Positions 1 through 64,000 are shown, counted from the stretch's first letter. The stretch: DNA of 64,000 nt from a virus (IMGVR_UViG_3300025099_000014:1-64000); one strand, 5' to 3'. Numbers and translations are program-made. Notes: a model not told the origin generated them from the sequence alone.

Positions 1-6
1 GTTTAA

Positions 7-838
7 TACCATATGGTACGAATCTATATAATTTTTTGATAATATCAAAAAAGGAGTAATAGTTGTCTTCGAGAAAATGAGACAAATATGTACGACTGAT
101 ACTTTTTGTGAAAAATTACATAGATGAGTCCCTAGCGGTTTTTCGCGCCAGAGCGGGAGTACAGACCTCTAAACCCCTTTAGTAAAACACCTATAAATAA
201 AAACATTTATTATCATAAATCTTTTACTAGGATTTATGTTAATGTAACGGTAAACCATTACATTTACTAAACCCACAGTGCCTTAGAATTCTGTACCATA
301 TGGTGTGAACCTCATGAGGTTCTTATATCCCGCGAAACCCCTGCCCCTAACCCAAATAAATTACTTTTATTTCACTCAGCGTAGCCTCTCCCATGTAAAA
401 ACATTTAACATATACGTGTCTACGCCCTGCGAAAGAAAACTAACGCTGTCGCTATTTCTTTGCACGTCCCATGTTATGATTCATACAACCATATGGTCCA
501 CATTTATGTTGGGACCCCGACGAGGCACAAAGGCTTATTGTTTTTAAATTTCATTAGAGATGAAAAAGCATAACGCTGACGCTCAACAAGCGTACCATAT
601 GGTCCCATCCCCGAGGTATTCCCGTTGGCTTAACTTTCCTTGAATAAAGGAATTTTTACCCGTTATTAAATACAATTAATAGTGCAAAAACCCTACCGTT
701 TCATTTATCCTGCAGAAACTCAAGTACCATATGGGTGGCCTTGATTATAATTGAATTTATAATAAGGTGCCGCGTTAGGCAAACCCGCACCGCTGCGGTA
801 CTACAATGATTTAATTAAACACATTAGTACCATATGGT
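7..838. repeat. Dispersed array of six palindromic ACCATATGG(T) sites in a non-coding region
   Basis: Copies start at 8, 295, 488, 594, 726 (ACCATATGGG) and 829; the first extends to the 12-bp palindrome TACCATATGGTA (7-18); four copies are preceded by GT. No convincing ORF in the region. Confidence 0.9.
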
Positions 839-949
839 TCCGCTTTGCGTGAACTTATTTTGTTATTTAAATAAAAAAACCAAATAACCCATTCAGATAC
901 CCAATCTTTATAGGGAACCCCAAAGTTTGCCTATTACAGAGGGAAAAAT

Positions 950-1306
950 ATGTATACCTTCAATTTTAACTTAGGTGGCGGGCAAAATACACCCGATACA
1001 CATGATTTTGAGCCAATAGTCAAGGCACTAAAAGACATTACAGAGGATTGGCAATCATTCTATAACCTATACAAAAGATTCGCGCCACCACCAGAAGAAA
1101 ACCAAGCCCAAATACAAGCATGGTTTAAAGAAATCAAACTTTCCCTCGACGCAATCATAGAATTGTATAATAAAATACCTAATTCGCCAGATATGGACAA
1201 TATACATGGCCCGGAAGAAGCAGAAAATATGCTAAATCAATTCGTTGAATTGAATAAGTTATTTCAACCAGACAAACCAGATACAGATACAACAGGATAT
1301 AATTAA
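950..1306 (+). CDS. Hypothetical protein
   Basis: 118-aa ORF with TTTATAG at 907 and AGAGGGA before the ATG; no recognisable motif. Confidence 0.6.
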   Translation: MYTFNFNLGGGQNTPDTHDFEPIVKALKDITEDWQSFYNLYKRFAPPPEENQAQIQAWFKEIKLSLDAIIELYNKIPNSPDMDNIHGPEEAENMLNQFVELNKLFQPDKPDTDTTGYN

Positions 1307-1449
1307 ATACGCTATTTAAATAATGTTATTTAGATAAACCTTGGAAATAGAATAAAAAAAATAATTAAATTTTCGCTAGTCGCAAAAAAATTACCGCCCA
1401 ATTTTTGAAAAATGAAAAATGATATGGAAGTGTTGTAAGCATAGTAACT

Positions 1450-1457
1450 TTTATTAA
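1450..1457 (+). promoter_or_regulatory. Archaeal TATA box, probably for a leaderless transcript
   Basis: TTTATTAA 29 nt before ATG 1479; no RBS in between. Confidence 0.55.
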
Positions 1458-1478
1458 TAATATAACAGATGATAAACT

Positions 1479-3614
1479 ATGTGGCGTGATATTCTCAAGG
1501 ATGAAGGTAGGTCATTAGCCTCATATATAGATACTCCGGGTACTCGACTTAATCCAAGTATTTTTAATATTGATAATGTTGCTTACAGTGCAGGTGCGCG
1601 AGAATTATTCGGTGAAAGAAATGAGAAGTCACTCATAATAACTGAAGAAAAAGGAAATGAAATTGTTATAGCAATATACAAAGGAGAAATTCTTAGTGAA
1701 GTTGTTGATGATTGTAAAAATTTTCTAAAGGAATTTTTAGAAACAGAAATATTTAATAATCTAGAACAAGTCCAAAAAGGGCCTATTGATAAAATATTAG
1801 ATGATACTGTTAGACCTATAGTTGCTAGATTTGTTGGTAGAATGCTTGGTGTGTTTTTTGAAGATAGCACTCCAATAAGAGAGGGAGGGATTTTAGCGTC
1901 AGGAAAACTTAGAGTCAATAATGAAGTTACTGTAAATACAATTGTGTATGGTGATTATCTACAAGGTTTAAAGGACGCAGTACATGACAATGCGGGAACG
2001 ACAGTCACTTATCCGGGTTATATTGGCAATCCGAGTGCGGTTGATATAAAGAATAACCTAGGTGAGTTAGTCCATGATTCAGGGGCTCGAAGAACTGATT
2101 CATATAGATTTAGGGATAAATATGGCTCAAGCAATAGAGCATATCTTCGTCACTCTGATTGGCACTCCACTTTAAGTTTAACTAGTGACGAAGATTACGG
2201 CGGAGATGCCGGCTCAGGCGAGCCTCTGAAAATACCTAGGTCACAAAGGGTTACTAATGCAAACAATCAAACATATGTTAGAATTCAAAAAGATAATTTA
2301 AATAATATGAGTAATGAGAATCTATCTAATATGATTATAAAACACATGGACGCTACTCTTGGCAATCTAGGCCGCGACCATCGACCGAGTAAAGCAATGG
2401 ATGTAACACGTAAGTTTGTACAACAAATATTATCTGAAAAAAATATAGCAGAGCATTTAGGGGGCAACCCCGTATTAGCAAGAGAACTTTTTACTTATGG
2501 TGGGCAAATGCGAGATGTTCCGGGTAAGAATCCAGAAGATATTATGGAACGTCTTCCAGAATACACCAAGAGAAATTTACAAATCGAGCGAGAAAGTCCG
2601 GGTGTAGAAAACTATAAGGTATTACTTGGAGACCAAGAACTTTTAAGGACGTATTTTTCTCTTAGATTTGGAATTGACAGGAGTAAGCCCATAAAAATAA
2701 AAGGGATTAGACGTAGTAAACCAATTGCACAAGTTACACATGCAGGTCTCCGTCGCAAAGGACCCTTTACTAATACTTCTCTTATATATGGTGCTAGAAA
2801 CCCAGAAGGCAAAGAATATTTAGATGTAGCAAGATTTGGCTATACTCATACAAAAATTCATCAGCCAGTCGAGGCACTAAAGGAGATACTAGGGATGTTA
2901 ACCAATACTAAAGAAAAATCACCAAGGTATGATATGCCAGTAGATTTAGTTGCACACTCTAGTTTAGAAAGCACAATAGCACAAAGTAAAGAAGAGGATG
3001 GGGTATCATGGGAATATAGTAATATAAATGAAAGACATTTTGTAAAGATAGAACATTCAATACCCTACCCTTCAGATAGTTATCTCATAGAGTATTTTGA
3101 CCAGATTTTCGGAGGAACAAATGTTGACAGAGTGTATGATATGATACAAGACGCAATGGAAAATGATACAATGGCAGTATTAAAGTTTAAATTTTATGTT
3201 GATGCCACGGGTGGAAGAAGAGTAAAATATGACAGGGGTAGTTCGGAAATAGAGTATGAGGGTTTTCCCGATGATACACAAACCAATTATGCTGGCCAAG
3301 CACATTATTGTATATATGATAGGATTGATAGGACAATAGAAGAAGACAGGGCAGGTCAGGTTTGCATAATTAGTTATGCGGATAATTTAGGAGATTCTAT
3401 TGTGCAATTTTTAATGGGGCAAAAAAACATATTTCCCGTATTAAAAGGTAATTATAGAGATGGTTCCGTAAGTATTTCTAAGGACTACATCACAAGGGAA
3501 GACATAGAGCATATAGCGATGGTCCCAGACGATTTAAAAAGACCCTTAAAACAATTAGTTGATTTAATCATATGGCGTGGGAAAAGAAGCAGGTTAAAAG
3601 TAATCGAAGAGTAA
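1479..3614 (+). CDS. Large hypothetical protein with N-terminal W-tag
   Basis: 711-aa ORF starting MWRDILK. Confidence 0.85.
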   Translation: MWRDILKDEGRSLASYIDTPGTRLNPSIFNIDNVAYSAGARELFGERNEKSLIITEEKGNEIVIAIYKGEILSEVVDDCKNFLKEFLETEIFNNLEQVQKGPIDKILDDTVRPIVARFVGRMLGVFFEDSTPIREGGILASGKLRVNNEVTVNTIVYGDYLQGLKDAVHDNAGTTVTYPGYIGNPSAVDIKNNLGELVHDSGARRTDSYRFRDKYGSSNRAYLRHSDWHSTLSLTSDEDYGGDAGSGEPLKIPRSQRVTNANNQTYVRIQKDNLNNMSNENLSNMIIKHMDATLGNLGRDHRPSKAMDVTRKFVQQILSEKNIAEHLGGNPVLARELFTYGGQMRDVPGKNPEDIMERLPEYTKRNLQIERESPGVENYKVLLGDQELLRTYFSLRFGIDRSKPIKIKGIRRSKPIAQVTHAGLRRKGPFTNTSLIYGARNPEGKEYLDVARFGYTHTKIHQPVEALKEILGMLTNTKEKSPRYDMPVDLVAHSSLESTIAQSKEEDGVSWEYSNINERHFVKIEHSIPYPSDSYLIEYFDQIFGGTNVDRVYDMIQDAMENDTMAVLKFKFYVDATGGRRVKYDRGSSEIEYEGFPDDTQTNYAGQAHYCIYDRIDRTIEEDRAGQVCIISYADNLGDSIVQFLMGQKNIFPVLKGNYRDGSVSISKDYITREDIEHIAMVPDDLKRPLKQLVDLIIWRGKRSRLKVIEE

Positions 3615-3624
3615 GGTGAAAAAG

Positions 3625-4518
3625 ATGGAATGGGAAAATAAATTAATCAAAACACCATATAGAGAAATTACTCAAGAGCGGGTTGGTGAAATCACTAGAG
3701 AGTATATTAATGTTGAAGGTGAAACCTATGACAAAATATATTCCGGGGCAAAAAAAGGTGATACTCCTAGTACTTATTGGACTCATGACCCAACTATGGC
3801 TTTATGGTATGCAATAAAGGGTGACACAATAGCACCAACCAATAGGTCTGGTACTCCAATTATTTTTGAAGCAGATGTAACTGAAGAAATAATAGATGTT
3901 TACAAAGACCCAGAAACAGATGGTGGTTTAATTGATTTAGAGGACACTGTAAAAAATTACCGAGTAATTGAAGGTCCAGAGTTGGCGCAATTTATGGAAG
4001 ATAATTATGTTGATGGATATTATATGGGGCTTCATCCAGAAGAATACGATAGAACAATAGATGTATTGCGAACTGGTGACGAGAGGGCTATGGAGCATTT
4101 CTTTGGTCCTAGAATTACAGATGTTAGACAAAGCATGAGAACTAAAGATTATAAAAAGCGAGCAGCCGACCAATATTGGAGGGCTTTCGTCCGCAACGGT
4201 AAGTTAAAAACTAAGGATGAAGTAGAAAAATCTTGGGTGGAAACAATTAACAAAAAGGATAAAAAAGATATGCGAGTAGGTAGTGTATACCCTAGTGATA
4301 GAGAGGGTAAGAAAATTATGATGCTTACTCATGAAGGTAAGAAAATTCATGCTGGCGCTAAAGGTTATGGTAATTGGAAAGGAAAAGGTAAAAACAGAGG
4401 CGGTGGCACACATAAAAACCCAAAACGTCGAAAGAGTTTTAGAGCAAGACATAAATGTGACCAATGTAAAGGAAGAATTACAACTTCTAAATGTTTAGCC
4501 TGTAAAAAGTTGTGGTGA
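3625..4518 (+). CDS. Two-domain W-tag protein: possible ADP-ribosyltransferase-like domain plus basic Cys/His C-terminal domain (DUF5754-like)
   Basis: GGTGA at 3615 favours ATG 3625 (MEWENKLIK); YSG...YWTHDPTMALWYA...IFEA motif; internal KSWVETINK; C-terminus GKKIHAGAKGY...HKNPKRRKSFRARHKC...C..C..LW. Confidence 0.55.
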   Translation: MEWENKLIKTPYREITQERVGEITREYINVEGETYDKIYSGAKKGDTPSTYWTHDPTMALWYAIKGDTIAPTNRSGTPIIFEADVTEEIIDVYKDPETDGGLIDLEDTVKNYRVIEGPELAQFMEDNYVDGYYMGLHPEEYDRTIDVLRTGDERAMEHFFGPRITDVRQSMRTKDYKKRAADQYWRAFVRNGKLKTKDEVEKSWVETINKKDKKDMRVGSVYPSDREGKKIMMLTHEGKKIHAGAKGYGNWKGKGKNRGGGTHKNPKRRKSFRARHKCDQCKGRITTSKCLACKKLW

Positions 4519-4522
4519 TAAT

Positions 4523-4993
4523 TTGTGGGAAGATATTATTAAAGCGGAATTTCAGGTTAAGACAAATTTTCCTGATGCAGATATTTGGCTTCAAACTAGA
4601 GGTGAGGATAAAAACGTTGGCAAACCACTGAAGCAATTTTCTTCCGTTCAAGGCAAATACAATTACGGTATTAAACTTCCCGAAGGCTGGAATAAAGATT
4701 ATGTATTCAAGCAGTTGGCCGATTTATATAGAAACGGTCATTGGAAGATTCATTCTTATGGTACTTTAAATTTACAACATATTCGCAAGGACGATATTTT
4801 GCAGGTCTTAGATAAGTTGGAAAACAAAGAAGATTATACGGATGAAACTTCTGAAAAGTTTCAAGAAATATATGAAAACTGGCTTACATATTCAAAAGCA
4901 GTTGCTGAAATGTTAGAAGGTCATAGTTCAGAACTTGTACGCGAAGGTAGAGAAATAAAACGGTTTATAGAAAAACTAGAGGGTATGAGATAA
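4523..4993 (+). CDS. W-tag protein resembling a type I R-M specificity (HsdS TRD-like) fragment
   Basis: TTG start after GGTGA (MWEDIIK); ADIWLQTRG...VGKP...DYVF..L......W....GTLNLQHIRKDDI resembles the conserved end of HsdS TRDs. Confidence 0.5.
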   Translation: MWEDIIKAEFQVKTNFPDADIWLQTRGEDKNVGKPLKQFSSVQGKYNYGIKLPEGWNKDYVFKQLADLYRNGHWKIHSYGTLNLQHIRKDDILQVLDKLENKEDYTDETSEKFQEIYENWLTYSKAVAEMLEGHSSELVREGREIKRFIEKLEGMR

Positions 4994-5001
4994 TTTATAT
5001 A
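4994..5001 (+). promoter_or_regulatory. Archaeal TATA box
   Basis: TTTATATA immediately after the stop codon and 30 nt before ATG 5024. Confidence 0.7.
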
Positions 5002-5023
5002 GAACATAAACGAGTGAATAAAT

Positions 5024-5224
5024 ATGAATTGGTTCGATGTTATTAAATCGGATAAAATAATTGAAGATAAAATTATTGCAGAGTTCAAAAAAGAAGGAGG
5101 TGCTTTAGGTATGAAAAACCTTAAAGCAATTGCACCACCTAAAGAACTCAATAGAGTCCTAGATGCTATGAAGCGCAGAAAACTAATTTATGTGCATGAG
5201 CATGGCGATTTAATTATGAGGTGA
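5024..5224 (+). CDS. Small W-tag protein, winged-helix-like
   Basis: MNWFDVIK; helix-helix-helix then two beta strands (IIAEFKKEGGALGMKNL...ELNRVLDAMKRRKLIYVHEHGDLI). Confidence 0.65.
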   Translation: MNWFDVIKSDKIIEDKIIAEFKKEGGALGMKNLKAIAPPKELNRVLDAMKRRKLIYVHEHGDLIMR

Positions 5225-5228
5225 ATAA

Positions 5229-5810
5229 ATGTGGTGGGGTGTAATTAAATCAAAATGGATGGGCCAAATGTCCGACAGTAAAAAGGAGTTACTTGAACAC
5301 GAACCTAAAATTAAAATTGATATTCCTAAGATGTCTTACCCTGATGACCGTAAAGAAGTTAAAGAAGTAATAAAGGTAATGAAAGAAAAACCAGTGCCCG
5401 AAGATATTATGTCTAAACACGACAAAGATTCCGACCAAGTATTATTTGATATTGTAGATGCAAAAAGTTCTGATTATGAAGATTTTATAAAAGACGTTAA
5501 CTCGTACGTAATGCGAGAGAAAGTAAAATATGCAAGAAAAAGACCAAATGAAGTTTCTGATATTGTAGAAAGTAAAACAGAAACAGATGATACTCCGGCT
5601 TTTCCTTCGGGTCACGCAACTTTAGTTTATGCTTTAGAAAAAATGTTAGCCGACAAATACCCTAATAAAGCAGAACAATTAAATAATACCACTGAGATGT
5701 TAGCATTAGCAAGAGTTCAACTTGGTTCACACTATCCTTCGGATATTAAAGCAGGTAAACAATTGGGATATTTAATAGCAAAAAAATACTTGGGGGATAA
5801 AAACAAATGA
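5229..5810 (+). CDS. PAP2-superfamily phosphatase with W-tag
   Basis: MWWGVIK; all three PAP2 motifs: KVKYARKRP, PAFPSGHA, ARVQLGSHYPSD; GAGGTGA RBS. Confidence 0.9.
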   Translation: MWWGVIKSKWMGQMSDSKKELLEHEPKIKIDIPKMSYPDDRKEVKEVIKVMKEKPVPEDIMSKHDKDSDQVLFDIVDAKSSDYEDFIKDVNSYVMREKVKYARKRPNEVSDIVESKTETDDTPAFPSGHATLVYALEKMLADKYPNKAEQLNNTTEMLALARVQLGSHYPSDIKAGKQLGYLIAKKYLGDKNK

Positions 5811-6262
5811 AATGGGAACATATATTAAAAAATGTTGAACAAGACGGTAGAGAATTCATAAGTAATTACTTTGCAGAATTAATTAGTAGCATAGGTGGGG
5901 CAATAAACTCACTGCAGACCAACTTAGCAACCCTACTAGAAGCGAAGGCAAAGATGATAAAAGACCGCGATGCACAAGAATCCCTAACAAGAAGGGTGTT
6001 AGATTCAATGTATGAAAAAAGTATTCAAGAAATAGACGAAGTTATTGAGCAAACACAGAAACAACTAACTACGTTCCGGGGCATGGTTGTAGATATAAGA
6101 GGTAACGAGAGAATGATTGAAGGGCTACCAATAGGAGTGGCGTTAAAATCTCTTGAAGATTATTTTGAAGGAAAAGATACAACTGGCTTCCCTCCTTTAG
6201 ATAGGCAAAAATTAGCCGAACTATTACATAGAATAGGTTTTGAAGGGAAGGGTATGGAATGA
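5807..6262 (+). CDS. Coiled-coil W-tag protein
   Basis: MKWEHILK; heptad-rich; ATGA overlap with upstream gene. Confidence 0.8.
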   Translation: MKWEHILKNVEQDGREFISNYFAELISSIGGAINSLQTNLATLLEAKAKMIKDRDAQESLTRRVLDSMYEKSIQEIDEVIEQTQKQLTTFRGMVVDIRGNERMIEGLPIGVALKSLEDYFEGKDTTGFPPLDRQKLAELLHRIGFEGKGME

Positions 6263-7905
6263 CAGAAGATATTGACGACTTAGTAGAAAAGGCAAAAGTC
6301 CTAGCAGAAGCAACAGGTCGAGAGGAAGCCGATGTATTGGCCGACTTAATGGATGACGGTGTGTTAAATGATTCACACAAAGAAACCGAAAAGACAGATT
6401 TAGTAACACAATTAAAAGAGGCTGCAGAACTAATTAATACTGTTCAGGCAATTAACCAAGAAGTTGCAGAAAACAAAGTGCTTAACGGTAACGGTAATTC
6501 CACTAACGTAGAAATTGATACTACACTAGAGGGCGATATTGTAGACAGGGCTATTGAATCTGTCCAACGTAAAGCCGAAAATATTAAGAAGATTATTATT
6601 CTTGTCGCTCCATTGTTCTTATTAGTTGGAGGTGGAGGAACATTAGAGATGTTTGGAATAACCGACTTTACTGGTGATAACGATGAATACGAAGACCCTT
6701 ACACGCCAGACATTACCACTCCTGAGATTTGGGGATGCACAGATTGGGAAGCAGATAATTATGATGAATATGCTACACTTGATGACGGTTCTTGTTATTA
6801 TCCTGTATATGGTTGTATGAATAACGCTGCTCCAAATTATAATCCTGATGCAACAGTAGAAGATGGTTCATGTACGCGTGGTGGTTGTATTGACCCCGAA
6901 GCAGAAAACTACGATGATACCGCTAACGAAGATGATGGAAGTTGCGAATATTATGTAGAACCTATTTATGGTTGTACTGACTTAGAAGCAAATAATTATC
7001 AGAGTGAAGCAGAAGAAGACGATGGTTCATGCACTTATGACCCAGAGCCGGTTTATGGTTGCACAGATGATTCTGCTAATAACTATAATTTCGAAGCAAC
7101 GGAAGATGATAATACTTGCGAATACGACCCTGAACCTATTTATGGTTGTACGGATGATAACGCAAATAATTATAATCCCGATGCTACTGATGACGATGAG
7201 TCATGCGAATATGACCCAGAATTAGAATGTGAAGTAGAAATTACTAATCACTATAGAGGTCATGTACAATCAGATGCAGAACAAGATGCAATATTAATTG
7301 CCTTTAGAATTGTTCCTACAGATTGTGATGATGAGGTTTTAGAAATAGACATAGATATGCATCCACCCGGAGAAGATGACGAAGTAGATTATACTCACTA
7401 TGTAGAAGTTAACGGTAGTGAACCAACAGATGTTTCTTATACTTTTGATAATGTAGCGGTAGGTGTTTGGGTTCCACGAATTACTGCGGCAATTGACGAT
7501 GAACCAATAGAAAGAATTTGGATGTGGTCAATCGAAGTAGTAGAGCAGGTTTGTGAAATTAATTTGTTCGGTATTAATTTTGGAACAAACAATACTTCTG
7601 CTGTTGTTATTTATGACCTTGATTGCGGTGACGAGGAAAATGACTTAGACGGATATAACGTGTCTGTGCAGTTCCTTGTGTATTCTGTTAACTCGTCAAA
7701 TAACACTAACCCTCCTATTCAACTCAATACCACAACACATTATATTCAGGGTTATGCAGACGACCCACGTATGCTTAGGTTAACTAATTTTACTGAAGGA
7801 AATACTACTCGGTATGACTTTTATTGGTATGTTACTTGGGTAGATGCTGATGGTGAAATGCAATATATTGAACGCACTTGGTTAAATAGAGAATTGGCTC
7901 CGTGA
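6259..7905 (+). CDS. Membrane-anchored acidic protein with six GCxD...NY...A..DDGSC repeats
   Basis: TM segment IIILVAPLFLLVGGGG; six Cys-pair repeats; beta-rich C-terminus. Confidence 0.85.
   Translation: MTEDIDDLVEKAKVLAEATGREEADVLADLMDDGVLNDSHKETEKTDLVTQLKEAAELINTVQAINQEVAENKVLNGNGNSTNVEIDTTLEGDIVDRAIESVQRKAENIKKIIILVAPLFLLVGGGGTLEMFGITDFTGDNDEYEDPYTPDITTPEIWGCTDWEADNYDEYATLDDGSCYYPVYGCMNNAAPNYNPDATVEDGSCTRGGCIDPEAENYDDTANEDDGSCEYYVEPIYGCTDLEANNYQSEAEEDDGSCTYDPEPVYGCTDDSANNYNFEATEDDNTCEYDPEPIYGCTDDNANNYNPDATDDDESCEYDPELECEVEITNHYRGHVQSDAEQDAILIAFRIVPTDCDDEVLEIDIDMHPPGEDDEVDYTHYVEVNGSEPTDVSYTFDNVAVGVWVPRITAAIDDEPIERIWMWSIEVVEQVCEINLFGINFGTNNTSAVVIYDLDCGDEENDLDGYNVSVQFLVYSVNSSNNTNPPIQLNTTTHYIQGYADDPRMLRLTNFTEGNTTRYDFYWYVTWVDADGEMQYIERTWLNRELAP
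6730..7212 (+). repeat. Six tandem 24-29-aa coding repeats (GCTDxxAxNYxxxAxxDDGSCxY)
   Basis: Visible in the translation and as repeated TATGGTTG..AC.GA nucleotide blocks. Confidence 0.9.
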
Positions 7906-7910
7906 TTATT

Positions 7911-8204
7911 ATGCCAATAAGAAAAGTTAAAGGTGGATATAAATGGGGTAAATCCGGTAAGGTTTATCCTACTCGTAAACAAGCAGAAAAACAAGCAGCC
8001 GCCGCTTACGCTTCTGGTTATAAAAAATCAGAAGAACAAGGAGAATGGTTTAATACCATTAAAGCAAAAAAGAAAACAAAAAAGGATGCTTGTTATCATA
8101 AAGTAAGAAGCAGATATGATGTTTGGCCTTCTGCTTATGCTTCTGGTGCTTTGGTTCAATGTCGTAAAGTTGGTGCAAAGAACTGGGGGAAGAAAAAGAA
8201 ATGA
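7911..8204 (+). CDS. Small basic two-domain viral protein (C-terminal part DUF5872-like) with internal W-tag
   Basis: Likely start MPIRKVKGGYKWG; internal KKSEEQGEWFNTIKA; KKDACYHKVRSRYDVWPSAYASGALVQCRK. Confidence 0.7.
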   Translation: MPIRKVKGGYKWGKSGKVYPTRKQAEKQAAAAYASGYKKSEEQGEWFNTIKAKKKTKKDACYHKVRSRYDVWPSAYASGALVQCRKVGAKNWGKKKK

Positions 8205-8485
8205 CTTGGGAACAAATACTAAAACGCAAACTAACTGCAAAACCTTCTTCTGAAACTTCTCTTAGAGATTGGTTTGGACGTAAAGGAGCCAAAGGTAGTA
8301 AAAGCGGTTGGGTAGATTGTAATACTTGCCGTAAAGATAAGAAAACTGGTCGTAAAAAATGTAAAGCATGTGGTCGCAGTAGTGGCGAAAAACGTGCAAA
8401 ATATCCTAAGTGTAGACCAACTCCAGCAGGATGTAGTAAAAAAGGTAATTACGGTAAAAAATCAAAGGTGGGCAGAAAAGGATGA
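8201..8485 (+). CDS. Basic Cys-rich W-tag protein (DUF5872-like)
   Basis: MTWEQILK; SLRDWF...GWVDC...CGR...YPKCRP. Confidence 0.7.
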   Translation: MTWEQILKRKLTAKPSSETSLRDWFGRKGAKGSKSGWVDCNTCRKDKKTGRKKCKACGRSSGEKRAKYPKCRPTPAGCSKKGNYGKKSKVGRKG

Positions 8486-8916
8486 AATTTAAATTATTAC
8501 CAGAAGACACCTTTCGTGGTATGGTAACTAATTTTACTTCAGCAATAGACAAAGGCTATCCTAATATTGTTTCCCCACTTACGTATTATGCTTATGTCGC
8601 AGAAGATTCTGTATTAGGTTATTCATCATTTTCAGACATGGGTGATTTTTACTTCGTAGGCAATACTTATATTCAGCCTGAAAATCGCGGTCAAGGAATA
8701 TACACTAAATTACTTTCTAATCGCAACGCACATCTTTCTGATAAACCTAAAATTACTTTAGTAAACCCAATAGAGGGCACAGATATTGCGGTGCTTTTTA
8801 GACAAGTTAATAAACAAGGTGGGATTAAGGTAGAATCATACAAGGACGTGGAAGATATTATGTGTCAAGATATGTATAATAAACTAAACACTCTTCCTTT
8901 GTTTATTTATAGGTGA
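8482..8916 (+). CDS. GNAT-family acetyltransferase
   Basis: Acetyl-CoA motif A: YIQPENRGQGIYTKLL. Confidence 0.8.
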   Translation: MKFKLLPEDTFRGMVTNFTSAIDKGYPNIVSPLTYYAYVAEDSVLGYSSFSDMGDFYFVGNTYIQPENRGQGIYTKLLSNRNAHLSDKPKITLVNPIEGTDIAVLFRQVNKQGGIKVESYKDVEDIMCQDMYNKLNTLPLFIYR

Positions 8917-8921
8917 TTATT

Positions 8922-9344
8922 ATGAGTTGGGAATATATTTTAAAGGATGAGACGTCCGGGCCAGTGTATCGTCCATTTACCACAAAACAATATATTGGCC
9001 TACTTGTATATGATTTTGTTGAGGAAAAGGAAACAGCATCACTTAAAGAAATTATAGATTTTTTGCAAGACCTAGCACGTAGACCGGATAGAGACATAGG
9101 CCCTAAAATGACGAAAGTGATAGCCGAAAGAAGAGGTATTTGGCCGGGTGGTTACGATTACTATTTTGGGAAGCATGGAGATAAATTACAAAGAAAAATT
9201 ACACAAAGCATAGGTAATAAAACTGACGCAGAGATGATGGCAATCGTAGGGGGAATGAAATTTCTAACTATGATTGATGATAATAAACTTAAAGTAGATG
9301 GAAATAGGCCAACACAAGAACGTATGGTAAATTGGGAATGGTGA
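8922..9344 (+). CDS. Hypothetical W-tag protein
   Basis: AGGTGA RBS at 8911 supports ATG 8922 (MSWEYILK). Confidence 0.8.
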   Translation: MSWEYILKDETSGPVYRPFTTKQYIGLLVYDFVEEKETASLKEIIDFLQDLARRPDRDIGPKMTKVIAERRGIWPGGYDYYFGKHGDKLQRKITQSIGNKTDAEMMAIVGGMKFLTMIDDNKLKVDGNRPTQERMVNWEW

Positions 9345-9349
9345 TTACT

Positions 9350-9673
9350 ATGTCTTGGTTTAATATTATTAAAAATAGATTCGAAGCAGGTTCTGCTACA
9401 CATGTAGCAATAGCGTGGGCAATTAATGATGATATTACTCGTAACGAGGTTAAGGAACTTATTACACATGAAGTGAGAGATAACCAATATTCTTCAATGG
9501 AAGATATTAGGCAGAAAATCGCAGGGCTTTTATCTAAAAATCTACCCCAACATAGAGGTTTTATGATGGAGTTAGTAGATGAACATAGGGCTGGCTTAAC
9601 AGATATTGATTGGGATGTAGTCGCTATGGAGTTCGATGAGTATATCAGAGAAGATATGGAAGCATACAGATAA
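9350..9673 (+). CDS. Hypothetical W-tag protein
   Basis: GGTGA at 9340 supports ATG 9350 (MSWFNIIK). Confidence 0.8.
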   Translation: MSWFNIIKNRFEAGSATHVAIAWAINDDITRNEVKELITHEVRDNQYSSMEDIRQKIAGLLSKNLPQHRGFMMELVDEHRAGLTDIDWDVVAMEFDEYIREDMEAYR

Positions 9674-9681
9674 TTTATATA
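9674..9681 (+). promoter_or_regulatory. Archaeal TATA box
   Basis: TTTATATA right after the stop codon and 30 nt before ATG 9704; context TAATTTATATA.AACATAAA nearly identical to 4991-5010. Confidence 0.75.
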
Positions 9682-9703
9682 TAACATAAAGGGATGTGCC
9701 ACT

Positions 9704-10489
9704 ATGCATTGGTTTAATATAATTAAAACGGCAGGCATTGAACGTAGAAGATTATTTAGGGGAATTAATATCCCTAAAGAGATAGGTGAAATGCGTCCGG
9801 CAAATGTTAGAATAAGACCAAATGTAATTCTTACGAGACACGCAATAGAAAGAATGCAAGGTAAAGACGTTAGTACAGAACCTACTATCGGTGCGAGAAC
9901 CGGAGAAACAGTATATAGAGATTTAGAAGGTGTGTGGTATTTTGATGGTGCTATGGATGCAATCCAAGAAGGCATAGAATCAGGCAGATTCAAGTCATTA
10001 CTTAGTGGAAAATTTGGCAAAAAAGGACAACTAATACTAAGGCTTAATAATGTAGGTCACGGAAGAATGGGGTGGCTCGTAAGAAAACACAATACTTTAG
10101 AAAATACATTATACGTTACTACTTATTTATCTTACGGGGGTCTACCAGAAGGGTCCGGGGCTAACACAGTACAATTAAACAAAGTTTCTACACCTTTACA
10201 CCCTATTAGTCCACCGCGTATGGATTCAGAACCGTGGGTTCATCCTAAAGACAGACAGAAAGAACAGGTGGAAAAACCTAAAGAACTATCTTGGCGAGAA
10301 AAGGCAGAGATAGAAATAGTTAAAATTAAGGGATTTCAGGAAAAGTTTCTCAATCAAATATTCAGGGACCCACCCCCTACTAATACTAAGGAATTAATTG
10401 AGACGGCAAAATCTCAATCAGGAACTACTAATAGAGGAAAGTTCATGCAGCAATTGGCGATGAACGCAGCATTGAAATGGGATTTTTAA
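9704..10489 (+). CDS. W-tag protein with HAxERM motif (possibly DUF4258/RelE-like fold)
   Basis: MHWFNIIK; VILTRHAIERM ... LYVTTY. Confidence 0.55.
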   Translation: MHWFNIIKTAGIERRRLFRGINIPKEIGEMRPANVRIRPNVILTRHAIERMQGKDVSTEPTIGARTGETVYRDLEGVWYFDGAMDAIQEGIESGRFKSLLSGKFGKKGQLILRLNNVGHGRMGWLVRKHNTLENTLYVTTYLSYGGLPEGSGANTVQLNKVSTPLHPISPPRMDSEPWVHPKDRQKEQVEKPKELSWREKAEIEIVKIKGFQEKFLNQIFRDPPPTNTKELIETAKSQSGTTNRGKFMQQLAMNAALKWDF

Positions 10490-10497
10490 TCAGTTAA

Positions 10498-10505
10498 TTT
10501 ATATA
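10498..10505 (+). promoter_or_regulatory. Archaeal TATA box
   Basis: TTTATATA 30 nt before ATG 10528. Confidence 0.7.
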
Positions 10506-10527
10506 TTACATAGGAGAATGACAACCC

Positions 10528-10713
10528 ATGCCGCGGACAGAATGGTTCAATAATTGGTTAGACGACAATTTCCCAGAAGAAAATGTAGAAGAAGTTTTTG
10601 AAAAGACCCTTGAGTATATTGAGGATAGCAAAGACGATACTAAAACATTACAAAAAATCAAGGCTTACATAATGCAGGCTTTTACTATGGCTAAGGAAGA
10701 TGAGGAAGAATGA
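10528..10713 (+). CDS. Small acidic hypothetical protein
   Basis: 61-aa ORF downstream of a TATA box, overlapping the next gene by ATGA. Confidence 0.7.
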   Translation: MPRTEWFNNWLDDNFPEENVEEVFEKTLEYIEDSKDDTKTLQKIKAYIMQAFTMAKEDEEE

Positions 10714-10964
10714 CTTGGGAAACCTATCTTAAATCTATTGATACAAAAGAAATCAATGATTGGTCGGAAGCACTCAAGGCTTTTATTAAGCAGGGTCGTG
10801 AACTAGGAATCCCGCTAGACGTTATGTCTGAATTAGAGAATGCCAATAAAGCAGCAGGAGCAACCACAACAAACGTCGGTGGTTTTACCCCTTCCATTCA
10901 CAACATTTTGTATGGTTCATGCTCTAAGTGTAAAGACCAAAAATCAAAATGTGGGTGTGAGTAA
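10710..10964 (+). CDS. Small W-tag protein with C-terminal Cys cluster
   Basis: MTWETYLK; ends CSKCKDQKSKCGCE. Confidence 0.75.
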   Translation: MTWETYLKSIDTKEINDWSEALKAFIKQGRELGIPLDVMSELENANKAAGATTTNVGGFTPSIHNILYGSCSKCKDQKSKCGCE

Positions 10965-12682
10965 TGTCCGATTTTCAGGCATTAGAAAATGTCTCCGATA
11001 GGATTCAAGGAATCATTAAAGGGGCATATACTAGATGTAAAAATGTCATCAAGGCAAACGTTAAAATCACAGGTGGTATGGGGAAAGACGGAAACCCTAA
11101 AGATATTATTGGATTTATGCAGGCTCACGGTACTGGAAAGCAAAATAGGCCCGGTTCTGCAAGAACATTTGAAGGTATGGGTATGGCACTAGATATGCTT
11201 GATATGCTTTCAAAGGTAGAAAATGTAACAAATCAGAACCTTGAGGATTTAGATAAAATAAACGAAATCCTACTAGCAATGATACGTAATAACATAGAGG
11301 GTAAAAACGCAACAAACCCACAAAATATACGTTTTAAAGTTGTGGTAGGGTTTAAATTGGATAAAAGAACAGGTAAGCCTATTAAGATTCAACGAGATTT
11401 TGTCTATGGACACTTCAAGACCCCTACAGTTTTAGCATATTTAGAAGCAAAACAAAAATATATGGGTAGTGATTATGAAGGACCACAATATTCAGAAACA
11501 GCAGAGCAAGTAAAGTATTGGACTAGTGATAAACCAAATACTAGTAGGCCGCCATTGTTTATAGCACTTCAGAAATTTCAAGCAGAAATTACAAAAATCA
11601 AAGATGACATAGAAGAAGAACCTTCTCCTTCAGACCCTATTATAATCAATATTGATAAAGGTGTATCGTTGGCCCCATTTGCTAAAATAAATAGTATTAA
11701 AGAAGGGTTTATAGCAATTTTAAGTAATGATTCAATTTATCCCAAAAAGCCTAAAGGTAAAAGGGGTTCAAATAAACCAGTGTGGACAAGCAATACCAGA
11801 CCTAATTTTAGAGATTCTATAAATGAATATGTATTTAGTGTCGATGAAAACGCTAGGGCGTTATTGGATGAAGCAGTTCCCGCTTGGGGTGACGAGCCTG
11901 ATGATTTAGCCGTAACAAAAATATACGACTCATTTAAGATTAGAGTAAATAGCACACGTAGAATGAAAACCCTAGCAAGGCTATGTCTTGGTCCAGATGC
12001 TAGAAACATAGAACTTCCCGGAAGAACTTCTGGTGTTGTTCTTAAGAGTAATGTTGTTGAAAAAGCAAAGCCCAAAAAACAAAAAGAACGTATGGTTAGA
12101 CAGGCGTTTGAATATTTAAATATGAAACCTTCTAGTGCTCAAGAATTATTTGATGTAATGGCTTCTGGAAAAATTAAAACAACAACGGGACATGTCAAAA
12201 GAAGCCTCTTTTCTAGTGTAAACTCCTTGGCCCAATTTTTGCCGCGCTATGGCTATAAAAAAGTAGGTGAGGGACTAGGAGAGGGAAGAACCGGAAATAA
12301 ATACTCAGTTATTTTATGGGAGCCAAAAAATAAATTAATAAAATCATCTGAAAATATCGAAAAGGGAAAACGTAGTAGGCCCAAAGAATTTATAATTCGA
12401 CAAGCATTTGAATATAGGAATAACCAACCCACTAGTGCTAGACACTTATATGAAATTATGTCTTCTGGGGTAATTAAAACTTTACGAGGAACCTCAAAAA
12501 AGAAAAACCCTTTTAGGAGTGTTACATCTCTTGCTGGCTATATGAATTCTCATGGCTTTAAGGTATCTAATTTATCAGAGCGGAGTTATAGGTCAGCATC
12601 TGCTCCCAGTGGTAGAATGTATGAAGGTACTATGAGTCGTGGTGGGAATGTTGCTCTATATTTACCAAGAGAGGAGGAATAA
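10964..12682 (+). CDS. Hypothetical protein with two tandem ~100-aa basic wHTH-like C-terminal domains
   Basis: Duplicated RQAFEY.N..P.SA..L...M.SG.IKT...F.SV.SLA blocks 300 nt apart. Confidence 0.8.
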   Translation: MSDFQALENVSDRIQGIIKGAYTRCKNVIKANVKITGGMGKDGNPKDIIGFMQAHGTGKQNRPGSARTFEGMGMALDMLDMLSKVENVTNQNLEDLDKINEILLAMIRNNIEGKNATNPQNIRFKVVVGFKLDKRTGKPIKIQRDFVYGHFKTPTVLAYLEAKQKYMGSDYEGPQYSETAEQVKYWTSDKPNTSRPPLFIALQKFQAEITKIKDDIEEEPSPSDPIIINIDKGVSLAPFAKINSIKEGFIAILSNDSIYPKKPKGKRGSNKPVWTSNTRPNFRDSINEYVFSVDENARALLDEAVPAWGDEPDDLAVTKIYDSFKIRVNSTRRMKTLARLCLGPDARNIELPGRTSGVVLKSNVVEKAKPKKQKERMVRQAFEYLNMKPSSAQELFDVMASGKIKTTTGHVKRSLFSSVNSLAQFLPRYGYKKVGEGLGEGRTGNKYSVILWEPKNKLIKSSENIEKGKRSRPKEFIIRQAFEYRNNQPTSARHLYEIMSSGVIKTLRGTSKKKNPFRSVTSLAGYMNSHGFKVSNLSERSYRSASAPSGRMYEGTMSRGGNVALYLPREEE

Positions 12683-12684
12683 TT

Positions 12685-12936
12685 ATGTGGGAAGACACAA
12701 TACAAAAAAAGAAAATGAACCCTATTGCTGCAAAAATGATAGATGAAATTCTATCTGATGGTAGGGCTTATTATGTTAAGGAAGTTTATGATATTTTATT
12801 AGATAGGTATCAAGAAAGAGGGATGAAAACCCACACCTTACCTTCGACAAATAAGGTAGGGTCATATTTACGAATAAACCATACGAGGGTTAACCAAATT
12901 GGTCGAACTGCAGTTAAATTTAAACAAAAGGAATAA
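12685..12936 (+). CDS. Small wHTH-like protein, W-tag variant
   Basis: MWEDTIQKK; IDEIL...V.D.L...P....VG.YL shared with the next gene. Confidence 0.7.
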   Translation: MWEDTIQKKKMNPIAAKMIDEILSDGRAYYVKEVYDILLDRYQERGMKTHTLPSTNKVGSYLRINHTRVNQIGRTAVKFKQKE

Positions 12937-12941
12937 TAATT

Positions 12942-13271
12942 ATGTCTTGGGTAAATATATTAAAAAAGGTAGGTAGAGAAAATAGAATATTACCCTTGTA
13001 TACTGGTTTAATTGATGAAATTATGCTAGAAGCAACAAGCCCACTAACCACAAGACAAGTGACTGATGCTTTACATGATAAATTTCAAGAAATAAAACAC
13101 AATAGGGTATACGAAAACCCTAGACATAAATCAAGAAGAACTCTATCTGGTAGATACTTTCCTGATATTAGACAAGTCGGTAAGTATTTATCTAAAAACT
13201 ATGTTAGGGGAGATATTGTTCGCTCACCGGGGTCAAGGTCTAAAGTAATAACTTGGGGTAAACGTAAATGA
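12942..13271 (+). CDS. Small wHTH-like W-tag protein, paralog of the upstream gene
   Basis: MSWVNILK; LIDEIM...V.DAL...FPDIRQVGKYL. Confidence 0.7.
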   Translation: MSWVNILKKVGRENRILPLYTGLIDEIMLEATSPLTTRQVTDALHDKFQEIKHNRVYENPRHKSRRTLSGRYFPDIRQVGKYLSKNYVRGDIVRSPGSRSKVITWGKRK

Positions 13272-13930
13272 CTAAAGTAACTCGTAAAACCTGCCCAGTA
13301 TGTAATCACGAAGAACGTGACATTATAGAACAGGGTGTTCTTGATGGAAGTATTGACCCCTCTACGTTAGACAAAGATAATGGTTGGTGGAACGGGACTA
13401 CCCGTAAGCACATGCAAAACCATACAGACAATTATGTTTCACATTCAAACGACAATTGTAAGTTATGCACACATCAGTCACGGGCTGATATTGAAGCAGG
13501 GCTTTCAGATGGTCGCACTAAGGTTAGCGAAATCGCGGAACAATTAGAAATGTCCGAAGACGCTGTACAATTACACTTGCGCAAGCATCTAAAACCTATG
13601 ATACAAAAAAGTGCAGCACTAGAACTAGCAAGAGTTGATTTTAACGAGATGGACGTTCTATCTAATAATATTGCTATACTACAAGACAAAGTAAATGATT
13701 TAGGTAACAACGATGATTTGGATTTTAGACAAATCGACTCACTTACTCGATTAGCAAAAGAAATTAGGGAATCCCTTAAATATATGTTAGAGTTTAAAGG
13801 ACAACTAGTACACAAGAGAGAAGAAACTATTGTGGTCCAGCAGGTTGAGGTTATTCAAAGAGTATTAATTGAAAAATACCCCGAAGTATGGACAGATATA
13901 CGAGATGCAGTTGCGGAGAAGATACAATGA
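13268..13930 (+). CDS. Double Zn-finger/HTH DNA-binding protein, candidate terminase small subunit
   Basis: Two CxxCxH...HxxxH units, the second containing an HTH (KVSEIAEQLEMSEDAVQLHLRKH); C-terminal helical oligomerisation-like region. Confidence 0.55.
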   Translation: MTKVTRKTCPVCNHEERDIIEQGVLDGSIDPSTLDKDNGWWNGTTRKHMQNHTDNYVSHSNDNCKLCTHQSRADIEAGLSDGRTKVSEIAEQLEMSEDAVQLHLRKHLKPMIQKSAALELARVDFNEMDVLSNNIAILQDKVNDLGNNDDLDFRQIDSLTRLAKEIRESLKYMLEFKGQLVHKREETIVVQQVEVIQRVLIEKYPEVWTDIRDAVAEKIQ

Positions 13931-14322
13931 GTTGGGAAAATATAATAAGAAAAGAAGTTAGGAAAATGCCTGTACCTGCTAGTGAGTTAACTCCTACAGA
14001 TACACGAGAATCAGCGAAGAAGGATTTCTTTGCACAGTTAGGTAGGAGTGATTCAAACATAAATAAGTATCTTAATACTTTATTTGAAGAAAAAATAGAC
14101 CCCGAATTAAACCAAATGAATTTAAAAGGTAAAAAAAGGATTATGATTAACAAGACGGAATTCAATTCTTGGGACATAAGACATAATAACCATCCTCTTA
14201 GTTTTAATACACAAGAGATGCAGAAGATTTTAGCCACTCATTATACGGAGCAAATGGGATATAGAGTTTCCCTTGATAAATTTCATCCTAATGAACTACT
14301 TTATATTGCTTTGTATAAATAA
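13927..14322 (+). CDS. Hypothetical W-tag protein
   Basis: ATGA overlap at 13927 gives MSWENIIRK. Confidence 0.75.
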   Translation: MSWENIIRKEVRKMPVPASELTPTDTRESAKKDFFAQLGRSDSNINKYLNTLFEEKIDPELNQMNLKGKKRIMINKTEFNSWDIRHNNHPLSFNTQEMQKILATHYTEQMGYRVSLDKFHPNELLYIALYK

Positions 14323-14340
14323 ACTTAAAGAGTGATTACA

Positions 14341-14544
14341 ATGACTTGGTACGAAGTAATAAAACAACCAAATATGTCTGGTGCAAGAATGTATACAGGC
14401 ACATGCCCTAAGTGTAAACAATTTGTAAAAAAGGGTGAACCTTGTCCAAAGAACTACCCCGCAGAAAGTCCACAGTATGTTTCCGATGTTAGATTTGAAA
14501 CATGTCCGATGAAAGTTCCTGATACTAATATTCATCTAGAATAA
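14341..14544 (+). CDS. Small W-tag Zn-binding protein
   Basis: GAGTGA RBS; MTWYEVIK; CPKC...CP...CP. Confidence 0.75.
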   Translation: MTWYEVIKQPNMSGARMYTGTCPKCKQFVKKGEPCPKNYPAESPQYVSDVRFETCPMKVPDTNIHLE

Positions 14545-14564
14545 CTAGATATATCATCATAACC

Positions 14565-14572
14565 TTTATATC
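14565..14572 (+). promoter_or_regulatory. Archaeal TATA box
   Basis: TTTATATC 31 nt before ATG 14596. Confidence 0.6.
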
Positions 14573-14595
14573 TAACATTGGTTAAGGACATAATA

Positions 14596-14946
14596 ATGTC
14601 TAAGCATCCGAAGGATAAGAGTTTTAACGACAAACTAATGTTACTCATGGGAGCACCAATTGTATTAACATGGTTGGGTCTTGCCGCATATGTTATTTAC
14701 ATGGCTACCGCAGACCCTGATGTCGTTCTACAAAACTTAGACGGATTTACTGCTGTATTAGGTTTAATCGGTGGTCCCGCCCTACTCATTATTACTAGCA
14801 TGTTAGACCTATGGAAGAATGAACAATCTAACGAGATTAATGAAATCCCATCAGAACTCGCACACCGTCGAGATTTACAAACCCTAGAGAGTCAACACAA
14901 TATCGCTATGGACGCTTATCTAACTAAGGAGGGTAAGAAAGAATGA
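14596..14946 (+). CDS. Two-TM membrane protein (holin-like topology)
   Basis: Two hydrophobic segments and a charged C-terminal tail; ATG 14596 fits the promoter spacing. Confidence 0.7.
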   Translation: MSKHPKDKSFNDKLMLLMGAPIVLTWLGLAAYVIYMATADPDVVLQNLDGFTAVLGLIGGPALLIITSMLDLWKNEQSNEINEIPSELAHRRDLQTLESQHNIAMDAYLTKEGKKE

Positions 14947-15101
14947 GTTGGTTTGATATAGTTAAGAGATTACGTAGTAATCAAAACAAAGATAATAAAG
15001 ATACCGATACAGAAAAAATTGCACCATTAGTAGCAGCAGCAGGAGCAGCAGCAGCAGGAGCAGCGAATCTACTATCGGGTAAAAAGAAAAAGAAGGAATA
15101 A
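14943..15101 (+). CDS. 52-aa W-tag peptide absent from the ORF track
   Basis: Translated by hand: MSWFDIVKRLRSNQNKDNKDTDTEKIAPLVAAAGAAAAGAANLLSGKKKKKE; ATGA overlap, GGAGGGT RBS, fills the gap exactly. Confidence 0.85.
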   Translation: MSWFDIVKRLRSNQNKDNKDTDTEKIAPLVAAAGAAAAGAANLLSGKKKKKE

Positions 15102-15103
15102 AT

Positions 15104-15307
15104 ATGACTACAGAAAAAGAAGTTACAAACAAAGTTGAGAAGGCCGAAGATATGGTCGAAGAAGTTTTAGAAGAATTAGAAGATTTAGGTTTAGTTGATG
15201 AGGCTACAGCAAATAAAATTCTAGCGAAGGTCGCACAATATAAGCGGTATATTCTTCTGGCCGTGCCTGTTGCTATTGCTCTTGTAGCCGCTATTAGCGC
15301 GCTATAA
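15104..15307 (+). CDS. Small C-terminally anchored membrane protein
   Basis: Acidic N-terminus; KRYILLAVPVAIALVAAISAL C-terminal TM. Confidence 0.8.
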   Translation: MTTEKEVTNKVEKAEDMVEEVLEELEDLGLVDEATANKILAKVAQYKRYILLAVPVAIALVAAISAL

Positions 15308-15317
15308 GGGTGATAGA

Positions 15318-17219
15318 ATGGTATCTGAGTGGGAAGAGGTAATAATTCGGGCAAAGGTAAACCCGGAAGATTTCGCAAAGCAGGCTTTAATTAAGGTCAG
15401 AAATATTGCAAAAAATTCTGAAATAGTGGCCCTTGAACGTCTTATCCAAGAATACTCAATCGCTACAGAACAATTAGAAAAAACTGGTGATGTAGAAGAA
15501 ACACAGGTAAAACATCATTTATCCAGAGAATACATTACTAAAGATTTAATACCAACGATATTAGAAGGTTTACAGGAAGCATTAGATTCTTATGACGGAC
15601 CCATAATAGATAAGGTCAATGAATTTAATCAAATGTTATTAGAATTAGAAGATGACCCAGAAGTTTTTATGCAAAAAATTGCTCCATTTTTAGAAAATGA
15701 ATACGATAAATGGATGACCCAAGAAAACGGTAAGACAATACCTGAACATGATGTGGGGCTAAGTTCTCCACGAAAATATTTTGAATCAAAAATCGAAATT
15801 AACGATAGGGACGAAATTATTTCCTCCTTAGAAGCCCTTATTAAAAAACCTAACACAGATACTTCATTGTGGCAAAAACTAATTAATATCATTCCCGACA
15901 AATATGGTATAACTAGACAAGAAATTATGACTGGTCAAAGAAAGAGAAGATATCAGATGGTCCCTAAAGAGCGATTCAATGAAACAATTCTTCACCCTCA
16001 CACTACCCGCCAAAAGTTTAGAGATTTATTAAGTAATTTACAGAAGGCAAGATTTTTATCCGGTAACATAGGTAAATTTTTACTAAAAGCGGAAAGAGGA
16101 GAAGAAGGTTTAGAAGTTGATTCTCCATATCTTATGCTATATAATACCGTTAAAGGGAATTTACAAAATAATTTATTCGGTCGAGCAACTCAAGGAGCAA
16201 TAATGGGGCGAACAGAACATGTAGGTGAATCTGGAGGTGGCTACACAAAAATATTTAGAAATTTCGCTCAAGATTACATTGCTGCTAACCCAGAGGAGAT
16301 AATGGATGAGGAGATAATAATAGACCGTGCTAAATTACCTGTAGGAACACCTACATCCTTAAGACAACTATTTGATAGATGGCAGACAGACCCCAATTTT
16401 AAATTGGGACCTGCTACCAAAAAAAGAACTTTGGTTGATGATGAAGGGAAGGAACGAGTTAAAGAGAATATTCCCACGATGGCAGACCTATATGGGGATG
16501 TAAGATATTCTCAACGTGGGCTTATTGATAGAATTTTATCTGAAGGCGTCAAAATTACAGATACAGATGTAGCAGAAATATTCAAAATATGTTTACCTCC
16601 GAATAATCAAATGGAAGATAATATTGCTGAATTAAGAGTCAATTCGTTTCCCGAAAAATTTGATGAGGCAAATGCCTACACAATACTGTCTGCTTATATT
16701 TATGTCTTAGACACATTCAATTCATCAAATATTGATGGTCTACTTAGTGACCTAGCAAAAATTAGAGATGATATGCTATCACTAACATACCAAACAAGTA
16801 GGGATAAAAGACGGGGTAATCCACCACGTCCGGTTTTTACATATTCTGATAATGGTAAAATACGGGATTATACTGAAGAATTAGAACAATCCGACGTATC
16901 TGCTATTATACAACAGATAGAGAATTTTATTACAAAATTGAAAAACGAACTAGAGGCAACAAGTAGCAATGTTTTAGAGGTTTTATATAATAGTATAGAG
17001 ACAAACCTTAATAAGGACGGTCAGGGTTTATTCACAATACCAACAAAGCAACTAGATAGAGAAGGCGATGAAGGAAGAAAAGGTGGGGGCAGGACAGGAA
17101 AGCCCAACCCTCAAGGAGAAACTAAACGTACAAACAAAGGGACTATACAAGAATATTTACTTAATTACAATGTAAAGGACCGTTCACAGACAGAGCATAA
17201 TATTATAGGGGTGGCTTAA
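15318..17219 (+). CDS. Large hypothetical protein, W-tag variant
   Basis: 633 aa; GGGTGA RBS; MVSEWEEVIIRAK. Confidence 0.85.
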   Translation: MVSEWEEVIIRAKVNPEDFAKQALIKVRNIAKNSEIVALERLIQEYSIATEQLEKTGDVEETQVKHHLSREYITKDLIPTILEGLQEALDSYDGPIIDKVNEFNQMLLELEDDPEVFMQKIAPFLENEYDKWMTQENGKTIPEHDVGLSSPRKYFESKIEINDRDEIISSLEALIKKPNTDTSLWQKLINIIPDKYGITRQEIMTGQRKRRYQMVPKERFNETILHPHTTRQKFRDLLSNLQKARFLSGNIGKFLLKAERGEEGLEVDSPYLMLYNTVKGNLQNNLFGRATQGAIMGRTEHVGESGGGYTKIFRNFAQDYIAANPEEIMDEEIIIDRAKLPVGTPTSLRQLFDRWQTDPNFKLGPATKKRTLVDDEGKERVKENIPTMADLYGDVRYSQRGLIDRILSEGVKITDTDVAEIFKICLPPNNQMEDNIAELRVNSFPEKFDEANAYTILSAYIYVLDTFNSSNIDGLLSDLAKIRDDMLSLTYQTSRDKRRGNPPRPVFTYSDNGKIRDYTEELEQSDVSAIIQQIENFITKLKNELEATSSNVLEVLYNSIETNLNKDGQGLFTIPTKQLDREGDEGRKGGGRTGKPNPQGETKRTNKGTIQEYLLNYNVKDRSQTEHNIIGVA

Positions 17220-19741
17220 TGGACAAAGAATTAATGGAAGTTTTAAATGCAATATTTTCTGATATTAATAGCAATAAAGATATTGATATTGTTGATTTAG
17301 AAGAGTTAGAACAACTACTTAATATGGAACCTAATCCAGATAACTATCCTAAATACAAAGAAGACCTCGTAAAAATTCGTATTAGTAGGGAAAATTTTTT
17401 CAAGGATTTTAATACCAAAATTTCTTATTCTGATAGCACGTTAGATACGGACACACCGACCATTCCAACCTATCCCGAAAATAATACAAAAGGTGTACTA
17501 AATAGATTACAAAGTAAACTAACAGATATGCCTGATTTCACACTCACCAATGCAAATGAGGGAGGGGCGGTTAGAAACCTTATTACTATACTTAACTCTG
17601 GAACTTATTCCCCAGAATTACCTATTCCACTATTTACTGAGGATGAAATTAAGGCTTTCACAAATGTTATTATGCAAGTCACTAGAAAGCGTTCTTCTTT
17701 AAGACCAAAAGTGGGGGAATTGCTTTCTGAGGTAGCGACAACCTCTGCTACATCAATTACAAATCGAAGAAGAACATACGACCACTGGAGAGACATGAAT
17801 ACTCAATTTAAATTATTTATTGATGCACTAAACAGTGTTGAGTTTAAACCCACTGATGATGAAGGGAAGCAACAAGTCAAAGAGATTCCCAGTTACATCG
17901 TAAGAATGGGGCAAGTCACACTTAAAAAAACCATTCACCCGCACTCACCTATAGTAGCAAACGTTCTTCGTGCTAAATATATTAAAAGAGAACTAGAAGA
18001 TATAGTCGAGTCGGGGTCGTTCAAAGAATACTCTAAAGAAGGTAAGCCAACAGGAGACAGCGGCTACATAGATGAAGCAAACACAGAATATATTTCTGTT
18101 CTCGAACAATTAAAAAGGGATATTGCTGATTTATCCGATTCTGGAGAAAACCCATTTGTTAGGGGTAGTAATATAGGTATTGACCCAATACTTTCTATCG
18201 TTTTACAAAACGAAGAATTCCCCTTATTACTTTCTGAAGAACAGATACAAATTAATGTAAATAATTTAGTTAAAATCTTAACTGGGGAAATACCAGAAGA
18301 AAACTTAGAATTTACAATAGATACTATAGAAGATTACGCTAAAACTATACGAGACGATTTAAAAAATTATCAAGTAATTCAACGGGACGTATATCACTTT
18401 GCTATCATGGATGGTCCAGAGGTTTCTCTAAAGCAGGTAAATTTTAAAGATATGGAAAATGCAGCATTTAAAATAGATATTGCTAAGTGGAGCGGTGATA
18501 AATACGAAATAGAAGAGGAGGAATTTTCATCTTATACTGAATTAATAGAATATATTAATGATAAAACAAATATTTTAATTAAAAGTTTGGTGAAGTTATT
18601 TGATGTTGACGCTTGGGCTAAAACACTTGCTGATGAAAAAGAGGACCCTACATATTCTATAACTTTTCCCGAACGTAGATTAAAAGACCCACGGGCAATC
18701 GGTGGTGGGGTCGTGATTCCTGCTTATAGAAGGGCTGAAGTAAAAGAAGTAAAAGAAAACCTACAAGACCTATCTGAATCAATTAAAACGTACTACTATG
18801 AAGGTCTAACTAAACAAAATGTCATGTTTAAGGATTTACCTGAATTTGTTAAAACGCCCCAGTATCAGGCTTTAGAAAGAGAATTATCTGGAGACATTAC
18901 TGCTAAAATGTCGGCGGTTTTATCAACAGGTAAGGCTACCCCACGATATGATGTAGAGTTATTTTCTAGCCTTAACGGGTTTATTTTAAAGTTAAACAGA
19001 GGGGACTTGGGAAGTTACACTAAAATCATACATGGCGAATGCGAGAATTTTATTAACTCTATCCTTAATTTATACAGACCTCTTGAGAGAGACGAGATAA
19101 AGAGTATTAAAAATAATTTAAGTGTTGTGTTTGGGAGGCTTCTACATGGATTGTTCGAAGATTCTAATGAGGATTACGAACCTGATAAATTTATGGGTAG
19201 AACTCTACAGTATTGGGATAATAAGTTTGAAGACATACTGGAACGTACTGGTAAGTCACCAACCCTTTCGTTTGTTAAATTAGGAAGAACACTAGAGAAT
19301 CCTAAGATTAAAGAATACATTTTAACCGGCACTACTATGAGCAAAACAAATAAAGAAGGTGCTGCAACAGATAATACTTCTACGAAGGCTATAAGGAATG
19401 TAGTATATGAAGGCCCTAATAGTTTAATGAATAATTTAGTTAGAGCCAGAGAAAATTTAGGGGCTTTAGATGACCAATTTAAGAAAGCACTTATGACCTC
19501 ATATGACCTAATCCGTAAAGGTAAAAAATTACCTATCCATGTAGGATTCTTAGATTCTAATTCGTATTCTGATAACGCCTATACTATTGCTACTATGGAA
19601 CGCATTTATGGCATAGATATATATGCAACAGACATTGATGTTATTATTAAATCTCAGAACACTACTAAAGAATTAGTAAGTTATTTGGGCCTACCCGAAG
19701 AAATGGTGTATCACATAAGGGGGTTGTATAGATGGCTATAA
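17219..19741 (+). CDS. Large hypothetical protein
   Basis: 840-aa ORF, translationally coupled; ends in an HTH-like segment (TKELVSYLGLPEEMVYHIRGLYR). Confidence 0.85.
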   Translation: MDKELMEVLNAIFSDINSNKDIDIVDLEELEQLLNMEPNPDNYPKYKEDLVKIRISRENFFKDFNTKISYSDSTLDTDTPTIPTYPENNTKGVLNRLQSKLTDMPDFTLTNANEGGAVRNLITILNSGTYSPELPIPLFTEDEIKAFTNVIMQVTRKRSSLRPKVGELLSEVATTSATSITNRRRTYDHWRDMNTQFKLFIDALNSVEFKPTDDEGKQQVKEIPSYIVRMGQVTLKKTIHPHSPIVANVLRAKYIKRELEDIVESGSFKEYSKEGKPTGDSGYIDEANTEYISVLEQLKRDIADLSDSGENPFVRGSNIGIDPILSIVLQNEEFPLLLSEEQIQINVNNLVKILTGEIPEENLEFTIDTIEDYAKTIRDDLKNYQVIQRDVYHFAIMDGPEVSLKQVNFKDMENAAFKIDIAKWSGDKYEIEEEEFSSYTELIEYINDKTNILIKSLVKLFDVDAWAKTLADEKEDPTYSITFPERRLKDPRAIGGGVVIPAYRRAEVKEVKENLQDLSESIKTYYYEGLTKQNVMFKDLPEFVKTPQYQALERELSGDITAKMSAVLSTGKATPRYDVELFSSLNGFILKLNRGDLGSYTKIIHGECENFINSILNLYRPLERDEIKSIKNNLSVVFGRLLHGLFEDSNEDYEPDKFMGRTLQYWDNKFEDILERTGKSPTLSFVKLGRTLENPKIKEYILTGTTMSKTNKEGAATDNTSTKAIRNVVYEGPNSLMNNLVRARENLGALDDQFKKALMTSYDLIRKGKKLPIHVGFLDSNSYSDNAYTIATMERIYGIDIYATDIDVIIKSQNTTKELVSYLGLPEEMVYHIRGLYRWL

Positions 19742-20301
19742 CTGTCTCAAATAAAGTTATTTCCGAGGCAGAGTTGCTGCAATTATACGCTGAATCTTAC
19801 CCTAAATATAAAAACAAAAAGAAGGCTAATGGTCAAGACATGCCAAGCACTAGAACTCCTAGAGCGGCACAAAGCGTATTTCCTCCATTAAGTAGACAAA
19901 CCCCGGATGGTTATTACGTTGCTATGGATGGAGATATTTTAGCAGGTTGGGCTGGGTGGAAAAAATTAGATGGCAATACATATCTTACTGCTGGTTCGGC
20001 AACAATGCCTGATTATAGAAAACAGGGAATACAAGAAATATTGTGGTCTAAAAGAGATATAGTTTTTGGAGGTGCTGCGGTTATTGCTATGGCAAATAAT
20101 AGCCAACGCAAGTGGGTTAATTTTGTAGGTAAGTTTTATCCGAAAGCAACAGTAGATTTACTTCCCGATGATATACAAACGCAAGTGCAGGAAGCATTAG
20201 ATTTTTATGAGGAACAAGGTAAAAATCCTAACATATTTTACAGAGGCCCCACTGAGGATAGTGCCATGCAAAAAGCATGGGTTGTCATTAAGGGGGAGTG
20301 A
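19732..20301 (+). CDS. GNAT-family acetyltransferase with C-terminal tag-like motif
   Basis: AGSATMPDYRKQGIQEILW motif A; ends MQKAWVVIKGE. Confidence 0.75.
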   Translation: MAITVSNKVISEAELLQLYAESYPKYKNKKKANGQDMPSTRTPRAAQSVFPPLSRQTPDGYYVAMDGDILAGWAGWKKLDGNTYLTAGSATMPDYRKQGIQEILWSKRDIVFGGAAVIAMANNSQRKWVNFVGKFYPKATVDLLPDDIQTQVQEALDFYEEQGKNPNIFYRGPTEDSAMQKAWVVIKGE

Positions 20302-20303
20302 TT

Positions 20304-21644
20304 ATGTTTTTTGATATTATTAAAAAGGCTTCGGATAATTCAACGATGGATGCTGAATATTCTAAATTTAAGCAACTTGTTAATAAAGTAAAAGGGGTCA
20401 GAGATTCTATACAAAAAGAGACAAATGAAATATTTGAGGGGTTAAAAGATGTTGTGGCCGGCGACCCTATAGCGTTTGATGAAGCAATGGACACTCTAAT
20501 ATTATGGCTACACAACTATAGCGATAGGCCGATAACTGAGGCTCAGAGAAACATAATGTCAATATTTTACGGTGACGAATATAGGCCAAGTTCACACGAC
20601 AAAACTCTTTCTGCGATATCTGCCCTACTTTTGCAAAAAGAATATTTACATAAACCTTACCGCATATTCAAAATATTTACTCTTGAAGCGGTTAGGGGCA
20701 CTTGGACTGAAGATATTGTAAATCGCAATTTACTTCATATTCTTGAAAATACAGAAACGTCAGTCAGTGAAAGGGGTATACTACATTTTCTAGGCGCCCA
20801 ACTACCTGATGGCGACGGAGAATTTAAAGATTTAATAGGGCAGATTGATGATTGGTATTCTGCTCTATATAATAAAGTTAAAACTACGTCCGATGTAGAT
20901 TTACTGGGTTCTTTTTTTGTGACGTGGAAGGATGACCCCACACGAGCAGCAAAAGCGTTAACACCATATATTACTAAATTCAGGGACCTTTTATTTCAAG
21001 AAATAAATCAATATCTTAATAAGTTGATTTCTGCTGAAAAAAAGTTAATGGACGTATTTGAAATTATAACACAACAAGTAAAAAAGATGGATGACTTATT
21101 TGGTAATCTAAGAGACATAGGTGCTGAAGTTAAAGTAGGTCGGCGGACGACCTCCGAAGATGATTACGATGGAATAACAATTACAATGGGAGAATATTTT
21201 TTTAATACATCATTGCCGAGATTACTCAGTCCAGAAGATTGCCCTACGCTGCAACACAAACCAACTAAAAGTCAGATTTGCATACAACAAGACCGTGGAC
21301 ACTATCGTAATATCCCTCAAGGGCCCATGTTTGATACTATATTTACTATATTCGCCCTCCTTGCGTCTCGACAAAAAGGTGTTGTGCCCCTTCTAGATTA
21401 TTTTATATATCTTACAGATTTAGGCATAAATACTGAGGCACACTATTCAGAACATTTAAACATAGAGATAACTGGAGCAACTAAATCTCAGATTACCGCT
21501 TTTAGGCGAACTGTTGAGCACTTCAAAGGATTGCGGCTATTTAACTTTAGCGAATCTTCCTCACGAATTAGGACTAAAACATTACCTCCTATTAATACAT
21601 TTATAAATAGATTTCGTAGAGAAAGAAAAAGGATACAAAGATAG
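20304..21644 (+). CDS. Hypothetical protein, F-variant of W-tag
   Basis: GGAGTGA RBS supports ATG 20304 (MFFDIIKKA). Confidence 0.8.
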   Translation: MFFDIIKKASDNSTMDAEYSKFKQLVNKVKGVRDSIQKETNEIFEGLKDVVAGDPIAFDEAMDTLILWLHNYSDRPITEAQRNIMSIFYGDEYRPSSHDKTLSAISALLLQKEYLHKPYRIFKIFTLEAVRGTWTEDIVNRNLLHILENTETSVSERGILHFLGAQLPDGDGEFKDLIGQIDDWYSALYNKVKTTSDVDLLGSFFVTWKDDPTRAAKALTPYITKFRDLLFQEINQYLNKLISAEKKLMDVFEIITQQVKKMDDLFGNLRDIGAEVKVGRRTTSEDDYDGITITMGEYFFNTSLPRLLSPEDCPTLQHKPTKSQICIQQDRGHYRNIPQGPMFDTIFTIFALLASRQKGVVPLLDYFIYLTDLGINTEAHYSEHLNIEITGATKSQITAFRRTVEHFKGLRLFNFSESSSRIRTKTLPPINTFINRFRRERKRIQR

Positions 21645-21662
21645 ATTTTAAAGGGTGATTAA

Positions 21663-23087
21663 TTGGATAATAACTTATTATACGAAATGGATTTAAAAAT
21701 GTCTAAAGGTAATTTTGATTATTTTTTTACTAAGGTATTAGGTTATGAAATGGCACCCTTTCATAAACAGTGGTTAGAAGAAGTACAGAGTAGTAATAGA
21801 ACTGTTATTATTTGTTCTCGTGACCACGGCAAGTCGGTTTTTTTCCACTCTTGGTGTGTATTTCAATTATGTTTTCAGGAGCCTCCATATCAAATGCTGT
21901 ATATTTCATCTAATCATAAACAAACAATGGTGCATATGAAAGATATTGACCGCATGTTTACTAACATACCACAGTTAAAGCGATTTAAGCCGAGGGCTGG
22001 TTGGGCTGTAGGTGCTATGCGCTTAACAAACGGAAATGAAATACTTGAGCGTTCCGTTGGTTCACAGATTCGTGGGCTTCACCCTCAAGAAATTATTATT
22101 GACGACCCACTAAAAGAGTTCTCAATGAATGCTATTCAACGTGTAACAGATTGGTTTTGGGGTGATATGATTCCCACATTACATCATACTGCTGCTTTAC
22201 GAATGGTGGGGACTCCTTTTACTTACACGGATATTTTTTCACAACTATCTGAAAACCCAGCATATGAAGTTAAAAGATACCCTGCTATAAACCAAGCAGG
22301 TGAGGCTTTATGGCCTTCCAGATGGGACAAAGATAAATTAGAACAACGTAAAATAGAAATTGGTTCCAGTAAGTTTACTAGAGAATATCTATGTATTCCT
22401 ATAAGCACAAACACCATGCTCTTTGCACCCGACCATATAGAAAAATGTAAGGACCGAGATGCAGTTCTTACATCATCTAGAATAGCCGAAGATAGAAGAT
22501 ACTATATTGGTTACGACCCAGCGATTTCAGCGAATGGCGATTGGACAGTAATGACTGTATTAGAGGTAGATGATGAAATGAATAAAAAAATAGTCCATAT
22601 ATTTAGAGCACAAGGTTTAGATTTTAGAGAACATATAATGCATGTTATGGACCTCTGTAGAAGATACCAACCGGAAATTGTTATGATTGAAACAAACACA
22701 TTCGCTAAAGCGTTTTCTATGGAGTTAAAAAATATTAGTGACTTCCCAATAAAAGAATTTACCATGAGTAGAAAACGTAAAGAAGAAATTATTTTAAACT
22801 TACAAATGAATATTGATAATCATAAAATTATTTTTCCCTACGGTAATGAAGAATCAAGAAAGGTTAGTAGACAATTGATTCAGGAGTTAGAAGCCTTCGG
22901 TATTAATCACAATGGTAAGATAGAAGGCGTGGGCGCACATGACGATATGGTTATATCTTTAGCGTTGGCTAATTATGCTACAAAGAAGTTCTCGGATGTA
23001 TTTACGCTACTCGATGATGAGGGAATCTTTAATAATGGCTCCCCGTCTATCCCCTTTATAGGTGGTGGTATCTATGGTATTAATTAA
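21663..23087 (+). CDS. terL: Terminase large subunit
   Basis: Walker A SRDHGKS, Walker B IIIDDP, VGTP coupling motif, RNase H-like nuclease IGYDPA...IETN...HDDMVISLALA. Confidence 0.95.
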   Translation: MDNNLLYEMDLKMSKGNFDYFFTKVLGYEMAPFHKQWLEEVQSSNRTVIICSRDHGKSVFFHSWCVFQLCFQEPPYQMLYISSNHKQTMVHMKDIDRMFTNIPQLKRFKPRAGWAVGAMRLTNGNEILERSVGSQIRGLHPQEIIIDDPLKEFSMNAIQRVTDWFWGDMIPTLHHTAALRMVGTPFTYTDIFSQLSENPAYEVKRYPAINQAGEALWPSRWDKDKLEQRKIEIGSSKFTREYLCIPISTNTMLFAPDHIEKCKDRDAVLTSSRIAEDRRYYIGYDPAISANGDWTVMTVLEVDDEMNKKIVHIFRAQGLDFREHIMHVMDLCRRYQPEIVMIETNTFAKAFSMELKNISDFPIKEFTMSRKRKEEIILNLQMNIDNHKIIFPYGNEESRKVSRQLIQELEAFGINHNGKIEGVGAHDDMVISLALANYATKKFSDVFTLLDDEGIFNNGSPSIPFIGGGIYGIN

Positions 23088-24465
23088 GTTCGATACAGAC
23101 CAAATGCGGCAAGAATTGGACGAGTTAGACAGGGCAAAACAAGACGTTAAACAACAAGAAGAAGCAAGAGTTAAACCTATTGAGGAACGAATTAAACAGA
23201 ACCTTAAAACTAAGTCAGAAATTAACTCTTGGTTAGACATGCAATCAGATTCAGAAATTGATGTAGTTAAGTCCATTTCTGCTATGTGTGGGGTGAATCT
23301 AACAAGTGCTATGTCTTTTATTCCTGCCTACCCTACCCCTCCTGTTGTTGGCGATAAAAATCTTCCTGATTTAGTAAAGGAGATGAGAAAAATCCGCAGA
23401 GGTCTAAAGGGTGGACAGCGTGATAGTATCGCTAAAGGTATTGACCACCTAATTACCGCATATCAAGAATACATCGGTAAATGTGTAGATTCTATTTATT
23501 GGCTCCGCCCATATCACTCCCCACTCTATGATTCAGGTCTATCCGAATCAAAAATCAAAAAACTATACAGTGTTAAGGATTCAGACCGTAGACAAACAAT
23601 TATTGATAATCTTTGTAAAATGTGGGACGCTAAGTTAGAGCGTAGGGAATTAGATTACGGTCCAGAATACTCTACTTTAACAAAAGAAATCAATAAGGGT
23701 AAAAAAGAAATTTCATCCATACTTCGTTCTATTAAACATCAAGATATTAGAAAGTCCCGAAGAGAAAATATCGAAATAGAAATTAGAGATATTATTAATG
23801 AAAATCCGGGAATTACTTCTAATACTATTTTTGAGAAAATGAGTGAGAAACATGCAAAGTATTCCACACCATCTACGATTGCTAAGATGGCTATGACAAT
23901 AGGCGCTACTAATGTAAATAGTGAATATTACCTTATTAGAGATGCTATTCGTAAAGATTTATATTCCTATGTTGCCGGCTTTATTGATTCGGATGGATAT
24001 ATTACTATGGATAGTAAGTACTCTCCGAGAGTAGGCATGGTCGCCACCGGTAATAGAGGTAGAGCCTTTTTTACTGAATTGGAGTCAGAACTAAAATGTG
24101 GTAGATTACATTTAGACCAAAAAGTAGGAGAAAATAATAGAAGTCAGCACCGACTAAATTTTTACAGTGCTAATGATATTGGGACTGTTTTAGATAAGTG
24201 TATTCCCCATCTTCGTATGAAAAAGAGTCAGGGGAGATTAGTCAAGGAAGCATTAAGAATTAAAAAGAATCATAAGAACCAACCGTGGGCAAAAGAACGC
24301 CTTAAGGAAATTTTCCAACTAATTAAATATGAAAACTGGAAGGATGCTAGGAACACTTATGAATTAGACAAGTATGGAGTTAATCCAGAAGTAGTAGTTA
24401 AGTATTTTGATAATGATAAAAATTCAATAATGGATGATTTAGAATCCATCGTAAAGGAGGAATAA
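23074..24465 (+). CDS. Coiled-coil/wHTH protein with a C-terminal single LAGLIDADG endonuclease domain
   Basis: YSYVAGFIDSDGYI...PHLRMKKSQ; preceding wHTH-like IRDIINENPGITSNTIFEKM; GGTGGT RBS favours ATG 23074. Confidence 0.8.
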   Translation: MVLIKFDTDQMRQELDELDRAKQDVKQQEEARVKPIEERIKQNLKTKSEINSWLDMQSDSEIDVVKSISAMCGVNLTSAMSFIPAYPTPPVVGDKNLPDLVKEMRKIRRGLKGGQRDSIAKGIDHLITAYQEYIGKCVDSIYWLRPYHSPLYDSGLSESKIKKLYSVKDSDRRQTIIDNLCKMWDAKLERRELDYGPEYSTLTKEINKGKKEISSILRSIKHQDIRKSRRENIEIEIRDIINENPGITSNTIFEKMSEKHAKYSTPSTIAKMAMTIGATNVNSEYYLIRDAIRKDLYSYVAGFIDSDGYITMDSKYSPRVGMVATGNRGRAFFTELESELKCGRLHLDQKVGENNRSQHRLNFYSANDIGTVLDKCIPHLRMKKSQGRLVKEALRIKKNHKNQPWAKERLKEIFQLIKYENWKDARNTYELDKYGVNPEVVVKYFDNDKNSIMDDLESIVKEE

Positions 24466-24466
24466 T

Positions 24467-26092
24467 ATGGGAGTAAGAGATAGGCTAAGTAATTTAATCA
24501 GGAGAAGGACACCTACTCCTGTAGAAAAGGAAGTATATAATTTAGGTATACAAGAAAAGAAACACCCTCAACATATTTTGGGTCCTGCCCTATACAACGT
24601 AGCAGACCAATCTGTTGTTGTTAGGACGTGTATTACACAATTAAAAACGGAAATTTTCCGTCGAGGATATCAGTGGGAAAAGGCATTTTATAAAAAATGT
24701 ACTAGTTGTGGTGAAGAATATCAATCAGAAATAGACGAGTGTTCTGTTTGTGGCTGTGTTGAATTTAGAGGCCCCGACCCCATGCAAAAGAAATATGCTG
24801 AAAAAATGGTAAACGGGTATGTAAACAAATCAGACCAGTTATTCGTTGATGTTTTAAAAGAAATAGAAAGAGATTTAAATGTTGCTGATGATGCATATCT
24901 TATATTTGTTAAGGAATATTATGTAGATGAGTTAGGTAATATTAAACTACATAAAGTAAAAGAACTATACCGTGGTGACCCACTAACTATGTATATTGAT
25001 GTAGACAACGACGGTGATAGAGGAACTTCACATTATACTTGTGTTACCCATAGAGAACTATATACAGATGACCCACATGAAAATTGTCCTGAATGTAATG
25101 CTTCTTTACACCCTGTTGTATATGTTAATCGCGTTCATGGACATGAACAATATTATATCGAAGGAGAGGTTGTTCACGTTAGTAAATTTAGCCCTAGTAG
25201 GCTATACGGAACATCACCAATTATTACTCTATGGAGTCATATTACTACCCTTCTTGCTATGGAGAATTATATTAATACATCGTATAGTAAGGCCCGCACA
25301 CCGAAGGGTATCTTAGCGGTTCAGACAAACAATATGGATTCACTAATTAGATACTGGAGAGGTGTTAAAGAGAAGTTAGAAAAAGACCCACACTATATTC
25401 CTATTATGGGTATTGAGACAGAAGCCGGAGGACGTGGAGAAGTTAAATGGGTTCCGTTTATGCAGAGCCTAAAAGAAATGGATTATTCCGCAGTTAAGGA
25501 TGATTTAAGAATGCGTATTGGTGCTTTCTATGGTATATCACCGATTTTTCAGGCTGATAACACAACCGGTGGCGGTCTAAATAATGAAGGTTTACAAATT
25601 ACAGTAACTAACAGAACCATAGAATTAGCACAAAGCGTATATAATAAATATATATTTCCTTATATGGAAAGACAGTTTGGTGTTACTGATTGGAATATTA
25701 GGCTGCTACGCTCTGAGGAAGAGGACGATGTTCATGCTATGCGACGACGTGAAACAGAAGTCAATATTGCTGGTCAAATGAAGAACTTAGGGTTTGATGT
25801 AGATATGGACGAAGACGGAAACTTTATCTTTAAGAAGATGGTTAAGCCGGATGAAGTAATACAACAAGCACAGGCTAAAGGTGCAGAATTTCAGGCAGAC
25901 CCATATGCAGGAACAGATATAGATGCTAGATACTTAGGGCAAATGCAAGCAGATATGATGCAGCAAGGCAACCAACCAATACAAACAGAGGGCCGTGGAA
26001 ATAAGAGTAGTACTGCTTTACAATTAGCAAATAGAAATACAGGTGCTCCCGCAGGAACAGCGAATGAAAATGTGGATAGGAGGACAGAATAA
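24467..26092 (+). CDS. Portal protein with Zn-ribbon insertions
   Basis: Follows terL; portal motifs EVVHVSKFSPSRLYGTSPI, TPKGILAV, EMDY...IGAFYGISPIF; CTSC..CSVC and CVTH..CPEC insertions. Confidence 0.9.
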   Translation: MGVRDRLSNLIRRRTPTPVEKEVYNLGIQEKKHPQHILGPALYNVADQSVVVRTCITQLKTEIFRRGYQWEKAFYKKCTSCGEEYQSEIDECSVCGCVEFRGPDPMQKKYAEKMVNGYVNKSDQLFVDVLKEIERDLNVADDAYLIFVKEYYVDELGNIKLHKVKELYRGDPLTMYIDVDNDGDRGTSHYTCVTHRELYTDDPHENCPECNASLHPVVYVNRVHGHEQYYIEGEVVHVSKFSPSRLYGTSPIITLWSHITTLLAMENYINTSYSKARTPKGILAVQTNNMDSLIRYWRGVKEKLEKDPHYIPIMGIETEAGGRGEVKWVPFMQSLKEMDYSAVKDDLRMRIGAFYGISPIFQADNTTGGGLNNEGLQITVTNRTIELAQSVYNKYIFPYMERQFGVTDWNIRLLRSEEEDDVHAMRRRETEVNIAGQMKNLGFDVDMDEDGNFIFKKMVKPDEVIQQAQAKGAEFQADPYAGTDIDARYLGQMQADMMQQGNQPIQTEGRGNKSSTALQLANRNTGAPAGTANENVDRRTE

Positions 26093-26280
26093 TGAACTGG
26101 CAAGATATTCTTAAAACAGATTTTAAGAAATTAGATAATATAGCATTAAGAAATTTATATTATAGTTTAAAAGATACTGCTAGAACTGAAGAGGATAGAA
26201 AATTTCTTTTTCAAATAATTGAAGAAATGATACAAAGAGGTATGTGGAGAACTTCCAATTACAGAACAGGCAGAAAATAA
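26092..26280 (+). CDS. Small W-tag protein
   Basis: MNWQDILK; TAATG coupling to the portal gene. Confidence 0.75.
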   Translation: MNWQDILKTDFKKLDNIALRNLYYSLKDTARTEEDRKFLFQIIEEMIQRGMWRTSNYRTGRK

Positions 26281-26294
26281 AGAGAGATGATAAA

Positions 26295-26513
26295 ATGACT
26301 GACATGATTAAAAGAAAGTTAAATGATATGAAACAACAATTAAGTAAAATCGAGAGCAAAGTAAATGCTCCCGAACCCGTTCAGAAAACAACAACTAACA
26401 TGGTTCCCGCAGGTGTTGGTGAAGCAACAGAACCTACGCGAGAAGCAGAACCCGGCGCACCCGGTTTTATTACTGGTGGGCCTAGAATGAGTAAGAAGAT
26501 GAAAGAAGTTTAA
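26295..26513 (+). CDS. Small hypothetical head-module protein
   Basis: Likely start ATG 26295 after AGAGATGATAAA (MTDMIKRKL). Confidence 0.7.
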   Translation: MTDMIKRKLNDMKQQLSKIESKVNAPEPVQKTTTNMVPAGVGEATEPTREAEPGAPGFITGGPRMSKKMKEV

Positions 26514-26522
26514 GGTGATTAA

Positions 26523-28580
26523 ATGGGTTGGGAAAATATTGTGAAAATTAAAAAACCATCACCATATGTCCCAAGAACGGTCACCGTTGGTGAAGAACCA
26601 AACAAAAAGGATTTTAAAGAAATAGGTATTCCACAACCTTTTTTTGATAATTTAGAGGAAAGTTTTCTTAATGATATTTTAGAATTATTACCTGACCTAA
26701 AAATGGATACTATCCAAAAAATTGAGGTTCCATACGATAAAATATTAACATTAGATTTTCTAAGATATAAAAAAATACCATCAGAAAAAAAGAAAGAATA
26801 CTTAACTGATATAAAAAACAAAATAGTTAATGAAATTTTTTATATAGTTATAAAACCTACATTAAAGGGACGGCAATCGGTTCTCCCTCCATATCCAAAA
26901 ACACCATTAAAAATATTACAGGATAGACCTAATATTGATTATGAAAAATATGGTGGGGAGGGTACGCTTTCAGATAGATTCGTAGACCAAGCGGAAGAAT
27001 TAGTTACGGACATAGCCACAGCAATCAGTAGAATATTAGTACCCTATGTTAAAGAAACCACTAAAAGGTCCGAGCCATCCAAAGATGATGACGATACTCC
27101 GAGACAAGAACAGATTGTAGAAACACCAGCGAGTAGTGTAGATATGGGTACGGTCTATGCTACATTATTACAGGGTACGGATAAAGCCAGAGGCTTCAGG
27201 GATACAGTTGATTTAGATTCCGAAGGTAAGCCCAATATTACTAACGAGGTTGTAAGAATCTTTGAAATACATATTAATGACTTGTATAAAAATGTGTATA
27301 TACATAATGCAAGTAAATTTAATGACAAAATTTACGCTAAAGTGGATAAATTTTTTGAGCAGTTACAAGAACTAGATAACTCCGATAAAGATAACGCCTA
27401 CAGAAAACCTCATGTTCTCCTAGATAATATATCAATGTTAAGAATAATAATGAGAATATGGTTCACTGCATATAGATTAACTAATGTAAGAAATCTGAAT
27501 ACTGGGTTAAATAAACCAGTACGACAATCTGCAAAACGTGAATATAAACCAAAGGGCTTAAAAATGTGGATTGGGGATGAAGAATTTGAACTAACTCCAC
27601 AAAATGCTCAATTGTTACAGGAAGAATACAAAAAGGTAGGAACGTATAGTTTCCGCGACCCAAAAGCGGGAGAAAAAACGGCTAAAAGAGAGCAGGAACT
27701 TGCTGAAAAACAAAAACAATTAAAAGAAACAGTAAGTAAAATTAAGGAAATAGATAAACTTTTACAGGATACAGATGAAAGAAAAAACGAAGACGGGTTA
27801 TTAGACCTAGCAAATATGATTGATAGTGGTGAGGTTGAAGTATCGGTAGGTGGAAAGTCGATACAAGACAGTGAATTAGTATCAAGTCAGAAGTTAAGAG
27901 CAGACCGTAAAGAATTATTACGTCAGCATAAAGAATTAGAGGCTACTATTCGTGTTAAACCATCCATTGAAGACAAAGAAATAATTGAAGCGGCTATGGC
28001 AATGGTAGACCCTTCTTATGCAAGGTCAGGAAAAACAATTACTAGAGAAGGTGCTCAACAGACGCAATCAATGAAAAGACGTGCTGCACTTGGAGCATAT
28101 GATACGCCACCATCGGATGATAAGCGTTCTAAAGAAGAGTGGGAAAAAGAATTCCAAGAGGCTCAAGCCGAAATGTATGGCGAAGGTAAATACCCTAAAG
28201 GGGGTAAAGTGGGCAAAGCATTGGATTTACTAATGGGTGAATTGGGTGTAACATCAAATACTATAATTAAAGCAGACAATAGTAAAATTCTACAAGAATT
28301 AAATAAAAAAGACAAAAGATTAGTAAAGACCCTACTACAGTTGGCACACCCAACAGAATACTTCAATGAGGATGCCCTAAAATTAGGAGAACTTATTACG
28401 GTATTGAAGTCGTTGGGTATTGTTAACGATAATAAGGCGCTAAAAAAGAAAGTCCTTAAATACGAGGACGAGAATCTAAAGGTTGTGAAGAGAGCGGTTC
28501 GATTACGCCGCGAATATGAAAAACTATATAAATCAATTAGAGAAGTAATCTACCCGAAGTCAGGTGAAAAAGATGAGTAA
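26523..28580 (+). CDS. Large helical W-tag protein
   Basis: AGGTGA RBS; MGWENIVK; coiled-coil regions; internal TIIKAD. Confidence 0.85.
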   Translation: MGWENIVKIKKPSPYVPRTVTVGEEPNKKDFKEIGIPQPFFDNLEESFLNDILELLPDLKMDTIQKIEVPYDKILTLDFLRYKKIPSEKKKEYLTDIKNKIVNEIFYIVIKPTLKGRQSVLPPYPKTPLKILQDRPNIDYEKYGGEGTLSDRFVDQAEELVTDIATAISRILVPYVKETTKRSEPSKDDDDTPRQEQIVETPASSVDMGTVYATLLQGTDKARGFRDTVDLDSEGKPNITNEVVRIFEIHINDLYKNVYIHNASKFNDKIYAKVDKFFEQLQELDNSDKDNAYRKPHVLLDNISMLRIIMRIWFTAYRLTNVRNLNTGLNKPVRQSAKREYKPKGLKMWIGDEEFELTPQNAQLLQEEYKKVGTYSFRDPKAGEKTAKREQELAEKQKQLKETVSKIKEIDKLLQDTDERKNEDGLLDLANMIDSGEVEVSVGGKSIQDSELVSSQKLRADRKELLRQHKELEATIRVKPSIEDKEIIEAAMAMVDPSYARSGKTITREGAQQTQSMKRRAALGAYDTPPSDDKRSKEEWEKEFQEAQAEMYGEGKYPKGGKVGKALDLLMGELGVTSNTIIKADNSKILQELNKKDKRLVKTLLQLAHPTEYFNEDALKLGELITVLKSLGIVNDNKALKKKVLKYEDENLKVVKRAVRLRREYEKLYKSIREVIYPKSGEKDE

Positions 28581-28806
28581 TGATAACGATTTACAAATGT
28601 TACTAAAAGAGTTAGTAGACCGTGTTAAAAGCCTTGAGGCTATGGTTTACAGTTCAGATAATATTCTTATGAAGTCGGGTCTTGTTAAGACCCAAACACA
28701 GGTTCCCGCTGTTTCTAGTGGTAGTCCACTACCCGATGCTGATACCATCGCAAAAATGGATTGGACAGAACTAGACAGCATGGTTAAAAAAATTAATGGT
28801 GAATAA
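28573..28806 (+). CDS. Small coiled-coil protein with scaffold-like C-terminus
   Basis: AGGTGA RBS; ends IAKMDWTELDSMVKKINGE, compare scaffold end IGELSWEEVNALARELQE. Confidence 0.7.
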   Translation: MSNDNDLQMLLKELVDRVKSLEAMVYSSDNILMKSGLVKTQTQVPAVSSGSPLPDADTIAKMDWTELDSMVKKINGE

Positions 28807-28807
28807 T

Positions 28808-29416
28808 ATGGAATACGATAATTTAGGAGAAACAGAAAATTTAAGCGCACATAGGGATGCCCAAAGCGATGCGGAAAAGAAAGTAACAATGGCCCTAACA
28901 CAATTACGAGATTTAACAACATTGATTAGTAACCATTTAGGAAGTCCAGTGGACCCTGATGAACACGCAGAAGATGTTAAAGTAAATAAGCCAGCATCTA
29001 AGAAAGTAGATGTATTTGGTGTTCAATTTGATGATGGTCCATTAGGTCCACGTTCTATTCCTCGTGGTGCTGCAAAACCAAATAAGCCAACAACAATGAA
29101 AAAGGCATATGGTCGTGATAAACTAGATAGAGATTTAGCAGGACAAAAGTATGTAGGGCGTGGTGCAGACCGTGAACCTATGGAGGATGAAGCCGGTCCT
29201 ATGGAAAGAGGTCCAGTAATGGGTAAAAAGCGTAAACCATCAGTAAAGGAATCTTTACCAGAAATGGCTGCTTCTTTTAAAGCAATTGCTGAACAGGTAA
29301 AATCTGTGAACATGTTGTTGGGCAAATTAGTCGAGCAGGAGGCTTCAACAAAAGTTTCCGCTAAAAGAGCAAATAGACCACAGGATGAAGACGAGCCTAC
29401 TAAGGACAGATTCTAG
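28808..29416 (+). CDS. Hypothetical, largely low-complexity head-module protein
   Basis: GGTGA RBS at 28798; charged and Pro-rich. Confidence 0.75.
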   Translation: MEYDNLGETENLSAHRDAQSDAEKKVTMALTQLRDLTTLISNHLGSPVDPDEHAEDVKVNKPASKKVDVFGVQFDDGPLGPRSIPRGAAKPNKPTTMKKAYGRDKLDRDLAGQKYVGRGADREPMEDEAGPMERGPVMGKKRKPSVKESLPEMAASFKAIAEQVKSVNMLLGKLVEQEASTKVSAKRANRPQDEDEPTKDRF

Positions 29417-29426
29417 GTGGTTTAAT

Positions 29427-29846
29427 GTGGATTGGAAAATTATCCTAAAAGCAAAATTATCTGATTCTCAACGTATTACTATAATGCGTATTATTACTAA
29501 ATATTTACAAGATAAAAATATAGGTATTAACATAGAATATACCGGTATAGACCCCGGTGAATTTAGTTTTGGGACTGAACAAGAAGTAAGATTTCCTAAT
29601 AACTATAAAATTACCACATCAGACGCTTCAGCAAATTTTCATATAGATTTTAATCCTCATAATTTACAACCTGTAATTAGACATAAAAGTGGTCAACTAA
29701 GTTTAACACTAATGTTAGAAGATATTTTAGGAGTAGGGGACCCAGAAAGAGCCGAAGAACCATTAATAGATATGATAATGGAAGTAATGAAAAAACCAAA
29801 AGCCGACAAACCAAAAGACGACAAAGGGGATGTTTCTTTTGGTTAA
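29427..29846 (+). CDS. Hypothetical W-tag protein
   Basis: AGGTGG RBS then GTG 29427 gives MDWKIILKA. Confidence 0.75.
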   Translation: MDWKIILKAKLSDSQRITIMRIITKYLQDKNIGINIEYTGIDPGEFSFGTEQEVRFPNNYKITTSDASANFHIDFNPHNLQPVIRHKSGQLSLTLMLEDILGVGDPERAEEPLIDMIMEVMKKPKADKPKDDKGDVSFG

Positions 29847-31929
29847 TAGGTGGATGCCAAAATATAATCACTGTAGGGTCTTATATCTTACCGCCAAAGA
29901 AGACCCAAAAACCTATGGTGGTGAATGGGCAGAACTTATTTCTGAACTACAAACGAGTATGGAAGATGACGAACATCTTAAATCATACGTTGAACTACGA
30001 ATACCACTTACTCGACTTAATCAAGCAAGGAATGTTACATCATCCCATGCAAAATTAGTTCTAGACGTGCTACGTGAAATTGCCACATCTAGCCCTATAT
30101 CAAAAGAAGACCAAACTAAACTAAACACTTTTATTATGCCAAATAAACCTATGTATAGAATATTCGAGATTGATGACCTTAAAGAACTTAAGGGGTTTAC
30201 AGGTGAGTGGATTGTTCAAGAAAAATTTGATGGTCTTCGTATTCAGATTCACAAACTTAAAACTGTAAAAATATTTTCATTTAATGGTAGAGATATTACA
30301 GATAAGTTCCCAAAACAAGTAAAAAGATTAGAGCAAGATGTGTTTCCAAAATGTATATTAGATGCGGAAGCCGTTCTTTACAAAGATAACGAACCCCTAC
30401 ATAGAGCAGACACAATTGCTTATATTAACAAAAAAGACGCTAAGGCAGATATTAAAGTTCACGTATTCGATATTCTTCGGCATCAAGGTGAAGATATTTA
30501 TGCTAAGAAGTTAGAGGAAAGAATTATGACTCTCTTTAAAGAATATTCTGCACTAAGCGACGACCAAATACAATTCCCATCTAAACGCGATACGCGCTCT
30601 GCAGATTCATACGAAGAGATAGAAGATTACGCAAAGGAGATAATGCAAAATCCAACATCAGAAGGAGTAGTTATTAAAGATAGTAAGTCATCATATGTTA
30701 TTGGTAAGAAGAAAAATCCTAAGTGGGTTAAATGGAAAAAATTCATAGATTTAGATTTAATGGTATTAGAAGTTAGAGAAAATAAAAATGGGACTTATAG
30801 TTACACATTAGGTGCTGGACCTATGGATGACGATGATGAATATAAACCAGTTGTAGAACATGAGGGTAAAAAATACCTTAACGTTGGAAAGGCTCTAAAT
30901 ACAAAAGAAAAGGTAGAAGTTGGAGATATTATTAGAGTTAAGGTTGACGAAGTTCAAGCAAATAAAAAGGGATTTTCTATCTACTCTGCCAAATTTGTCG
31001 AGATACCTGAAGTAACAGAAGCGGAAAGAATTATTACCTTAAAGTTCCTTTCAGAAGATAACAAAAAAAGATTATCAGATTATACTATTGAAGCACTAAC
31101 TAAATCATATGTAATTACAGATAACATACATGGGTCTGCAATTATTAAAGGTGAACTATCTATGGAAGGTTTTATCGTTCACGGGTTTGAAGAAAATAAC
31201 CTCATGGCAAAAAATGCTACTATTGATATAGAACTTTGGAAGGAGGAACTAGGTAATAAGTATCTAAAGGATAGTGCTGTTTTAATGACATTGGTTAGTA
31301 ATATGACTCAAGAAGATACCAAAGTATCTGTAAAAGAAATAATCTCCCGTGCTGAAAATATGAATAATATACTTAGTAGATTATTTAAGGGTAAGGGTGA
31401 AAAGTTAGAAGAAGAAGTTACTGCCTTTTTACGTGAGCGTGGTAATGCTTATGGTATTCTGTATGATAAACCTGCTCGTCTTTTTTATAATGATGATAAA
31501 ATAGAATTAAAAGAAGAACCTACCACGTTTGAATTATGGCGAAGAAAGGACAAAGACCTTAATTTTGTAATAAAGCACAAAGGAAAAGAAATGGTTTGGC
31601 GAATAGAACAAAGTGAAGACATAGATATGTATAATTTGTTTGGTAAGGCGGATAAATTTTTAGCACAAATAGATACTGATGCGGATAAAGTAAAATTATT
31701 ATCTAAAGGTGGTGCAGTAATTGGTAGTCAAAGAAATGGTTATCACGAATACATAATTGATTCAAAAATGTATGATGGTAAGATACACTATCGGGTCGTA
31801 CCATTTAAAGATAAGAATAAGTGGATAGTATGGACAGGTTATAAAACCAAGCCCACAGATAAGACAAGCGATGAAGGACTTGTAAATATCTACGACGATA
31901 AGTATAAAAAACTCAAGTTTTCCGATTAA
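29830..31929 (+). CDS. ATP-dependent DNA ligase with long C-terminal extension
   Basis: Motif I QEKFDGLR, III ILDAEAV, IIIa HVFDIL, IV EGVVIK, V WVKWKK, then an OB fold; start uncertain (29830 or 29854). Confidence 0.92.
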   Translation: MFLLVNRWMPKYNHCRVLYLTAKEDPKTYGGEWAELISELQTSMEDDEHLKSYVELRIPLTRLNQARNVTSSHAKLVLDVLREIATSSPISKEDQTKLNTFIMPNKPMYRIFEIDDLKELKGFTGEWIVQEKFDGLRIQIHKLKTVKIFSFNGRDITDKFPKQVKRLEQDVFPKCILDAEAVLYKDNEPLHRADTIAYINKKDAKADIKVHVFDILRHQGEDIYAKKLEERIMTLFKEYSALSDDQIQFPSKRDTRSADSYEEIEDYAKEIMQNPTSEGVVIKDSKSSYVIGKKKNPKWVKWKKFIDLDLMVLEVRENKNGTYSYTLGAGPMDDDDEYKPVVEHEGKKYLNVGKALNTKEKVEVGDIIRVKVDEVQANKKGFSIYSAKFVEIPEVTEAERIITLKFLSEDNKKRLSDYTIEALTKSYVITDNIHGSAIIKGELSMEGFIVHGFEENNLMAKNATIDIELWKEELGNKYLKDSAVLMTLVSNMTQEDTKVSVKEIISRAENMNNILSRLFKGKGEKLEEEVTAFLRERGNAYGILYDKPARLFYNDDKIELKEEPTTFELWRRKDKDLNFVIKHKGKEMVWRIEQSEDIDMYNLFGKADKFLAQIDTDADKVKLLSKGGAVIGSQRNGYHEYIIDSKMYDGKIHYRVVPFKDKNKWIVWTGYKTKPTDKTSDEGLVNIYDDKYKKLKFSD

Positions 31930-31930
31930 C

Positions 31931-31938
31931 TTTATATA
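31931..31938 (+). promoter_or_regulatory. TATA box of the protease-capsid operon
   Basis: TTTATATA 31 nt before ATG 31962. Confidence 0.75.
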
Positions 31939-31961
31939 GTATAGTGGATTAACCTCTGAGT

Positions 31962-33212
31962 ATGGCGTTAAGCACAAATATGCTAGGAGCGCATTTTGGA
32001 GCCGGAAGTGAACTGGTTATTCTAAAGGGTAGTAGAAACGAACCTTTAGTAATTGCTGGCTACGCATCAGTAGATGTAGTAGATAAGCAGAATGACCTAA
32101 TTACGTTAGATGCACTTAAGGAAGCATCTGATAAGTTCATGAAAGGTGATTATAAAAATGTTATGATAACGCATTCCAATGTGCAGGTAGGAGAAGTGAT
32201 TGATAATTGGACGGACTCAAAAGGAAATGTATTAAAAACACAAGTTGATGATACAGGACTTTTTGTAGTTATTAAACTTAGAGAAGATATTGAGAAAGCA
32301 AGAGAAGTAGGACGTGAGATTCGTAGGGGAAATCTACGTTCTTTTAGTATCGGAGGTCAAGCCCTTCACAAGTCGAATAGATACGACCCCGATGTTGGAA
32401 CATATAAGGAGATAGATAAGTTGGAGTTACACGAAGTAACGATTTGTGAAGAAGGCATAAACCCCGAAGCGAAATTCGATATTGTTAAAGAACATAAAAG
32501 AGATGATAAAATGTCAGAAGAAATTGCAAAAGCATTAGAAGAATTTAACGACGTTGTAGCAGCATTGCGCAACCAAGTTGATATTAAGAAAGATGATTCA
32601 ATGGACGAGGAAAACATGGAACCTATGATGGAAACAGATGAGGAACTCATGGAAGCCCCGGTAGAGAATCTTATGGATAAGGCTGAAGAAGATGACGAAG
32701 AGATGTTAGACGACGAGGAAAATAAGGCTGAGTCCGTAGTATACGGACACAACGAAACTGGTCAGTCCCGCATTGATGGTGCATTAACTGGACGCTACAG
32801 TGGCGAATTTAAGAATTTCGTCACACGAAAGTCCGAGAGTATTAACTCATTGGACTTAAGCGAGGAAACCCTCGCAAAGGCTTACGAGCAGTTTAAGTTA
32901 GAAAAGGAAGAGGCCCGCGCTTATGATGTAATCAAGGAGCAGTTTGAAAACCTTTACGAGCAAGAACTAAAGTCAGAAGCAGAAGATATTGCTAAGGCAA
33001 ATTACGACGCTGCTGCTGAAGTCGCTGCACTCAAGAATGAGTTCGCAGAACTTCGCAAGTCATTAGAAAGTAATAACAATGTTATTGCAAAGCAGGTTCA
33101 GAGCGTTGCTGCTGGACCACAGTTAAGTGAGGAAATGCTCTTAAAGATGCAAAACATTGGAGAACTATCGTGGGAAGAGGTTAACGCCCTAGCCCGCGAA
33201 CTACAGGAGTGA
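31962..33212 (+). CDS. HK97-type prohead protease fused to an acidic coiled-coil scaffold domain
   Basis: IAGYASVDVVDKQNDLI, catalytic His (MITHSNVQVG), catalytic Ser (LRSFSIGG), LHEVTICEEGINPEA; directly upstream of the capsid gene. Confidence 0.92.
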   Translation: MALSTNMLGAHFGAGSELVILKGSRNEPLVIAGYASVDVVDKQNDLITLDALKEASDKFMKGDYKNVMITHSNVQVGEVIDNWTDSKGNVLKTQVDDTGLFVVIKLREDIEKAREVGREIRRGNLRSFSIGGQALHKSNRYDPDVGTYKEIDKLELHEVTICEEGINPEAKFDIVKEHKRDDKMSEEIAKALEEFNDVVAALRNQVDIKKDDSMDEENMEPMMETDEELMEAPVENLMDKAEEDDEEMLDDEENKAESVVYGHNETGQSRIDGALTGRYSGEFKNFVTRKSESINSLDLSEETLAKAYEQFKLEKEEARAYDVIKEQFENLYEQELKSEAEDIAKANYDAAAEVAALKNEFAELRKSLESNNNVIAKQVQSVAAGPQLSEEMLLKMQNIGELSWEEVNALARELQE

Positions 33213-33217
33213 TATAA

Positions 33218-34516
33218 ATGAGTGTAAACACAATTAGAACAATTCAGGATTTAGAACGAGCAACCTACGGTAGTATGGGTGGAATGCAGTTACTAAAGGG
33301 AGCAGGAGCAGAATCAGGTATTCACTCCGCTCACGATGTAACTCTTCAATCTGCATTTAACGGTAGTGGGCTTTACAACCATATTTACGGACAGAAAGTT
33401 TGGTCAATGCTTAACCGCGAAATTAACGCATTAAGTATTTTACCTAAGAAACCTTGGTCTTCCTCCGGTTGGCGCATCTTAAAGGAGCGAGCAATTGGTG
33501 GCGGAGCAGATGTTTGGGCTACGACTGGTGGAACTGGTCACGGTTCTCTAACAGAAGGAGCAATTGGTGGTGTAGCAGAAAATGCAGCATTTACAACAAG
33601 TGCAACAGATGGACTAAGTCCATTGAAGCCAGTTTATGATGTACTATATGCTAGCCCAAAAACCATTGCACATCAGTTCGAGATTTCCGAACTTGCTGCT
33701 GCTATGGCAAAGATTGACGATGGAATTGGCGATATTATGTCTGCTTACCGTGAAGAAATTGGTGTTTCTCACGCAGAAGTCATGAATCATATGGCTCTAA
33801 TGCCACTTGAATCCCAATTTAGTGGTGCTACACCATTAAGCGGAATTGCTAACAACCTAACTTCTTTGTATAAGATTGTATCTTCATATGATGAAGTTAA
33901 CGCTATGGACGGTGGAGTAATTATCACTGGTACACAAACTGCTGCTGAAGAATTAGTACGTCTTTATGGTCATGACCGCGCCGCTTCTGGTGCTGATTGG
34001 CTAAACGCATATGTTGACTACGGTTCTTCATACGCTGCACGACGACCATTAACTCTTAACTTGTTAAACACAGCATTACGCGAGTTGCAGATTCGTGGCG
34101 GTTCACCAAAGGTTATCCTAACAGGATATGATACAATTCAGGCCCTCGGTGAATTACTACAATCTCAAGAACGATTTATGGGACGAACAGAAATTGTTCC
34201 TACTCATAACGGTGTTCGCGGTGTAAAGGGACGAGAACTTGGATTCAAGGTTGCAACATACCATGATATTCCAATTATCCCAACAAAGGAAATGGGAAGT
34301 ACTGGCTCAGGAACTGGTCTATCAGATATACTTATCTTAGATACAGACCATATTTTCCTATGCACTCTAAAACCAACCGAATATTTCGAGGGCGGTATTG
34401 ACGCTGGCGACCCATTCGGTGTAGGCAAACTTGGAAACCGAGGGCTTTACCGAACAATTGGTGAAGTCGTCTGTACTTTCTTCAAGGGTCAAGGTAAGAT
34501 TACTAACCTTTCGTGA
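33218..34516 (+). CDS. Major capsid protein (HK97 fold)
   Basis: 432 aa after the protease; LPKKPW, GGSPKVILTGYDT, VATYHDIPIIP, C-terminal GQGKITNL; codon usage of a highly expressed gene. Confidence 0.9.
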   Translation: MSVNTIRTIQDLERATYGSMGGMQLLKGAGAESGIHSAHDVTLQSAFNGSGLYNHIYGQKVWSMLNREINALSILPKKPWSSSGWRILKERAIGGGADVWATTGGTGHGSLTEGAIGGVAENAAFTTSATDGLSPLKPVYDVLYASPKTIAHQFEISELAAAMAKIDDGIGDIMSAYREEIGVSHAEVMNHMALMPLESQFSGATPLSGIANNLTSLYKIVSSYDEVNAMDGGVIITGTQTAAEELVRLYGHDRAASGADWLNAYVDYGSSYAARRPLTLNLLNTALRELQIRGGSPKVILTGYDTIQALGELLQSQERFMGRTEIVPTHNGVRGVKGRELGFKVATYHDIPIIPTKEMGSTGSGTGLSDILILDTDHIFLCTLKPTEYFEGGIDAGDPFGVGKLGNRGLYRTIGEVVCTFFKGQGKITNLS

Positions 34517-34528
34517 GTGTGATATAAG

Positions 34529-34894
34529 ATGACACATACAGTAACACTAATTAGTGACCATTTAGGCTCGACTCGTCCTAGAGTTATGGGTAGTGAATAT
34601 GTTGTAGATGCTAGTATTGATATTACTTCATATACCGCTAACGGGGAAACAATTACTGCCTCTAGTTTAGGCTTAAGTGAAATTTCTTGTGTAGTAGTAT
34701 CTGGTATTTCAGTAGATACTATTTCTGGTGGATATGCTGTATCTATGATTAGTGCAGAAGTAGCATCTGGAGCAACCGATGGTGGTAAATACCAAACGGG
34801 TGCAAACAGAAATGAGTTTCAAATTCATGCTGCTGCTGCATCTAATACTGATAACATTGGCGAAATTAGAGTAAGAGTTTGGGGACTACTTTGA
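34529..34894 (+). CDS. Putative capsid decoration/minor head protein
   Basis: Small beta-rich protein directly after the capsid gene (YTANGETITASSLGL...IRVRVWG). Confidence 0.55.
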   Translation: MTHTVTLISDHLGSTRPRVMGSEYVVDASIDITSYTANGETITASSLGLSEISCVVVSGISVDTISGGYAVSMISAEVASGATDGGKYQTGANRNEFQIHAAAASNTDNIGEIRVRVWGLL

Positions 34895-34904
34895 GGTGAA
34901 TAAG

Positions 34905-35276
34905 ATGGTTCGAGTACGATACTTAAATGGATTTTGTCGCGTATATGGTAAAGAATTTTACCCTAATATGTGGACAGAAGTACCGGACGATTGGCTGCCT
35001 AGATTAAGTAATGATGCAGGTTGGGAAATTGAAGGAGAAACAACAGAAGAAACAACAGAAGAAACAACTGAATTAGTTGAAGAAACTGTTGAAGAAACTG
35101 TTGAAGAAACTCTTGTGGTGGAGGAAGAAGAATCTTCCGATGAAGCCCAAGAGGAACCTTCACTATCAATGACCAAAAAAGAATTACAAGGTCTATGTGA
35201 CGAAAAAGGACTTGAGTATTCTAAGTTAGATACTAAGTCCACACTTCTAGGTTTATTATCCGGTGAAGAAGAATAA
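34905..35276 (+). CDS. Protein with acidic repeat linker and C-terminal HeH/Rho-N-like domain
   Basis: GAGGTGA RBS; ETTE/VEET 12-nt tandem repeats at about 35037-35111; MTKKELQGLCDEKGLEYSKLDTKSTLLGLL. Confidence 0.7.
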   Translation: MVRVRYLNGFCRVYGKEFYPNMWTEVPDDWLPRLSNDAGWEIEGETTEETTEETTELVEETVEETVEETLVVEEEESSDEAQEEPSLSMTKKELQGLCDEKGLEYSKLDTKSTLLGLLSGEEE

Positions 35277-35285
35277 TTATTATGT

Positions 35286-35336
35286 CCGCTATCCGCAAAT
35301 CTACACTAAGTTTATAAGTAGGTTTGCGGGTAGTGG
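35286..35336 (+). promoter_or_regulatory. 19-bp stem-loop with three G.U pairs and a TTTATAA box in the loop
   Basis: CCGCTATCCGCAAATCTAC (35286-35304) pairs with GTAGGTTTGCGGGTAGTGG (35318-35336); intergenic. Confidence 0.75.
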
Positions 35337-35354
35337 TATTAAGTCGGTGACTAT

Positions 35355-35960
35355 ATGCCTAGAACAAGAAGCATTAGATGTACTGAAAACACAAATGTTA
35401 TTCAGCAATTAGAAAAGATACGTGATGGTAATGTTACCACGCACGAAAACCCCTGTATGTTTAGGGGATTATTAATAGTTAGTACTAACTCTGGAGCAGA
35501 TGTTGGTGCTAATTTTAGTATTTATGAAAATAATATTGGTAGTGGATTTACTGTCCCTGCCGCTGTTGCTGTTTCAGCATCGAATAAAACAATTACTTTA
35601 TCTAGTGGTTCATGGTTAAATCGCGGCTTACGCGTTGGTATGGTTATTACTATTTCTGGTTCCGATGAATCAGGTAATGATGGTGATAAAACAATTACCG
35701 CTTTAACCGACACTGTAATTACTGTATCGGAATCAATGGCTGATGATGCCTCAGATACAGGTATGGTAATTGATATTAAAGGTGGAGATACTGTTGGATT
35801 AGTCGCAAAGTTCGCATATAAGAGTATGGGTTCTAGCGGTGGAGCCGGTGGAAATGACCCTACTGAATTATACGAATTTAGTGGTATTCTTTGTCGTGGT
35901 GGACTCCGAATTGAATCAAGTTCTTGGAGTAATTTAGAGGCTTACATTCTTGTGGAGTGA
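35355..35960 (+). CDS. Putative virion protein with a beta-rich module shared with tail proteins
   Basis: GGTGA RBS; TITLSSGSWLNRGLRVGMVITISGS...GNDGDKTIT. Confidence 0.65.
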   Translation: MPRTRSIRCTENTNVIQQLEKIRDGNVTTHENPCMFRGLLIVSTNSGADVGANFSIYENNIGSGFTVPAAVAVSASNKTITLSSGSWLNRGLRVGMVITISGSDESGNDGDKTITALTDTVITVSESMADDASDTGMVIDIKGGDTVGLVAKFAYKSMGSSGGAGGNDPTELYEFSGILCRGGLRIESSSWSNLEAYILVE

Positions 35961-38956
35961 GCCACTTGACTTCTGTTCTTGCATTTAAGGACTATACTGC
36001 AATCGGTGCAGAAACAAAGTATACCCAAGAAATTGCTATAAATTTATTAAATAAATATATTTTTCCAAGTACTGCTTATGAGGGCGAAATAAATAATGTA
36101 CAAAATCCTAGTAGAGTAGTAGAGGACGCTTCAAGAATTGCACAAATTAAAGGCGTGAAGCGTGGATTAATTAGTTGGTTATTTTCTCATGAAGATGATG
36201 CCGAACAATATATTCCTAACTTTAACGAACAAGAGTTTGATAATATTAATAGAGATGCGTTTAATAGTATTTTAGACATGAACATGCAGGACTTTTTACG
36301 TGGTGTCGAAGGAACTACAGTAGAAGCCTTAACTCAAAGTATTGATAATCTTGATGTAGCGGCAGTTGGTGCTGATAAATTTAAAGCAATCGCAGATGCA
36401 GTTAAAGATGGTAAATTTTTCAATACAAATATTACGTTACGAGATATTAAAAATAAAACGGCAGTAAGCGAACAATTTTATAAATTAACACCTACTACTG
36501 TAGATGACCCCCTCTTTCAACAATATTTACAAATGACCGAAGATACACAATATGCTACTGCTAGTTCAGCAAAAGAAGGCACAAAAAAGGGCTATCTTAA
36601 TATCAATAAAATGCTAGAAGTCGCAAAAAGATGGGCTCATGTTATTTCATCAAGAGAATTTACTAAAATTTTAAATGGTGTAGAATCTAATACAACCGAT
36701 GAAGAACTAGAAGAATATAGAAGGCAGGGAGTGGATATAAAGTGGGAAGGTCTTAATTCACCTGAAGATATTATTGCACTTATGAAAAAAGGAGAAGATA
36801 CACCTTGGCAGATAATCTTGGCTAATTTTTTGGCACGTAGTATTGTAGATAAAAGTAGACCAGACCATATATCATATAACTACGAATTATTTTACCCATT
36901 ATCTGTGTTTGATGAATTTTCAAAAATGGATGAACTGTTAGATGAAATTAAATCTGAATCTCTAGATAAATTAAAAAAATTTATGGTTAAAAACACATAT
37001 GATTTTTCCTTTGACGTAGAGGACTTTGAAAAAGATTTAACATTTAATAATAACTTCAGTGATGGGGATGACTTAAATAAATTTTTAAACGTCTGCCATG
37101 TTATAGAACTAGTTAATGAACACGATAATAAAAAACTAAAAGGTTTAGATGCAGTAAATAAATTAGCATCAGAAATCGCAGAGGAGGTTTTAGAACAACT
37201 TTCTGGTGGTAAAATAATAGTGACACAATCTACTACTAAACAGGTAGATGTAGAGTTAGACGGTAAAAATTTACCATTAAGAATATTAGAGGGGACAAAC
37301 CCCATATCTATAAATGACATGGAAGATTTACTAGGTGAGACAGAATACACTAAAGATACAATAAATATGTTAGATGGAAAACAGGATGATGCTAGTATTA
37401 TTGAAATATTTGATAAAATAACAAGTAAAAAGAAAACCGATAAAGGAATTGCATTCTCGAAAGCGATAGTATATACTAGTACTTCTGAGAAAGATACTGT
37501 AGAACTATCACTAAATATTAACTTAGATTTGTCTAAAAAATCACCAATTCCTGACGCAGCAAAAAGTATGACTAAAACTAGAAAACCTAACATACAAAAA
37601 TTTAATAACGAGTTAAATTTACAAAAATACGCTGAAGTAAATACAGATAATACAGAACCAGCCAAATTATCAGTCGATGAACAGTTACTTAATATTGCTG
37701 AAAAGGCTTTAGACACTTTACAGGATTTTGGAAAAACACATAGAATGTTATCTATAATTAAAGGTAATGATGTTCAGAAAATACTAAGGCAGACCCAAAT
37801 AAAATCTGTTATTAGTATTTTAAATTCTGTTATCAATTCGGCTAGTGATGAGGTAAAGGGACAATATTCTGAAAGATTATCTAATATTACGAATGTTATT
37901 GTAAAAGATGATTTACAATACGATGAATTAATGACTGTTATAGAACCAATGTATACTTTAATAACTGATATAACCCAACAATTAGAGCCTAGTGATGATG
38001 AATTAATGCCTGAAACTTCAGATATGTCCGACGAAGAATATGAAGAGTGGGCGGAAAGGAAAAAGAAAGATTTGCAGGAATTGGAAGATGAAGAATCCGA
38101 TGAAGAAGAGGGGGTCGTACAAGACGACACATTATCCCCAGAGGTATTTTTAGAACTTGAAGGTGAAATAAAAGACCCTGATGATATTGGTACCATAGCC
38201 CATTTACGTAAAATTACTCAATCAGATAATGTAGACGATGTATATAGAGAGAAATTAGATTTTCTTAACGAATTTGGAAGAAGCGAAGACAATATTAATG
38301 CCATAAAAAGTTTAACAGATGAAAAAGAGAAACTAAAAGGGGATGATGAGAAGAAGGTACAACTATTAAATGTTAATGCCGAATATAATCTACGTACTAT
38401 CTTACAACAATTAATGCAGGTTGACGAAGAGGCCAGTGTTCCGTTTATAAACAGCCTAATTACAAAAGCAAAAAAATCAATCAGTAGTTTTAAAAAGACG
38501 AAGGGTATAGAAAGTACAATGGGTAGTAGTTATAAGTTACTAAAGGGCTATAATATTAAACAAATGGTTATTGATATTCTTACACGTTCAAGTGGTTTTA
38601 ATACCGTAGATATTGCGGACTTATCAGGGACAATAAAACTCACTTTTATATTTAATAAATCATATGGGAGTCAACAAAGGTTTGGTAACAAACTTAAGTC
38701 CTTTACTAAATTACAATACTCGCAGAAAAAACGAGTTGAATCGACAAGCGGTAAAGTTGATTTTACTGTGGTCCCTCTACACGGTAAAAACTATACAATG
38801 AGAAGTGTATTAACGCAGCAAGATACTGCTAGGGTTTCTGTTGGAGATAAGAGAAAAGGTGAAATATATGACTTCTTTAAGGTAAGGATTTATAATGAAC
38901 TTTACTCTAACATTAACGAGTTAGATAGATTACTTAAGCGGGTGGAAGCAGAATGA
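35957..38956 (+). CDS. Large acidic/helical hypothetical protein in the structural module
   Basis: 999-aa ORF with GTG start overlapping the upstream stop. Confidence 0.8.
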   Translation: MSHLTSVLAFKDYTAIGAETKYTQEIAINLLNKYIFPSTAYEGEINNVQNPSRVVEDASRIAQIKGVKRGLISWLFSHEDDAEQYIPNFNEQEFDNINRDAFNSILDMNMQDFLRGVEGTTVEALTQSIDNLDVAAVGADKFKAIADAVKDGKFFNTNITLRDIKNKTAVSEQFYKLTPTTVDDPLFQQYLQMTEDTQYATASSAKEGTKKGYLNINKMLEVAKRWAHVISSREFTKILNGVESNTTDEELEEYRRQGVDIKWEGLNSPEDIIALMKKGEDTPWQIILANFLARSIVDKSRPDHISYNYELFYPLSVFDEFSKMDELLDEIKSESLDKLKKFMVKNTYDFSFDVEDFEKDLTFNNNFSDGDDLNKFLNVCHVIELVNEHDNKKLKGLDAVNKLASEIAEEVLEQLSGGKIIVTQSTTKQVDVELDGKNLPLRILEGTNPISINDMEDLLGETEYTKDTINMLDGKQDDASIIEIFDKITSKKKTDKGIAFSKAIVYTSTSEKDTVELSLNINLDLSKKSPIPDAAKSMTKTRKPNIQKFNNELNLQKYAEVNTDNTEPAKLSVDEQLLNIAEKALDTLQDFGKTHRMLSIIKGNDVQKILRQTQIKSVISILNSVINSASDEVKGQYSERLSNITNVIVKDDLQYDELMTVIEPMYTLITDITQQLEPSDDELMPETSDMSDEEYEEWAERKKKDLQELEDEESDEEEGVVQDDTLSPEVFLELEGEIKDPDDIGTIAHLRKITQSDNVDDVYREKLDFLNEFGRSEDNINAIKSLTDEKEKLKGDDEKKVQLLNVNAEYNLRTILQQLMQVDEEASVPFINSLITKAKKSISSFKKTKGIESTMGSSYKLLKGYNIKQMVIDILTRSSGFNTVDIADLSGTIKLTFIFNKSYGSQQRFGNKLKSFTKLQYSQKKRVESTSGKVDFTVVPLHGKNYTMRSVLTQQDTARVSVGDKRKGEIYDFFKVRIYNELYSNINELDRLLKRVEAE

Positions 38957-40041
38957 TACACAGACCTTCAGATACATCAATAAATCAAGCGGACTACGCA
39001 AACGGTATAGGTTACTATACCGACGTGGCAAGAATTGCTAATTTACTCAGTGTTCCAGAATTCGATGATTCATCATATCCGACAGAAGGTCATGTGGGTG
39101 AACTAATTCGCTATGCAGAAGATTATATTGACGAATATACAAAAGATTCATGGCGACCAATTTTAATCGAAAACGAATACCATGATTTTGATTATGATAT
39201 GTTTAGAATGAATAGGGCTAGCATGTATAATAAGTATACAGATTATGTAGGGTATATCCGACTCAATGCAGAAAATCTTCGTAAAATAGTTAGGCTTGCT
39301 GTATGGCGTGGTAATCAGTGGGAAGAACTTGCTGGTGCTACTTCTTCTGTAACAATTACTGACCATACTAATATTACAAATGTTGTTTTACGTTTACCTA
39401 ATAGCGGAACTACTTTTACACTAACTCCCGGAACTACGGTTAGTACATTCAATACTACTTATGGTAATCGCACCGCTGCATATGAGTTAGCATATCTAAT
39501 TAACGAACAGTTACCTGTTATGACTAATGGGTTTACCGGGTCAAGTGGGAGGAAGGCTATAACATCAGGTTCAGATTCTATTAGTGATTTCTTTTATGCT
39601 ACTGTGGAGCAGGACAATAAGATAGTAATCTCATCTACGCTACTGGGCGATGATGGTAAAAACTGCACACTTACTGTAAGTGGTAGTGGGGTTTCAAGGG
39701 AAGATTTTTCAGATACCGAGGCCCGGGGCCGTGAGCAGGACTGGTGGGATATTCGTAATGATGGTGCTATATTTTTCCGAACTAACTACCCATATAATCA
39801 AAAACACTCTATTCGTGTTACATATCTTACAGGAGGGGCGTCAGTCCCTGCTATTATTACTGAGGCCGCTACCAAAATTGTAGCATGTGAACTTATGGCC
39901 GAAGACGATTCAACGCTTTTACTTGGTGAGAACGGTGAGGCCGGACTTGCTTTAACAGATAAATATACTAAGTATAAGGAAGAAATTGATAAAATTCTCG
40001 GTATGAAAAAGCGCCTTATTTATTTCTTGGATAGTGATTAA
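38953..40041 (+). CDS. Putative head-tail adaptor protein
   Basis: LIRYAEDYIDEYT at the N-terminus and IRVTYLTG...VPAIITEAATKIVA at the C-terminus are typical of gp6/gp15-like adaptors; central insertion. Confidence 0.7.
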   Translation: MIHRPSDTSINQADYANGIGYYTDVARIANLLSVPEFDDSSYPTEGHVGELIRYAEDYIDEYTKDSWRPILIENEYHDFDYDMFRMNRASMYNKYTDYVGYIRLNAENLRKIVRLAVWRGNQWEELAGATSSVTITDHTNITNVVLRLPNSGTTFTLTPGTTVSTFNTTYGNRTAAYELAYLINEQLPVMTNGFTGSSGRKAITSGSDSISDFFYATVEQDNKIVISSTLLGDDGKNCTLTVSGSGVSREDFSDTEARGREQDWWDIRNDGAIFFRTNYPYNQKHSIRVTYLTGGASVPAIITEAATKIVACELMAEDDSTLLLGENGEAGLALTDKYTKYKEEIDKILGMKKRLIYFLDSD

Positions 40042-40042
40042 T

Positions 40043-40771
40043 ATGTGGTATGATATAATTAAACAGGATAATGAGTTTTTTCTTGGTATAGAAACCTATG
40101 GTCCAGAAGTTAGCATGGCTATTTCTAATTATTCTATGGGGCTTACAGATACATTAGGTTTACGACTTATAATTGATACTCCTACAGCAAAACGTTTTAG
40201 GAAAAAAAATAGAAAAAAACTTATAGATGGTATATTTACTAAAATATATTCCGATATAATTAAAAATCATATGGAACTTGGAGAACCTATTGCTAAAGAT
40301 AAGTTTTACGAATTAGTTGCGGATGAAGCAAAAAAATATACTATAACGATGGAAATTTTAACCAAGAATAAAATTAGTAAGAAAGTAACTAATTTATACG
40401 TTTTAACATCAAGTGGAAAAATTGGAAGAAAATACCAACATTATTACAAATATGCGCGTAAAGTGAGCCCCCGACCAGTTCAAGATTTAATATCAAGGGG
40501 ATATATTGAATCTATTTCTGCCACAAATTTAGCACCAAGAGGAAATGACCCGGACGGCAGCAGGCGAACCAATACACATAGTCCTGACACAGCATATGGT
40601 TCGAAAGGAAGGGCAGTCCGAACATTAAGTAGAGATTACGAAAATAGTTTTATTAAAAAAAGAGAAGTTCCTCCTGATTTATATTTAGATAAACTACGTC
40701 CGTATATGGCAAGACCAACAGTTTCACGCGATAGAAGCCATCCCCCTAAACCATTTAGAGGGCGACGATAA
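40043..40771 (+). CDS. Basic W-tag protein within the neck module
   Basis: ATG 40043 gives MWYDIIKQ. Confidence 0.8.
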   Translation: MWYDIIKQDNEFFLGIETYGPEVSMAISNYSMGLTDTLGLRLIIDTPTAKRFRKKNRKKLIDGIFTKIYSDIIKNHMELGEPIAKDKFYELVADEAKKYTITMEILTKNKISKKVTNLYVLTSSGKIGRKYQHYYKYARKVSPRPVQDLISRGYIESISATNLAPRGNDPDGSRRTNTHSPDTAYGSKGRAVRTLSRDYENSFIKKREVPPDLYLDKLRPYMARPTVSRDRSHPPKPFRGRR

Positions 40772-40977
40772 TGTTTGATAAGATTTTAAAGAAACTACAA
40801 ACCTTACAAGAAAAAATACCTAATGTAGTAGAAACTACTAAGTCGCAGGCAGAAGAAGTAGAAAATATGAGCGAAGAACTTCTTGGGGTTAGAATGTCAG
40901 AAGAACTTACTGCTAAGTTTATAAAGGAAGAAATAAATAATAAAATTACTCAGGAATTAAAAAAGGTGTTTGAGTAA
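40771..40977 (+). CDS. Small helical protein, possible F-variant tag
   Basis: MFDKILKK; TAATG coupling on both sides. Confidence 0.75.
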   Translation: MFDKILKKLQTLQEKIPNVVETTKSQAEEVENMSEELLGVRMSEELTAKFIKEEINNKITQELKKVFE

Positions 40978-41618
40978 TGGCAGTAACAGAAGACGAAACA
41001 ACATCACTTATTACAATCCTTAGTGATAACTGGGCTGCTGCTTGTACTGCTTTAGATACTACAAACGGTAATGGACAAATAGCAGACATACACGCAGTAA
41101 CTCCACAAATACTAGATATTAGAAATATGAATTCTGGTAAAAATACTGATGCTCAAGGTCGCGCCCGTGGTGGTAATAGGATTAATACTAGTAAGGTAGA
41201 AACAGGAGATAGAACTGCTGGGACTCCCGAACCTATTTATTCTAATGATTTACTTATTATTTCTCAAAGTTCTCAAACTGTAAATTACCCTACGGTATTT
41301 TGGGATTCCCGTGACGAAATTCATGAAATGGAAATATGGATTCGCACTAGACAGGATGATAGAACACTAACTAATGGAAGTAAGGTTTCCCCTAATTCTG
41401 GTACATTTGGTATAGACCGAATCCGAAGCCTTTATATTATAGTTAGGTATATAATCGAATTAAGGCGTAAGGGCTATATCAAAAATGGCTTGTTGTATCA
41501 AAATATTAACCACTTAATACTAGGCGGAAGAACAGAAAGTAACGACAAGAGAAATAAATTATTCGGATATAAAGTAAATATAACAATGAGAAGATTAGCA
41601 CAAGGCGTCACATGTTAA
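40977..41618 (+). CDS. Putative tail terminator/neck protein
   Basis: Directly before the tail tube gene; EIWIRT...LFGYKVNITM pattern. Confidence 0.5.
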   Translation: MAVTEDETTSLITILSDNWAAACTALDTTNGNGQIADIHAVTPQILDIRNMNSGKNTDAQGRARGGNRINTSKVETGDRTAGTPEPIYSNDLLIISQSSQTVNYPTVFWDSRDEIHEMEIWIRTRQDDRTLTNGSKVSPNSGTFGIDRIRSLYIIVRYIIELRRKGYIKNGLLYQNINHLILGGRTESNDKRNKLFGYKVNITMRRLAQGVTC

Positions 41619-41639
41619 CAAAAAAAGTAGGTAAGTAAA

Positions 41640-43943
41640 ATGTCAACATCAGAAGTATGGATGGGTTCCGGTCTAACAATGACTATGGCCCCTGAAGCAA
41701 AACTGTTTTTAGGATATATGCCGTATGGCCCAACATTAGGTAGAGCAAGCACAAATAGAGCGCACTTAATTAAGTATAGTTTAGGCTATGCTGTGGATGG
41801 AGCATCTGTGGTAATTGATAATGCACATGGAGAAGGTAGTAACGCTGTAAAACATTTTACAGATTATTACCATTTAGTTCCTGATTTATATACGGGTTGT
41901 ACAGCAGAATTTTATACTAAGAGTGCTTCTGGAGATTCTTACGCATTAGAATTTACTGCTATGGTAGCAGGTAATGATGCTGACGCTATTTACCTTTCTG
42001 GTAATCTTGCTGATTTTCCAACATTATTCGCTGACGAAAATGCTGCTGTTTCTTCTTCAAGAAAAAGAGGATATATTTGTTTACAACAACATGGGGCAGT
42101 AGTTCCTGCACCTATTAGTTTAGAAACAGTTGCTACTGTTAGTACATTTACAAAAGATATTGAAGAAGTAACTGCTACATCAGGTACAGATTTAACTAAA
42201 TTAGCGATTGATGAATTAGTTTATGATACAGCGAATGGTGTTTGTGTTGGTAAAGTGTGGGGTTTTTCTGCTAATAATACTGCATTAGCGGCAAGAGATG
42301 CACATGATGGTGCTTCCACAGATGATACAGTACACTTTTTGTCTGCTAATTTAGGTACAGTTTCGGGTGCTTCAAGTGCTTCAAATAGTATTGGTACAGT
42401 AGTTATGCCTACATCTATGACCGGAATTTTAACAGCAGGTGATTTTATTTCAGGTGATTTAAATACTAGAACAAATGCAGCAGTTATTGGTATTGTAATT
42501 ACTCTTAGTTCTGATGGTACAACAGTTACGTTTGCACAAACGGCAACTCAATCATTTGGTTCAGGACATGAATTATATTGGGGTAGAGATACTTCTTTCG
42601 CTTTATCATCCAGTTTAACTTCTATTGCTAGAGTAAGTGCTAGAGTTCTTTCAGATAACTGGTTGGGGTTAGTAGATTCTGCTACTCCATCTACACCAGA
42701 TGTAATGACAGAACAAAAAATGATGGCTATTGGTGGAACTAGAAACGTAACATATCAATACAAAGGTATTGAAACTCCAGCAGCGGCATCATTAGATGCT
42801 ACATTAAATCACGGAACATGGTTACATTATGCTTTGGGGACAACTACTGCTAGTTCTACTGTTGTAGATACTGACCCTGCAACAAATGTTTTCCAAAGAG
42901 CAGGAGCAAACGCATCAACACACGAAGTTCATGCTGGTTATACCGAAAACGCTACTTTAGATTACGACGGAGGCTCACAAAATGGTAAATTCCATAGAGT
43001 ATTAAAAGGAACTGCTACTATTTGCCCACCATTAATACCCGGAGAAGCCACTGCTAAAGTAACTTTACCAAGTGTTTCTTCTGGACTTATTCAAAACGCA
43101 ATCACTTATACATTTAGCGAGCGTAATGATAATATTTTACCTTCTTTTGCTTTTGAATTATTAGCAGAAAAGGGTTCAAATGTTGACTCTATACCAATGG
43201 TTGACCGAGGAACAACTGCAAGACAAGATGCAACTACTTTTGATACGAAAGATAACGTATATGCAGAAATACATCCGGGAGCAACATTAGGTTCATTAAC
43301 TTTAACTGCTTCTGCGGAATCTGCAGTTACTGCTAACATGTCATTTAATGTTAAAACCGTCTTTGATTGTCCTACAGGATATGTTGGAAGGGCCTATGAT
43401 GCTACAAATAATATCACTAAGGGTTCTAACTTACCTAGAGTTCTTAATAACTTCGGACAAAATACTGGAGTCGCTACTGCTTCTAAGCAGGATTTCTTAA
43501 CCCCATATTACTTTAGCGATGGAACTATTAGTTTATTCGGTAGTGAATTTATGCGTGTTACTAGTTTCGATTTAGCCATAGAAAACACCCTAACTGATAA
43601 ACGTTTTATCGGCCAACACAATAAGAAAATACAAAGCGCACTACCCGGACAAAGGACATATACTATTAATATGACTGCTCAACTAACAGACCGAAGGCTA
43701 TTTGCAGAACTTAGAAATGAGGATTCTTTCCGTAGTGCTATGAGTAATGCTAATATTCAGTTACTTCTAACCAAAGCAACCGGAGAAAATATTAAACTTC
43801 AATTCGATGATTATATGATTTCTGTTGCTAGTTTCCCCGGACCTACAGATGACCGAGGGCCGCTTGAAGTATCATTTACTATTATGCCTATCCGTAAGGG
43901 AACCGAAATATCCACTAAAACCTCTTGGGTTCTTCAAGGATAA
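41640..43943 (+). CDS. Major tail tube protein with large insertions
   Basis: C-terminal tube motifs (SFAFEL, GATLGSLTLTA, VTSFDLAIENTL, PGQRTYTINMT, LEVSFTI); followed by chaperone and tape measure genes. Confidence 0.75.
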   Translation: MSTSEVWMGSGLTMTMAPEAKLFLGYMPYGPTLGRASTNRAHLIKYSLGYAVDGASVVIDNAHGEGSNAVKHFTDYYHLVPDLYTGCTAEFYTKSASGDSYALEFTAMVAGNDADAIYLSGNLADFPTLFADENAAVSSSRKRGYICLQQHGAVVPAPISLETVATVSTFTKDIEEVTATSGTDLTKLAIDELVYDTANGVCVGKVWGFSANNTALAARDAHDGASTDDTVHFLSANLGTVSGASSASNSIGTVVMPTSMTGILTAGDFISGDLNTRTNAAVIGIVITLSSDGTTVTFAQTATQSFGSGHELYWGRDTSFALSSSLTSIARVSARVLSDNWLGLVDSATPSTPDVMTEQKMMAIGGTRNVTYQYKGIETPAAASLDATLNHGTWLHYALGTTTASSTVVDTDPATNVFQRAGANASTHEVHAGYTENATLDYDGGSQNGKFHRVLKGTATICPPLIPGEATAKVTLPSVSSGLIQNAITYTFSERNDNILPSFAFELLAEKGSNVDSIPMVDRGTTARQDATTFDTKDNVYAEIHPGATLGSLTLTASAESAVTANMSFNVKTVFDCPTGYVGRAYDATNNITKGSNLPRVLNNFGQNTGVATASKQDFLTPYYFSDGTISLFGSEFMRVTSFDLAIENTLTDKRFIGQHNKKIQSALPGQRTYTINMTAQLTDRRLFAELRNEDSFRSAMSNANIQLLLTKATGENIKLQFDDYMISVASFPGPTDDRGPLEVSFTIMPIRKGTEISTKTSWVLQG

Positions 43944-43953
43944 CTGCATAAGG

Positions 43954-43961
43954 TTTATTAA
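43954..43961 (+). promoter_or_regulatory. Probable TATA box before the tail chaperone gene
   Basis: TTTATTAA in the intergenic gap, 40 nt before ATG 43994, with an AGTGA RBS-like site between. Confidence 0.5.
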
Positions 43962-43993
43962 TAAAGGGCGTATTGCTAAGGTTAGTGACAACT

Positions 43994-44371
43994 ATGAGTT
44001 ACACAATAGCCACAGATAAAAGCAAGTTGCTAGTTTCACGACAAGCAACGGAGCATTATGTTAGAATCGCTCCCGGTAGCGAAGAGTACCTAAAAATTTG
44101 GATTAAGGAACCAACGTTCCTGCAATTAGAACAGGCGCAAATGAAGTTATTCGACTTCAATGCTGGTTCTCAAGAAGTGAACCTAGACATGGCGGAAGTA
44201 TACCGTTACCTTTGGGATGCATTTGTGGAGAAAACTGAACCTGCTCTTAGTGCTATGGATGTATTAGGTCTTAATCCCTATATCGGCTCGCAAATCAAGG
44301 AGATTTTACCAAATCCCTTTGCATTTACAGAGGTGGATGAGGATTTAAAAGTGCCTATCGTCGAGCAATAA
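43994..44371 (+). CDS. Tail assembly chaperone (gpG-like)
   Basis: Between tube and tape measure genes; slippery site near the 3' end. Confidence 0.75.
   Translation: MSYTIATDKSKLLVSRQATEHYVRIAPGSEEYLKIWIKEPTFLQLEQAQMKLFDFNAGSQEVNLDMAEVYRYLWDAFVEKTEPALSAMDVLGLNPYIGSQIKEILPNPFAFTEVDEDLKVPIVEQ
44344..44350 (+). promoter_or_regulatory. -1 programmed ribosomal frameshift site T TTA AAA
   Basis: X XXY YYZ heptamer in the correct phase; the -1 frame reads SAYRRAIRTGKIDNPQIASRVI without a stop into ORF 44416-44604. Confidence 0.8.
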
Positions 44372-44604
44372 GAACAGGAAAAATAGATAATCCACAAATT
44401 GCATCGAGGGTAATTATGTATACTTTAGCCAAAGAATTGAATATTCCACCTCATGAGTTAATAAACTATCCTATTAGTTTAGTTACTGATTTAATGACTA
44501 TTTTTTCCGAAGTGAAATTATATGAGGCTGATTTAATAGACAAATCTACTAATAAAACTAGTGGAACTACAATGTCTAGTAATGATGGGATAAACTTTGG
44601 GTGA
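44350..44604 (+). CDS. Frameshifted C-terminal part of the tail chaperone (gpT-like)
   Basis: Open -1 frame from the slippery site; YTLAKELNIPPHELINYP is typical of gpT-like segments. Confidence 0.75.
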   Translation, partial: SAYRRAIRTGKIDNPQIASRVIMYTLAKELNIPPHELINYPISLVTDLMTIFSEVKLYEADLIDKSTNKTSGTTMSSNDGINFG

Positions 44605-44610
44605 TTTTAA

Positions 44611-46212
44611 ATGGCATGGAACTATAATGCAAAAACTTCAACGGATTCAATGGACAGTGTAGGTTTTAAATTAGAGGCTATGATTGCTGGTATTTCAAGA
44701 ATGGTTGAACTACAGGAACAATCTATAGAAAATGCTAAAAAATTAGGCAAAGAAACAGAAAAGGCTGATAAAAAAACTAAGACGTTGCTAAGAAGTGCCG
44801 CCAATCTATCATCCAGTGATACATGGTATGGTAAAGCATGGGTAGCAGTTAGACGTATTTCTTCCCGTGTTGCTCCTGAGTTTTGGGCAATACAGAATGC
44901 TGCTGTTGGTGCTATGGACACTGTAGAATCCTATTATAAATTTCTAGATGCAAGAAAGAAAAAGGATTCTGGTGAAAAATTATCCCCTATGCAGAAAATA
45001 GCACTAGGTATTATGGACACTAAAAAAGGCTTTGAAAAAGGAATGCAATTGGAACGTCTAAGATTAGATACTGGTATAACTAGAGATACTATAAAAGATA
45101 ATGAAGAACTTGCAGAGGCTTATTTTACTGCACAGCAAAACGTTGCTGAAAAAACAGCAAGGGGTGAATTTGCGCTAGAAGATATGGAGGCTATGGAGAC
45201 AGCAAAAAATCAGTTAGCGCAAGCACAAAAAATTGGTGAAGCAGTGGCTGTTGCTGAAGCAGGAGGCATGGCTAAATACAAGAGACAACTTTATAGAAAA
45301 GAGCAAGCCGCTAAGTTAGTAGAAAAATTTACTAGTATGAAAAATTTCTTTAAGGGTTTAAGAAAATTTGATTGGAAGGCATTTGGCGCACAGATTAAAT
45401 TAATTGCAGGTGCTGTTGCTAAATTTTTACTAGCGATTACATTAGTTATAGTTATATTTAAAGCACTTAATTTAGGTAAATTACTTCTTGCGATTGGTAA
45501 GGGGATATATGAATTTGGTGTAAAAGTAGTAGAAGGAATACTAATACTTATTGATGGTTTCGGAACGTTGATAGGTGGATTTATTGATTTATATAATGCG
45601 GTAGATACATTTATGGAAGAAGGTAACTGGCAACCTATATTAGATGCTATAATTAAAATAGTTACTGGTGCCGGGCTTATACTTTGGGGTCTAATTAGCA
45701 CATTGATAGTACCCATACTTGTGGGTATATGGGAGTTCCTTTCTTCAGCATTTACGGATTGGTTATCTTCTACTGCGGATGATGTTGAAGGAGGATTTAA
45801 TAAAGCCTTATCTATTGGATTGAACATACTTACTATTATTGGTTCTATTGCTGCGTTTATATATTTTCTTCCGTCAGTAATGTTAGGTCTACTAGCGGCT
45901 GCCTCTGTTGCCCTTGTTGGAACATTAATACAAGGATTTATTCCGGGTAGGGCGATGGGTGGTCCCGCGTCAGGTTTAACTTTAGTAGGTGAAAGAGGTC
46001 CGGAATTAGTATCTTTACCAACAGGTTCTACAGTATATAGTAATTCAGATTCAAAGAGAATGGCTACAGGTAATACTAATAATATCACAGTTAATGTTCA
46101 AGGCCGTATTGGTGCGTCCGATACAGAACTACGAGATATAGCACAAAAGATTGGGCGCATGGTTAATATGGAAGTTAATCGCACTACAGCAAGTAGAACG
46201 AGGGGAGCATAA
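44611..46212 (+). CDS. Tape measure protein
   Basis: Helical, hydrophobic Ala/Gly/Ile-rich central repeats; C-terminal RAMGGP...LVGERGPELV...NITVNVQG. Confidence 0.85.
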   Translation: MAWNYNAKTSTDSMDSVGFKLEAMIAGISRMVELQEQSIENAKKLGKETEKADKKTKTLLRSAANLSSSDTWYGKAWVAVRRISSRVAPEFWAIQNAAVGAMDTVESYYKFLDARKKKDSGEKLSPMQKIALGIMDTKKGFEKGMQLERLRLDTGITRDTIKDNEELAEAYFTAQQNVAEKTARGEFALEDMEAMETAKNQLAQAQKIGEAVAVAEAGGMAKYKRQLYRKEQAAKLVEKFTSMKNFFKGLRKFDWKAFGAQIKLIAGAVAKFLLAITLVIVIFKALNLGKLLLAIGKGIYEFGVKVVEGILILIDGFGTLIGGFIDLYNAVDTFMEEGNWQPILDAIIKIVTGAGLILWGLISTLIVPILVGIWEFLSSAFTDWLSSTADDVEGGFNKALSIGLNILTIIGSIAAFIYFLPSVMLGLLAAASVALVGTLIQGFIPGRAMGGPASGLTLVGERGPELVSLPTGSTVYSNSDSKRMATGNTNNITVNVQGRIGASDTELRDIAQKIGRMVNMEVNRTTASRTRGA

Positions 46213-47243
46213 TGACTGAAAGCGCAATAGTAGCAATTAGTATTTCTGGTTCTACAATTACTAGAGCATCTGGGAATTTTACTACCGATGGTTTTATTGT
46301 TGGGGATTTAATTAGAATTATTGCTTCAACAAATAATACTGGAACATATACTGTAAGCGAAGTAGGAACTACAACAATGGTAGTTACTCAAGCACTAATT
46401 ACTGAAGGTGCTTTTTCTGGAGCAGTAATAAATTATATATTATTTAATACTGAATCCATTTCATCTAGTTCACAAGCCCCACAAACAAGAGGTATGTCTT
46501 ATCACGTTTTCTTAGATTTTAGTGCTAGGGCAGATGACGACTTAGGCTCACAATCTCCAATTACAAATAGAATTGGTCTACTGGCTGAATCTTTTAACGT
46601 ACAAACAAACAAATCAAGACCTACATTTTCTATTCCCGGAACAGCGTTAGTTACTGGTGAATCAAAAACACTATCAATTGACCTTGCAGCGGCAACTAAA
46701 ACGTTTAGTATAACTGGTATTATTACCGAACAATTAATGGTTAGAAAATACCCTACTGGTGGTAAGTTAGATGAAAATAACCCACTTGCTGCTAGTGGTG
46801 AATATCCCGGAAAGGATGGTTCAGAAGTCGCTAGAATTTTTACAGCGCAAGAAATAGCGCAATTTTTACATTCCTCATTAGATTCCTCATTCCTACAACC
46901 ATATCAAAATATTACAAATATGGCCGTACTTATTCCTAGTAGAGTTGGTTATGACTATAACTACCATACAGGTGTTGATGAAAATACCCCTGTAGAATAC
47001 TTACCACTTATCCCATATTCTTTTAAGGCTAGATACCAAGATAACCTTAGAGCAGTTACATTAGATAATTCTGAATACTTCAAACCATCCCATTCCTCAT
47101 CAATAGTTTCTCACCCTGTTGTTATCCAAAGTATTACTACAGATTTTGTGCCGGGGCAACCTTGGTTAACATTTACCATCAATGGTGAATTTATCTTCGA
47201 CGTAATGGGTAGCGCAAAGGATATATTTGGTGAAGATGCATGA
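46212..47243 (+). CDS. Putative distal tail protein
   Basis: Directly after the tape measure; KTFSITGIIT...IQSITTDFVPGQPWLTFTI. Confidence 0.55.
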   Translation: MTESAIVAISISGSTITRASGNFTTDGFIVGDLIRIIASTNNTGTYTVSEVGTTTMVVTQALITEGAFSGAVINYILFNTESISSSSQAPQTRGMSYHVFLDFSARADDDLGSQSPITNRIGLLAESFNVQTNKSRPTFSIPGTALVTGESKTLSIDLAAATKTFSITGIITEQLMVRKYPTGGKLDENNPLAASGEYPGKDGSEVARIFTAQEIAQFLHSSLDSSFLQPYQNITNMAVLIPSRVGYDYNYHTGVDENTPVEYLPLIPYSFKARYQDNLRAVTLDNSEYFKPSHSSSIVSHPVVIQSITTDFVPGQPWLTFTINGEFIFDVMGSAKDIFGEDA

Positions 47244-48355
47244 ATTTAATTCCATATGCGGGAAATCAATATGGGTTAAAATTCCCAGTTCTTTGTGATG
47301 GGTATGTTAGTGTAGATTATTCTGATAATATTGCATCAGAGGCTAGGGGTATTTGGGACCACGAAGGTAGTTTTACAGTTGAAATGTTATTCGTTCCTTA
47401 CGATGTAAACGGATATGGTTCTAATTCTCAGGCTGCAGCCACTTATGATAGGTCTATTAATGGTGACTTTGGACACCAAACTAGTCAAAAAACTATGCCT
47501 TCTAGAGAAAAAAACATCAGTACAACTACATTAGATGAAGGCTACATGCCTACAACTAATAGATTATCTCACCAAATGTGTTTATTTTCAAGTACTAATT
47601 TTAAATTATATTTAATAAACAGCACAACAACAAATGTTAATCAACCAGCGGAGTATTATTTTGAAGCAAAATTAACTACAGGTAGTACAACTAGTACAAT
47701 AAGAACTCCTGTATTATTTAAATCAAGAAATACACATAGTATGAATGCTTCTGCTCCTACCGAGTTTAATTATATTAATAACCAAGTTCATTTGATGGAT
47801 AGTGGATTTAACGCTACCTATCCTTCTTCGGCCGCATCTCCTACTACTAGTAAAATGGATATAATTGATTCAAATAATGGTAGAGCGCAAATAGGTACAA
47901 AGTTATATAAAAGTGATGGAACTGTTATGGGTACTATTACCGCTGCTACGTATACTTCCGGTAGAGCATTACTAACATTAGATTCAAACGTAAGTTCTCT
48001 TAATGGAGAAGATATATACATAGAAGCACCTCGAGAAATTACTTACCCGCTATCACCTCATCATGTTGGGGTTAGTTATCATAAAGCATCTAACTCTATT
48101 AATATATTTTACAACGGTGCTAAGGTTAGTACATTAAAGCACACAGATACAAACACATTTAGTTTCGGTAATGCTGATATTACTTTAGGTCAGGATAGAA
48201 CTAGTTCCTCTAAAAGATATTCACAGTTTATGGGAGAACTTCACGAAGTAGCAGTAATACGTGGTTCAAAAAATTCTATCAATACTACAACTACTTTATT
48301 ACCACAATATAATGATACGTTACTATATGTTGATTTCGAGGAGGCAGATATATGA
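47240..48355 (+). CDS. Tail protein with a LamG/concanavalin A-like domain
   Basis: SFTVEMLF...HHVGVSY...INIFYNG...ITLGQ...FMGELHEVAV. Confidence 0.75.
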   Translation: MNLIPYAGNQYGLKFPVLCDGYVSVDYSDNIASEARGIWDHEGSFTVEMLFVPYDVNGYGSNSQAAATYDRSINGDFGHQTSQKTMPSREKNISTTTLDEGYMPTTNRLSHQMCLFSSTNFKLYLINSTTTNVNQPAEYYFEAKLTTGSTTSTIRTPVLFKSRNTHSMNASAPTEFNYINNQVHLMDSGFNATYPSSAASPTTSKMDIIDSNNGRAQIGTKLYKSDGTVMGTITAATYTSGRALLTLDSNVSSLNGEDIYIEAPREITYPLSPHHVGVSYHKASNSINIFYNGAKVSTLKHTDTNTFSFGNADITLGQDRTSSSKRYSQFMGELHEVAVIRGSKNSINTTTTLLPQYNDTLLYVDFEEADI

Positions 48356-51300
48356 GTTTACACGCAGTAGATACTGGACAAAGTTTACCACCGTTAATTG
48401 ATGTTGTTGGTGACTTTGATGCTAGTGCTAATACTTTTAGTAGAGATAGTGGTGGAACTATTACTGGTTTAAAACAGGGAATGGTTATTACAATTACAAA
48501 TGCTGTTGATGGTGGAAATAATACTAACTATACTTTAACCGCAGATGCAAGCACTACGTTAGCATTAGGAAGTGTCGCCGCTGATGAAAGTAACGACACT
48601 GTTACAATTACTCCTATTATTGGACATAATACACCAACTAACCCTACACTAGTAGAGATAAATAGTACAGCATTAGCCGGTGATATAAACTGTTTTGAGA
48701 TATATAAAACAAGGGGTGCTGCCCCTGCTAATACTTTAAACAGTGTTTCATCATCTACTGTTAATAGATTATATCCAACCAATACTACAATAGATAGTCA
48801 CCAATCGGCTAAAAGTACAACTCCCGGATATAAAATTCATTCAGATGTTACGCTCACAAATATACTAAGTGGTTCTTCTTTGGCTACGGCTAACGATTAT
48901 TTTGTATTGATTTATTCCGATAATGGTAATAAACACCATTTTGCTAAAATTACCGAAGTATTAAATTATGATAATGCTGGAGACGGCTTTGAATTTGAAC
49001 CTAGATTAAAAGAAGATATACCAGAGGGAACCAAATTCGCGGTATACAAAGGGCCTTCATCTACAAATACTGATTTAGTAGCAGTTAGTTACGGCTTAAC
49101 AGGAACAGGTGATAAACATAACCACTATGTAAATGTTAGTCGACCAACGTTTTATTTCTACAATGACCGAATAGATAACCCAATAGATAACGAACTAGCA
49201 CATAATACAAAATATGAAGTTAGGAAAAGTAGATATGATGGGTCTAGCCATGTGCATAGTAGTACTTGTTTCTTAACTAACCAATCATTCGGACCTAGAT
49301 TATTAGATAAAAGTCCATACAAACAAACTGTTAAAATAGTAGATACGGCCCACACATATGATAGCACAGTTAGTGCTAGTACAACAACTCACTATACTAA
49401 TTACGCTGGTTCAGCACAAACATATACTGCCAACTTAACTAGTTGGGACACTTGTTTTTTAAATGCTAGTAGGCCAGTATATACCTTATCTGGTGGATTA
49501 GCAAGTGGAAGTCAATCTGTTGCTACTGTATATTCAGGACCATCTACACATTTATCATTTGTTGAATCACCGGAAATAACTAAAATATTAGAGAACGTAT
49601 CATCAGTTAAGGTGTCTAAAACAGTTACTGTTTCGGGTAACTACGCTGAGTTAGAAATATATGACTTTGAAAAGGTTCTAGATGAAAAAATTAAAATGAA
49701 TGATGATTTTAAAGTTAGAAGCGTATTATACCAACAGAAGTTAAATAATAACTATGATGTAAATTTACCCGGTAAGGTTCACACAAATACTACTGCTGGA
49801 CAGTTAGAGTTTCAAGAACTCGGTGATGAACAAGATTTAGCCCGCCTATTAGGTGATGGGGAAACTATTCGTATAGATGACTATATCTATGTGGTAGCCT
49901 CAATAGCATCTAAATCGGCAGGAACTCAAGTAGTTACAATTGATGCATATAAAACAAAAAATGCAGCCACATTTACAACAGGGACAACAATACATGATAC
50001 TCTATCAGGCGTAAAAGCCTTTAGGAGAGCATGGTCTACGTTAAAATCTAATTTGTTAACTAACGCTAAGATAGATACTGAAGTTGCGGCTGATGGTACA
50101 ATAACTAAAAATGGTATTACTGTTACTACATCTCAAGTAGATTATAGGGATTTAAATATTGTTTTAGATGATGGTGACCTTAAGAGTTATAGATTATCTG
50201 TAGATAAAGGAGATAAGAATAACCAATACTTTGAACTAAATGATAGTGCTTTTAATATTTATCAATATGGTAATGAAAATAGAGGAACTTCTACTGTAAC
50301 AAGTAACTCTGTTAAATATATAGCGCCAATAATTAACTACGTTGGTGGTGGGGCATTTATTGATAATGTTATTTTTGATGGAACTGTTGAATATATTAAT
50401 AGTAAAACTGAAAGTACGCAAATGAAATACACAATTAGTGGTAGAGATGACTTAGGTAAGTTATTAGCAAAGGTAAATAATAAAAAATACCTTTATTCCG
50501 ATGAATATGTTTATTCTACTATGAGTCCGATTAGTCAAATGACTGATACAGGTTTAGATTTGAGAGTTACATCGGGTAGCACTCTCGCTACTCAAGATGC
50601 AGGTTCCGCTAATATTAGTACATCAAGAAGGGGTAGTGGAACGTACGTTCCTTTAGAAATTGGTGATAGAATATATTATAGGTATTTATCCTCACCGAGG
50701 GAACAGTATATTTTGTTAGGTATAGTGTCTGCAAATACCGCTACTTCTGACCCCGGAACTGGAGTAACAGTAACTGTGTCTTTAGAAACACCTCTATCAG
50801 AAGATATATTCAGAGATGTTACTACACCAAAATTTAGTGTTACTGCACCGGGGGCGGGAACGTCACCATTCTCTATTGCTAATTCCACAGAAGCAATAGT
50901 TTATGTGGCTAAATCAACCATTATGGCAGGTAAATCTTTATCAACAAATCAAACTGATACTGATACTCCTACTACCTTAAGAGGTAGTGCAGACAAAGGT
51001 ATAAACTTTATTTCTGGTAAAAAAATAAATGTCTATACTGGGCAGGATTCAACATCATTAGTTGGGTCAAAATCAGACACATATGTAGGATTAGATAATG
51101 AAAACTCATTAGGTTATACTATTTCAAATACTGTTCAAATTGATTCTAATATGTCCCCGGAAGGTTTTGTTCCTTTTAACTCTGATGGTACTGAAAACAA
51201 GTTACACACTGTTTCCTCTATGACCGAGTACGATGTAATAGATATAGAAACGTTAGATGATGGACTTAACAATATCAGCGTAGCCCCAATCATGCCCACT

Positions 51301-54300
51301 GTCTTAGGTAGGATTGATTCAAATACTGCTAGAAAATCTATTACTAACGAACAACATATTTATCTAATTAACAAAGGGGGCTTGCCCTCCGGTGGGATAT
51401 TACACCTATTAAATTCAGAAGCAATAACTAATAACGATTCTGAAAATTACCCTATATCCTTTGTAGGAAAATTAAATGATGATAACCTAGGTTCACCTAA
51501 ACTATATGCAACATATAGTACTAGATTCGGTTCTTTTATGTGGAGGTATTCATACCTTGAAGATGGTAGTATATACTATCAGGATGAAATAGGTGATAGA
51601 ATAACTAATACTGCTAAGACATCTATACTTGGTATTACTGGTCTAGATTTATATAGAGATAAAAAAGGTAATATTAGAGCCTGTCTTACTGGTGTAAGAA
51701 TTGATGGTAATGGACAAACTATCGCTTTAGGTGATGATAACTCAGTTTCTGATACAAAATTACGGGAGGGTTCTCCTGAAACTAGGGGTCCAATGCCCGT
51801 ATTGGGTAGTAATTTCTATGATACAACTTTGATTCCTAGAAACTGTGATAACGCAAATCATAGTCAAGATTCTAGTAGTATTGCGAATAATGACCACGAT
51901 AATTACAGAGAAAAATACTGGGGTAGGTTATTGGCCCAAGACAGCGATGACGATAATATTTTCTATGTAGATAAGATGTTCTTTGAAGCAAATGACCCCA
52001 AAGCAATAAATACTTTTTTGTTTGCATTGGGTGATATTTATCCTGATAGTATGACTAGACCTAATCATATAGGTTACCCTGCAGCCTCACGGTCTTTTAC
52101 AGATTACTCTCTAATTTTTAAAGCCAGCGGTACTACGGTAGCAGGGATAGAGCATGATAAATATGTCGGACAATTAACATCTAAAAGACAAAATGATGCC
52201 TCTTATGATATTTTACCAGTCAACACAAGTTCTATTTCACCTAATACTATGAAAAGATTTGGAGTAGTTAGGTTGGTAGAGATGACTATGGATTGGCATT
52301 TTAATAATGTTGATGTAGAAAATAAAACTGATATAAATAATTATACTGCGATGCTAGATGTTCATAATAAAAAATTCCAATTGCATAATGAATTATTTAG
52401 TGCAAATGACCACCAAGTTAAATTTCATACTGCAGTATTAAATCTTGGAGCAGAATTAACTAATGGTGCTAGTAGTGTGACTTTAAATGCATCTCCAGCG
52501 GCTACAGGTGGAAGGTCTAGTTCAGGATTAACAAGTTTACCTACTAATTATATAAATACTAGCGCAACAGTTACTGCTGTATCTGGTAATGTAATAACAA
52601 TCAGTAATGGTGCTTACGGTAATGCTAGTCACTTTCACGAAGGTATGATTATTGCTAGAATTGGTAATACTGCTACGTCTGTAACTAACGAAGATAGACA
52701 ATATGCTATGATAGAGAGCGCAGCAGATAATAGTTCAAATGTAGAAATTACTCTTAAATCCGCAAGTAGTAGCGAAAATGGTCCTAACGTTCCTGAGTAT
52801 GAAAAGTTATTTGACCATGCTTTGATTAACCATTCACCTGCTGACCCAAGTGTTTCTGGTGGAGATATTATACAAATAGTACCTATTGAAATTTACGCTG
52901 ACCCTCTTACGGGTTCTTCTGCTACAAGTCCTAATAGAGTTTTTATAGGCACAGTTAGTGCCATAAGTGGGGCTACTATAACTTTAGGTTCTAACTATAG
53001 TGGTCCTACTATTGCTAATGGAACTGAAGTATATTTTAGCGTTGGGCCAGATTCAGTTCATCAAAGTGGGACACCTATAAATATTAAACATGATTTTAAT
53101 GTAAAAATACAAGAATTCAATTCACATATTATTAGTGGTAGCGTCCAGTTTCCTTGGTTTGTAACTAATAACAATGCTGGATATAACCACAATAAAGAAT
53201 TAATACATAATCAACTAATAAGTCCTTTATACTTAGGTAACACAAATACTAATGTTATTGCCTCGGACTATGGGCCTCTGGATGTAAATAAGGGATATTC
53301 CCCATTTAAATCTAGTATTCAAGGATTAATTAGAAGTAGTTCTAGAGTTATTAATGAAATGTTAGTACAAGATAGTTTTACGCAAACAAACACTAGTAAT
53401 ACTTCCCGTCTAACGGAAGTAGAAGTTTCTGGTGGTTCTAAGATTAGAAATAATATGATAGGTTTAATTACTAGAGGTTACAAACCGAATGCGTTTTTTG
53501 AAAATACGATGCTAAATGCTAAAAGGTCTAAAGATGTTATATTAGATTACCCATCAAATTCTTCAGATAACACAATGAATGTTAGAACTACAGGGGTTGG
53601 GTATGCTAGTGAATTTCAGGCTGGTGCTTATCTTAACACTAAAATAGGTGTTGATTCAGATGATTTAGAAAATATAGATAAATTTGAGGCCATATATTTT
53701 CACCCAAGAAATGATGAAGATGGTGGTGGTGCTTCCGACGAATTTATTAGATTGTTAAGTAATAAGTTTAGAAGTAGTTTTGCTAGTGTAATTGCAGATG
53801 CTGCGATTCTTGTAGATGATATGGCTAACGCACAATATGGTTCAGGTAGTGTTAACTTTACAGTGGGTGATGCTTTCTTATTAGGTATGCGGGCTGACTA
53901 TATTATAGCAACTACCGGTATGACTTTCCCAATTGTTAATTTAAGTTATCCTAAAGGTGATGGTGATAATTACTTTTATAGCACTTCTTACGGCCAAGCA
54001 TATTTAGGTTCTGCTCAAACTGCTCATAGTGGAACTTCTTCGGATAACCCATACGCTGCTTTGAAGTTTGACGAATTAAGTAGATACACAAATAGTAATA
54101 AATTACAGGACGAAGGTACAGGAGAGTTAAATTCATATTTAGGATTAACTAAGGCGGGTAACGGTATTGAAGAAAAATCATCAAGTCCGGTGCAAGACCA
54201 AAGATTCAATGAAACCTCAATTACCGGAGCAGAAGTATACTATAAACCGGTTGTAAATTTACAGGCTGATGATGTAGGTATTGGTGGAACAATAGATATT

Positions 54301-56115
54301 CATGCTCAGAAAAGACGAAGGATTACTTTTAGTATTTATAATACTCCAGACAGTAATCATATTACCGAACTAATTGAAAATAAAAGTTATGCAAATGACG
54401 GAGATGATAGACAATTACATAGATGGATTCATTTCTGTCCTGACCTTACGGGTTATTATTTAGTTAGTGAAGAAGGCAAAACGTTTGCTAATGCCTCTAC
54501 ATCCAATAGAGCAATTAATAATACTGTTCCCACATTTATACATAAAATTATATCTCATACTATAGAGAAACAATTATCTGAAACAAGTAACACAGAATAC
54601 TTTAAACACGTAATTGAAATAGATAATGCTAATACTTATAGCACAGGGTTTTATCGAGTTATGAGAATATCACAAGATACATTCTATGACTTTACCCCGT
54701 CAGAAATTAACCTGTTAACACTATCTAATTCTTATTCTAAAGTAACAGGTAGCGATAAATGTTATGGGCCTATTAATAGGTTTAACTATTATGATGCTGG
54801 GTTTGATGCCAGTGTAGATACTATGTATAATGAGGGTTTACTATCTATGTTTATGCCTATTAATATAGATGTAATTGACGGAGGCTTCGTAGATATTAGA
54901 AGTGCACAACATTTCGCTACTGCTACTAATTCACCTGAAACAGTTAATGGTGTAGCAAATGTTACAAAACCAAGATTTGTAGATAATACAACATATCAAA
55001 TGTCTATTACCGATGGGCACTCTAGATATAGTTCAGGGGTTAAAGTAGCAAGAGCGAACACCACCCCAGTTGTATATAGATTAGAAATGTCTAATATTAA
55101 AGCAATGGGTGGTGTAGTATCTTTTGGGGAGATTTTTACTTTGTCTACTTTTAATAAACCTAAATTTAATGGTAAGCGATGTTCCATAGGTACTAATTTC
55201 CAAGTAGTAGATGAGGCAGAACAAGTAATTAATGATTTAATAGAAAATACAGATATAACATATACTCAAACAACAGATACTGCAAAGTACTATGAAGCGT
55301 TTAATGTGCAAGGTTTAGACAGTTTTAGTGCTGTGAATTTTGTCGCATCTCTCAAAAATAGAAAATTAATAGTAGACGGTAAAACCGTTCAATTAGTTAA
55401 GGATATTGAAGATGAAGATTATACTAATATTGAATTTAATGAATTTGATGCAGACAATAGAATAGGACAAATATCTAGAGATAATAACTTATTTGATTTC
55501 TTTAATCAAATTACAGTGTATGGTGACGGTGTTAAGAGCACAGTAAGAGATTATAATTCTGTAAAGAAAGATGGGTTAAAAGAATTAGAAGAGGTTGACT
55601 TAACTATAGTCACAGAAGAAGCATGTAAAAGAAAGGCTATGAATCTATTACGAGTTCACTCGGAATCTAGTCCAGCAATATCTTTTAAGGTGTTATATGA
55701 ACAATGCCCATACTTAAGACCCGGACAAATAATTAATATTAATTACCCATCAGAAAAAATAGCAAGGGGTGAGTATATCGTATTGGAAATTAACTATGAA
55801 ATAGGAGGATTTATGGATGTTAAAGTAGGTAAATATGCTAAGAATCTAACAAACCGCATTGCAGAATTATTAGTACAGGGTAAAAGGGTAGATGCTGCTT
55901 TACGTGGTGACCGATATAAAACCACGACTCCTAGCAGTTTTATACAAGAAGAAGTTGCGCTTAGAGCAGTTAAACTTAAAGTACAGTATACTACTGCTAC
56001 AAGTACAGTAGCAAATGTATTTGGATTTACGACCATATTTGGTGTTGATACAACACTAGGAATAACGGTCCCAACAGGAGAGTCAACACAAAACTTGGAG
56101 TATGATTTACTATGA
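48352..56115 (+). CDS. Giant tail tip/baseplate hub protein
   Basis: 2587 aa, S/T/N-rich; hub-like segments IFDGTVEYI...YTISGRD and FNQITVYGDG...LRPGQIINI...YIVLEINY. Confidence 0.75.
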   Translation: MSLHAVDTGQSLPPLIDVVGDFDASANTFSRDSGGTITGLKQGMVITITNAVDGGNNTNYTLTADASTTLALGSVAADESNDTVTITPIIGHNTPTNPTLVEINSTALAGDINCFEIYKTRGAAPANTLNSVSSSTVNRLYPTNTTIDSHQSAKSTTPGYKIHSDVTLTNILSGSSLATANDYFVLIYSDNGNKHHFAKITEVLNYDNAGDGFEFEPRLKEDIPEGTKFAVYKGPSSTNTDLVAVSYGLTGTGDKHNHYVNVSRPTFYFYNDRIDNPIDNELAHNTKYEVRKSRYDGSSHVHSSTCFLTNQSFGPRLLDKSPYKQTVKIVDTAHTYDSTVSASTTTHYTNYAGSAQTYTANLTSWDTCFLNASRPVYTLSGGLASGSQSVATVYSGPSTHLSFVESPEITKILENVSSVKVSKTVTVSGNYAELEIYDFEKVLDEKIKMNDDFKVRSVLYQQKLNNNYDVNLPGKVHTNTTAGQLEFQELGDEQDLARLLGDGETIRIDDYIYVVASIASKSAGTQVVTIDAYKTKNAATFTTGTTIHDTLSGVKAFRRAWSTLKSNLLTNAKIDTEVAADGTITKNGITVTTSQVDYRDLNIVLDDGDLKSYRLSVDKGDKNNQYFELNDSAFNIYQYGNENRGTSTVTSNSVKYIAPIINYVGGGAFIDNVIFDGTVEYINSKTESTQMKYTISGRDDLGKLLAKVNNKKYLYSDEYVYSTMSPISQMTDTGLDLRVTSGSTLATQDAGSANISTSRRGSGTYVPLEIGDRIYYRYLSSPREQYILLGIVSANTATSDPGTGVTVTVSLETPLSEDIFRDVTTPKFSVTAPGAGTSPFSIANSTEAIVYVAKSTIMAGKSLSTNQTDTDTPTTLRGSADKGINFISGKKINVYTGQDSTSLVGSKSDTYVGLDNENSLGYTISNTVQIDSNMSPEGFVPFNSDGTENKLHTVSSMTEYDVIDIETLDDGLNNISVAPIMPTVLGRIDSNTARKSITNEQHIYLINKGGLPSGGILHLLNSEAITNNDSENYPISFVGKLNDDNLGSPKLYATYSTRFGSFMWRYSYLEDGSIYYQDEIGDRITNTAKTSILGITGLDLYRDKKGNIRACLTGVRIDGNGQTIALGDDNSVSDTKLREGSPETRGPMPVLGSNFYDTTLIPRNCDNANHSQDSSSIANNDHDNYREKYWGRLLAQDSDDDNIFYVDKMFFEANDPKAINTFLFALGDIYPDSMTRPNHIGYPAASRSFTDYSLIFKASGTTVAGIEHDKYVGQLTSKRQNDASYDILPVNTSSISPNTMKRFGVVRLVEMTMDWHFNNVDVENKTDINNYTAMLDVHNKKFQLHNELFSANDHQVKFHTAVLNLGAELTNGASSVTLNASPAATGGRSSSGLTSLPTNYINTSATVTAVSGNVITISNGAYGNASHFHEGMIIARIGNTATSVTNEDRQYAMIESAADNSSNVEITLKSASSSENGPNVPEYEKLFDHALINHSPADPSVSGGDIIQIVPIEIYADPLTGSSATSPNRVFIGTVSAISGATITLGSNYSGPTIANGTEVYFSVGPDSVHQSGTPINIKHDFNVKIQEFNSHIISGSVQFPWFVTNNNAGYNHNKELIHNQLISPLYLGNTNTNVIASDYGPLDVNKGYSPFKSSIQGLIRSSSRVINEMLVQDSFTQTNTSNTSRLTEVEVSGGSKIRNNMIGLITRGYKPNAFFENTMLNAKRSKDVILDYPSNSSDNTMNVRTTGVGYASEFQAGAYLNTKIGVDSDDLENIDKFEAIYFHPRNDEDGGGASDEFIRLLSNKFRSSFASVIADAAILVDDMANAQYGSGSVNFTVGDAFLLGMRADYIIATTGMTFPIVNLSYPKGDGDNYFYSTSYGQAYLGSAQTAHSGTSSDNPYAALKFDELSRYTNSNKLQDEGTGELNSYLGLTKAGNGIEEKSSSPVQDQRFNETSITGAEVYYKPVVNLQADDVGIGGTIDIHAQKRRRITFSIYNTPDSNHITELIENKSYANDGDDRQLHRWIHFCPDLTGYYLVSEEGKTFANASTSNRAINNTVPTFIHKIISHTIEKQLSETSNTEYFKHVIEIDNANTYSTGFYRVMRISQDTFYDFTPSEINLLTLSNSYSKVTGSDKCYGPINRFNYYDAGFDASVDTMYNEGLLSMFMPINIDVIDGGFVDIRSAQHFATATNSPETVNGVANVTKPRFVDNTTYQMSITDGHSRYSSGVKVARANTTPVVYRLEMSNIKAMGGVVSFGEIFTLSTFNKPKFNGKRCSIGTNFQVVDEAEQVINDLIENTDITYTQTTDTAKYYEAFNVQGLDSFSAVNFVASLKNRKLIVDGKTVQLVKDIEDEDYTNIEFNEFDADNRIGQISRDNNLFDFFNQITVYGDGVKSTVRDYNSVKKDGLKELEEVDLTIVTEEACKRKAMNLLRVHSESSPAISFKVLYEQCPYLRPGQIININYPSEKIARGEYIVLEINYEIGGFMDVKVGKYAKNLTNRIAELLVQGKRVDAALRGDRYKTTTPSSFIQEEVALRAVKLKVQYTTATSTVANVFGFTTIFGVDTTLGITVPTGESTQNLEYDLL

Positions 56116-56507
56116 TAACAGAACTAGCAAGACAAGCACTTAGGGATTTTGTACAAGATAATTTTTTAGGATATAAAATAGGCACAGGTGGAGATAGTTC
56201 CAACCCAAATGCTACAAACTTAGATGCACCGCTTAGTGTAGGGGGTACAGAACTTCAAACTAGTGGAATAACTATAACCACTTCAGGTATTTCGTCAATT
56301 GATTTCACAATAACTTTAAGTGCTAGTTCCTATGTAGGAGAAGTAATAAGAGAGGTTGGTATTTTTAATACCGCAACAGATATTACAATTGATGGAACAA
56401 CCTACGCGGCTGGTGCAATAATGTTAGTGAGAGTCCCTTTTGATGGTATTGGACCTATTACTTCTAGTGATAATATAGAATTAGTTGTTTCAGTGGACGT
56501 GGTATAA
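56112..56507 (+). CDS. Putative baseplate/fibre attachment protein
   Basis: MITELARQALRD..KIGTGG...IREVGIF pattern typical of tail-fibre attachment domains. Confidence 0.6.
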   Translation: MITELARQALRDFVQDNFLGYKIGTGGDSSNPNATNLDAPLSVGGTELQTSGITITTSGISSIDFTITLSASSYVGEVIREVGIFNTATDITIDGTTYAAGAIMLVRVPFDGIGPITSSDNIELVVSVDVV

Positions 56508-58669
56508 TGGTAGCAAACGAAGGGAAAATTACTACATTTGGGACTACAGGAACTCTTGGTGGTTTAGTAGACGGTACCGATACTATTCATACCGGTGTTG
56601 CTAAAACATTATTTGCTATTGCTTCTGGTTGTCGTGTTGTTAGTAGTGGAACTTTTACACAATCTTCTGATGATTTTGTGTTGGCTAACCCAACTACTTA
56701 TAGAACACTAGGAACAAAAGTTACTTTATCTAGTAGTTCCGGACACAATACAGTTACAGTTGGTGCTGGTGATAGCACTTACGATAGATATGATTTAATA
56801 TATATTGATGCTGGAAACAATAGATTAGCAATTAGTGCGGGTCAAGTTAATCCTGCTAGAATTGCAGATATAAATAATGATGATGTTCCAGTTGCTATTG
56901 TTAAAGTAGCGGCAGGTGCGGCGGCAACAAACACACATAGTTTCCAAACTTTAATGAGTGTATATAATACAGATAGTTTTGCTGGTGATGATATAGTTAG
57001 TTTAATTATAGGTGCAGATGCAGATGGTACAGATAGAACAATTACTTTTGGTCATTCAACTCTTAAAACAATTATGGGAATTGATGATAGTGCTGATAAA
57101 TTTATTATTAACACTGATGCTACTTTTGATGCTACTGCCGCAAATAACTCATTAACAATTGATGCATCACATAATGTTACTATTGCTGGTGACTTAACTG
57201 TTACTGGAGGGATTATAGATAATAGTGGAAGTATTGGTTTTAATAACGGACAAAACGCAACACTTGACGTTGCTGCTACCGCACATAACGTAGCAGGTAA
57301 GAATCTAACAATTAGTGCTGGAACTACAACTGTTGGAACTACAAATGATATTGCTGGTGGTTCAGTTACTATTAAAGGTGGAGCAGGTAAAGGAACAGGA
57401 GCAGGTGGAGATATTGTTTTTCAAACTGCAAATGCTGCCGGTGGTAGTGCTCACACACCTTTAAATTCACATGCTACTGCTTTAACTCTTAGTGATGATT
57501 TATCTGCTACCTTTGGTGGGAATGTATCTTTTGCTGGAACAACTCTTACTAGCACAGGGGCTGATTTGAATATAATTTCTGCTGGTAACATGGTATTGAG
57601 AATAGATAGTAACAATGATGAAACCGGCCAATCTTTTGCTTTTCAAAATAACGCGTCTACAGAAATTGCCAATCTTAGTGAAGCAGGTAATCTACAAATA
57701 GACGGCACTTTAAATGTTGATGGGTCTGGTGCTTCAGATATTGCTGGTCCTTTATCTGCTGCTGGCTTACATACTAGCAATGCATTTACTACTGGTAGAC
57801 AACTTATAAATGCTAGTGATAGTAGTTCATCTAATAGAATAGTTAGTGCTGAACATACAATGATATTTTTCCACACTGCTGATTCTAATAATAACGTGTG
57901 CACTTTACCCACAGCAGTAAATGGAACTATACAGTTTTTATTTAATGTTGATTCCGCTCATGATATTACTATAACTTCTTCACAACATATTAATGATAGT
58001 AATACTGGACATACGCTAATTCCTAGTGCTAATACTATTTCTCTAAAACCTTATCAATCTATTATTTTAAGAGGTGCAGCAGATGATAGTCCTATGAACG
58101 CAGGATATTATACGCTCGACTTTGATTCAGATACAGGGACTACCAGTGCTATTGAGCAAGGATTACATACTATTTGGGTTCCAGCCGCATCTATGTACCC
58201 TAATACTACTAGTGGTTGTGCTGCCTTAGCACAAGTAGAACTAGCAAATGGTCCCGAATTAAAATGTTTAGATTTCGACACTTCTTCAGATGAGTTTGCT
58301 CAATTTACAGTAGCGTTCCCTAAATCATGGAATGAAGGAACAATAACCTTTCAACCATTTTGGACAGTTACAGGGACAAATACAGGTACAGTTGCTTGGG
58401 AATTATCGGGTGTTGGGTTTGGTAACAGCGATGATATTAATACTGCTTTTGGAACTGCCATTTCTACTACTGCTTTAGCCCATAGCGGTACATCGAACGA
58501 TATGATGGTTTCAGCAACAAGTGGTGCTGTCACAATTAGTGGTGCTTCTGTTGACAGTGTTACTTACTTTCAAATAAATAGAGATACTGGTGGGGACACC
58601 CAAACAGGTGATGCAAGATTAGTAGGCATTAAAATATATTACACAATTAACGCGGGGAATGATGCTTGA
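56507..58669 (+). CDS. Tail fibre protein
   Basis: DRYDLIYID shoulder motif; G/A/T-rich shaft (GGSVTIKGGAGKGTGAGGDIVF); C-terminal beta domain (FPKSWNEGTITF). Confidence 0.8.
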   Translation: MVANEGKITTFGTTGTLGGLVDGTDTIHTGVAKTLFAIASGCRVVSSGTFTQSSDDFVLANPTTYRTLGTKVTLSSSSGHNTVTVGAGDSTYDRYDLIYIDAGNNRLAISAGQVNPARIADINNDDVPVAIVKVAAGAAATNTHSFQTLMSVYNTDSFAGDDIVSLIIGADADGTDRTITFGHSTLKTIMGIDDSADKFIINTDATFDATAANNSLTIDASHNVTIAGDLTVTGGIIDNSGSIGFNNGQNATLDVAATAHNVAGKNLTISAGTTTVGTTNDIAGGSVTIKGGAGKGTGAGGDIVFQTANAAGGSAHTPLNSHATALTLSDDLSATFGGNVSFAGTTLTSTGADLNIISAGNMVLRIDSNNDETGQSFAFQNNASTEIANLSEAGNLQIDGTLNVDGSGASDIAGPLSAAGLHTSNAFTTGRQLINASDSSSSNRIVSAEHTMIFFHTADSNNNVCTLPTAVNGTIQFLFNVDSAHDITITSSQHINDSNTGHTLIPSANTISLKPYQSIILRGAADDSPMNAGYYTLDFDSDTGTTSAIEQGLHTIWVPAASMYPNTTSGCAALAQVELANGPELKCLDFDTSSDEFAQFTVAFPKSWNEGTITFQPFWTVTGTNTGTVAWELSGVGFGNSDDINTAFGTAISTTALAHSGTSNDMMVSATSGAVTISGASVDSVTYFQINRDTGGDTQTGDARLVGIKIYYTINAGNDA

Positions 58670-59664
58670 GTGGTTTTGGTTATACTGTTTTAGGATTCGG
58701 CGCTCATCCAAACAGAACAGCACCTTCTCCTTATGTTTCATTTCCATCAATTACTGGTTTAAGTATTGATACAGATTTTGCCACATTACAAATAGATGGA
58801 AGTAACTATTCTAATACAGCAGGTATGGCTGTTGGTGCAGATGAAATAGTTTGCGGGTTGGCTGGTGTTCTCAGTTTAGGTGGTAGCAACGTAAACCTAT
58901 TAAGTTACAACTACGATACATCTACTACTCTTAGCACGGGAACTGGTTCACCAGCATCTATGGGTTATGCTGCTGACGCAAGTGGAAATGTTCAATCAAC
59001 AGTAAGGGGAGCGTGTTTTTCTTACAATGGTGCTTATTTATATGTCGCTGGTCAGGCAGATACTAATAGGGTAATTAGATTTGACCTCGGAACTCCTTAT
59101 GATTTAAGTACTGTAACTAGTAATAGTAACAGTGCTCAATTGGGTTCTGCTATGAATAGTTTACAGGGTATTGCTATTTTAGGTGACGGAACTAAATTTT
59201 ATGCTATGCGTTCTACTACTGGTGCAGTTGGTCGAACTATCGAATATTCTATGTCTACACCTTATGATTTATCTACACTTTCTGTAACTAGAACAGTTGA
59301 TGCTGCATATACTGGTAACGTATCGGGAGGCTTTTGCATGGATATTGCTATTGCTCCAGATGGTAGTAGTTTTATTGTAGGTAGTGTTGGTGGTTCAGGC
59401 GGAGCAGGTTATTCAACCATATTAGACCAATGGTCAATTACTAATGGTGATATATCTCCTATCTCTGGCACAAGTGGTAGAGTATCTGCTAACTTCAGTA
59501 AGAACCTTAGTAATACTTATGACGCAGTTGGTGATGATGCCGATACATACTCACAGGCATTTAACTTTAATAATACTGGAACCGCACTACTTCTTGCAGC
59601 AGTTCATGAAGATGACGGACCTTCAGGAACATCTAATCAATGGCATGTTACTAGATGGACATGA
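58666..59664 (+). CDS. Putative receptor-binding/fibre-associated beta-propeller protein
   Basis: MSGFGYTVLGFG N-terminus; repeated blades (FSYNGAYLYV..LGTPYDLST; DGTKFY..MSTPYDLST; IAPDGSSF; FNNTGTAL). Confidence 0.7.
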   Translation: MSGFGYTVLGFGAHPNRTAPSPYVSFPSITGLSIDTDFATLQIDGSNYSNTAGMAVGADEIVCGLAGVLSLGGSNVNLLSYNYDTSTTLSTGTGSPASMGYAADASGNVQSTVRGACFSYNGAYLYVAGQADTNRVIRFDLGTPYDLSTVTSNSNSAQLGSAMNSLQGIAILGDGTKFYAMRSTTGAVGRTIEYSMSTPYDLSTLSVTRTVDAAYTGNVSGGFCMDIAIAPDGSSFIVGSVGGSGGAGYSTILDQWSITNGDISPISGTSGRVSANFSKNLSNTYDAVGDDADTYSQAFNFNNTGTALLLAAVHEDDGPSGTSNQWHVTRWT

Positions 59665-59672
59665 TTTATATA
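59665..59672 (+). promoter_or_regulatory. Archaeal TATA box
   Basis: TTTATATA right after the stop codon and 31 nt before ATG 59696. Confidence 0.7.
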
Positions 59673-59695
59673 ACAGTAAGTGGATGGTTTAAGTA

Positions 59696-59905
59696 ATGTC
59701 GCTAGAAGATGCTCTAAACGGCGATTTAGATGAAAAGATTAATTGGTTAATTTCTAATCAAGTAAGTACAACTAAAGACATTGAAGCAATTAAAAACAAC
59801 CACCTTTCCCATATTGAAACTGATATGGCTGCGCTAAAACAACGTATATGGTGGATGACGGCATTTATTATTTCAGTAGTTACAGGGCAGAATGTGATGT
59901 TATGA
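59696..59905 (+). CDS. Small coiled-coil plus TM protein (XhlA/holin-like)
   Basis: IKNNHLSHIETDM coil followed by RIWWMTAFIISVVTG. Confidence 0.6.
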   Translation: MSLEDALNGDLDEKINWLISNQVSTTKDIEAIKNNHLSHIETDMAALKQRIWWMTAFIISVVTGQNVML

Positions 59906-60576
59906 GTTGGGAAAATACAATTAAGGCTCCACCACCTAGACCATCAGATAAAGATATACCAAAAAAAAGTAGGTATTTCGGTCCTAGATGGCTCAAGACG
60001 AAAACCGAGAGTGTTCGTGAAGCCGGATTCCACGCGGCAATTGATATATCCCCTATACATTCTAATTTTGACGCGTTTATAGTAAACGTTACCGATTTTT
60101 ATATTTTTGAGGATTTAAGTGCTCTTAACATAGAAGATATTAAAAGGCGATTAGAAGCAGATGTTGGAGAAGGTAAACTTACCATTGAGGGCGATGAGTT
60201 ATTGACCGAATCGGGCTATTTAGCATCAGAAGTGTATGAAGTTTATGACCAAATGTTAGACGACATATATGATGATTTTGAAGTTTGGGACGCATATGGT
60301 GGGTGGAAAATGTTTAACAAGAAATATCACACACCACATCCTGACTCTAATCGTAACCTCCATAAAATGAGACCTCGTTTTGGTGGTGATTTATATATAA
60401 TAGCACAAGAAGTTGAGGATTGGAAGCAAGATGCTCAAGAGTTAATGAATAGTAAATATCCCGCTATGAACGTTAGAATTAGAACTACAGTAACTAATTT
60501 ACTTAACGGTTTACAACAATTAAAACCAAAAACTATACAAGTTCTTAACCCGTCGAATATGTGGTATTGGAAATGA
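59902..60576 (+). CDS. Hypothetical W-tag protein
   Basis: ATGA overlap at 59902 gives MSWENTIKA. Confidence 0.8.
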   Translation: MSWENTIKAPPPRPSDKDIPKKSRYFGPRWLKTKTESVREAGFHAAIDISPIHSNFDAFIVNVTDFYIFEDLSALNIEDIKRRLEADVGEGKLTIEGDELLTESGYLASEVYEVYDQMLDDIYDDFEVWDAYGGWKMFNKKYHTPHPDSNRNLHKMRPRFGGDLYIIAQEVEDWKQDAQELMNSKYPAMNVRIRTTVTNLLNGLQQLKPKTIQVLNPSNMWYWK

Positions 60577-60580
60577 TAAT

Positions 60581-60832
60581 TTGAATAACTCTCGTAAAAT
60601 TCGAATTAGAAAATGGTTTAGAGATTTAAAAGATACACTATCTTGTGAAATATGTGGGGAAAACCACCCTTCTTGTCTAGAATTTCACCATTTACGTAAA
60701 AAAGATAATATAATTTCTAAAATGGTTGTTTCAGGCTATGCAATTGACTCAATTCAAAAAGAAATGGCTAAATGTCAGGTAGTTTGTGCTAATTGTCACC
60801 GAAAAATACATTATTTAGACGAAAAAAAATAA
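60581..60832 (+). CDS. Small HNH endonuclease
   Basis: CEICGE...LEFHH...KCQVVCANCHRKIH. Confidence 0.85.
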   Translation: MNNSRKIRIRKWFRDLKDTLSCEICGENHPSCLEFHHLRKKDNIISKMVVSGYAIDSIQKEMAKCQVVCANCHRKIHYLDEKK

Positions 60833-60859
60833 TTTAGTTGTAAAAAAGTTACATGAAAC

Positions 60860-60908
60860 AAAAAAAATAAAAAAAAGTTGGACCCGACCCCGAATTGGGG
60901 CCGAGTCC
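60860..60908 (-). terminator. Stem-loop plus U tract ending the minus-strand operon
   Basis: GGACCCGACCCC/GGGGCCGAGTCC arms; both mismatches become G.U pairs on the minus strand and are followed by a long T tract; lies between convergent genes. Confidence 0.75.
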
Positions 60909-60915
60909 GTAATTT

Positions 60916-61524
60916 TTACCAGTCAATTTCGACTGACTCTACAGAATCTTCTTCTTCGTCATAAAACTTAATAATTCCGTTATCCTGACCATATTTCCAT
61001 AGGTCATAAGTTAACTTTGTGTCGCTTAAACAGTATTTTAGAACTTCTTCAAATTCCCCTGCTCTCCACTTAACAACTGCATCTGTTCCTGCCATTAATT
61101 TACCAGTATCTAGTGTGCATCTAACGGTATTATCTAGGTGAATGCGTCTTCCGGTTGCTTTACTCAAAAGGGCAGATGTATCAATACACCTTTCTTCTTT
61201 TTCTTGTAAATACTTTCTTACAATATAAATATCCATTGAGTCCCTAAGAACTGGAAGGTCGAACACATTAATATTATGTCCTAGTAACTTCCCACCCTTT
61301 TGAAAATGGTCGTCTAAATCATACTTTAGTTGCTTTAGGGGTTTCCATTGAACACCTTCACTCTTACAGAAAGCGGAGTCACCCCCACTATCAGAATACA
61401 ACATAGCATTATTTCCATCCCATGTTGCTACACACGCTACCTTAAATAAATGGGGGTTTCCCCAACCACCAATTTCATGACTTAAATTCTTTGTTTCTAT
61501 ATCTATTGATAATACATTATTCAT
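60916..61524 (-). CDS. DEDD/RNase H-like 3'-5' exonuclease
   Basis: SIDIETKN, LGHNINVFDL, IDTS, YCLSDTKLTYDL. Confidence 0.85.
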   Translation of the reverse strand: MNNVLSIDIETKNLSHEIGGWGNPHLFKVACVATWDGNNAMLYSDSGGDSAFCKSEGVQWKPLKQLKYDLDDHFQKGGKLLGHNINVFDLPVLRDSMDIYIVRKYLQEKEERCIDTSALLSKATGRRIHLDNTVRCTLDTGKLMAGTDAVVKWRAGEFEEVLKYCLSDTKLTYDLWKYGQDNGIIKFYDEEEDSVESVEIDW

Positions 61525-61525
61525 A

Positions 61526-63046
61526 TTACTCCCTCAATTTTACATACGATTTTTTATTTCTCTTTTCTTCAAAAAGGTGTGCTACTTCCGGCCATGTTCT
61601 ATAAAACTTACTTGGTGCACAACTTTCATACTTTGCATACTTTGCCACCATTGTTGTTTTTGCGACCCAACCGTCGTCCCCACCAACTCTTACCTTTTTA
61701 CATTGTGCATAAACCGCCCTATAAACCTTTTCAGTTTGGTTACCAATACGTTTCTTAGGCTTTGATTTAAGTTTATCCGAGAACCAATTAGTAATTGAGT
61801 CAAAACTTTCGTCTGTTAACTGCCTACCCATGTCAATGTGTCTAGGTAATATAATGTGACTTCTTTCAGATACAGCACAGAGCGCAGCGGATATAGCAAT
61901 GTTGTTAATAATATTCATTAAGAAAGTATTTAATGCTTCAAACACTTGGTCTTCAATGCCTTCCATATACTTCCGCATACCTTTGTGTACAATTTTTAAC
62001 TTACTCTGAGCATCAGGACTCCATACTATAACTCTACGTTTATCACCATTAACTTCCGCAAGCCTATTCTGCGCCCAACGGAATGTTCCATATAACATTT
62101 CTGAGAACTCCTCAAAATATTGCTCATTATTATTTTCATCACCATCAACTATCATACCAATACTATCAATATACTGTTCTTCCATTTGCTGTTTTAGTGA
62201 TTCTGGAACTTCACGGACATACAACCACATACGTTGGAATACACCCTTCGTTAGAATTACTCTTTCAAGTCCTTCTGGTGGTAGAGTAGTGGCCCATAAT
62301 GACCTTTGGGAATCTACTACTAAGTCCTTACCCCATTCAGTGAGTCGCTTTTTAATAAGGTGAGTATCTGAATCCAAACGATTCATAAACTTCTGAAATA
62401 ACATTACAGTTTCGGACTTATGTTGAGTTTCTTTAAATATACCCGAATGTTCAAATTCATCGAAAGCGATAACACCACTTCCATATAAACTACCATAAAT
62501 AGGAATGTCTGTAACTTCGGGAATATTATAATCTTCATCATCACGCGCTTGGACGCGGTCATAATCTGGATTAGGTTGATTCACCTTCAGTGTTCCCAAT
62601 AAACCTTGGTCTGTAAAACTATCAGGGTTTTGTAAGTTAAACTCTTTTACTCCACTTAACGGGAGTGTGGGTTCTTGTAGGGTAGCACCATGATTATTAA
62701 CTAATTCAAAGGTGCGTTGCCATACAGGTGAGAGGAAATCAAACATTGTTGTTTTTCCTGACCTTGCTGACTGAACCCAACAATAGTGAATACGTGGGTC
62801 TAACGTGAGCATTCCCACAGGTATTCTAATAGTGTCTTTTAATATTTGCCCCAATGATACAAAGTATGCCATTGTTGCCGGATATTCATTATACAATGAA
62901 AACCTTGTTACAACCTCAGTCCATCTTTGTACGTCTTCTGGTAATACTGTATGTTCACTTCTCATACTAGTATATATTTCATCCTTTTGGATGCGTTCTA
63001 ATTTATCATATATTTCCCAAGCGTCTACCTCGTAATCTTGTGCCAT
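61526..63046 (-). CDS. MCM-like AAA+ ATPase/helicase
   Basis: Walker A QSARSGKTT, Walker B VIAFDEFE, sensor ATT, arginine finger GVFQR; next to primase. Confidence 0.65.
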   Translation of the reverse strand: MAQDYEVDAWEIYDKLERIQKDEIYTSMRSEHTVLPEDVQRWTEVVTRFSLYNEYPATMAYFVSLGQILKDTIRIPVGMLTLDPRIHYCWVQSARSGKTTMFDFLSPVWQRTFELVNNHGATLQEPTLPLSGVKEFNLQNPDSFTDQGLLGTLKVNQPNPDYDRVQARDDEDYNIPEVTDIPIYGSLYGSGVIAFDEFEHSGIFKETQHKSETVMLFQKFMNRLDSDTHLIKKRLTEWGKDLVVDSQRSLWATTLPPEGLERVILTKGVFQRMWLYVREVPESLKQQMEEQYIDSIGMIVDGDENNNEQYFEEFSEMLYGTFRWAQNRLAEVNGDKRRVIVWSPDAQSKLKIVHKGMRKYMEGIEDQVFEALNTFLMNIINNIAISAALCAVSERSHIILPRHIDMGRQLTDESFDSITNWFSDKLKSKPKKRIGNQTEKVYRAVYAQCKKVRVGGDDGWVAKTTMVAKYAKYESCAPSKFYRTWPEVAHLFEEKRNKKSYVKLRE

Positions 63047-63741
63047 TAATCCTTTACCTCCTTCTCTTCATTTAATGTTTTTAATATTCTATTTGCTAGC
63101 ACCATACCAAAACCGTCAAGTCCAGTTATTTCTTTAACTGAAGCAGAAGACAGTTCTGCTATACTACCCCATTTGTTTAATAGTATTTTTGCTTTACTTT
63201 GTGATATTCCTTTTATTTGTGTTAACATGTCTACTCTTAAATCATCTGTTCTTTGTCTTTTTGGTAATTCTTTCTTTAATTCAAATTTTCCATCTAGGTG
63301 AGAATGCATTGATAATATACAGTGTGCCGCAATTGTTACATTGGGAACCCATAATACCTTAGCATTTGTTTTAATTTGCAGAGCACCTATGGCTCCAACA
63401 AACATTCTCTTTAATCTATTTTTCCACACCATAGAGTTATACTGTTTATTGTCTTTTCTATCTAAGTATTTTAACGCCTCTTCAAACGTACCATATATCA
63501 ATACTACAGATACATCATAGTTATCTAACATATTAGATGTTTGATTAAACACCCGCTTGTTTCTAATTGATGCTAAAAAATCACCTGATGATTTAGCCTC
63601 AATTGCTACTTTAGTGTCTGCCATCATAATATAATCTCCAACTTCTAACCATTGTTTTTGATATTCGATTTTTTGTTCTTCACATAACTTCTCTACTGCA
63701 CCGCTTAATATTGAATCTTCTCTACTATCTATTACTATCAT
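63046..63741 (-). CDS. ERCC4/XPF-family nuclease with C-terminal HhH motifs
   Basis: MIVIDSRE, LEVGDY, IEAKSSGDF, then IKGISQSKA and LDGFGMVLA HhH motifs; likely start 63741. Confidence 0.9.
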   Translation of the reverse strand: MIVIDSREDSILSGAVEKLCEEQKIEYQKQWLEVGDYIMMADTKVAIEAKSSGDFLASIRNKRVFNQTSNMLDNYDVSVVLIYGTFEEALKYLDRKDNKQYNSMVWKNRLKRMFVGAIGALQIKTNAKVLWVPNVTIAAHCILSMHSHLDGKFELKKELPKRQRTDDLRVDMLTQIKGISQSKAKILLNKWGSIAELSSASVKEITGLDGFGMVLANRILKTLNEEKEVKD

Positions 63742-64000
63742 TGTCCATACCTCCAACATTTACCAACGCATAAACCTTCATTAATTAATGTATTACATGA
63801 AGGAGCCATATAACGCTTATCTACAATAAACGAAACATGTTTATGTGTTTCTTGTTCGTTATAATCAATCCAAACATTTTCATTATCAGCAATTGTTGAT
63901 ACTTCTTTGCATATACTTGTCTTTATTGTTCTTAGTGCCGGCCCTCCAACTTTTCTAGGACTGGCAAAACTACCTGTTTCTAATACTGCCATCTCTGATA
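63738..64000 (-). CDS. priL: Archaeo-eukaryotic primase large subunit, C-terminal fragment (gene runs off the window)
   Basis: WIDYNEQETHKHV...YMAPSCNTLINEGLCVGKC resembles the PriL Fe-S domain; frame is open to the window edge. Confidence 0.7.
   Translation of the reverse strand, partial: SEMAVLETGSFASPRKVGGPALRTIKTSICKEVSTIADNENVWIDYNEQETHKHVSFIVDKRYMAPSCNTLINEGLCVGKCWRYGQ

Follow-up and report, generated by a model that had tools for sequence, protein, structure and literature searches.

Why would a virus begin about one third of its genes with the same eight-residue peptide, when the protein bodies behind it are soluble and otherwise unrelated? This is what we see in a 64,000-nt stretch of an uncultured ocean archaeal virus, a magrovirus (IMGVR_UViG_3300025099_000014:1-64000), which we will term the window. 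The peptide has the consensus M-(x)-W-x-x-[IV]-[IL]-K. An earlier note on this DNA had listed 24 N-termini with this tag or a variant of it, and all 24 starts translate as written, including a TTG at 4523 and a GTG at 29427, both of which are Met at initiation. Most of the tagged starts have a GGTGAT- or GGAGG-like ribosome-binding site 5-10 nt upstream.

Of the 24 tagged genes, 18 belong to the run of 28 genes immediately 5' of TerL (tag coordinates are given in parentheses; all are on the + strand and were read from translations). The first encodes a 711-aa protein (1479-3614) without a Pfam or PHROG family, which starts with MWRDILK (1479-1499). Then come a 297-aa protein (3625-4518) with the variant MEWENKLIK (3625-3651), whose homologues in the related genomes G001-G004 bear the canonical tag; proteins of 156 aa (MWEDIIK, 4523-4543) and 66 aa (MNWFDVIK, 5024-5047); a 193-aa soluble protein resembling PAP2 and class-A acid phosphatases (5229-5810; MWWGVIK, 5229-5249); and a 151-aa protein (MKWEHILK, 5807-5830). 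A basic, Cys-rich protein of 94 aa (MTWEQILK, 8201-8224) is followed by proteins of 140 aa (MSWEYILK, 8922-8945), 107 aa (MSWFNIIK, 9350-9373), and 261 aa (MHWFNIIK, 9704-9727), and by one of 84 aa (MTWETYLK, 10710-10733) whose family is tagged in 7 of 7 members. Next are proteins of 83 aa (variant MWEDTIQK, 12685-12708), 109 aa (MSWVNILK, 12942-12965), and 131 aa (variant MSWENIIRK, 13927-13953), a Cys-rich protein of 67 aa (MTWYEVIK, 14341-14364), and a 52-aa protein (MSWFDIVK, 14943-14966) that is the only tagged protein with a hydrophobic, transmembrane-like segment. A 633-aa protein has the variant MVSEWEEVIIR (15318-15350), and the genes that take its place in G002 and G003 bear canonical tags. 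Immediately 5' of TerL is a 446-aa protein with Phe in place of Trp (MFFDIIK, 20304-20324).

Another three tagged genes lie between portal and protease: a 62-aa protein directly 3' of the portal gene (MNWQDILK, 26092-26115), a 685-aa head-module protein (MGWENIVK, 26523-26546), and the 139-aa protein with the GTG start (MDWKIILK, 29427-29450). Two precede the tail genes, namely a 242-aa protein between the head-completion and tail genes (MWYDIIK, 40043-40063) and a 68-aa protein with a variant that lacks Trp (MFDKILK, 40771-40791). The last, of 224 aa, is 3' of the tail-fibre region (MSWENTIK, 59902-59925). The tagged genes share their strand with the head and tail genes and adjoin them, and no intergenic gap exceeds 78 nt throughout 1479-60832. 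The earlier note had claimed that the tag is absent from TerL, portal, tail, membrane, and replication proteins; within the window it is not on TerL, the portal, the protease, the major capsid protein (MCP), the tail tube, or the four or five minus-strand genes for replication and repair.

When all six frames of the 64 kb are read, the strict pattern W..[IVLTYMF][ILVM]K has 29 matches, of which 18 start at residue 2 or 3 of + strand ORFs and 10 fall in non-coding frames. The remaining match, with its W codon at 8046, is an in-frame internal site of the gene 7911-8204 (97 aa), where EWFNTIK (8043-8063) marks the joint of two modules that are separate or otherwise joined in G001-G003. It had also been claimed that similarity ends at the Lys, and it does: when the N-termini of 16 of the 24 tagged proteins were aligned, only M1, W3, and K8 were invariant and the mean column identity was 21%, and BLASTP at E < 1e-5 found no pair among the tagged proteins of the window. 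(The sole match within the window at this threshold is between two untagged structural proteins.)

The tag is lineage-wide. We compared the window with four related viral records of 91-94 kb, for a total of 570 predicted proteins and 0.437 Mb. The strict tag is on 80 of the 570 proteins, and all 80 are encoded on the structural strand (80 of 331 versus 0 of 239 on the other strand, Fisher's test, 2e-21). In 79 of the 80, Trp is the second or third residue. A related codon pattern has 10, 7, 13, and 10 matches on the coding strands of the four relatives and none for its reversed control. A second magrovirus group bears a different variant of the tag, and the head module of HVTV-1, which belongs to the cultured relatives by MCP, shows no such tag.

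Proteins with the tag are soluble and many are basic; as a set, they turn over quickly. Across the five genomes, a transmembrane-like segment is found in 1 of 80 tagged proteins versus 67 of 490 untagged ones (P = 3e-4), and the median pI is 8.1 for tagged proteins versus 5.5 and 6.2 for two untagged groups. For 16 of 23 tagged proteins of the window, the four relatives lack a homologue, although the relatives' MCPs are 56-79% identical. Among families with several members of which at least one is tagged, 5 of 12 mix tagged and untagged members, partly because of fusions and mis-set starts. The tripeptide [IL][IL]K is mildly depleted in the tagged bodies (19 observed versus 29.5 expected, z = −2.0, one of several tests). 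The other two gene groups show no such depletion, and neither do three control tripeptides. The bodies had been described as including phosphatase, HsdS-like, winged-helix, and coiled-coil proteins. Only the phosphatase was recovered; for the other three, no Pfam or PHROGs match was found among the tagged bodies at E ≤ 0.01. Cys-rich stretches of a zinc-binding kind are visible in the proteins at 8201 and 14341.

The phosphatase-like protein (5229-5810) illustrates how mobile the tag is. It matches Pfam PAP2 (E = 1e-8), keeps the catalytic motifs, is modeled with a class-A acid phosphatase fold, and is apparently active. In the confidently predicted structure (pLDDT 94), the tag is a separate N-terminal helix of residues 2-11 with lower confidence (pLDDT 69). 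In close relatives of this protein, the tag may be N-terminal (9 among the 150 matches listed), at an internal joint, or close to the C-terminus, and nearly all of the distant relatives among the matches listed are without it. Similarly, homologues of the 685-aa protein that differ in their N-terminal 75-190 residues still start with MDW[ED]NVFK, and in three of the four relatives this post-portal protein has untagged homologues. In the relatives, the same small modules are encoded either by ORFs of their own, each with a tag, or as fusions in which the tag is at the joint. Because some internal tags are degenerate (such as W-E-D-Q-L-S-K), these may be left over from gene fusions and no longer function.

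Parts of the tag also recur in head-assembly proteins. The first half, [ML]-[ST]-W-x-[ED]-[ILV], is found in the C-terminal tails of two of them. One is a 416-aa protein (31962-33212, + strand) that joins a prohead serine protease of family S78 (residues 27-177; PF04586, E = 7e-13) to an acidic, coiled, scaffold-like C-terminal half and is the candidate clipping enzyme. Its tail, LSWEEVNALARELQE (33165-33209, + strand), is kept in 43 distinct relatives and matches the first half of the tag only; the 'h-h-K-M' (h, hydrophobic) upstream of it is not kept in all groups. The other is a conserved 77-aa head-module protein (28573-28806, + strand) whose tail is KMDWTEL (28756-28773). With the pattern [ML][STDNG]W.[EDN][ILV], we found 35 N-terminal matches and 12 elsewhere, where 2.4 ± 1.5 were expected; four of the 12 are tails of the protease-scaffold and four are tails of the 75-80-aa head protein.

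The second half, h-h-K, recurs where maturation cuts might be expected. In the HK97-fold MCP (432 aa, 33218-34516, + strand; 26% identity to MCPs of haloarchaeal tailed viruses, E to 7e-24), the candidate cut is at L25-L26-K27 (33290-33298, + strand). K27 is invariant in 33 sequences, with [LIM][LIM] before it and A, G, or S after it, in a linker that varies in length and sequence. The second magrovirus group, with its different tag variant, also has a D-L-L-K-A site in its MCP. The 77-aa protein has conserved h-h-K sites at MLLK (28597-28608) and ILMKSG (28663-28680). Near the N-terminus of the protease, SELVILK (residues 16-22; 32007-32027, + strand) holds an h-h-K that is kept in 38 of 38 distinct relatives, with h-h-K-[AGST] at residues 19-23 in 37 of 38. 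As this site overlaps the Pfam S78_2 match, which starts at residue 20, it may be the first strand of the fold and be conserved for that reason, not for cutting.

In the most likely reading, which we propose, the tag is a detachable label by which an exchangeable cargo would be loaded into the virus head. The earlier note had suggested loading and clipping in the manner of the T4 capsid-targeting sequence. The portability of the tag and the motif that it shares with head proteins favor this idea, and the likeness to T4 is one of mechanism only; in this form, we put it at slightly better than even. From the gene order, the tagged proteins would be made together with the morphogenesis proteins, in one tightly packed block. 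The sharing of motifs suggests that the first half of the tag would be a short helix that docks in the assembling procapsid. It would use the same docking site as the tails of the protease-scaffold and the 77-aa protein, so that cargo would be trapped inside. The S78 protease would then cut after h-h-K in the tags, as at Lys27 of the MCP, which would free the cargo from the shell and separate the modules of fused, beads-on-a-string forms. More speculatively, the cargo (mostly small, soluble, often basic proteins, including the acid-phosphatase-like enzyme) would stay with the DNA and might reach the host alongside it, to serve there as a rapidly evolving set for take-over or counter-defense. 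The 24 cargo species per genome are far more than T4's handful, which counts against this reading, as do the untagged homologues, the degenerate internal tags, the partial match of the protease-scaffold tail, the hydrophobic segment of the 52-aa protein, and the missing tag in the head module of HVTV-1.

Another possibility is that the tag docks to a hub other than the capsid, as a short linear motif that would gather many accessory proteins at one viral or host partner, for which a chaperonin, a host complex, or a factory for replication or assembly might be considered. A short amphipathic helix common to unrelated proteins does resemble hub-binding motifs, the bodies are diverse and fast changing, untagged orthologues exist, and the analysis found no head partner for the tag. 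However, eight of the 12 non-N-terminal occurrences of the first half are in the tails of two head-assembly proteins, and tagged genes are confined to the morphogenesis strand, with none among the 239 ORFs of the replication strand. Also, a narrow codon pattern for the tag has just 102 single, scattered matches in 596 Gb of prokaryote genomes versus 8 in the 0.437 Mb of virus, which makes it about 10^5-fold rarer per base, and it is not enriched in any of these prokaryote genomes. Thus, no host protein family uses the tag. We consider a different hub unlikely.

Somewhat more doubtful is that the tag is just a processing or junction signal, at which a viral or host protease would trim and separate cytoplasmic products of a polyprotein-like kind that are never packaged. 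The recurrence of h-h-K at likely maturation sites and the tags at joints of fused modules would fit. But removing eight residues from a start has no obvious purpose unless the peptide acts first, and a plain cut site does not need the conserved Trp half, which matches the scaffold tails. Also, S78 proteases of the HK97 type are described as working within the prohead (PMC12749128).

We view as improbable that the tag acts only at the N-terminus, by an effect of the nascent peptide on early elongation, by a protected or degradable N-terminus, or by co-translational recognition. The near-constant position of Trp would suit such a role, as would the mild lean of the first codons to A/T endings. 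However, position 2 is occupied by S, T, N, K, G, H, or D, or is missing, which would give tagged proteins chemically different mature N-termini, and other proteins of the same operons lack the tag. Some copies of the tag start only after 8-15 residues, others mark internal joints, and one position is close to a C-terminus; the tag-like motif is in C-terminal tails.

It is very improbable that the tag is an amphipathic helix that sends proteins to the cell membrane. One form of it, WKDILK, is also reported in frog dermaseptins, which are amphipathic, membrane-active peptides. But, unlike cationic membrane-targeting helices, the tag is about neutral because its variable positions are mostly acidic (E in 35 of 80 and D in 31 of 80). 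It is also only eight residues long, nothing amphipathic is conserved beyond it, and it resembles the scaffold tails.

Finally, selection acts on the tag peptide. The earlier statement that its codons vary synonymously is borne out both in the window alone and by the 80 tags of the five genomes, in which Ile is ATT 32 times, ATA 31 times, and ATC once; Leu uses all six codons (TTA 29, CTA 15, CTT 10, CTC 5, TTG 3, and CTG 1); and Lys is AAA 59 and AAG 21 times, versus 61 and 19 expected. A signal in DNA or RNA that yields the peptide only incidentally, such as an element for translation initiation or a boundary for recombination, is therefore the least probable of all: modules are shuffled at tag positions and the tag's Leu codons depart somewhat from background (P = 0.001), but synonymous codons are free, with both Leu families in use and ATT and ATA in equal numbers, I/V/L replacements are tolerated while Trp and Lys are fixed, and no nucleotide block is conserved beyond what the peptide dictates.

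The proposed loading and clipping tag has parallels in other systems. In T4, internal proteins have the leader MKTYQEFIAE, and gp21 cuts after the Glu. This capsid-targeting sequence is described as the sole feature common to diverse, fast-evolving proteins, which it directs into the scaffolding core, and foreign proteins such as GFP can be loaded with it; the cargo is counter-defense proteins that are delivered with the DNA (PMC3012670). The magrovirus tag has no sequence relationship to it, ends in Lys, is found at module joints and on 24 genes per 60 kb rather than a handful, and is used with an archaeal host and an S78 protease of the HK97 type instead of the gp21 type. In P1, an N-terminal stretch of DarB of more than 9 and at most 30 residues is reported to suffice to send a reporter into the capsid, and the Dar cargo consists of anti-restriction proteins that are incorporated during head morphogenesis (PMC9024508). 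Loading there is described as stepwise, via DarA and Hdf, and not by a signal common to many unrelated proteins (PMC9024508). In contrast, the magrovirus reuses one eight-residue motif on dozens of proteins.

The HK97 protease cuts its capsid protein after Lys, and its C-terminal part is its capsid-targeting signal; its own encapsidation was reportedly the subject of work by Duda, Oh and Hendrix in 2013. That targeting part would parallel the tag-like tail of the magrovirus protease. The S78 protease of HK97 is described as co-assembling in Prohead 1 (about 60 copies) and removing the scaffold part of the MCP (PMC12749128). The magrovirus differs in that its protease shares one chain with a long, acidic half that resembles a scaffold, and in that only about 27 residues precede the putative cut in its MCP, versus a delta domain of 102 residues in HK97. 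Encapsulins have a short cargo-loading peptide, shared by unrelated enzymes, that binds the inner face of an HK97-fold shell. That peptide is usually C-terminal and stays uncut, and its shells are nanocompartments of cells and hold no DNA.

Giant phages such as SPN3US package many different head-internal proteins with their DNA, and several of these are described as cut by the prohead protease (PMC7411985; PMC10052503). These phages have 240-kb genomes and very large capsids, and a single short N-terminal motif shared by the cargo is not reported in the sections cited here (PMC7411985; PMC10052503). Polyvalent proteins are multi-domain effectors whose genes neighbor head genes; packaging and injection are predicted for them, and proteolysis is described as splitting some into their separate domains. 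They are single giant polypeptides with peptidase domains of their own (PMC5512222). The fused tag-module-tag-module forms in the relatives of the window are like small versions of these. In the magrovirus, however, most modules are small genes in their own right with a tag apiece, and the head protease is the putative cutter.

All 24 genes for which the earlier note had listed a shared N-terminal peptide, M-(x)-W-x-x-h-h-K (the tag, with h for a hydrophobic residue), do begin with it, two of them from a TTG or GTG start codon. They are 24 of the roughly 63 plus-strand genes in the window. A strict form of the pattern (W..[IVLTYMF][ILVM]K) has 29 matches in the six frames of the window, 18 of them at residue 2-3 of plus-strand genes and one in frame inside gene 7911-8204. 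The note had also claimed that the similarity ends after the lysine and that the bodies are unrelated, and both claims held up: an alignment of 16 of the 24 N-termini has invariant M, W, and K and nothing else conserved, and BLAST gave no pairs among the tagged window proteins, so we rejected paralogy. A 45-aa ORF at 8116-8253 (+, frame 0), which overlaps 7911-8204 and 8201-8485 out of frame, reads M-L-L-V-L-W-F-N-V-V-K; its tag-like start is probably due to chance.

The tag is real, lineage-wide, and far beyond chance. When the window was combined with four fetched viral records of 91-94 kb (G001-G004), the strict tag was found to start 80 of 570 predicted proteins in these five genomes; the ORFs came from a simple custom picker that overlooked the tagged window gene 14341, mis-set some starts (e.g., G004_16717 and G004_19196), and included spurious short ORFs, so these counts are approximate, and lower bounds for tags. 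The tagged proteins are confined to the morphogenesis strand (80/331, versus 0/239 on the replication strand), and their tryptophan is at position 3 (60 proteins), 2 (19), or 6 (one). In the 0.437 Mb of the five virus sequences, a narrow codon pattern written for the tag has 8 matches. In 596 Gb of prokaryote genomes, a comparison with host sequences that the earlier note had raised, the narrow pattern is not enriched: its 102 matches there are single, in unrelated taxa, with no contig hit twice, and no Poseidoniales are among the 80 of these that were listed. Given scattered single matches in prokaryotes versus 8 in the virus sequence, the tag belongs to the viruses and not to their hosts. 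We therefore rejected mimicry of a host protein N-terminus.

The window comes from a magrovirus-type tailed virus of archaea. Its HK97-fold major capsid protein (MCP; 432 aa, 33218-34516, +) shares about 26% identity with haloarchaeal tailed-virus capsid proteins and 54-98% with those of 69 IMG/VR viral contigs, several of which are 87-96 kb; megablast of 20 kb of the window against GenBank phages gave no match. From 1479 to 60832, every gene is on the plus strand, with a largest gap of at most 78 nt. Pfam identifies the large terminase (TerL; 21663), the portal (24467), a 699-aa ATP-dependent DNA ligase (29830-31929; PF01068, E = 1e-27), an HK97-type S78 prohead protease with a long acidic C-terminal half fused to it (31962-33212), and the tail tube protein (41640), all on the plus strand, and an ERCC4 nuclease and a PolB-exonuclease-like protein on the minus strand. 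The protease matches PF04586 (Peptidase_S78) over residues 27-177 with 49.5 bits (cut-off 21, E = 7e-13), and the MCP gene begins 6 nt downstream. Judged from this profile score, above the curated cut-off, and from the position of its gene directly upstream of MCP, it is an HK97-type prohead serine protease. The ligase lies within the head module, flanked by small head proteins and the prohead protease, which is an odd site for a replication or repair enzyme.

Several untagged genes in or near the tagged block are worth recording. The 840-aa protein at 17219-19741 (+), at the end of the block, is kept in all four relatives (846-866 aa) and fits no Pfam or PHROG family; this core gene adjoins the putative cargo array. 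Within the block, 13268-13930 (+) encodes a conserved protein of 220 aa that has a CxxC at its N-terminus and matches HTH weakly, and 15104-15307 (+) encodes 67 aa with weak matches to archaeal wHTH families (DUF2250, TrmB); both may be regulators. Weak GNAT acetyltransferase matches occur in the block at 19732-20301 (+; E = 5e-4, barely over the cut-off) and 8482-8916 (+; E = 1e-3, under the cut-off), and G002 and G003 have the former gene in the same place, immediately upstream of TerL. Between the terminase and the portal, the C-terminal part of a 463-aa gene (23074-24465, +) matches a PHROG HNH endonuclease (E = 4e-7); HNH genes also adjoin the terminase of HVTV-1, a haloarchaeal virus that is the closest cultured relative by MCP. 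In the tail region, 48352-56115 (+) is a single 2,587-aa ORF, with 2,252-2,588 aa at the same place in relatives.

We propose that the tag is a two-part label for address and cutting. Inside the procapsid, as it assembles, the tryptophan half would dock cargo where the scaffold tails dock. The S78 protease would then cut after the tag lysine, as it would at K27 of MCP, and the cut cargo would remain with the DNA, with delivery to the host as a possible outcome. We infer every step, and we lean slightly toward the chain as a whole (docking, cutting, and staying with the DNA); we have less confidence in host delivery. This capsid-cargo reading is the best supported of those that we considered, and is unproven.

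As for docking, the first half of the tag ([ML][STDNG]W.[EDN][ILV]) occurs 35 times at N-termini in the five genomes and 12 times elsewhere, versus 2.4 ± 1.5 by shuffling. Of these 12 matches, four are in the protease-scaffold protein and four in a conserved 75-80-aa head-module protein, in each case about 15 residues from the C-terminus. The protease-scaffold tail (...E-[LM]-S-W-[ED]-E-[VI]-N-x-L...) is shared by 43 distinct relatives. It is through terminal tails that proheads retain their scaffolds and HK97-type proteases. The tag could instead dock its proteins to some other hub, which is less supported than capsid cargo. Sequence comparison does supply points against capsid cargo: an untagged homologue of a 685-aa head-module protein appears in three of the four relatives, and 5 of the 12 multi-member families with a tagged member are mixed. 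Also, the count of cargo species would be unusually large. Space is no bar to capsid cargo, as one copy each of the 24 tagged proteins sums to 5,201 residues or roughly 0.6 MDa, which we estimate to fill well below 1% of the space that about 90 kb of packed DNA occupies. A complex prediction for MCP (33 sequences) with the 62-aa 26092 protein (16 tagged N-termini), run without controls, scored 0.00 and speaks neither for nor against binding.

The evidence on cutting starts from MCP, near whose N-terminus the h-h-K ending of the tag recurs: there MCP has a conserved IRTIxDLERATYG, a linker variable in length and sequence, [LIM][LIM]-K, and then A/G/S. K27 is invariant in 33 sequences. (An AlphaFold2 model of MCP from these sequences, with a mean pLDDT of 35.8, was unusable.) The protease has [VAI]-[IV]-L-K-[GSA] at residues 19-23 in 37 of 38 distinct relatives, and this h-h-K (two hydrophobic residues, then lysine) may belong to the protease fold. 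Tagged bodies hold somewhat fewer [IL][IL]K tripeptides than expected (19 versus 29.5, z = −2.0), a mild depletion seen neither in other genes nor for three control tripeptides, and we regard this as a weak pointer to cutting. A cut site without packaging would draw on the same h-h-K motifs; it is less supported than capsid cargo, and the matches near the ends of the head proteins are to the first half of the tag.

Tags are not limited to N-termini. Small modules recur across the five genomes (a 45-aa basic module, a Cys-rich basic module, a phosphatase, and two others), either as separate tagged ORFs or fused, with the tag at the joint. The only such fusion in the window is gene 7911-8204; relatives have 2-4 modules per ORF with tags at the joints, and for most of the modules no domain was recognised. 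The h-h-K half is missing from some internal copies, and some of the copies may therefore be fusion relics. Homologues of the 685-aa protein with differing first 75-190 residues still begin MDW[ED]NVFK. An N-terminal effect on translation or stability would suit the usual place of the tag at residue 2 or 3, but internal and near-C-terminal tags argue against any mechanism that requires the very N-terminus, and we consider such an effect less supported than capsid cargo.

The tagged proteins have a median length of 130 aa in the five genomes (52-711 aa in the window), and half of them are basic (median pI 8.1, versus 5.5 and 6.2 in other gene groups). A hydrophobic TM-like segment is found in 1 of 80 tagged versus 67 of 490 other proteins (P = 3e-4). 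Membrane binding through the tag is also less supported than capsid cargo. We rejected a Sec, Tat, or class III signal peptide because the 7-8 residues of the tag lead into polar or basic ones, with none of the hydrophobic core (about 10-20 residues following a charged N-region) of such peptides. Sixteen of 23 tagged window proteins have no homologue in the four relatives, whose capsid identity is 56-79%. For 22 of the 24, Pfam and PHROGs gave no family above the curated threshold or with a usable name; PHROGs gave no named family for the ten largest, and the ESM Atlas gave no usable match for the 633-aa and 685-aa proteins. Searches for homologous proteins returned close relatives only (10 for the 685-aa and 5 for the 633-aa protein), and a related-locus search with an untagged 572-aa protein returned no relative.

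Finally, a nucleic-acid signal can be dismissed because the tag codons vary. The synonymous variation reported in the earlier note was borne out (ATT 32 and ATA 31, six Leu codons, AAA 59 and AAG 21), and as this is ordinary usage, selection acts on the peptide. Two skews were seen across the window and its four relatives: CTA or CTC in 20 of 63 tag Leu codons, versus about 9 expected from gene bodies (P = 0.001), and AAA in 17 of 17 lysines at the first variable position. These may be a start-region codon effect.

Only one tagged window protein has a confident function: from its sequence and predicted fold, 5229-5810 is a soluble enzyme resembling class A acid phosphatases. The phosphatase body described in the earlier note matches PF01569 (PAP2; E = 1e-8, above the cut-off). 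We take the signature of PAP2 and class A acid phosphatases to be KX6RP - PSGH - RX5HX3D, and all of the catalytic residues (K98, R105, P106, P126, G128, H129, R162, H168, and D172) are invariant in 53 sequences. The predicted model (pLDDT 94) is all-helical, with soluble bacterial acid phosphatases as its top PDB matches (7f17/7f18 and PhoN, TM 0.63-0.67), and there is no TM segment. In this model, the tag is a separate N-terminal helix of lower confidence. Among the best 150 database relatives, the tag is at the N-terminus in 9, at a joint with another module in 3, and 12 residues from the C-terminus in 1; the distant ones nearly all lack it. Three relatives (P0017, P0019, and P0020) have a tag-like D-W-x-x-F-I-K-D inside the phosphatase fold, where the window protein has Y-E-D-F-I-K-D, so this string yields false matches in motif scans. 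Five database proteins of 1,300-2,000 aa (P0035, P0039, P0044, P0046, and P0106) have at their start a domain akin to this phosphatase and may be giant polyvalent-type proteins.

A second magrovirus group (viral contigs of 90-100 kb) has a longer variant of the tag, A-F-D-x-A-W-x-L-L-K, which matched 79 viral stretches, many with 2-4 copies. In this group, MCP has D-L-L-K-A near its start, at the same place as the h-h-K of the window group, and the protease carries [DE]-F-[IL]-L-K-[AS]. The scaffold tail (G-W-x-A-x-E-x-L) is only loosely like the variant, and covariation of tag and scaffold tail between the two groups was not demonstrated. The head module of HVTV-1 has no comparable tag. It has weak look-alikes, KLMK-S near the start of MCP and KSWEQE near the end of the protease. 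Also, a 1,313-aa gene annotated as 'zeta toxin' (8623-12564 of HVTV-1, L192) lies in its head module between a 'head assembly' gene and the protease; it is a candidate for a packaged polyvalent protein, and in a cultivable virus.

Magroviruses are among the most abundant viruses of ocean archaea; neither they nor their hosts have been cultured, and the function of most magrovirus genes is not known. A broader and more tentative idea, which we think somewhat likelier to fail than to hold, is that up to a third of the structural-strand genes of magroviruses would be a virion-borne arsenal of dozens of interchangeable effector modules, single or as beads on a string, addressed to the capsid interior by the tryptophan half at the docking place of the scaffold tails, cut at the h-h-K half by the head protease, and delivered with the DNA. 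If true, it would be the first case of an archaeal virus with an addressing code for protein cargo, and virion cargo could be read directly from metagenomes. Such a label would place hundreds of dark genes of ocean metagenomes in the virus head, assign them a role as pre-made, delivered proteins, and flag those most engaged in the virus-host arms race. Protein packaging would also gain a compact tool, an eight-residue load-and-release tag for an HK97-fold shell. We found no description of the tag in term searches within two magrovirus papers, no archaeal virus occurrence of six tag hexapeptides in full-text literature, and no magrovirus virion proteome in a search of titles and abstract starts. 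As HK97-type procapsids are described as assembling in E. coli from cloned capsid and protease genes (PMC12749128), the idea is testable without culturing the host.

How does the tag compare with known systems? The T4 capsid targeting sequence is described as the only element common to diverse T-even internal proteins, and it loads foreign proteins too (PMC3012670). The tag resembles it as one short terminal peptide on otherwise unrelated proteins of one virus, with a similar function if our proposal is correct. In contrast to T4, the window protease is of the HK97-type S78 kind and not of the gp21 type, and there is no sequence relationship. The short peptide shared by unrelated proteins, on which the earlier note had drawn its analogy to T4, stands; homology to the T4 protease or leader is absent, so the system is an analogue and not a member. 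As a putative N-terminal packaging signal, the tag also recalls that of DarB of phage P1, in the account of PMC9024508. The fused forms, with tags at the joints between modules, recall the polyvalent proteins of phages, described as having 2-15 effector domains per polypeptide and as encoded beside virion genes (Iyer et al., 2017, PMC5512222).
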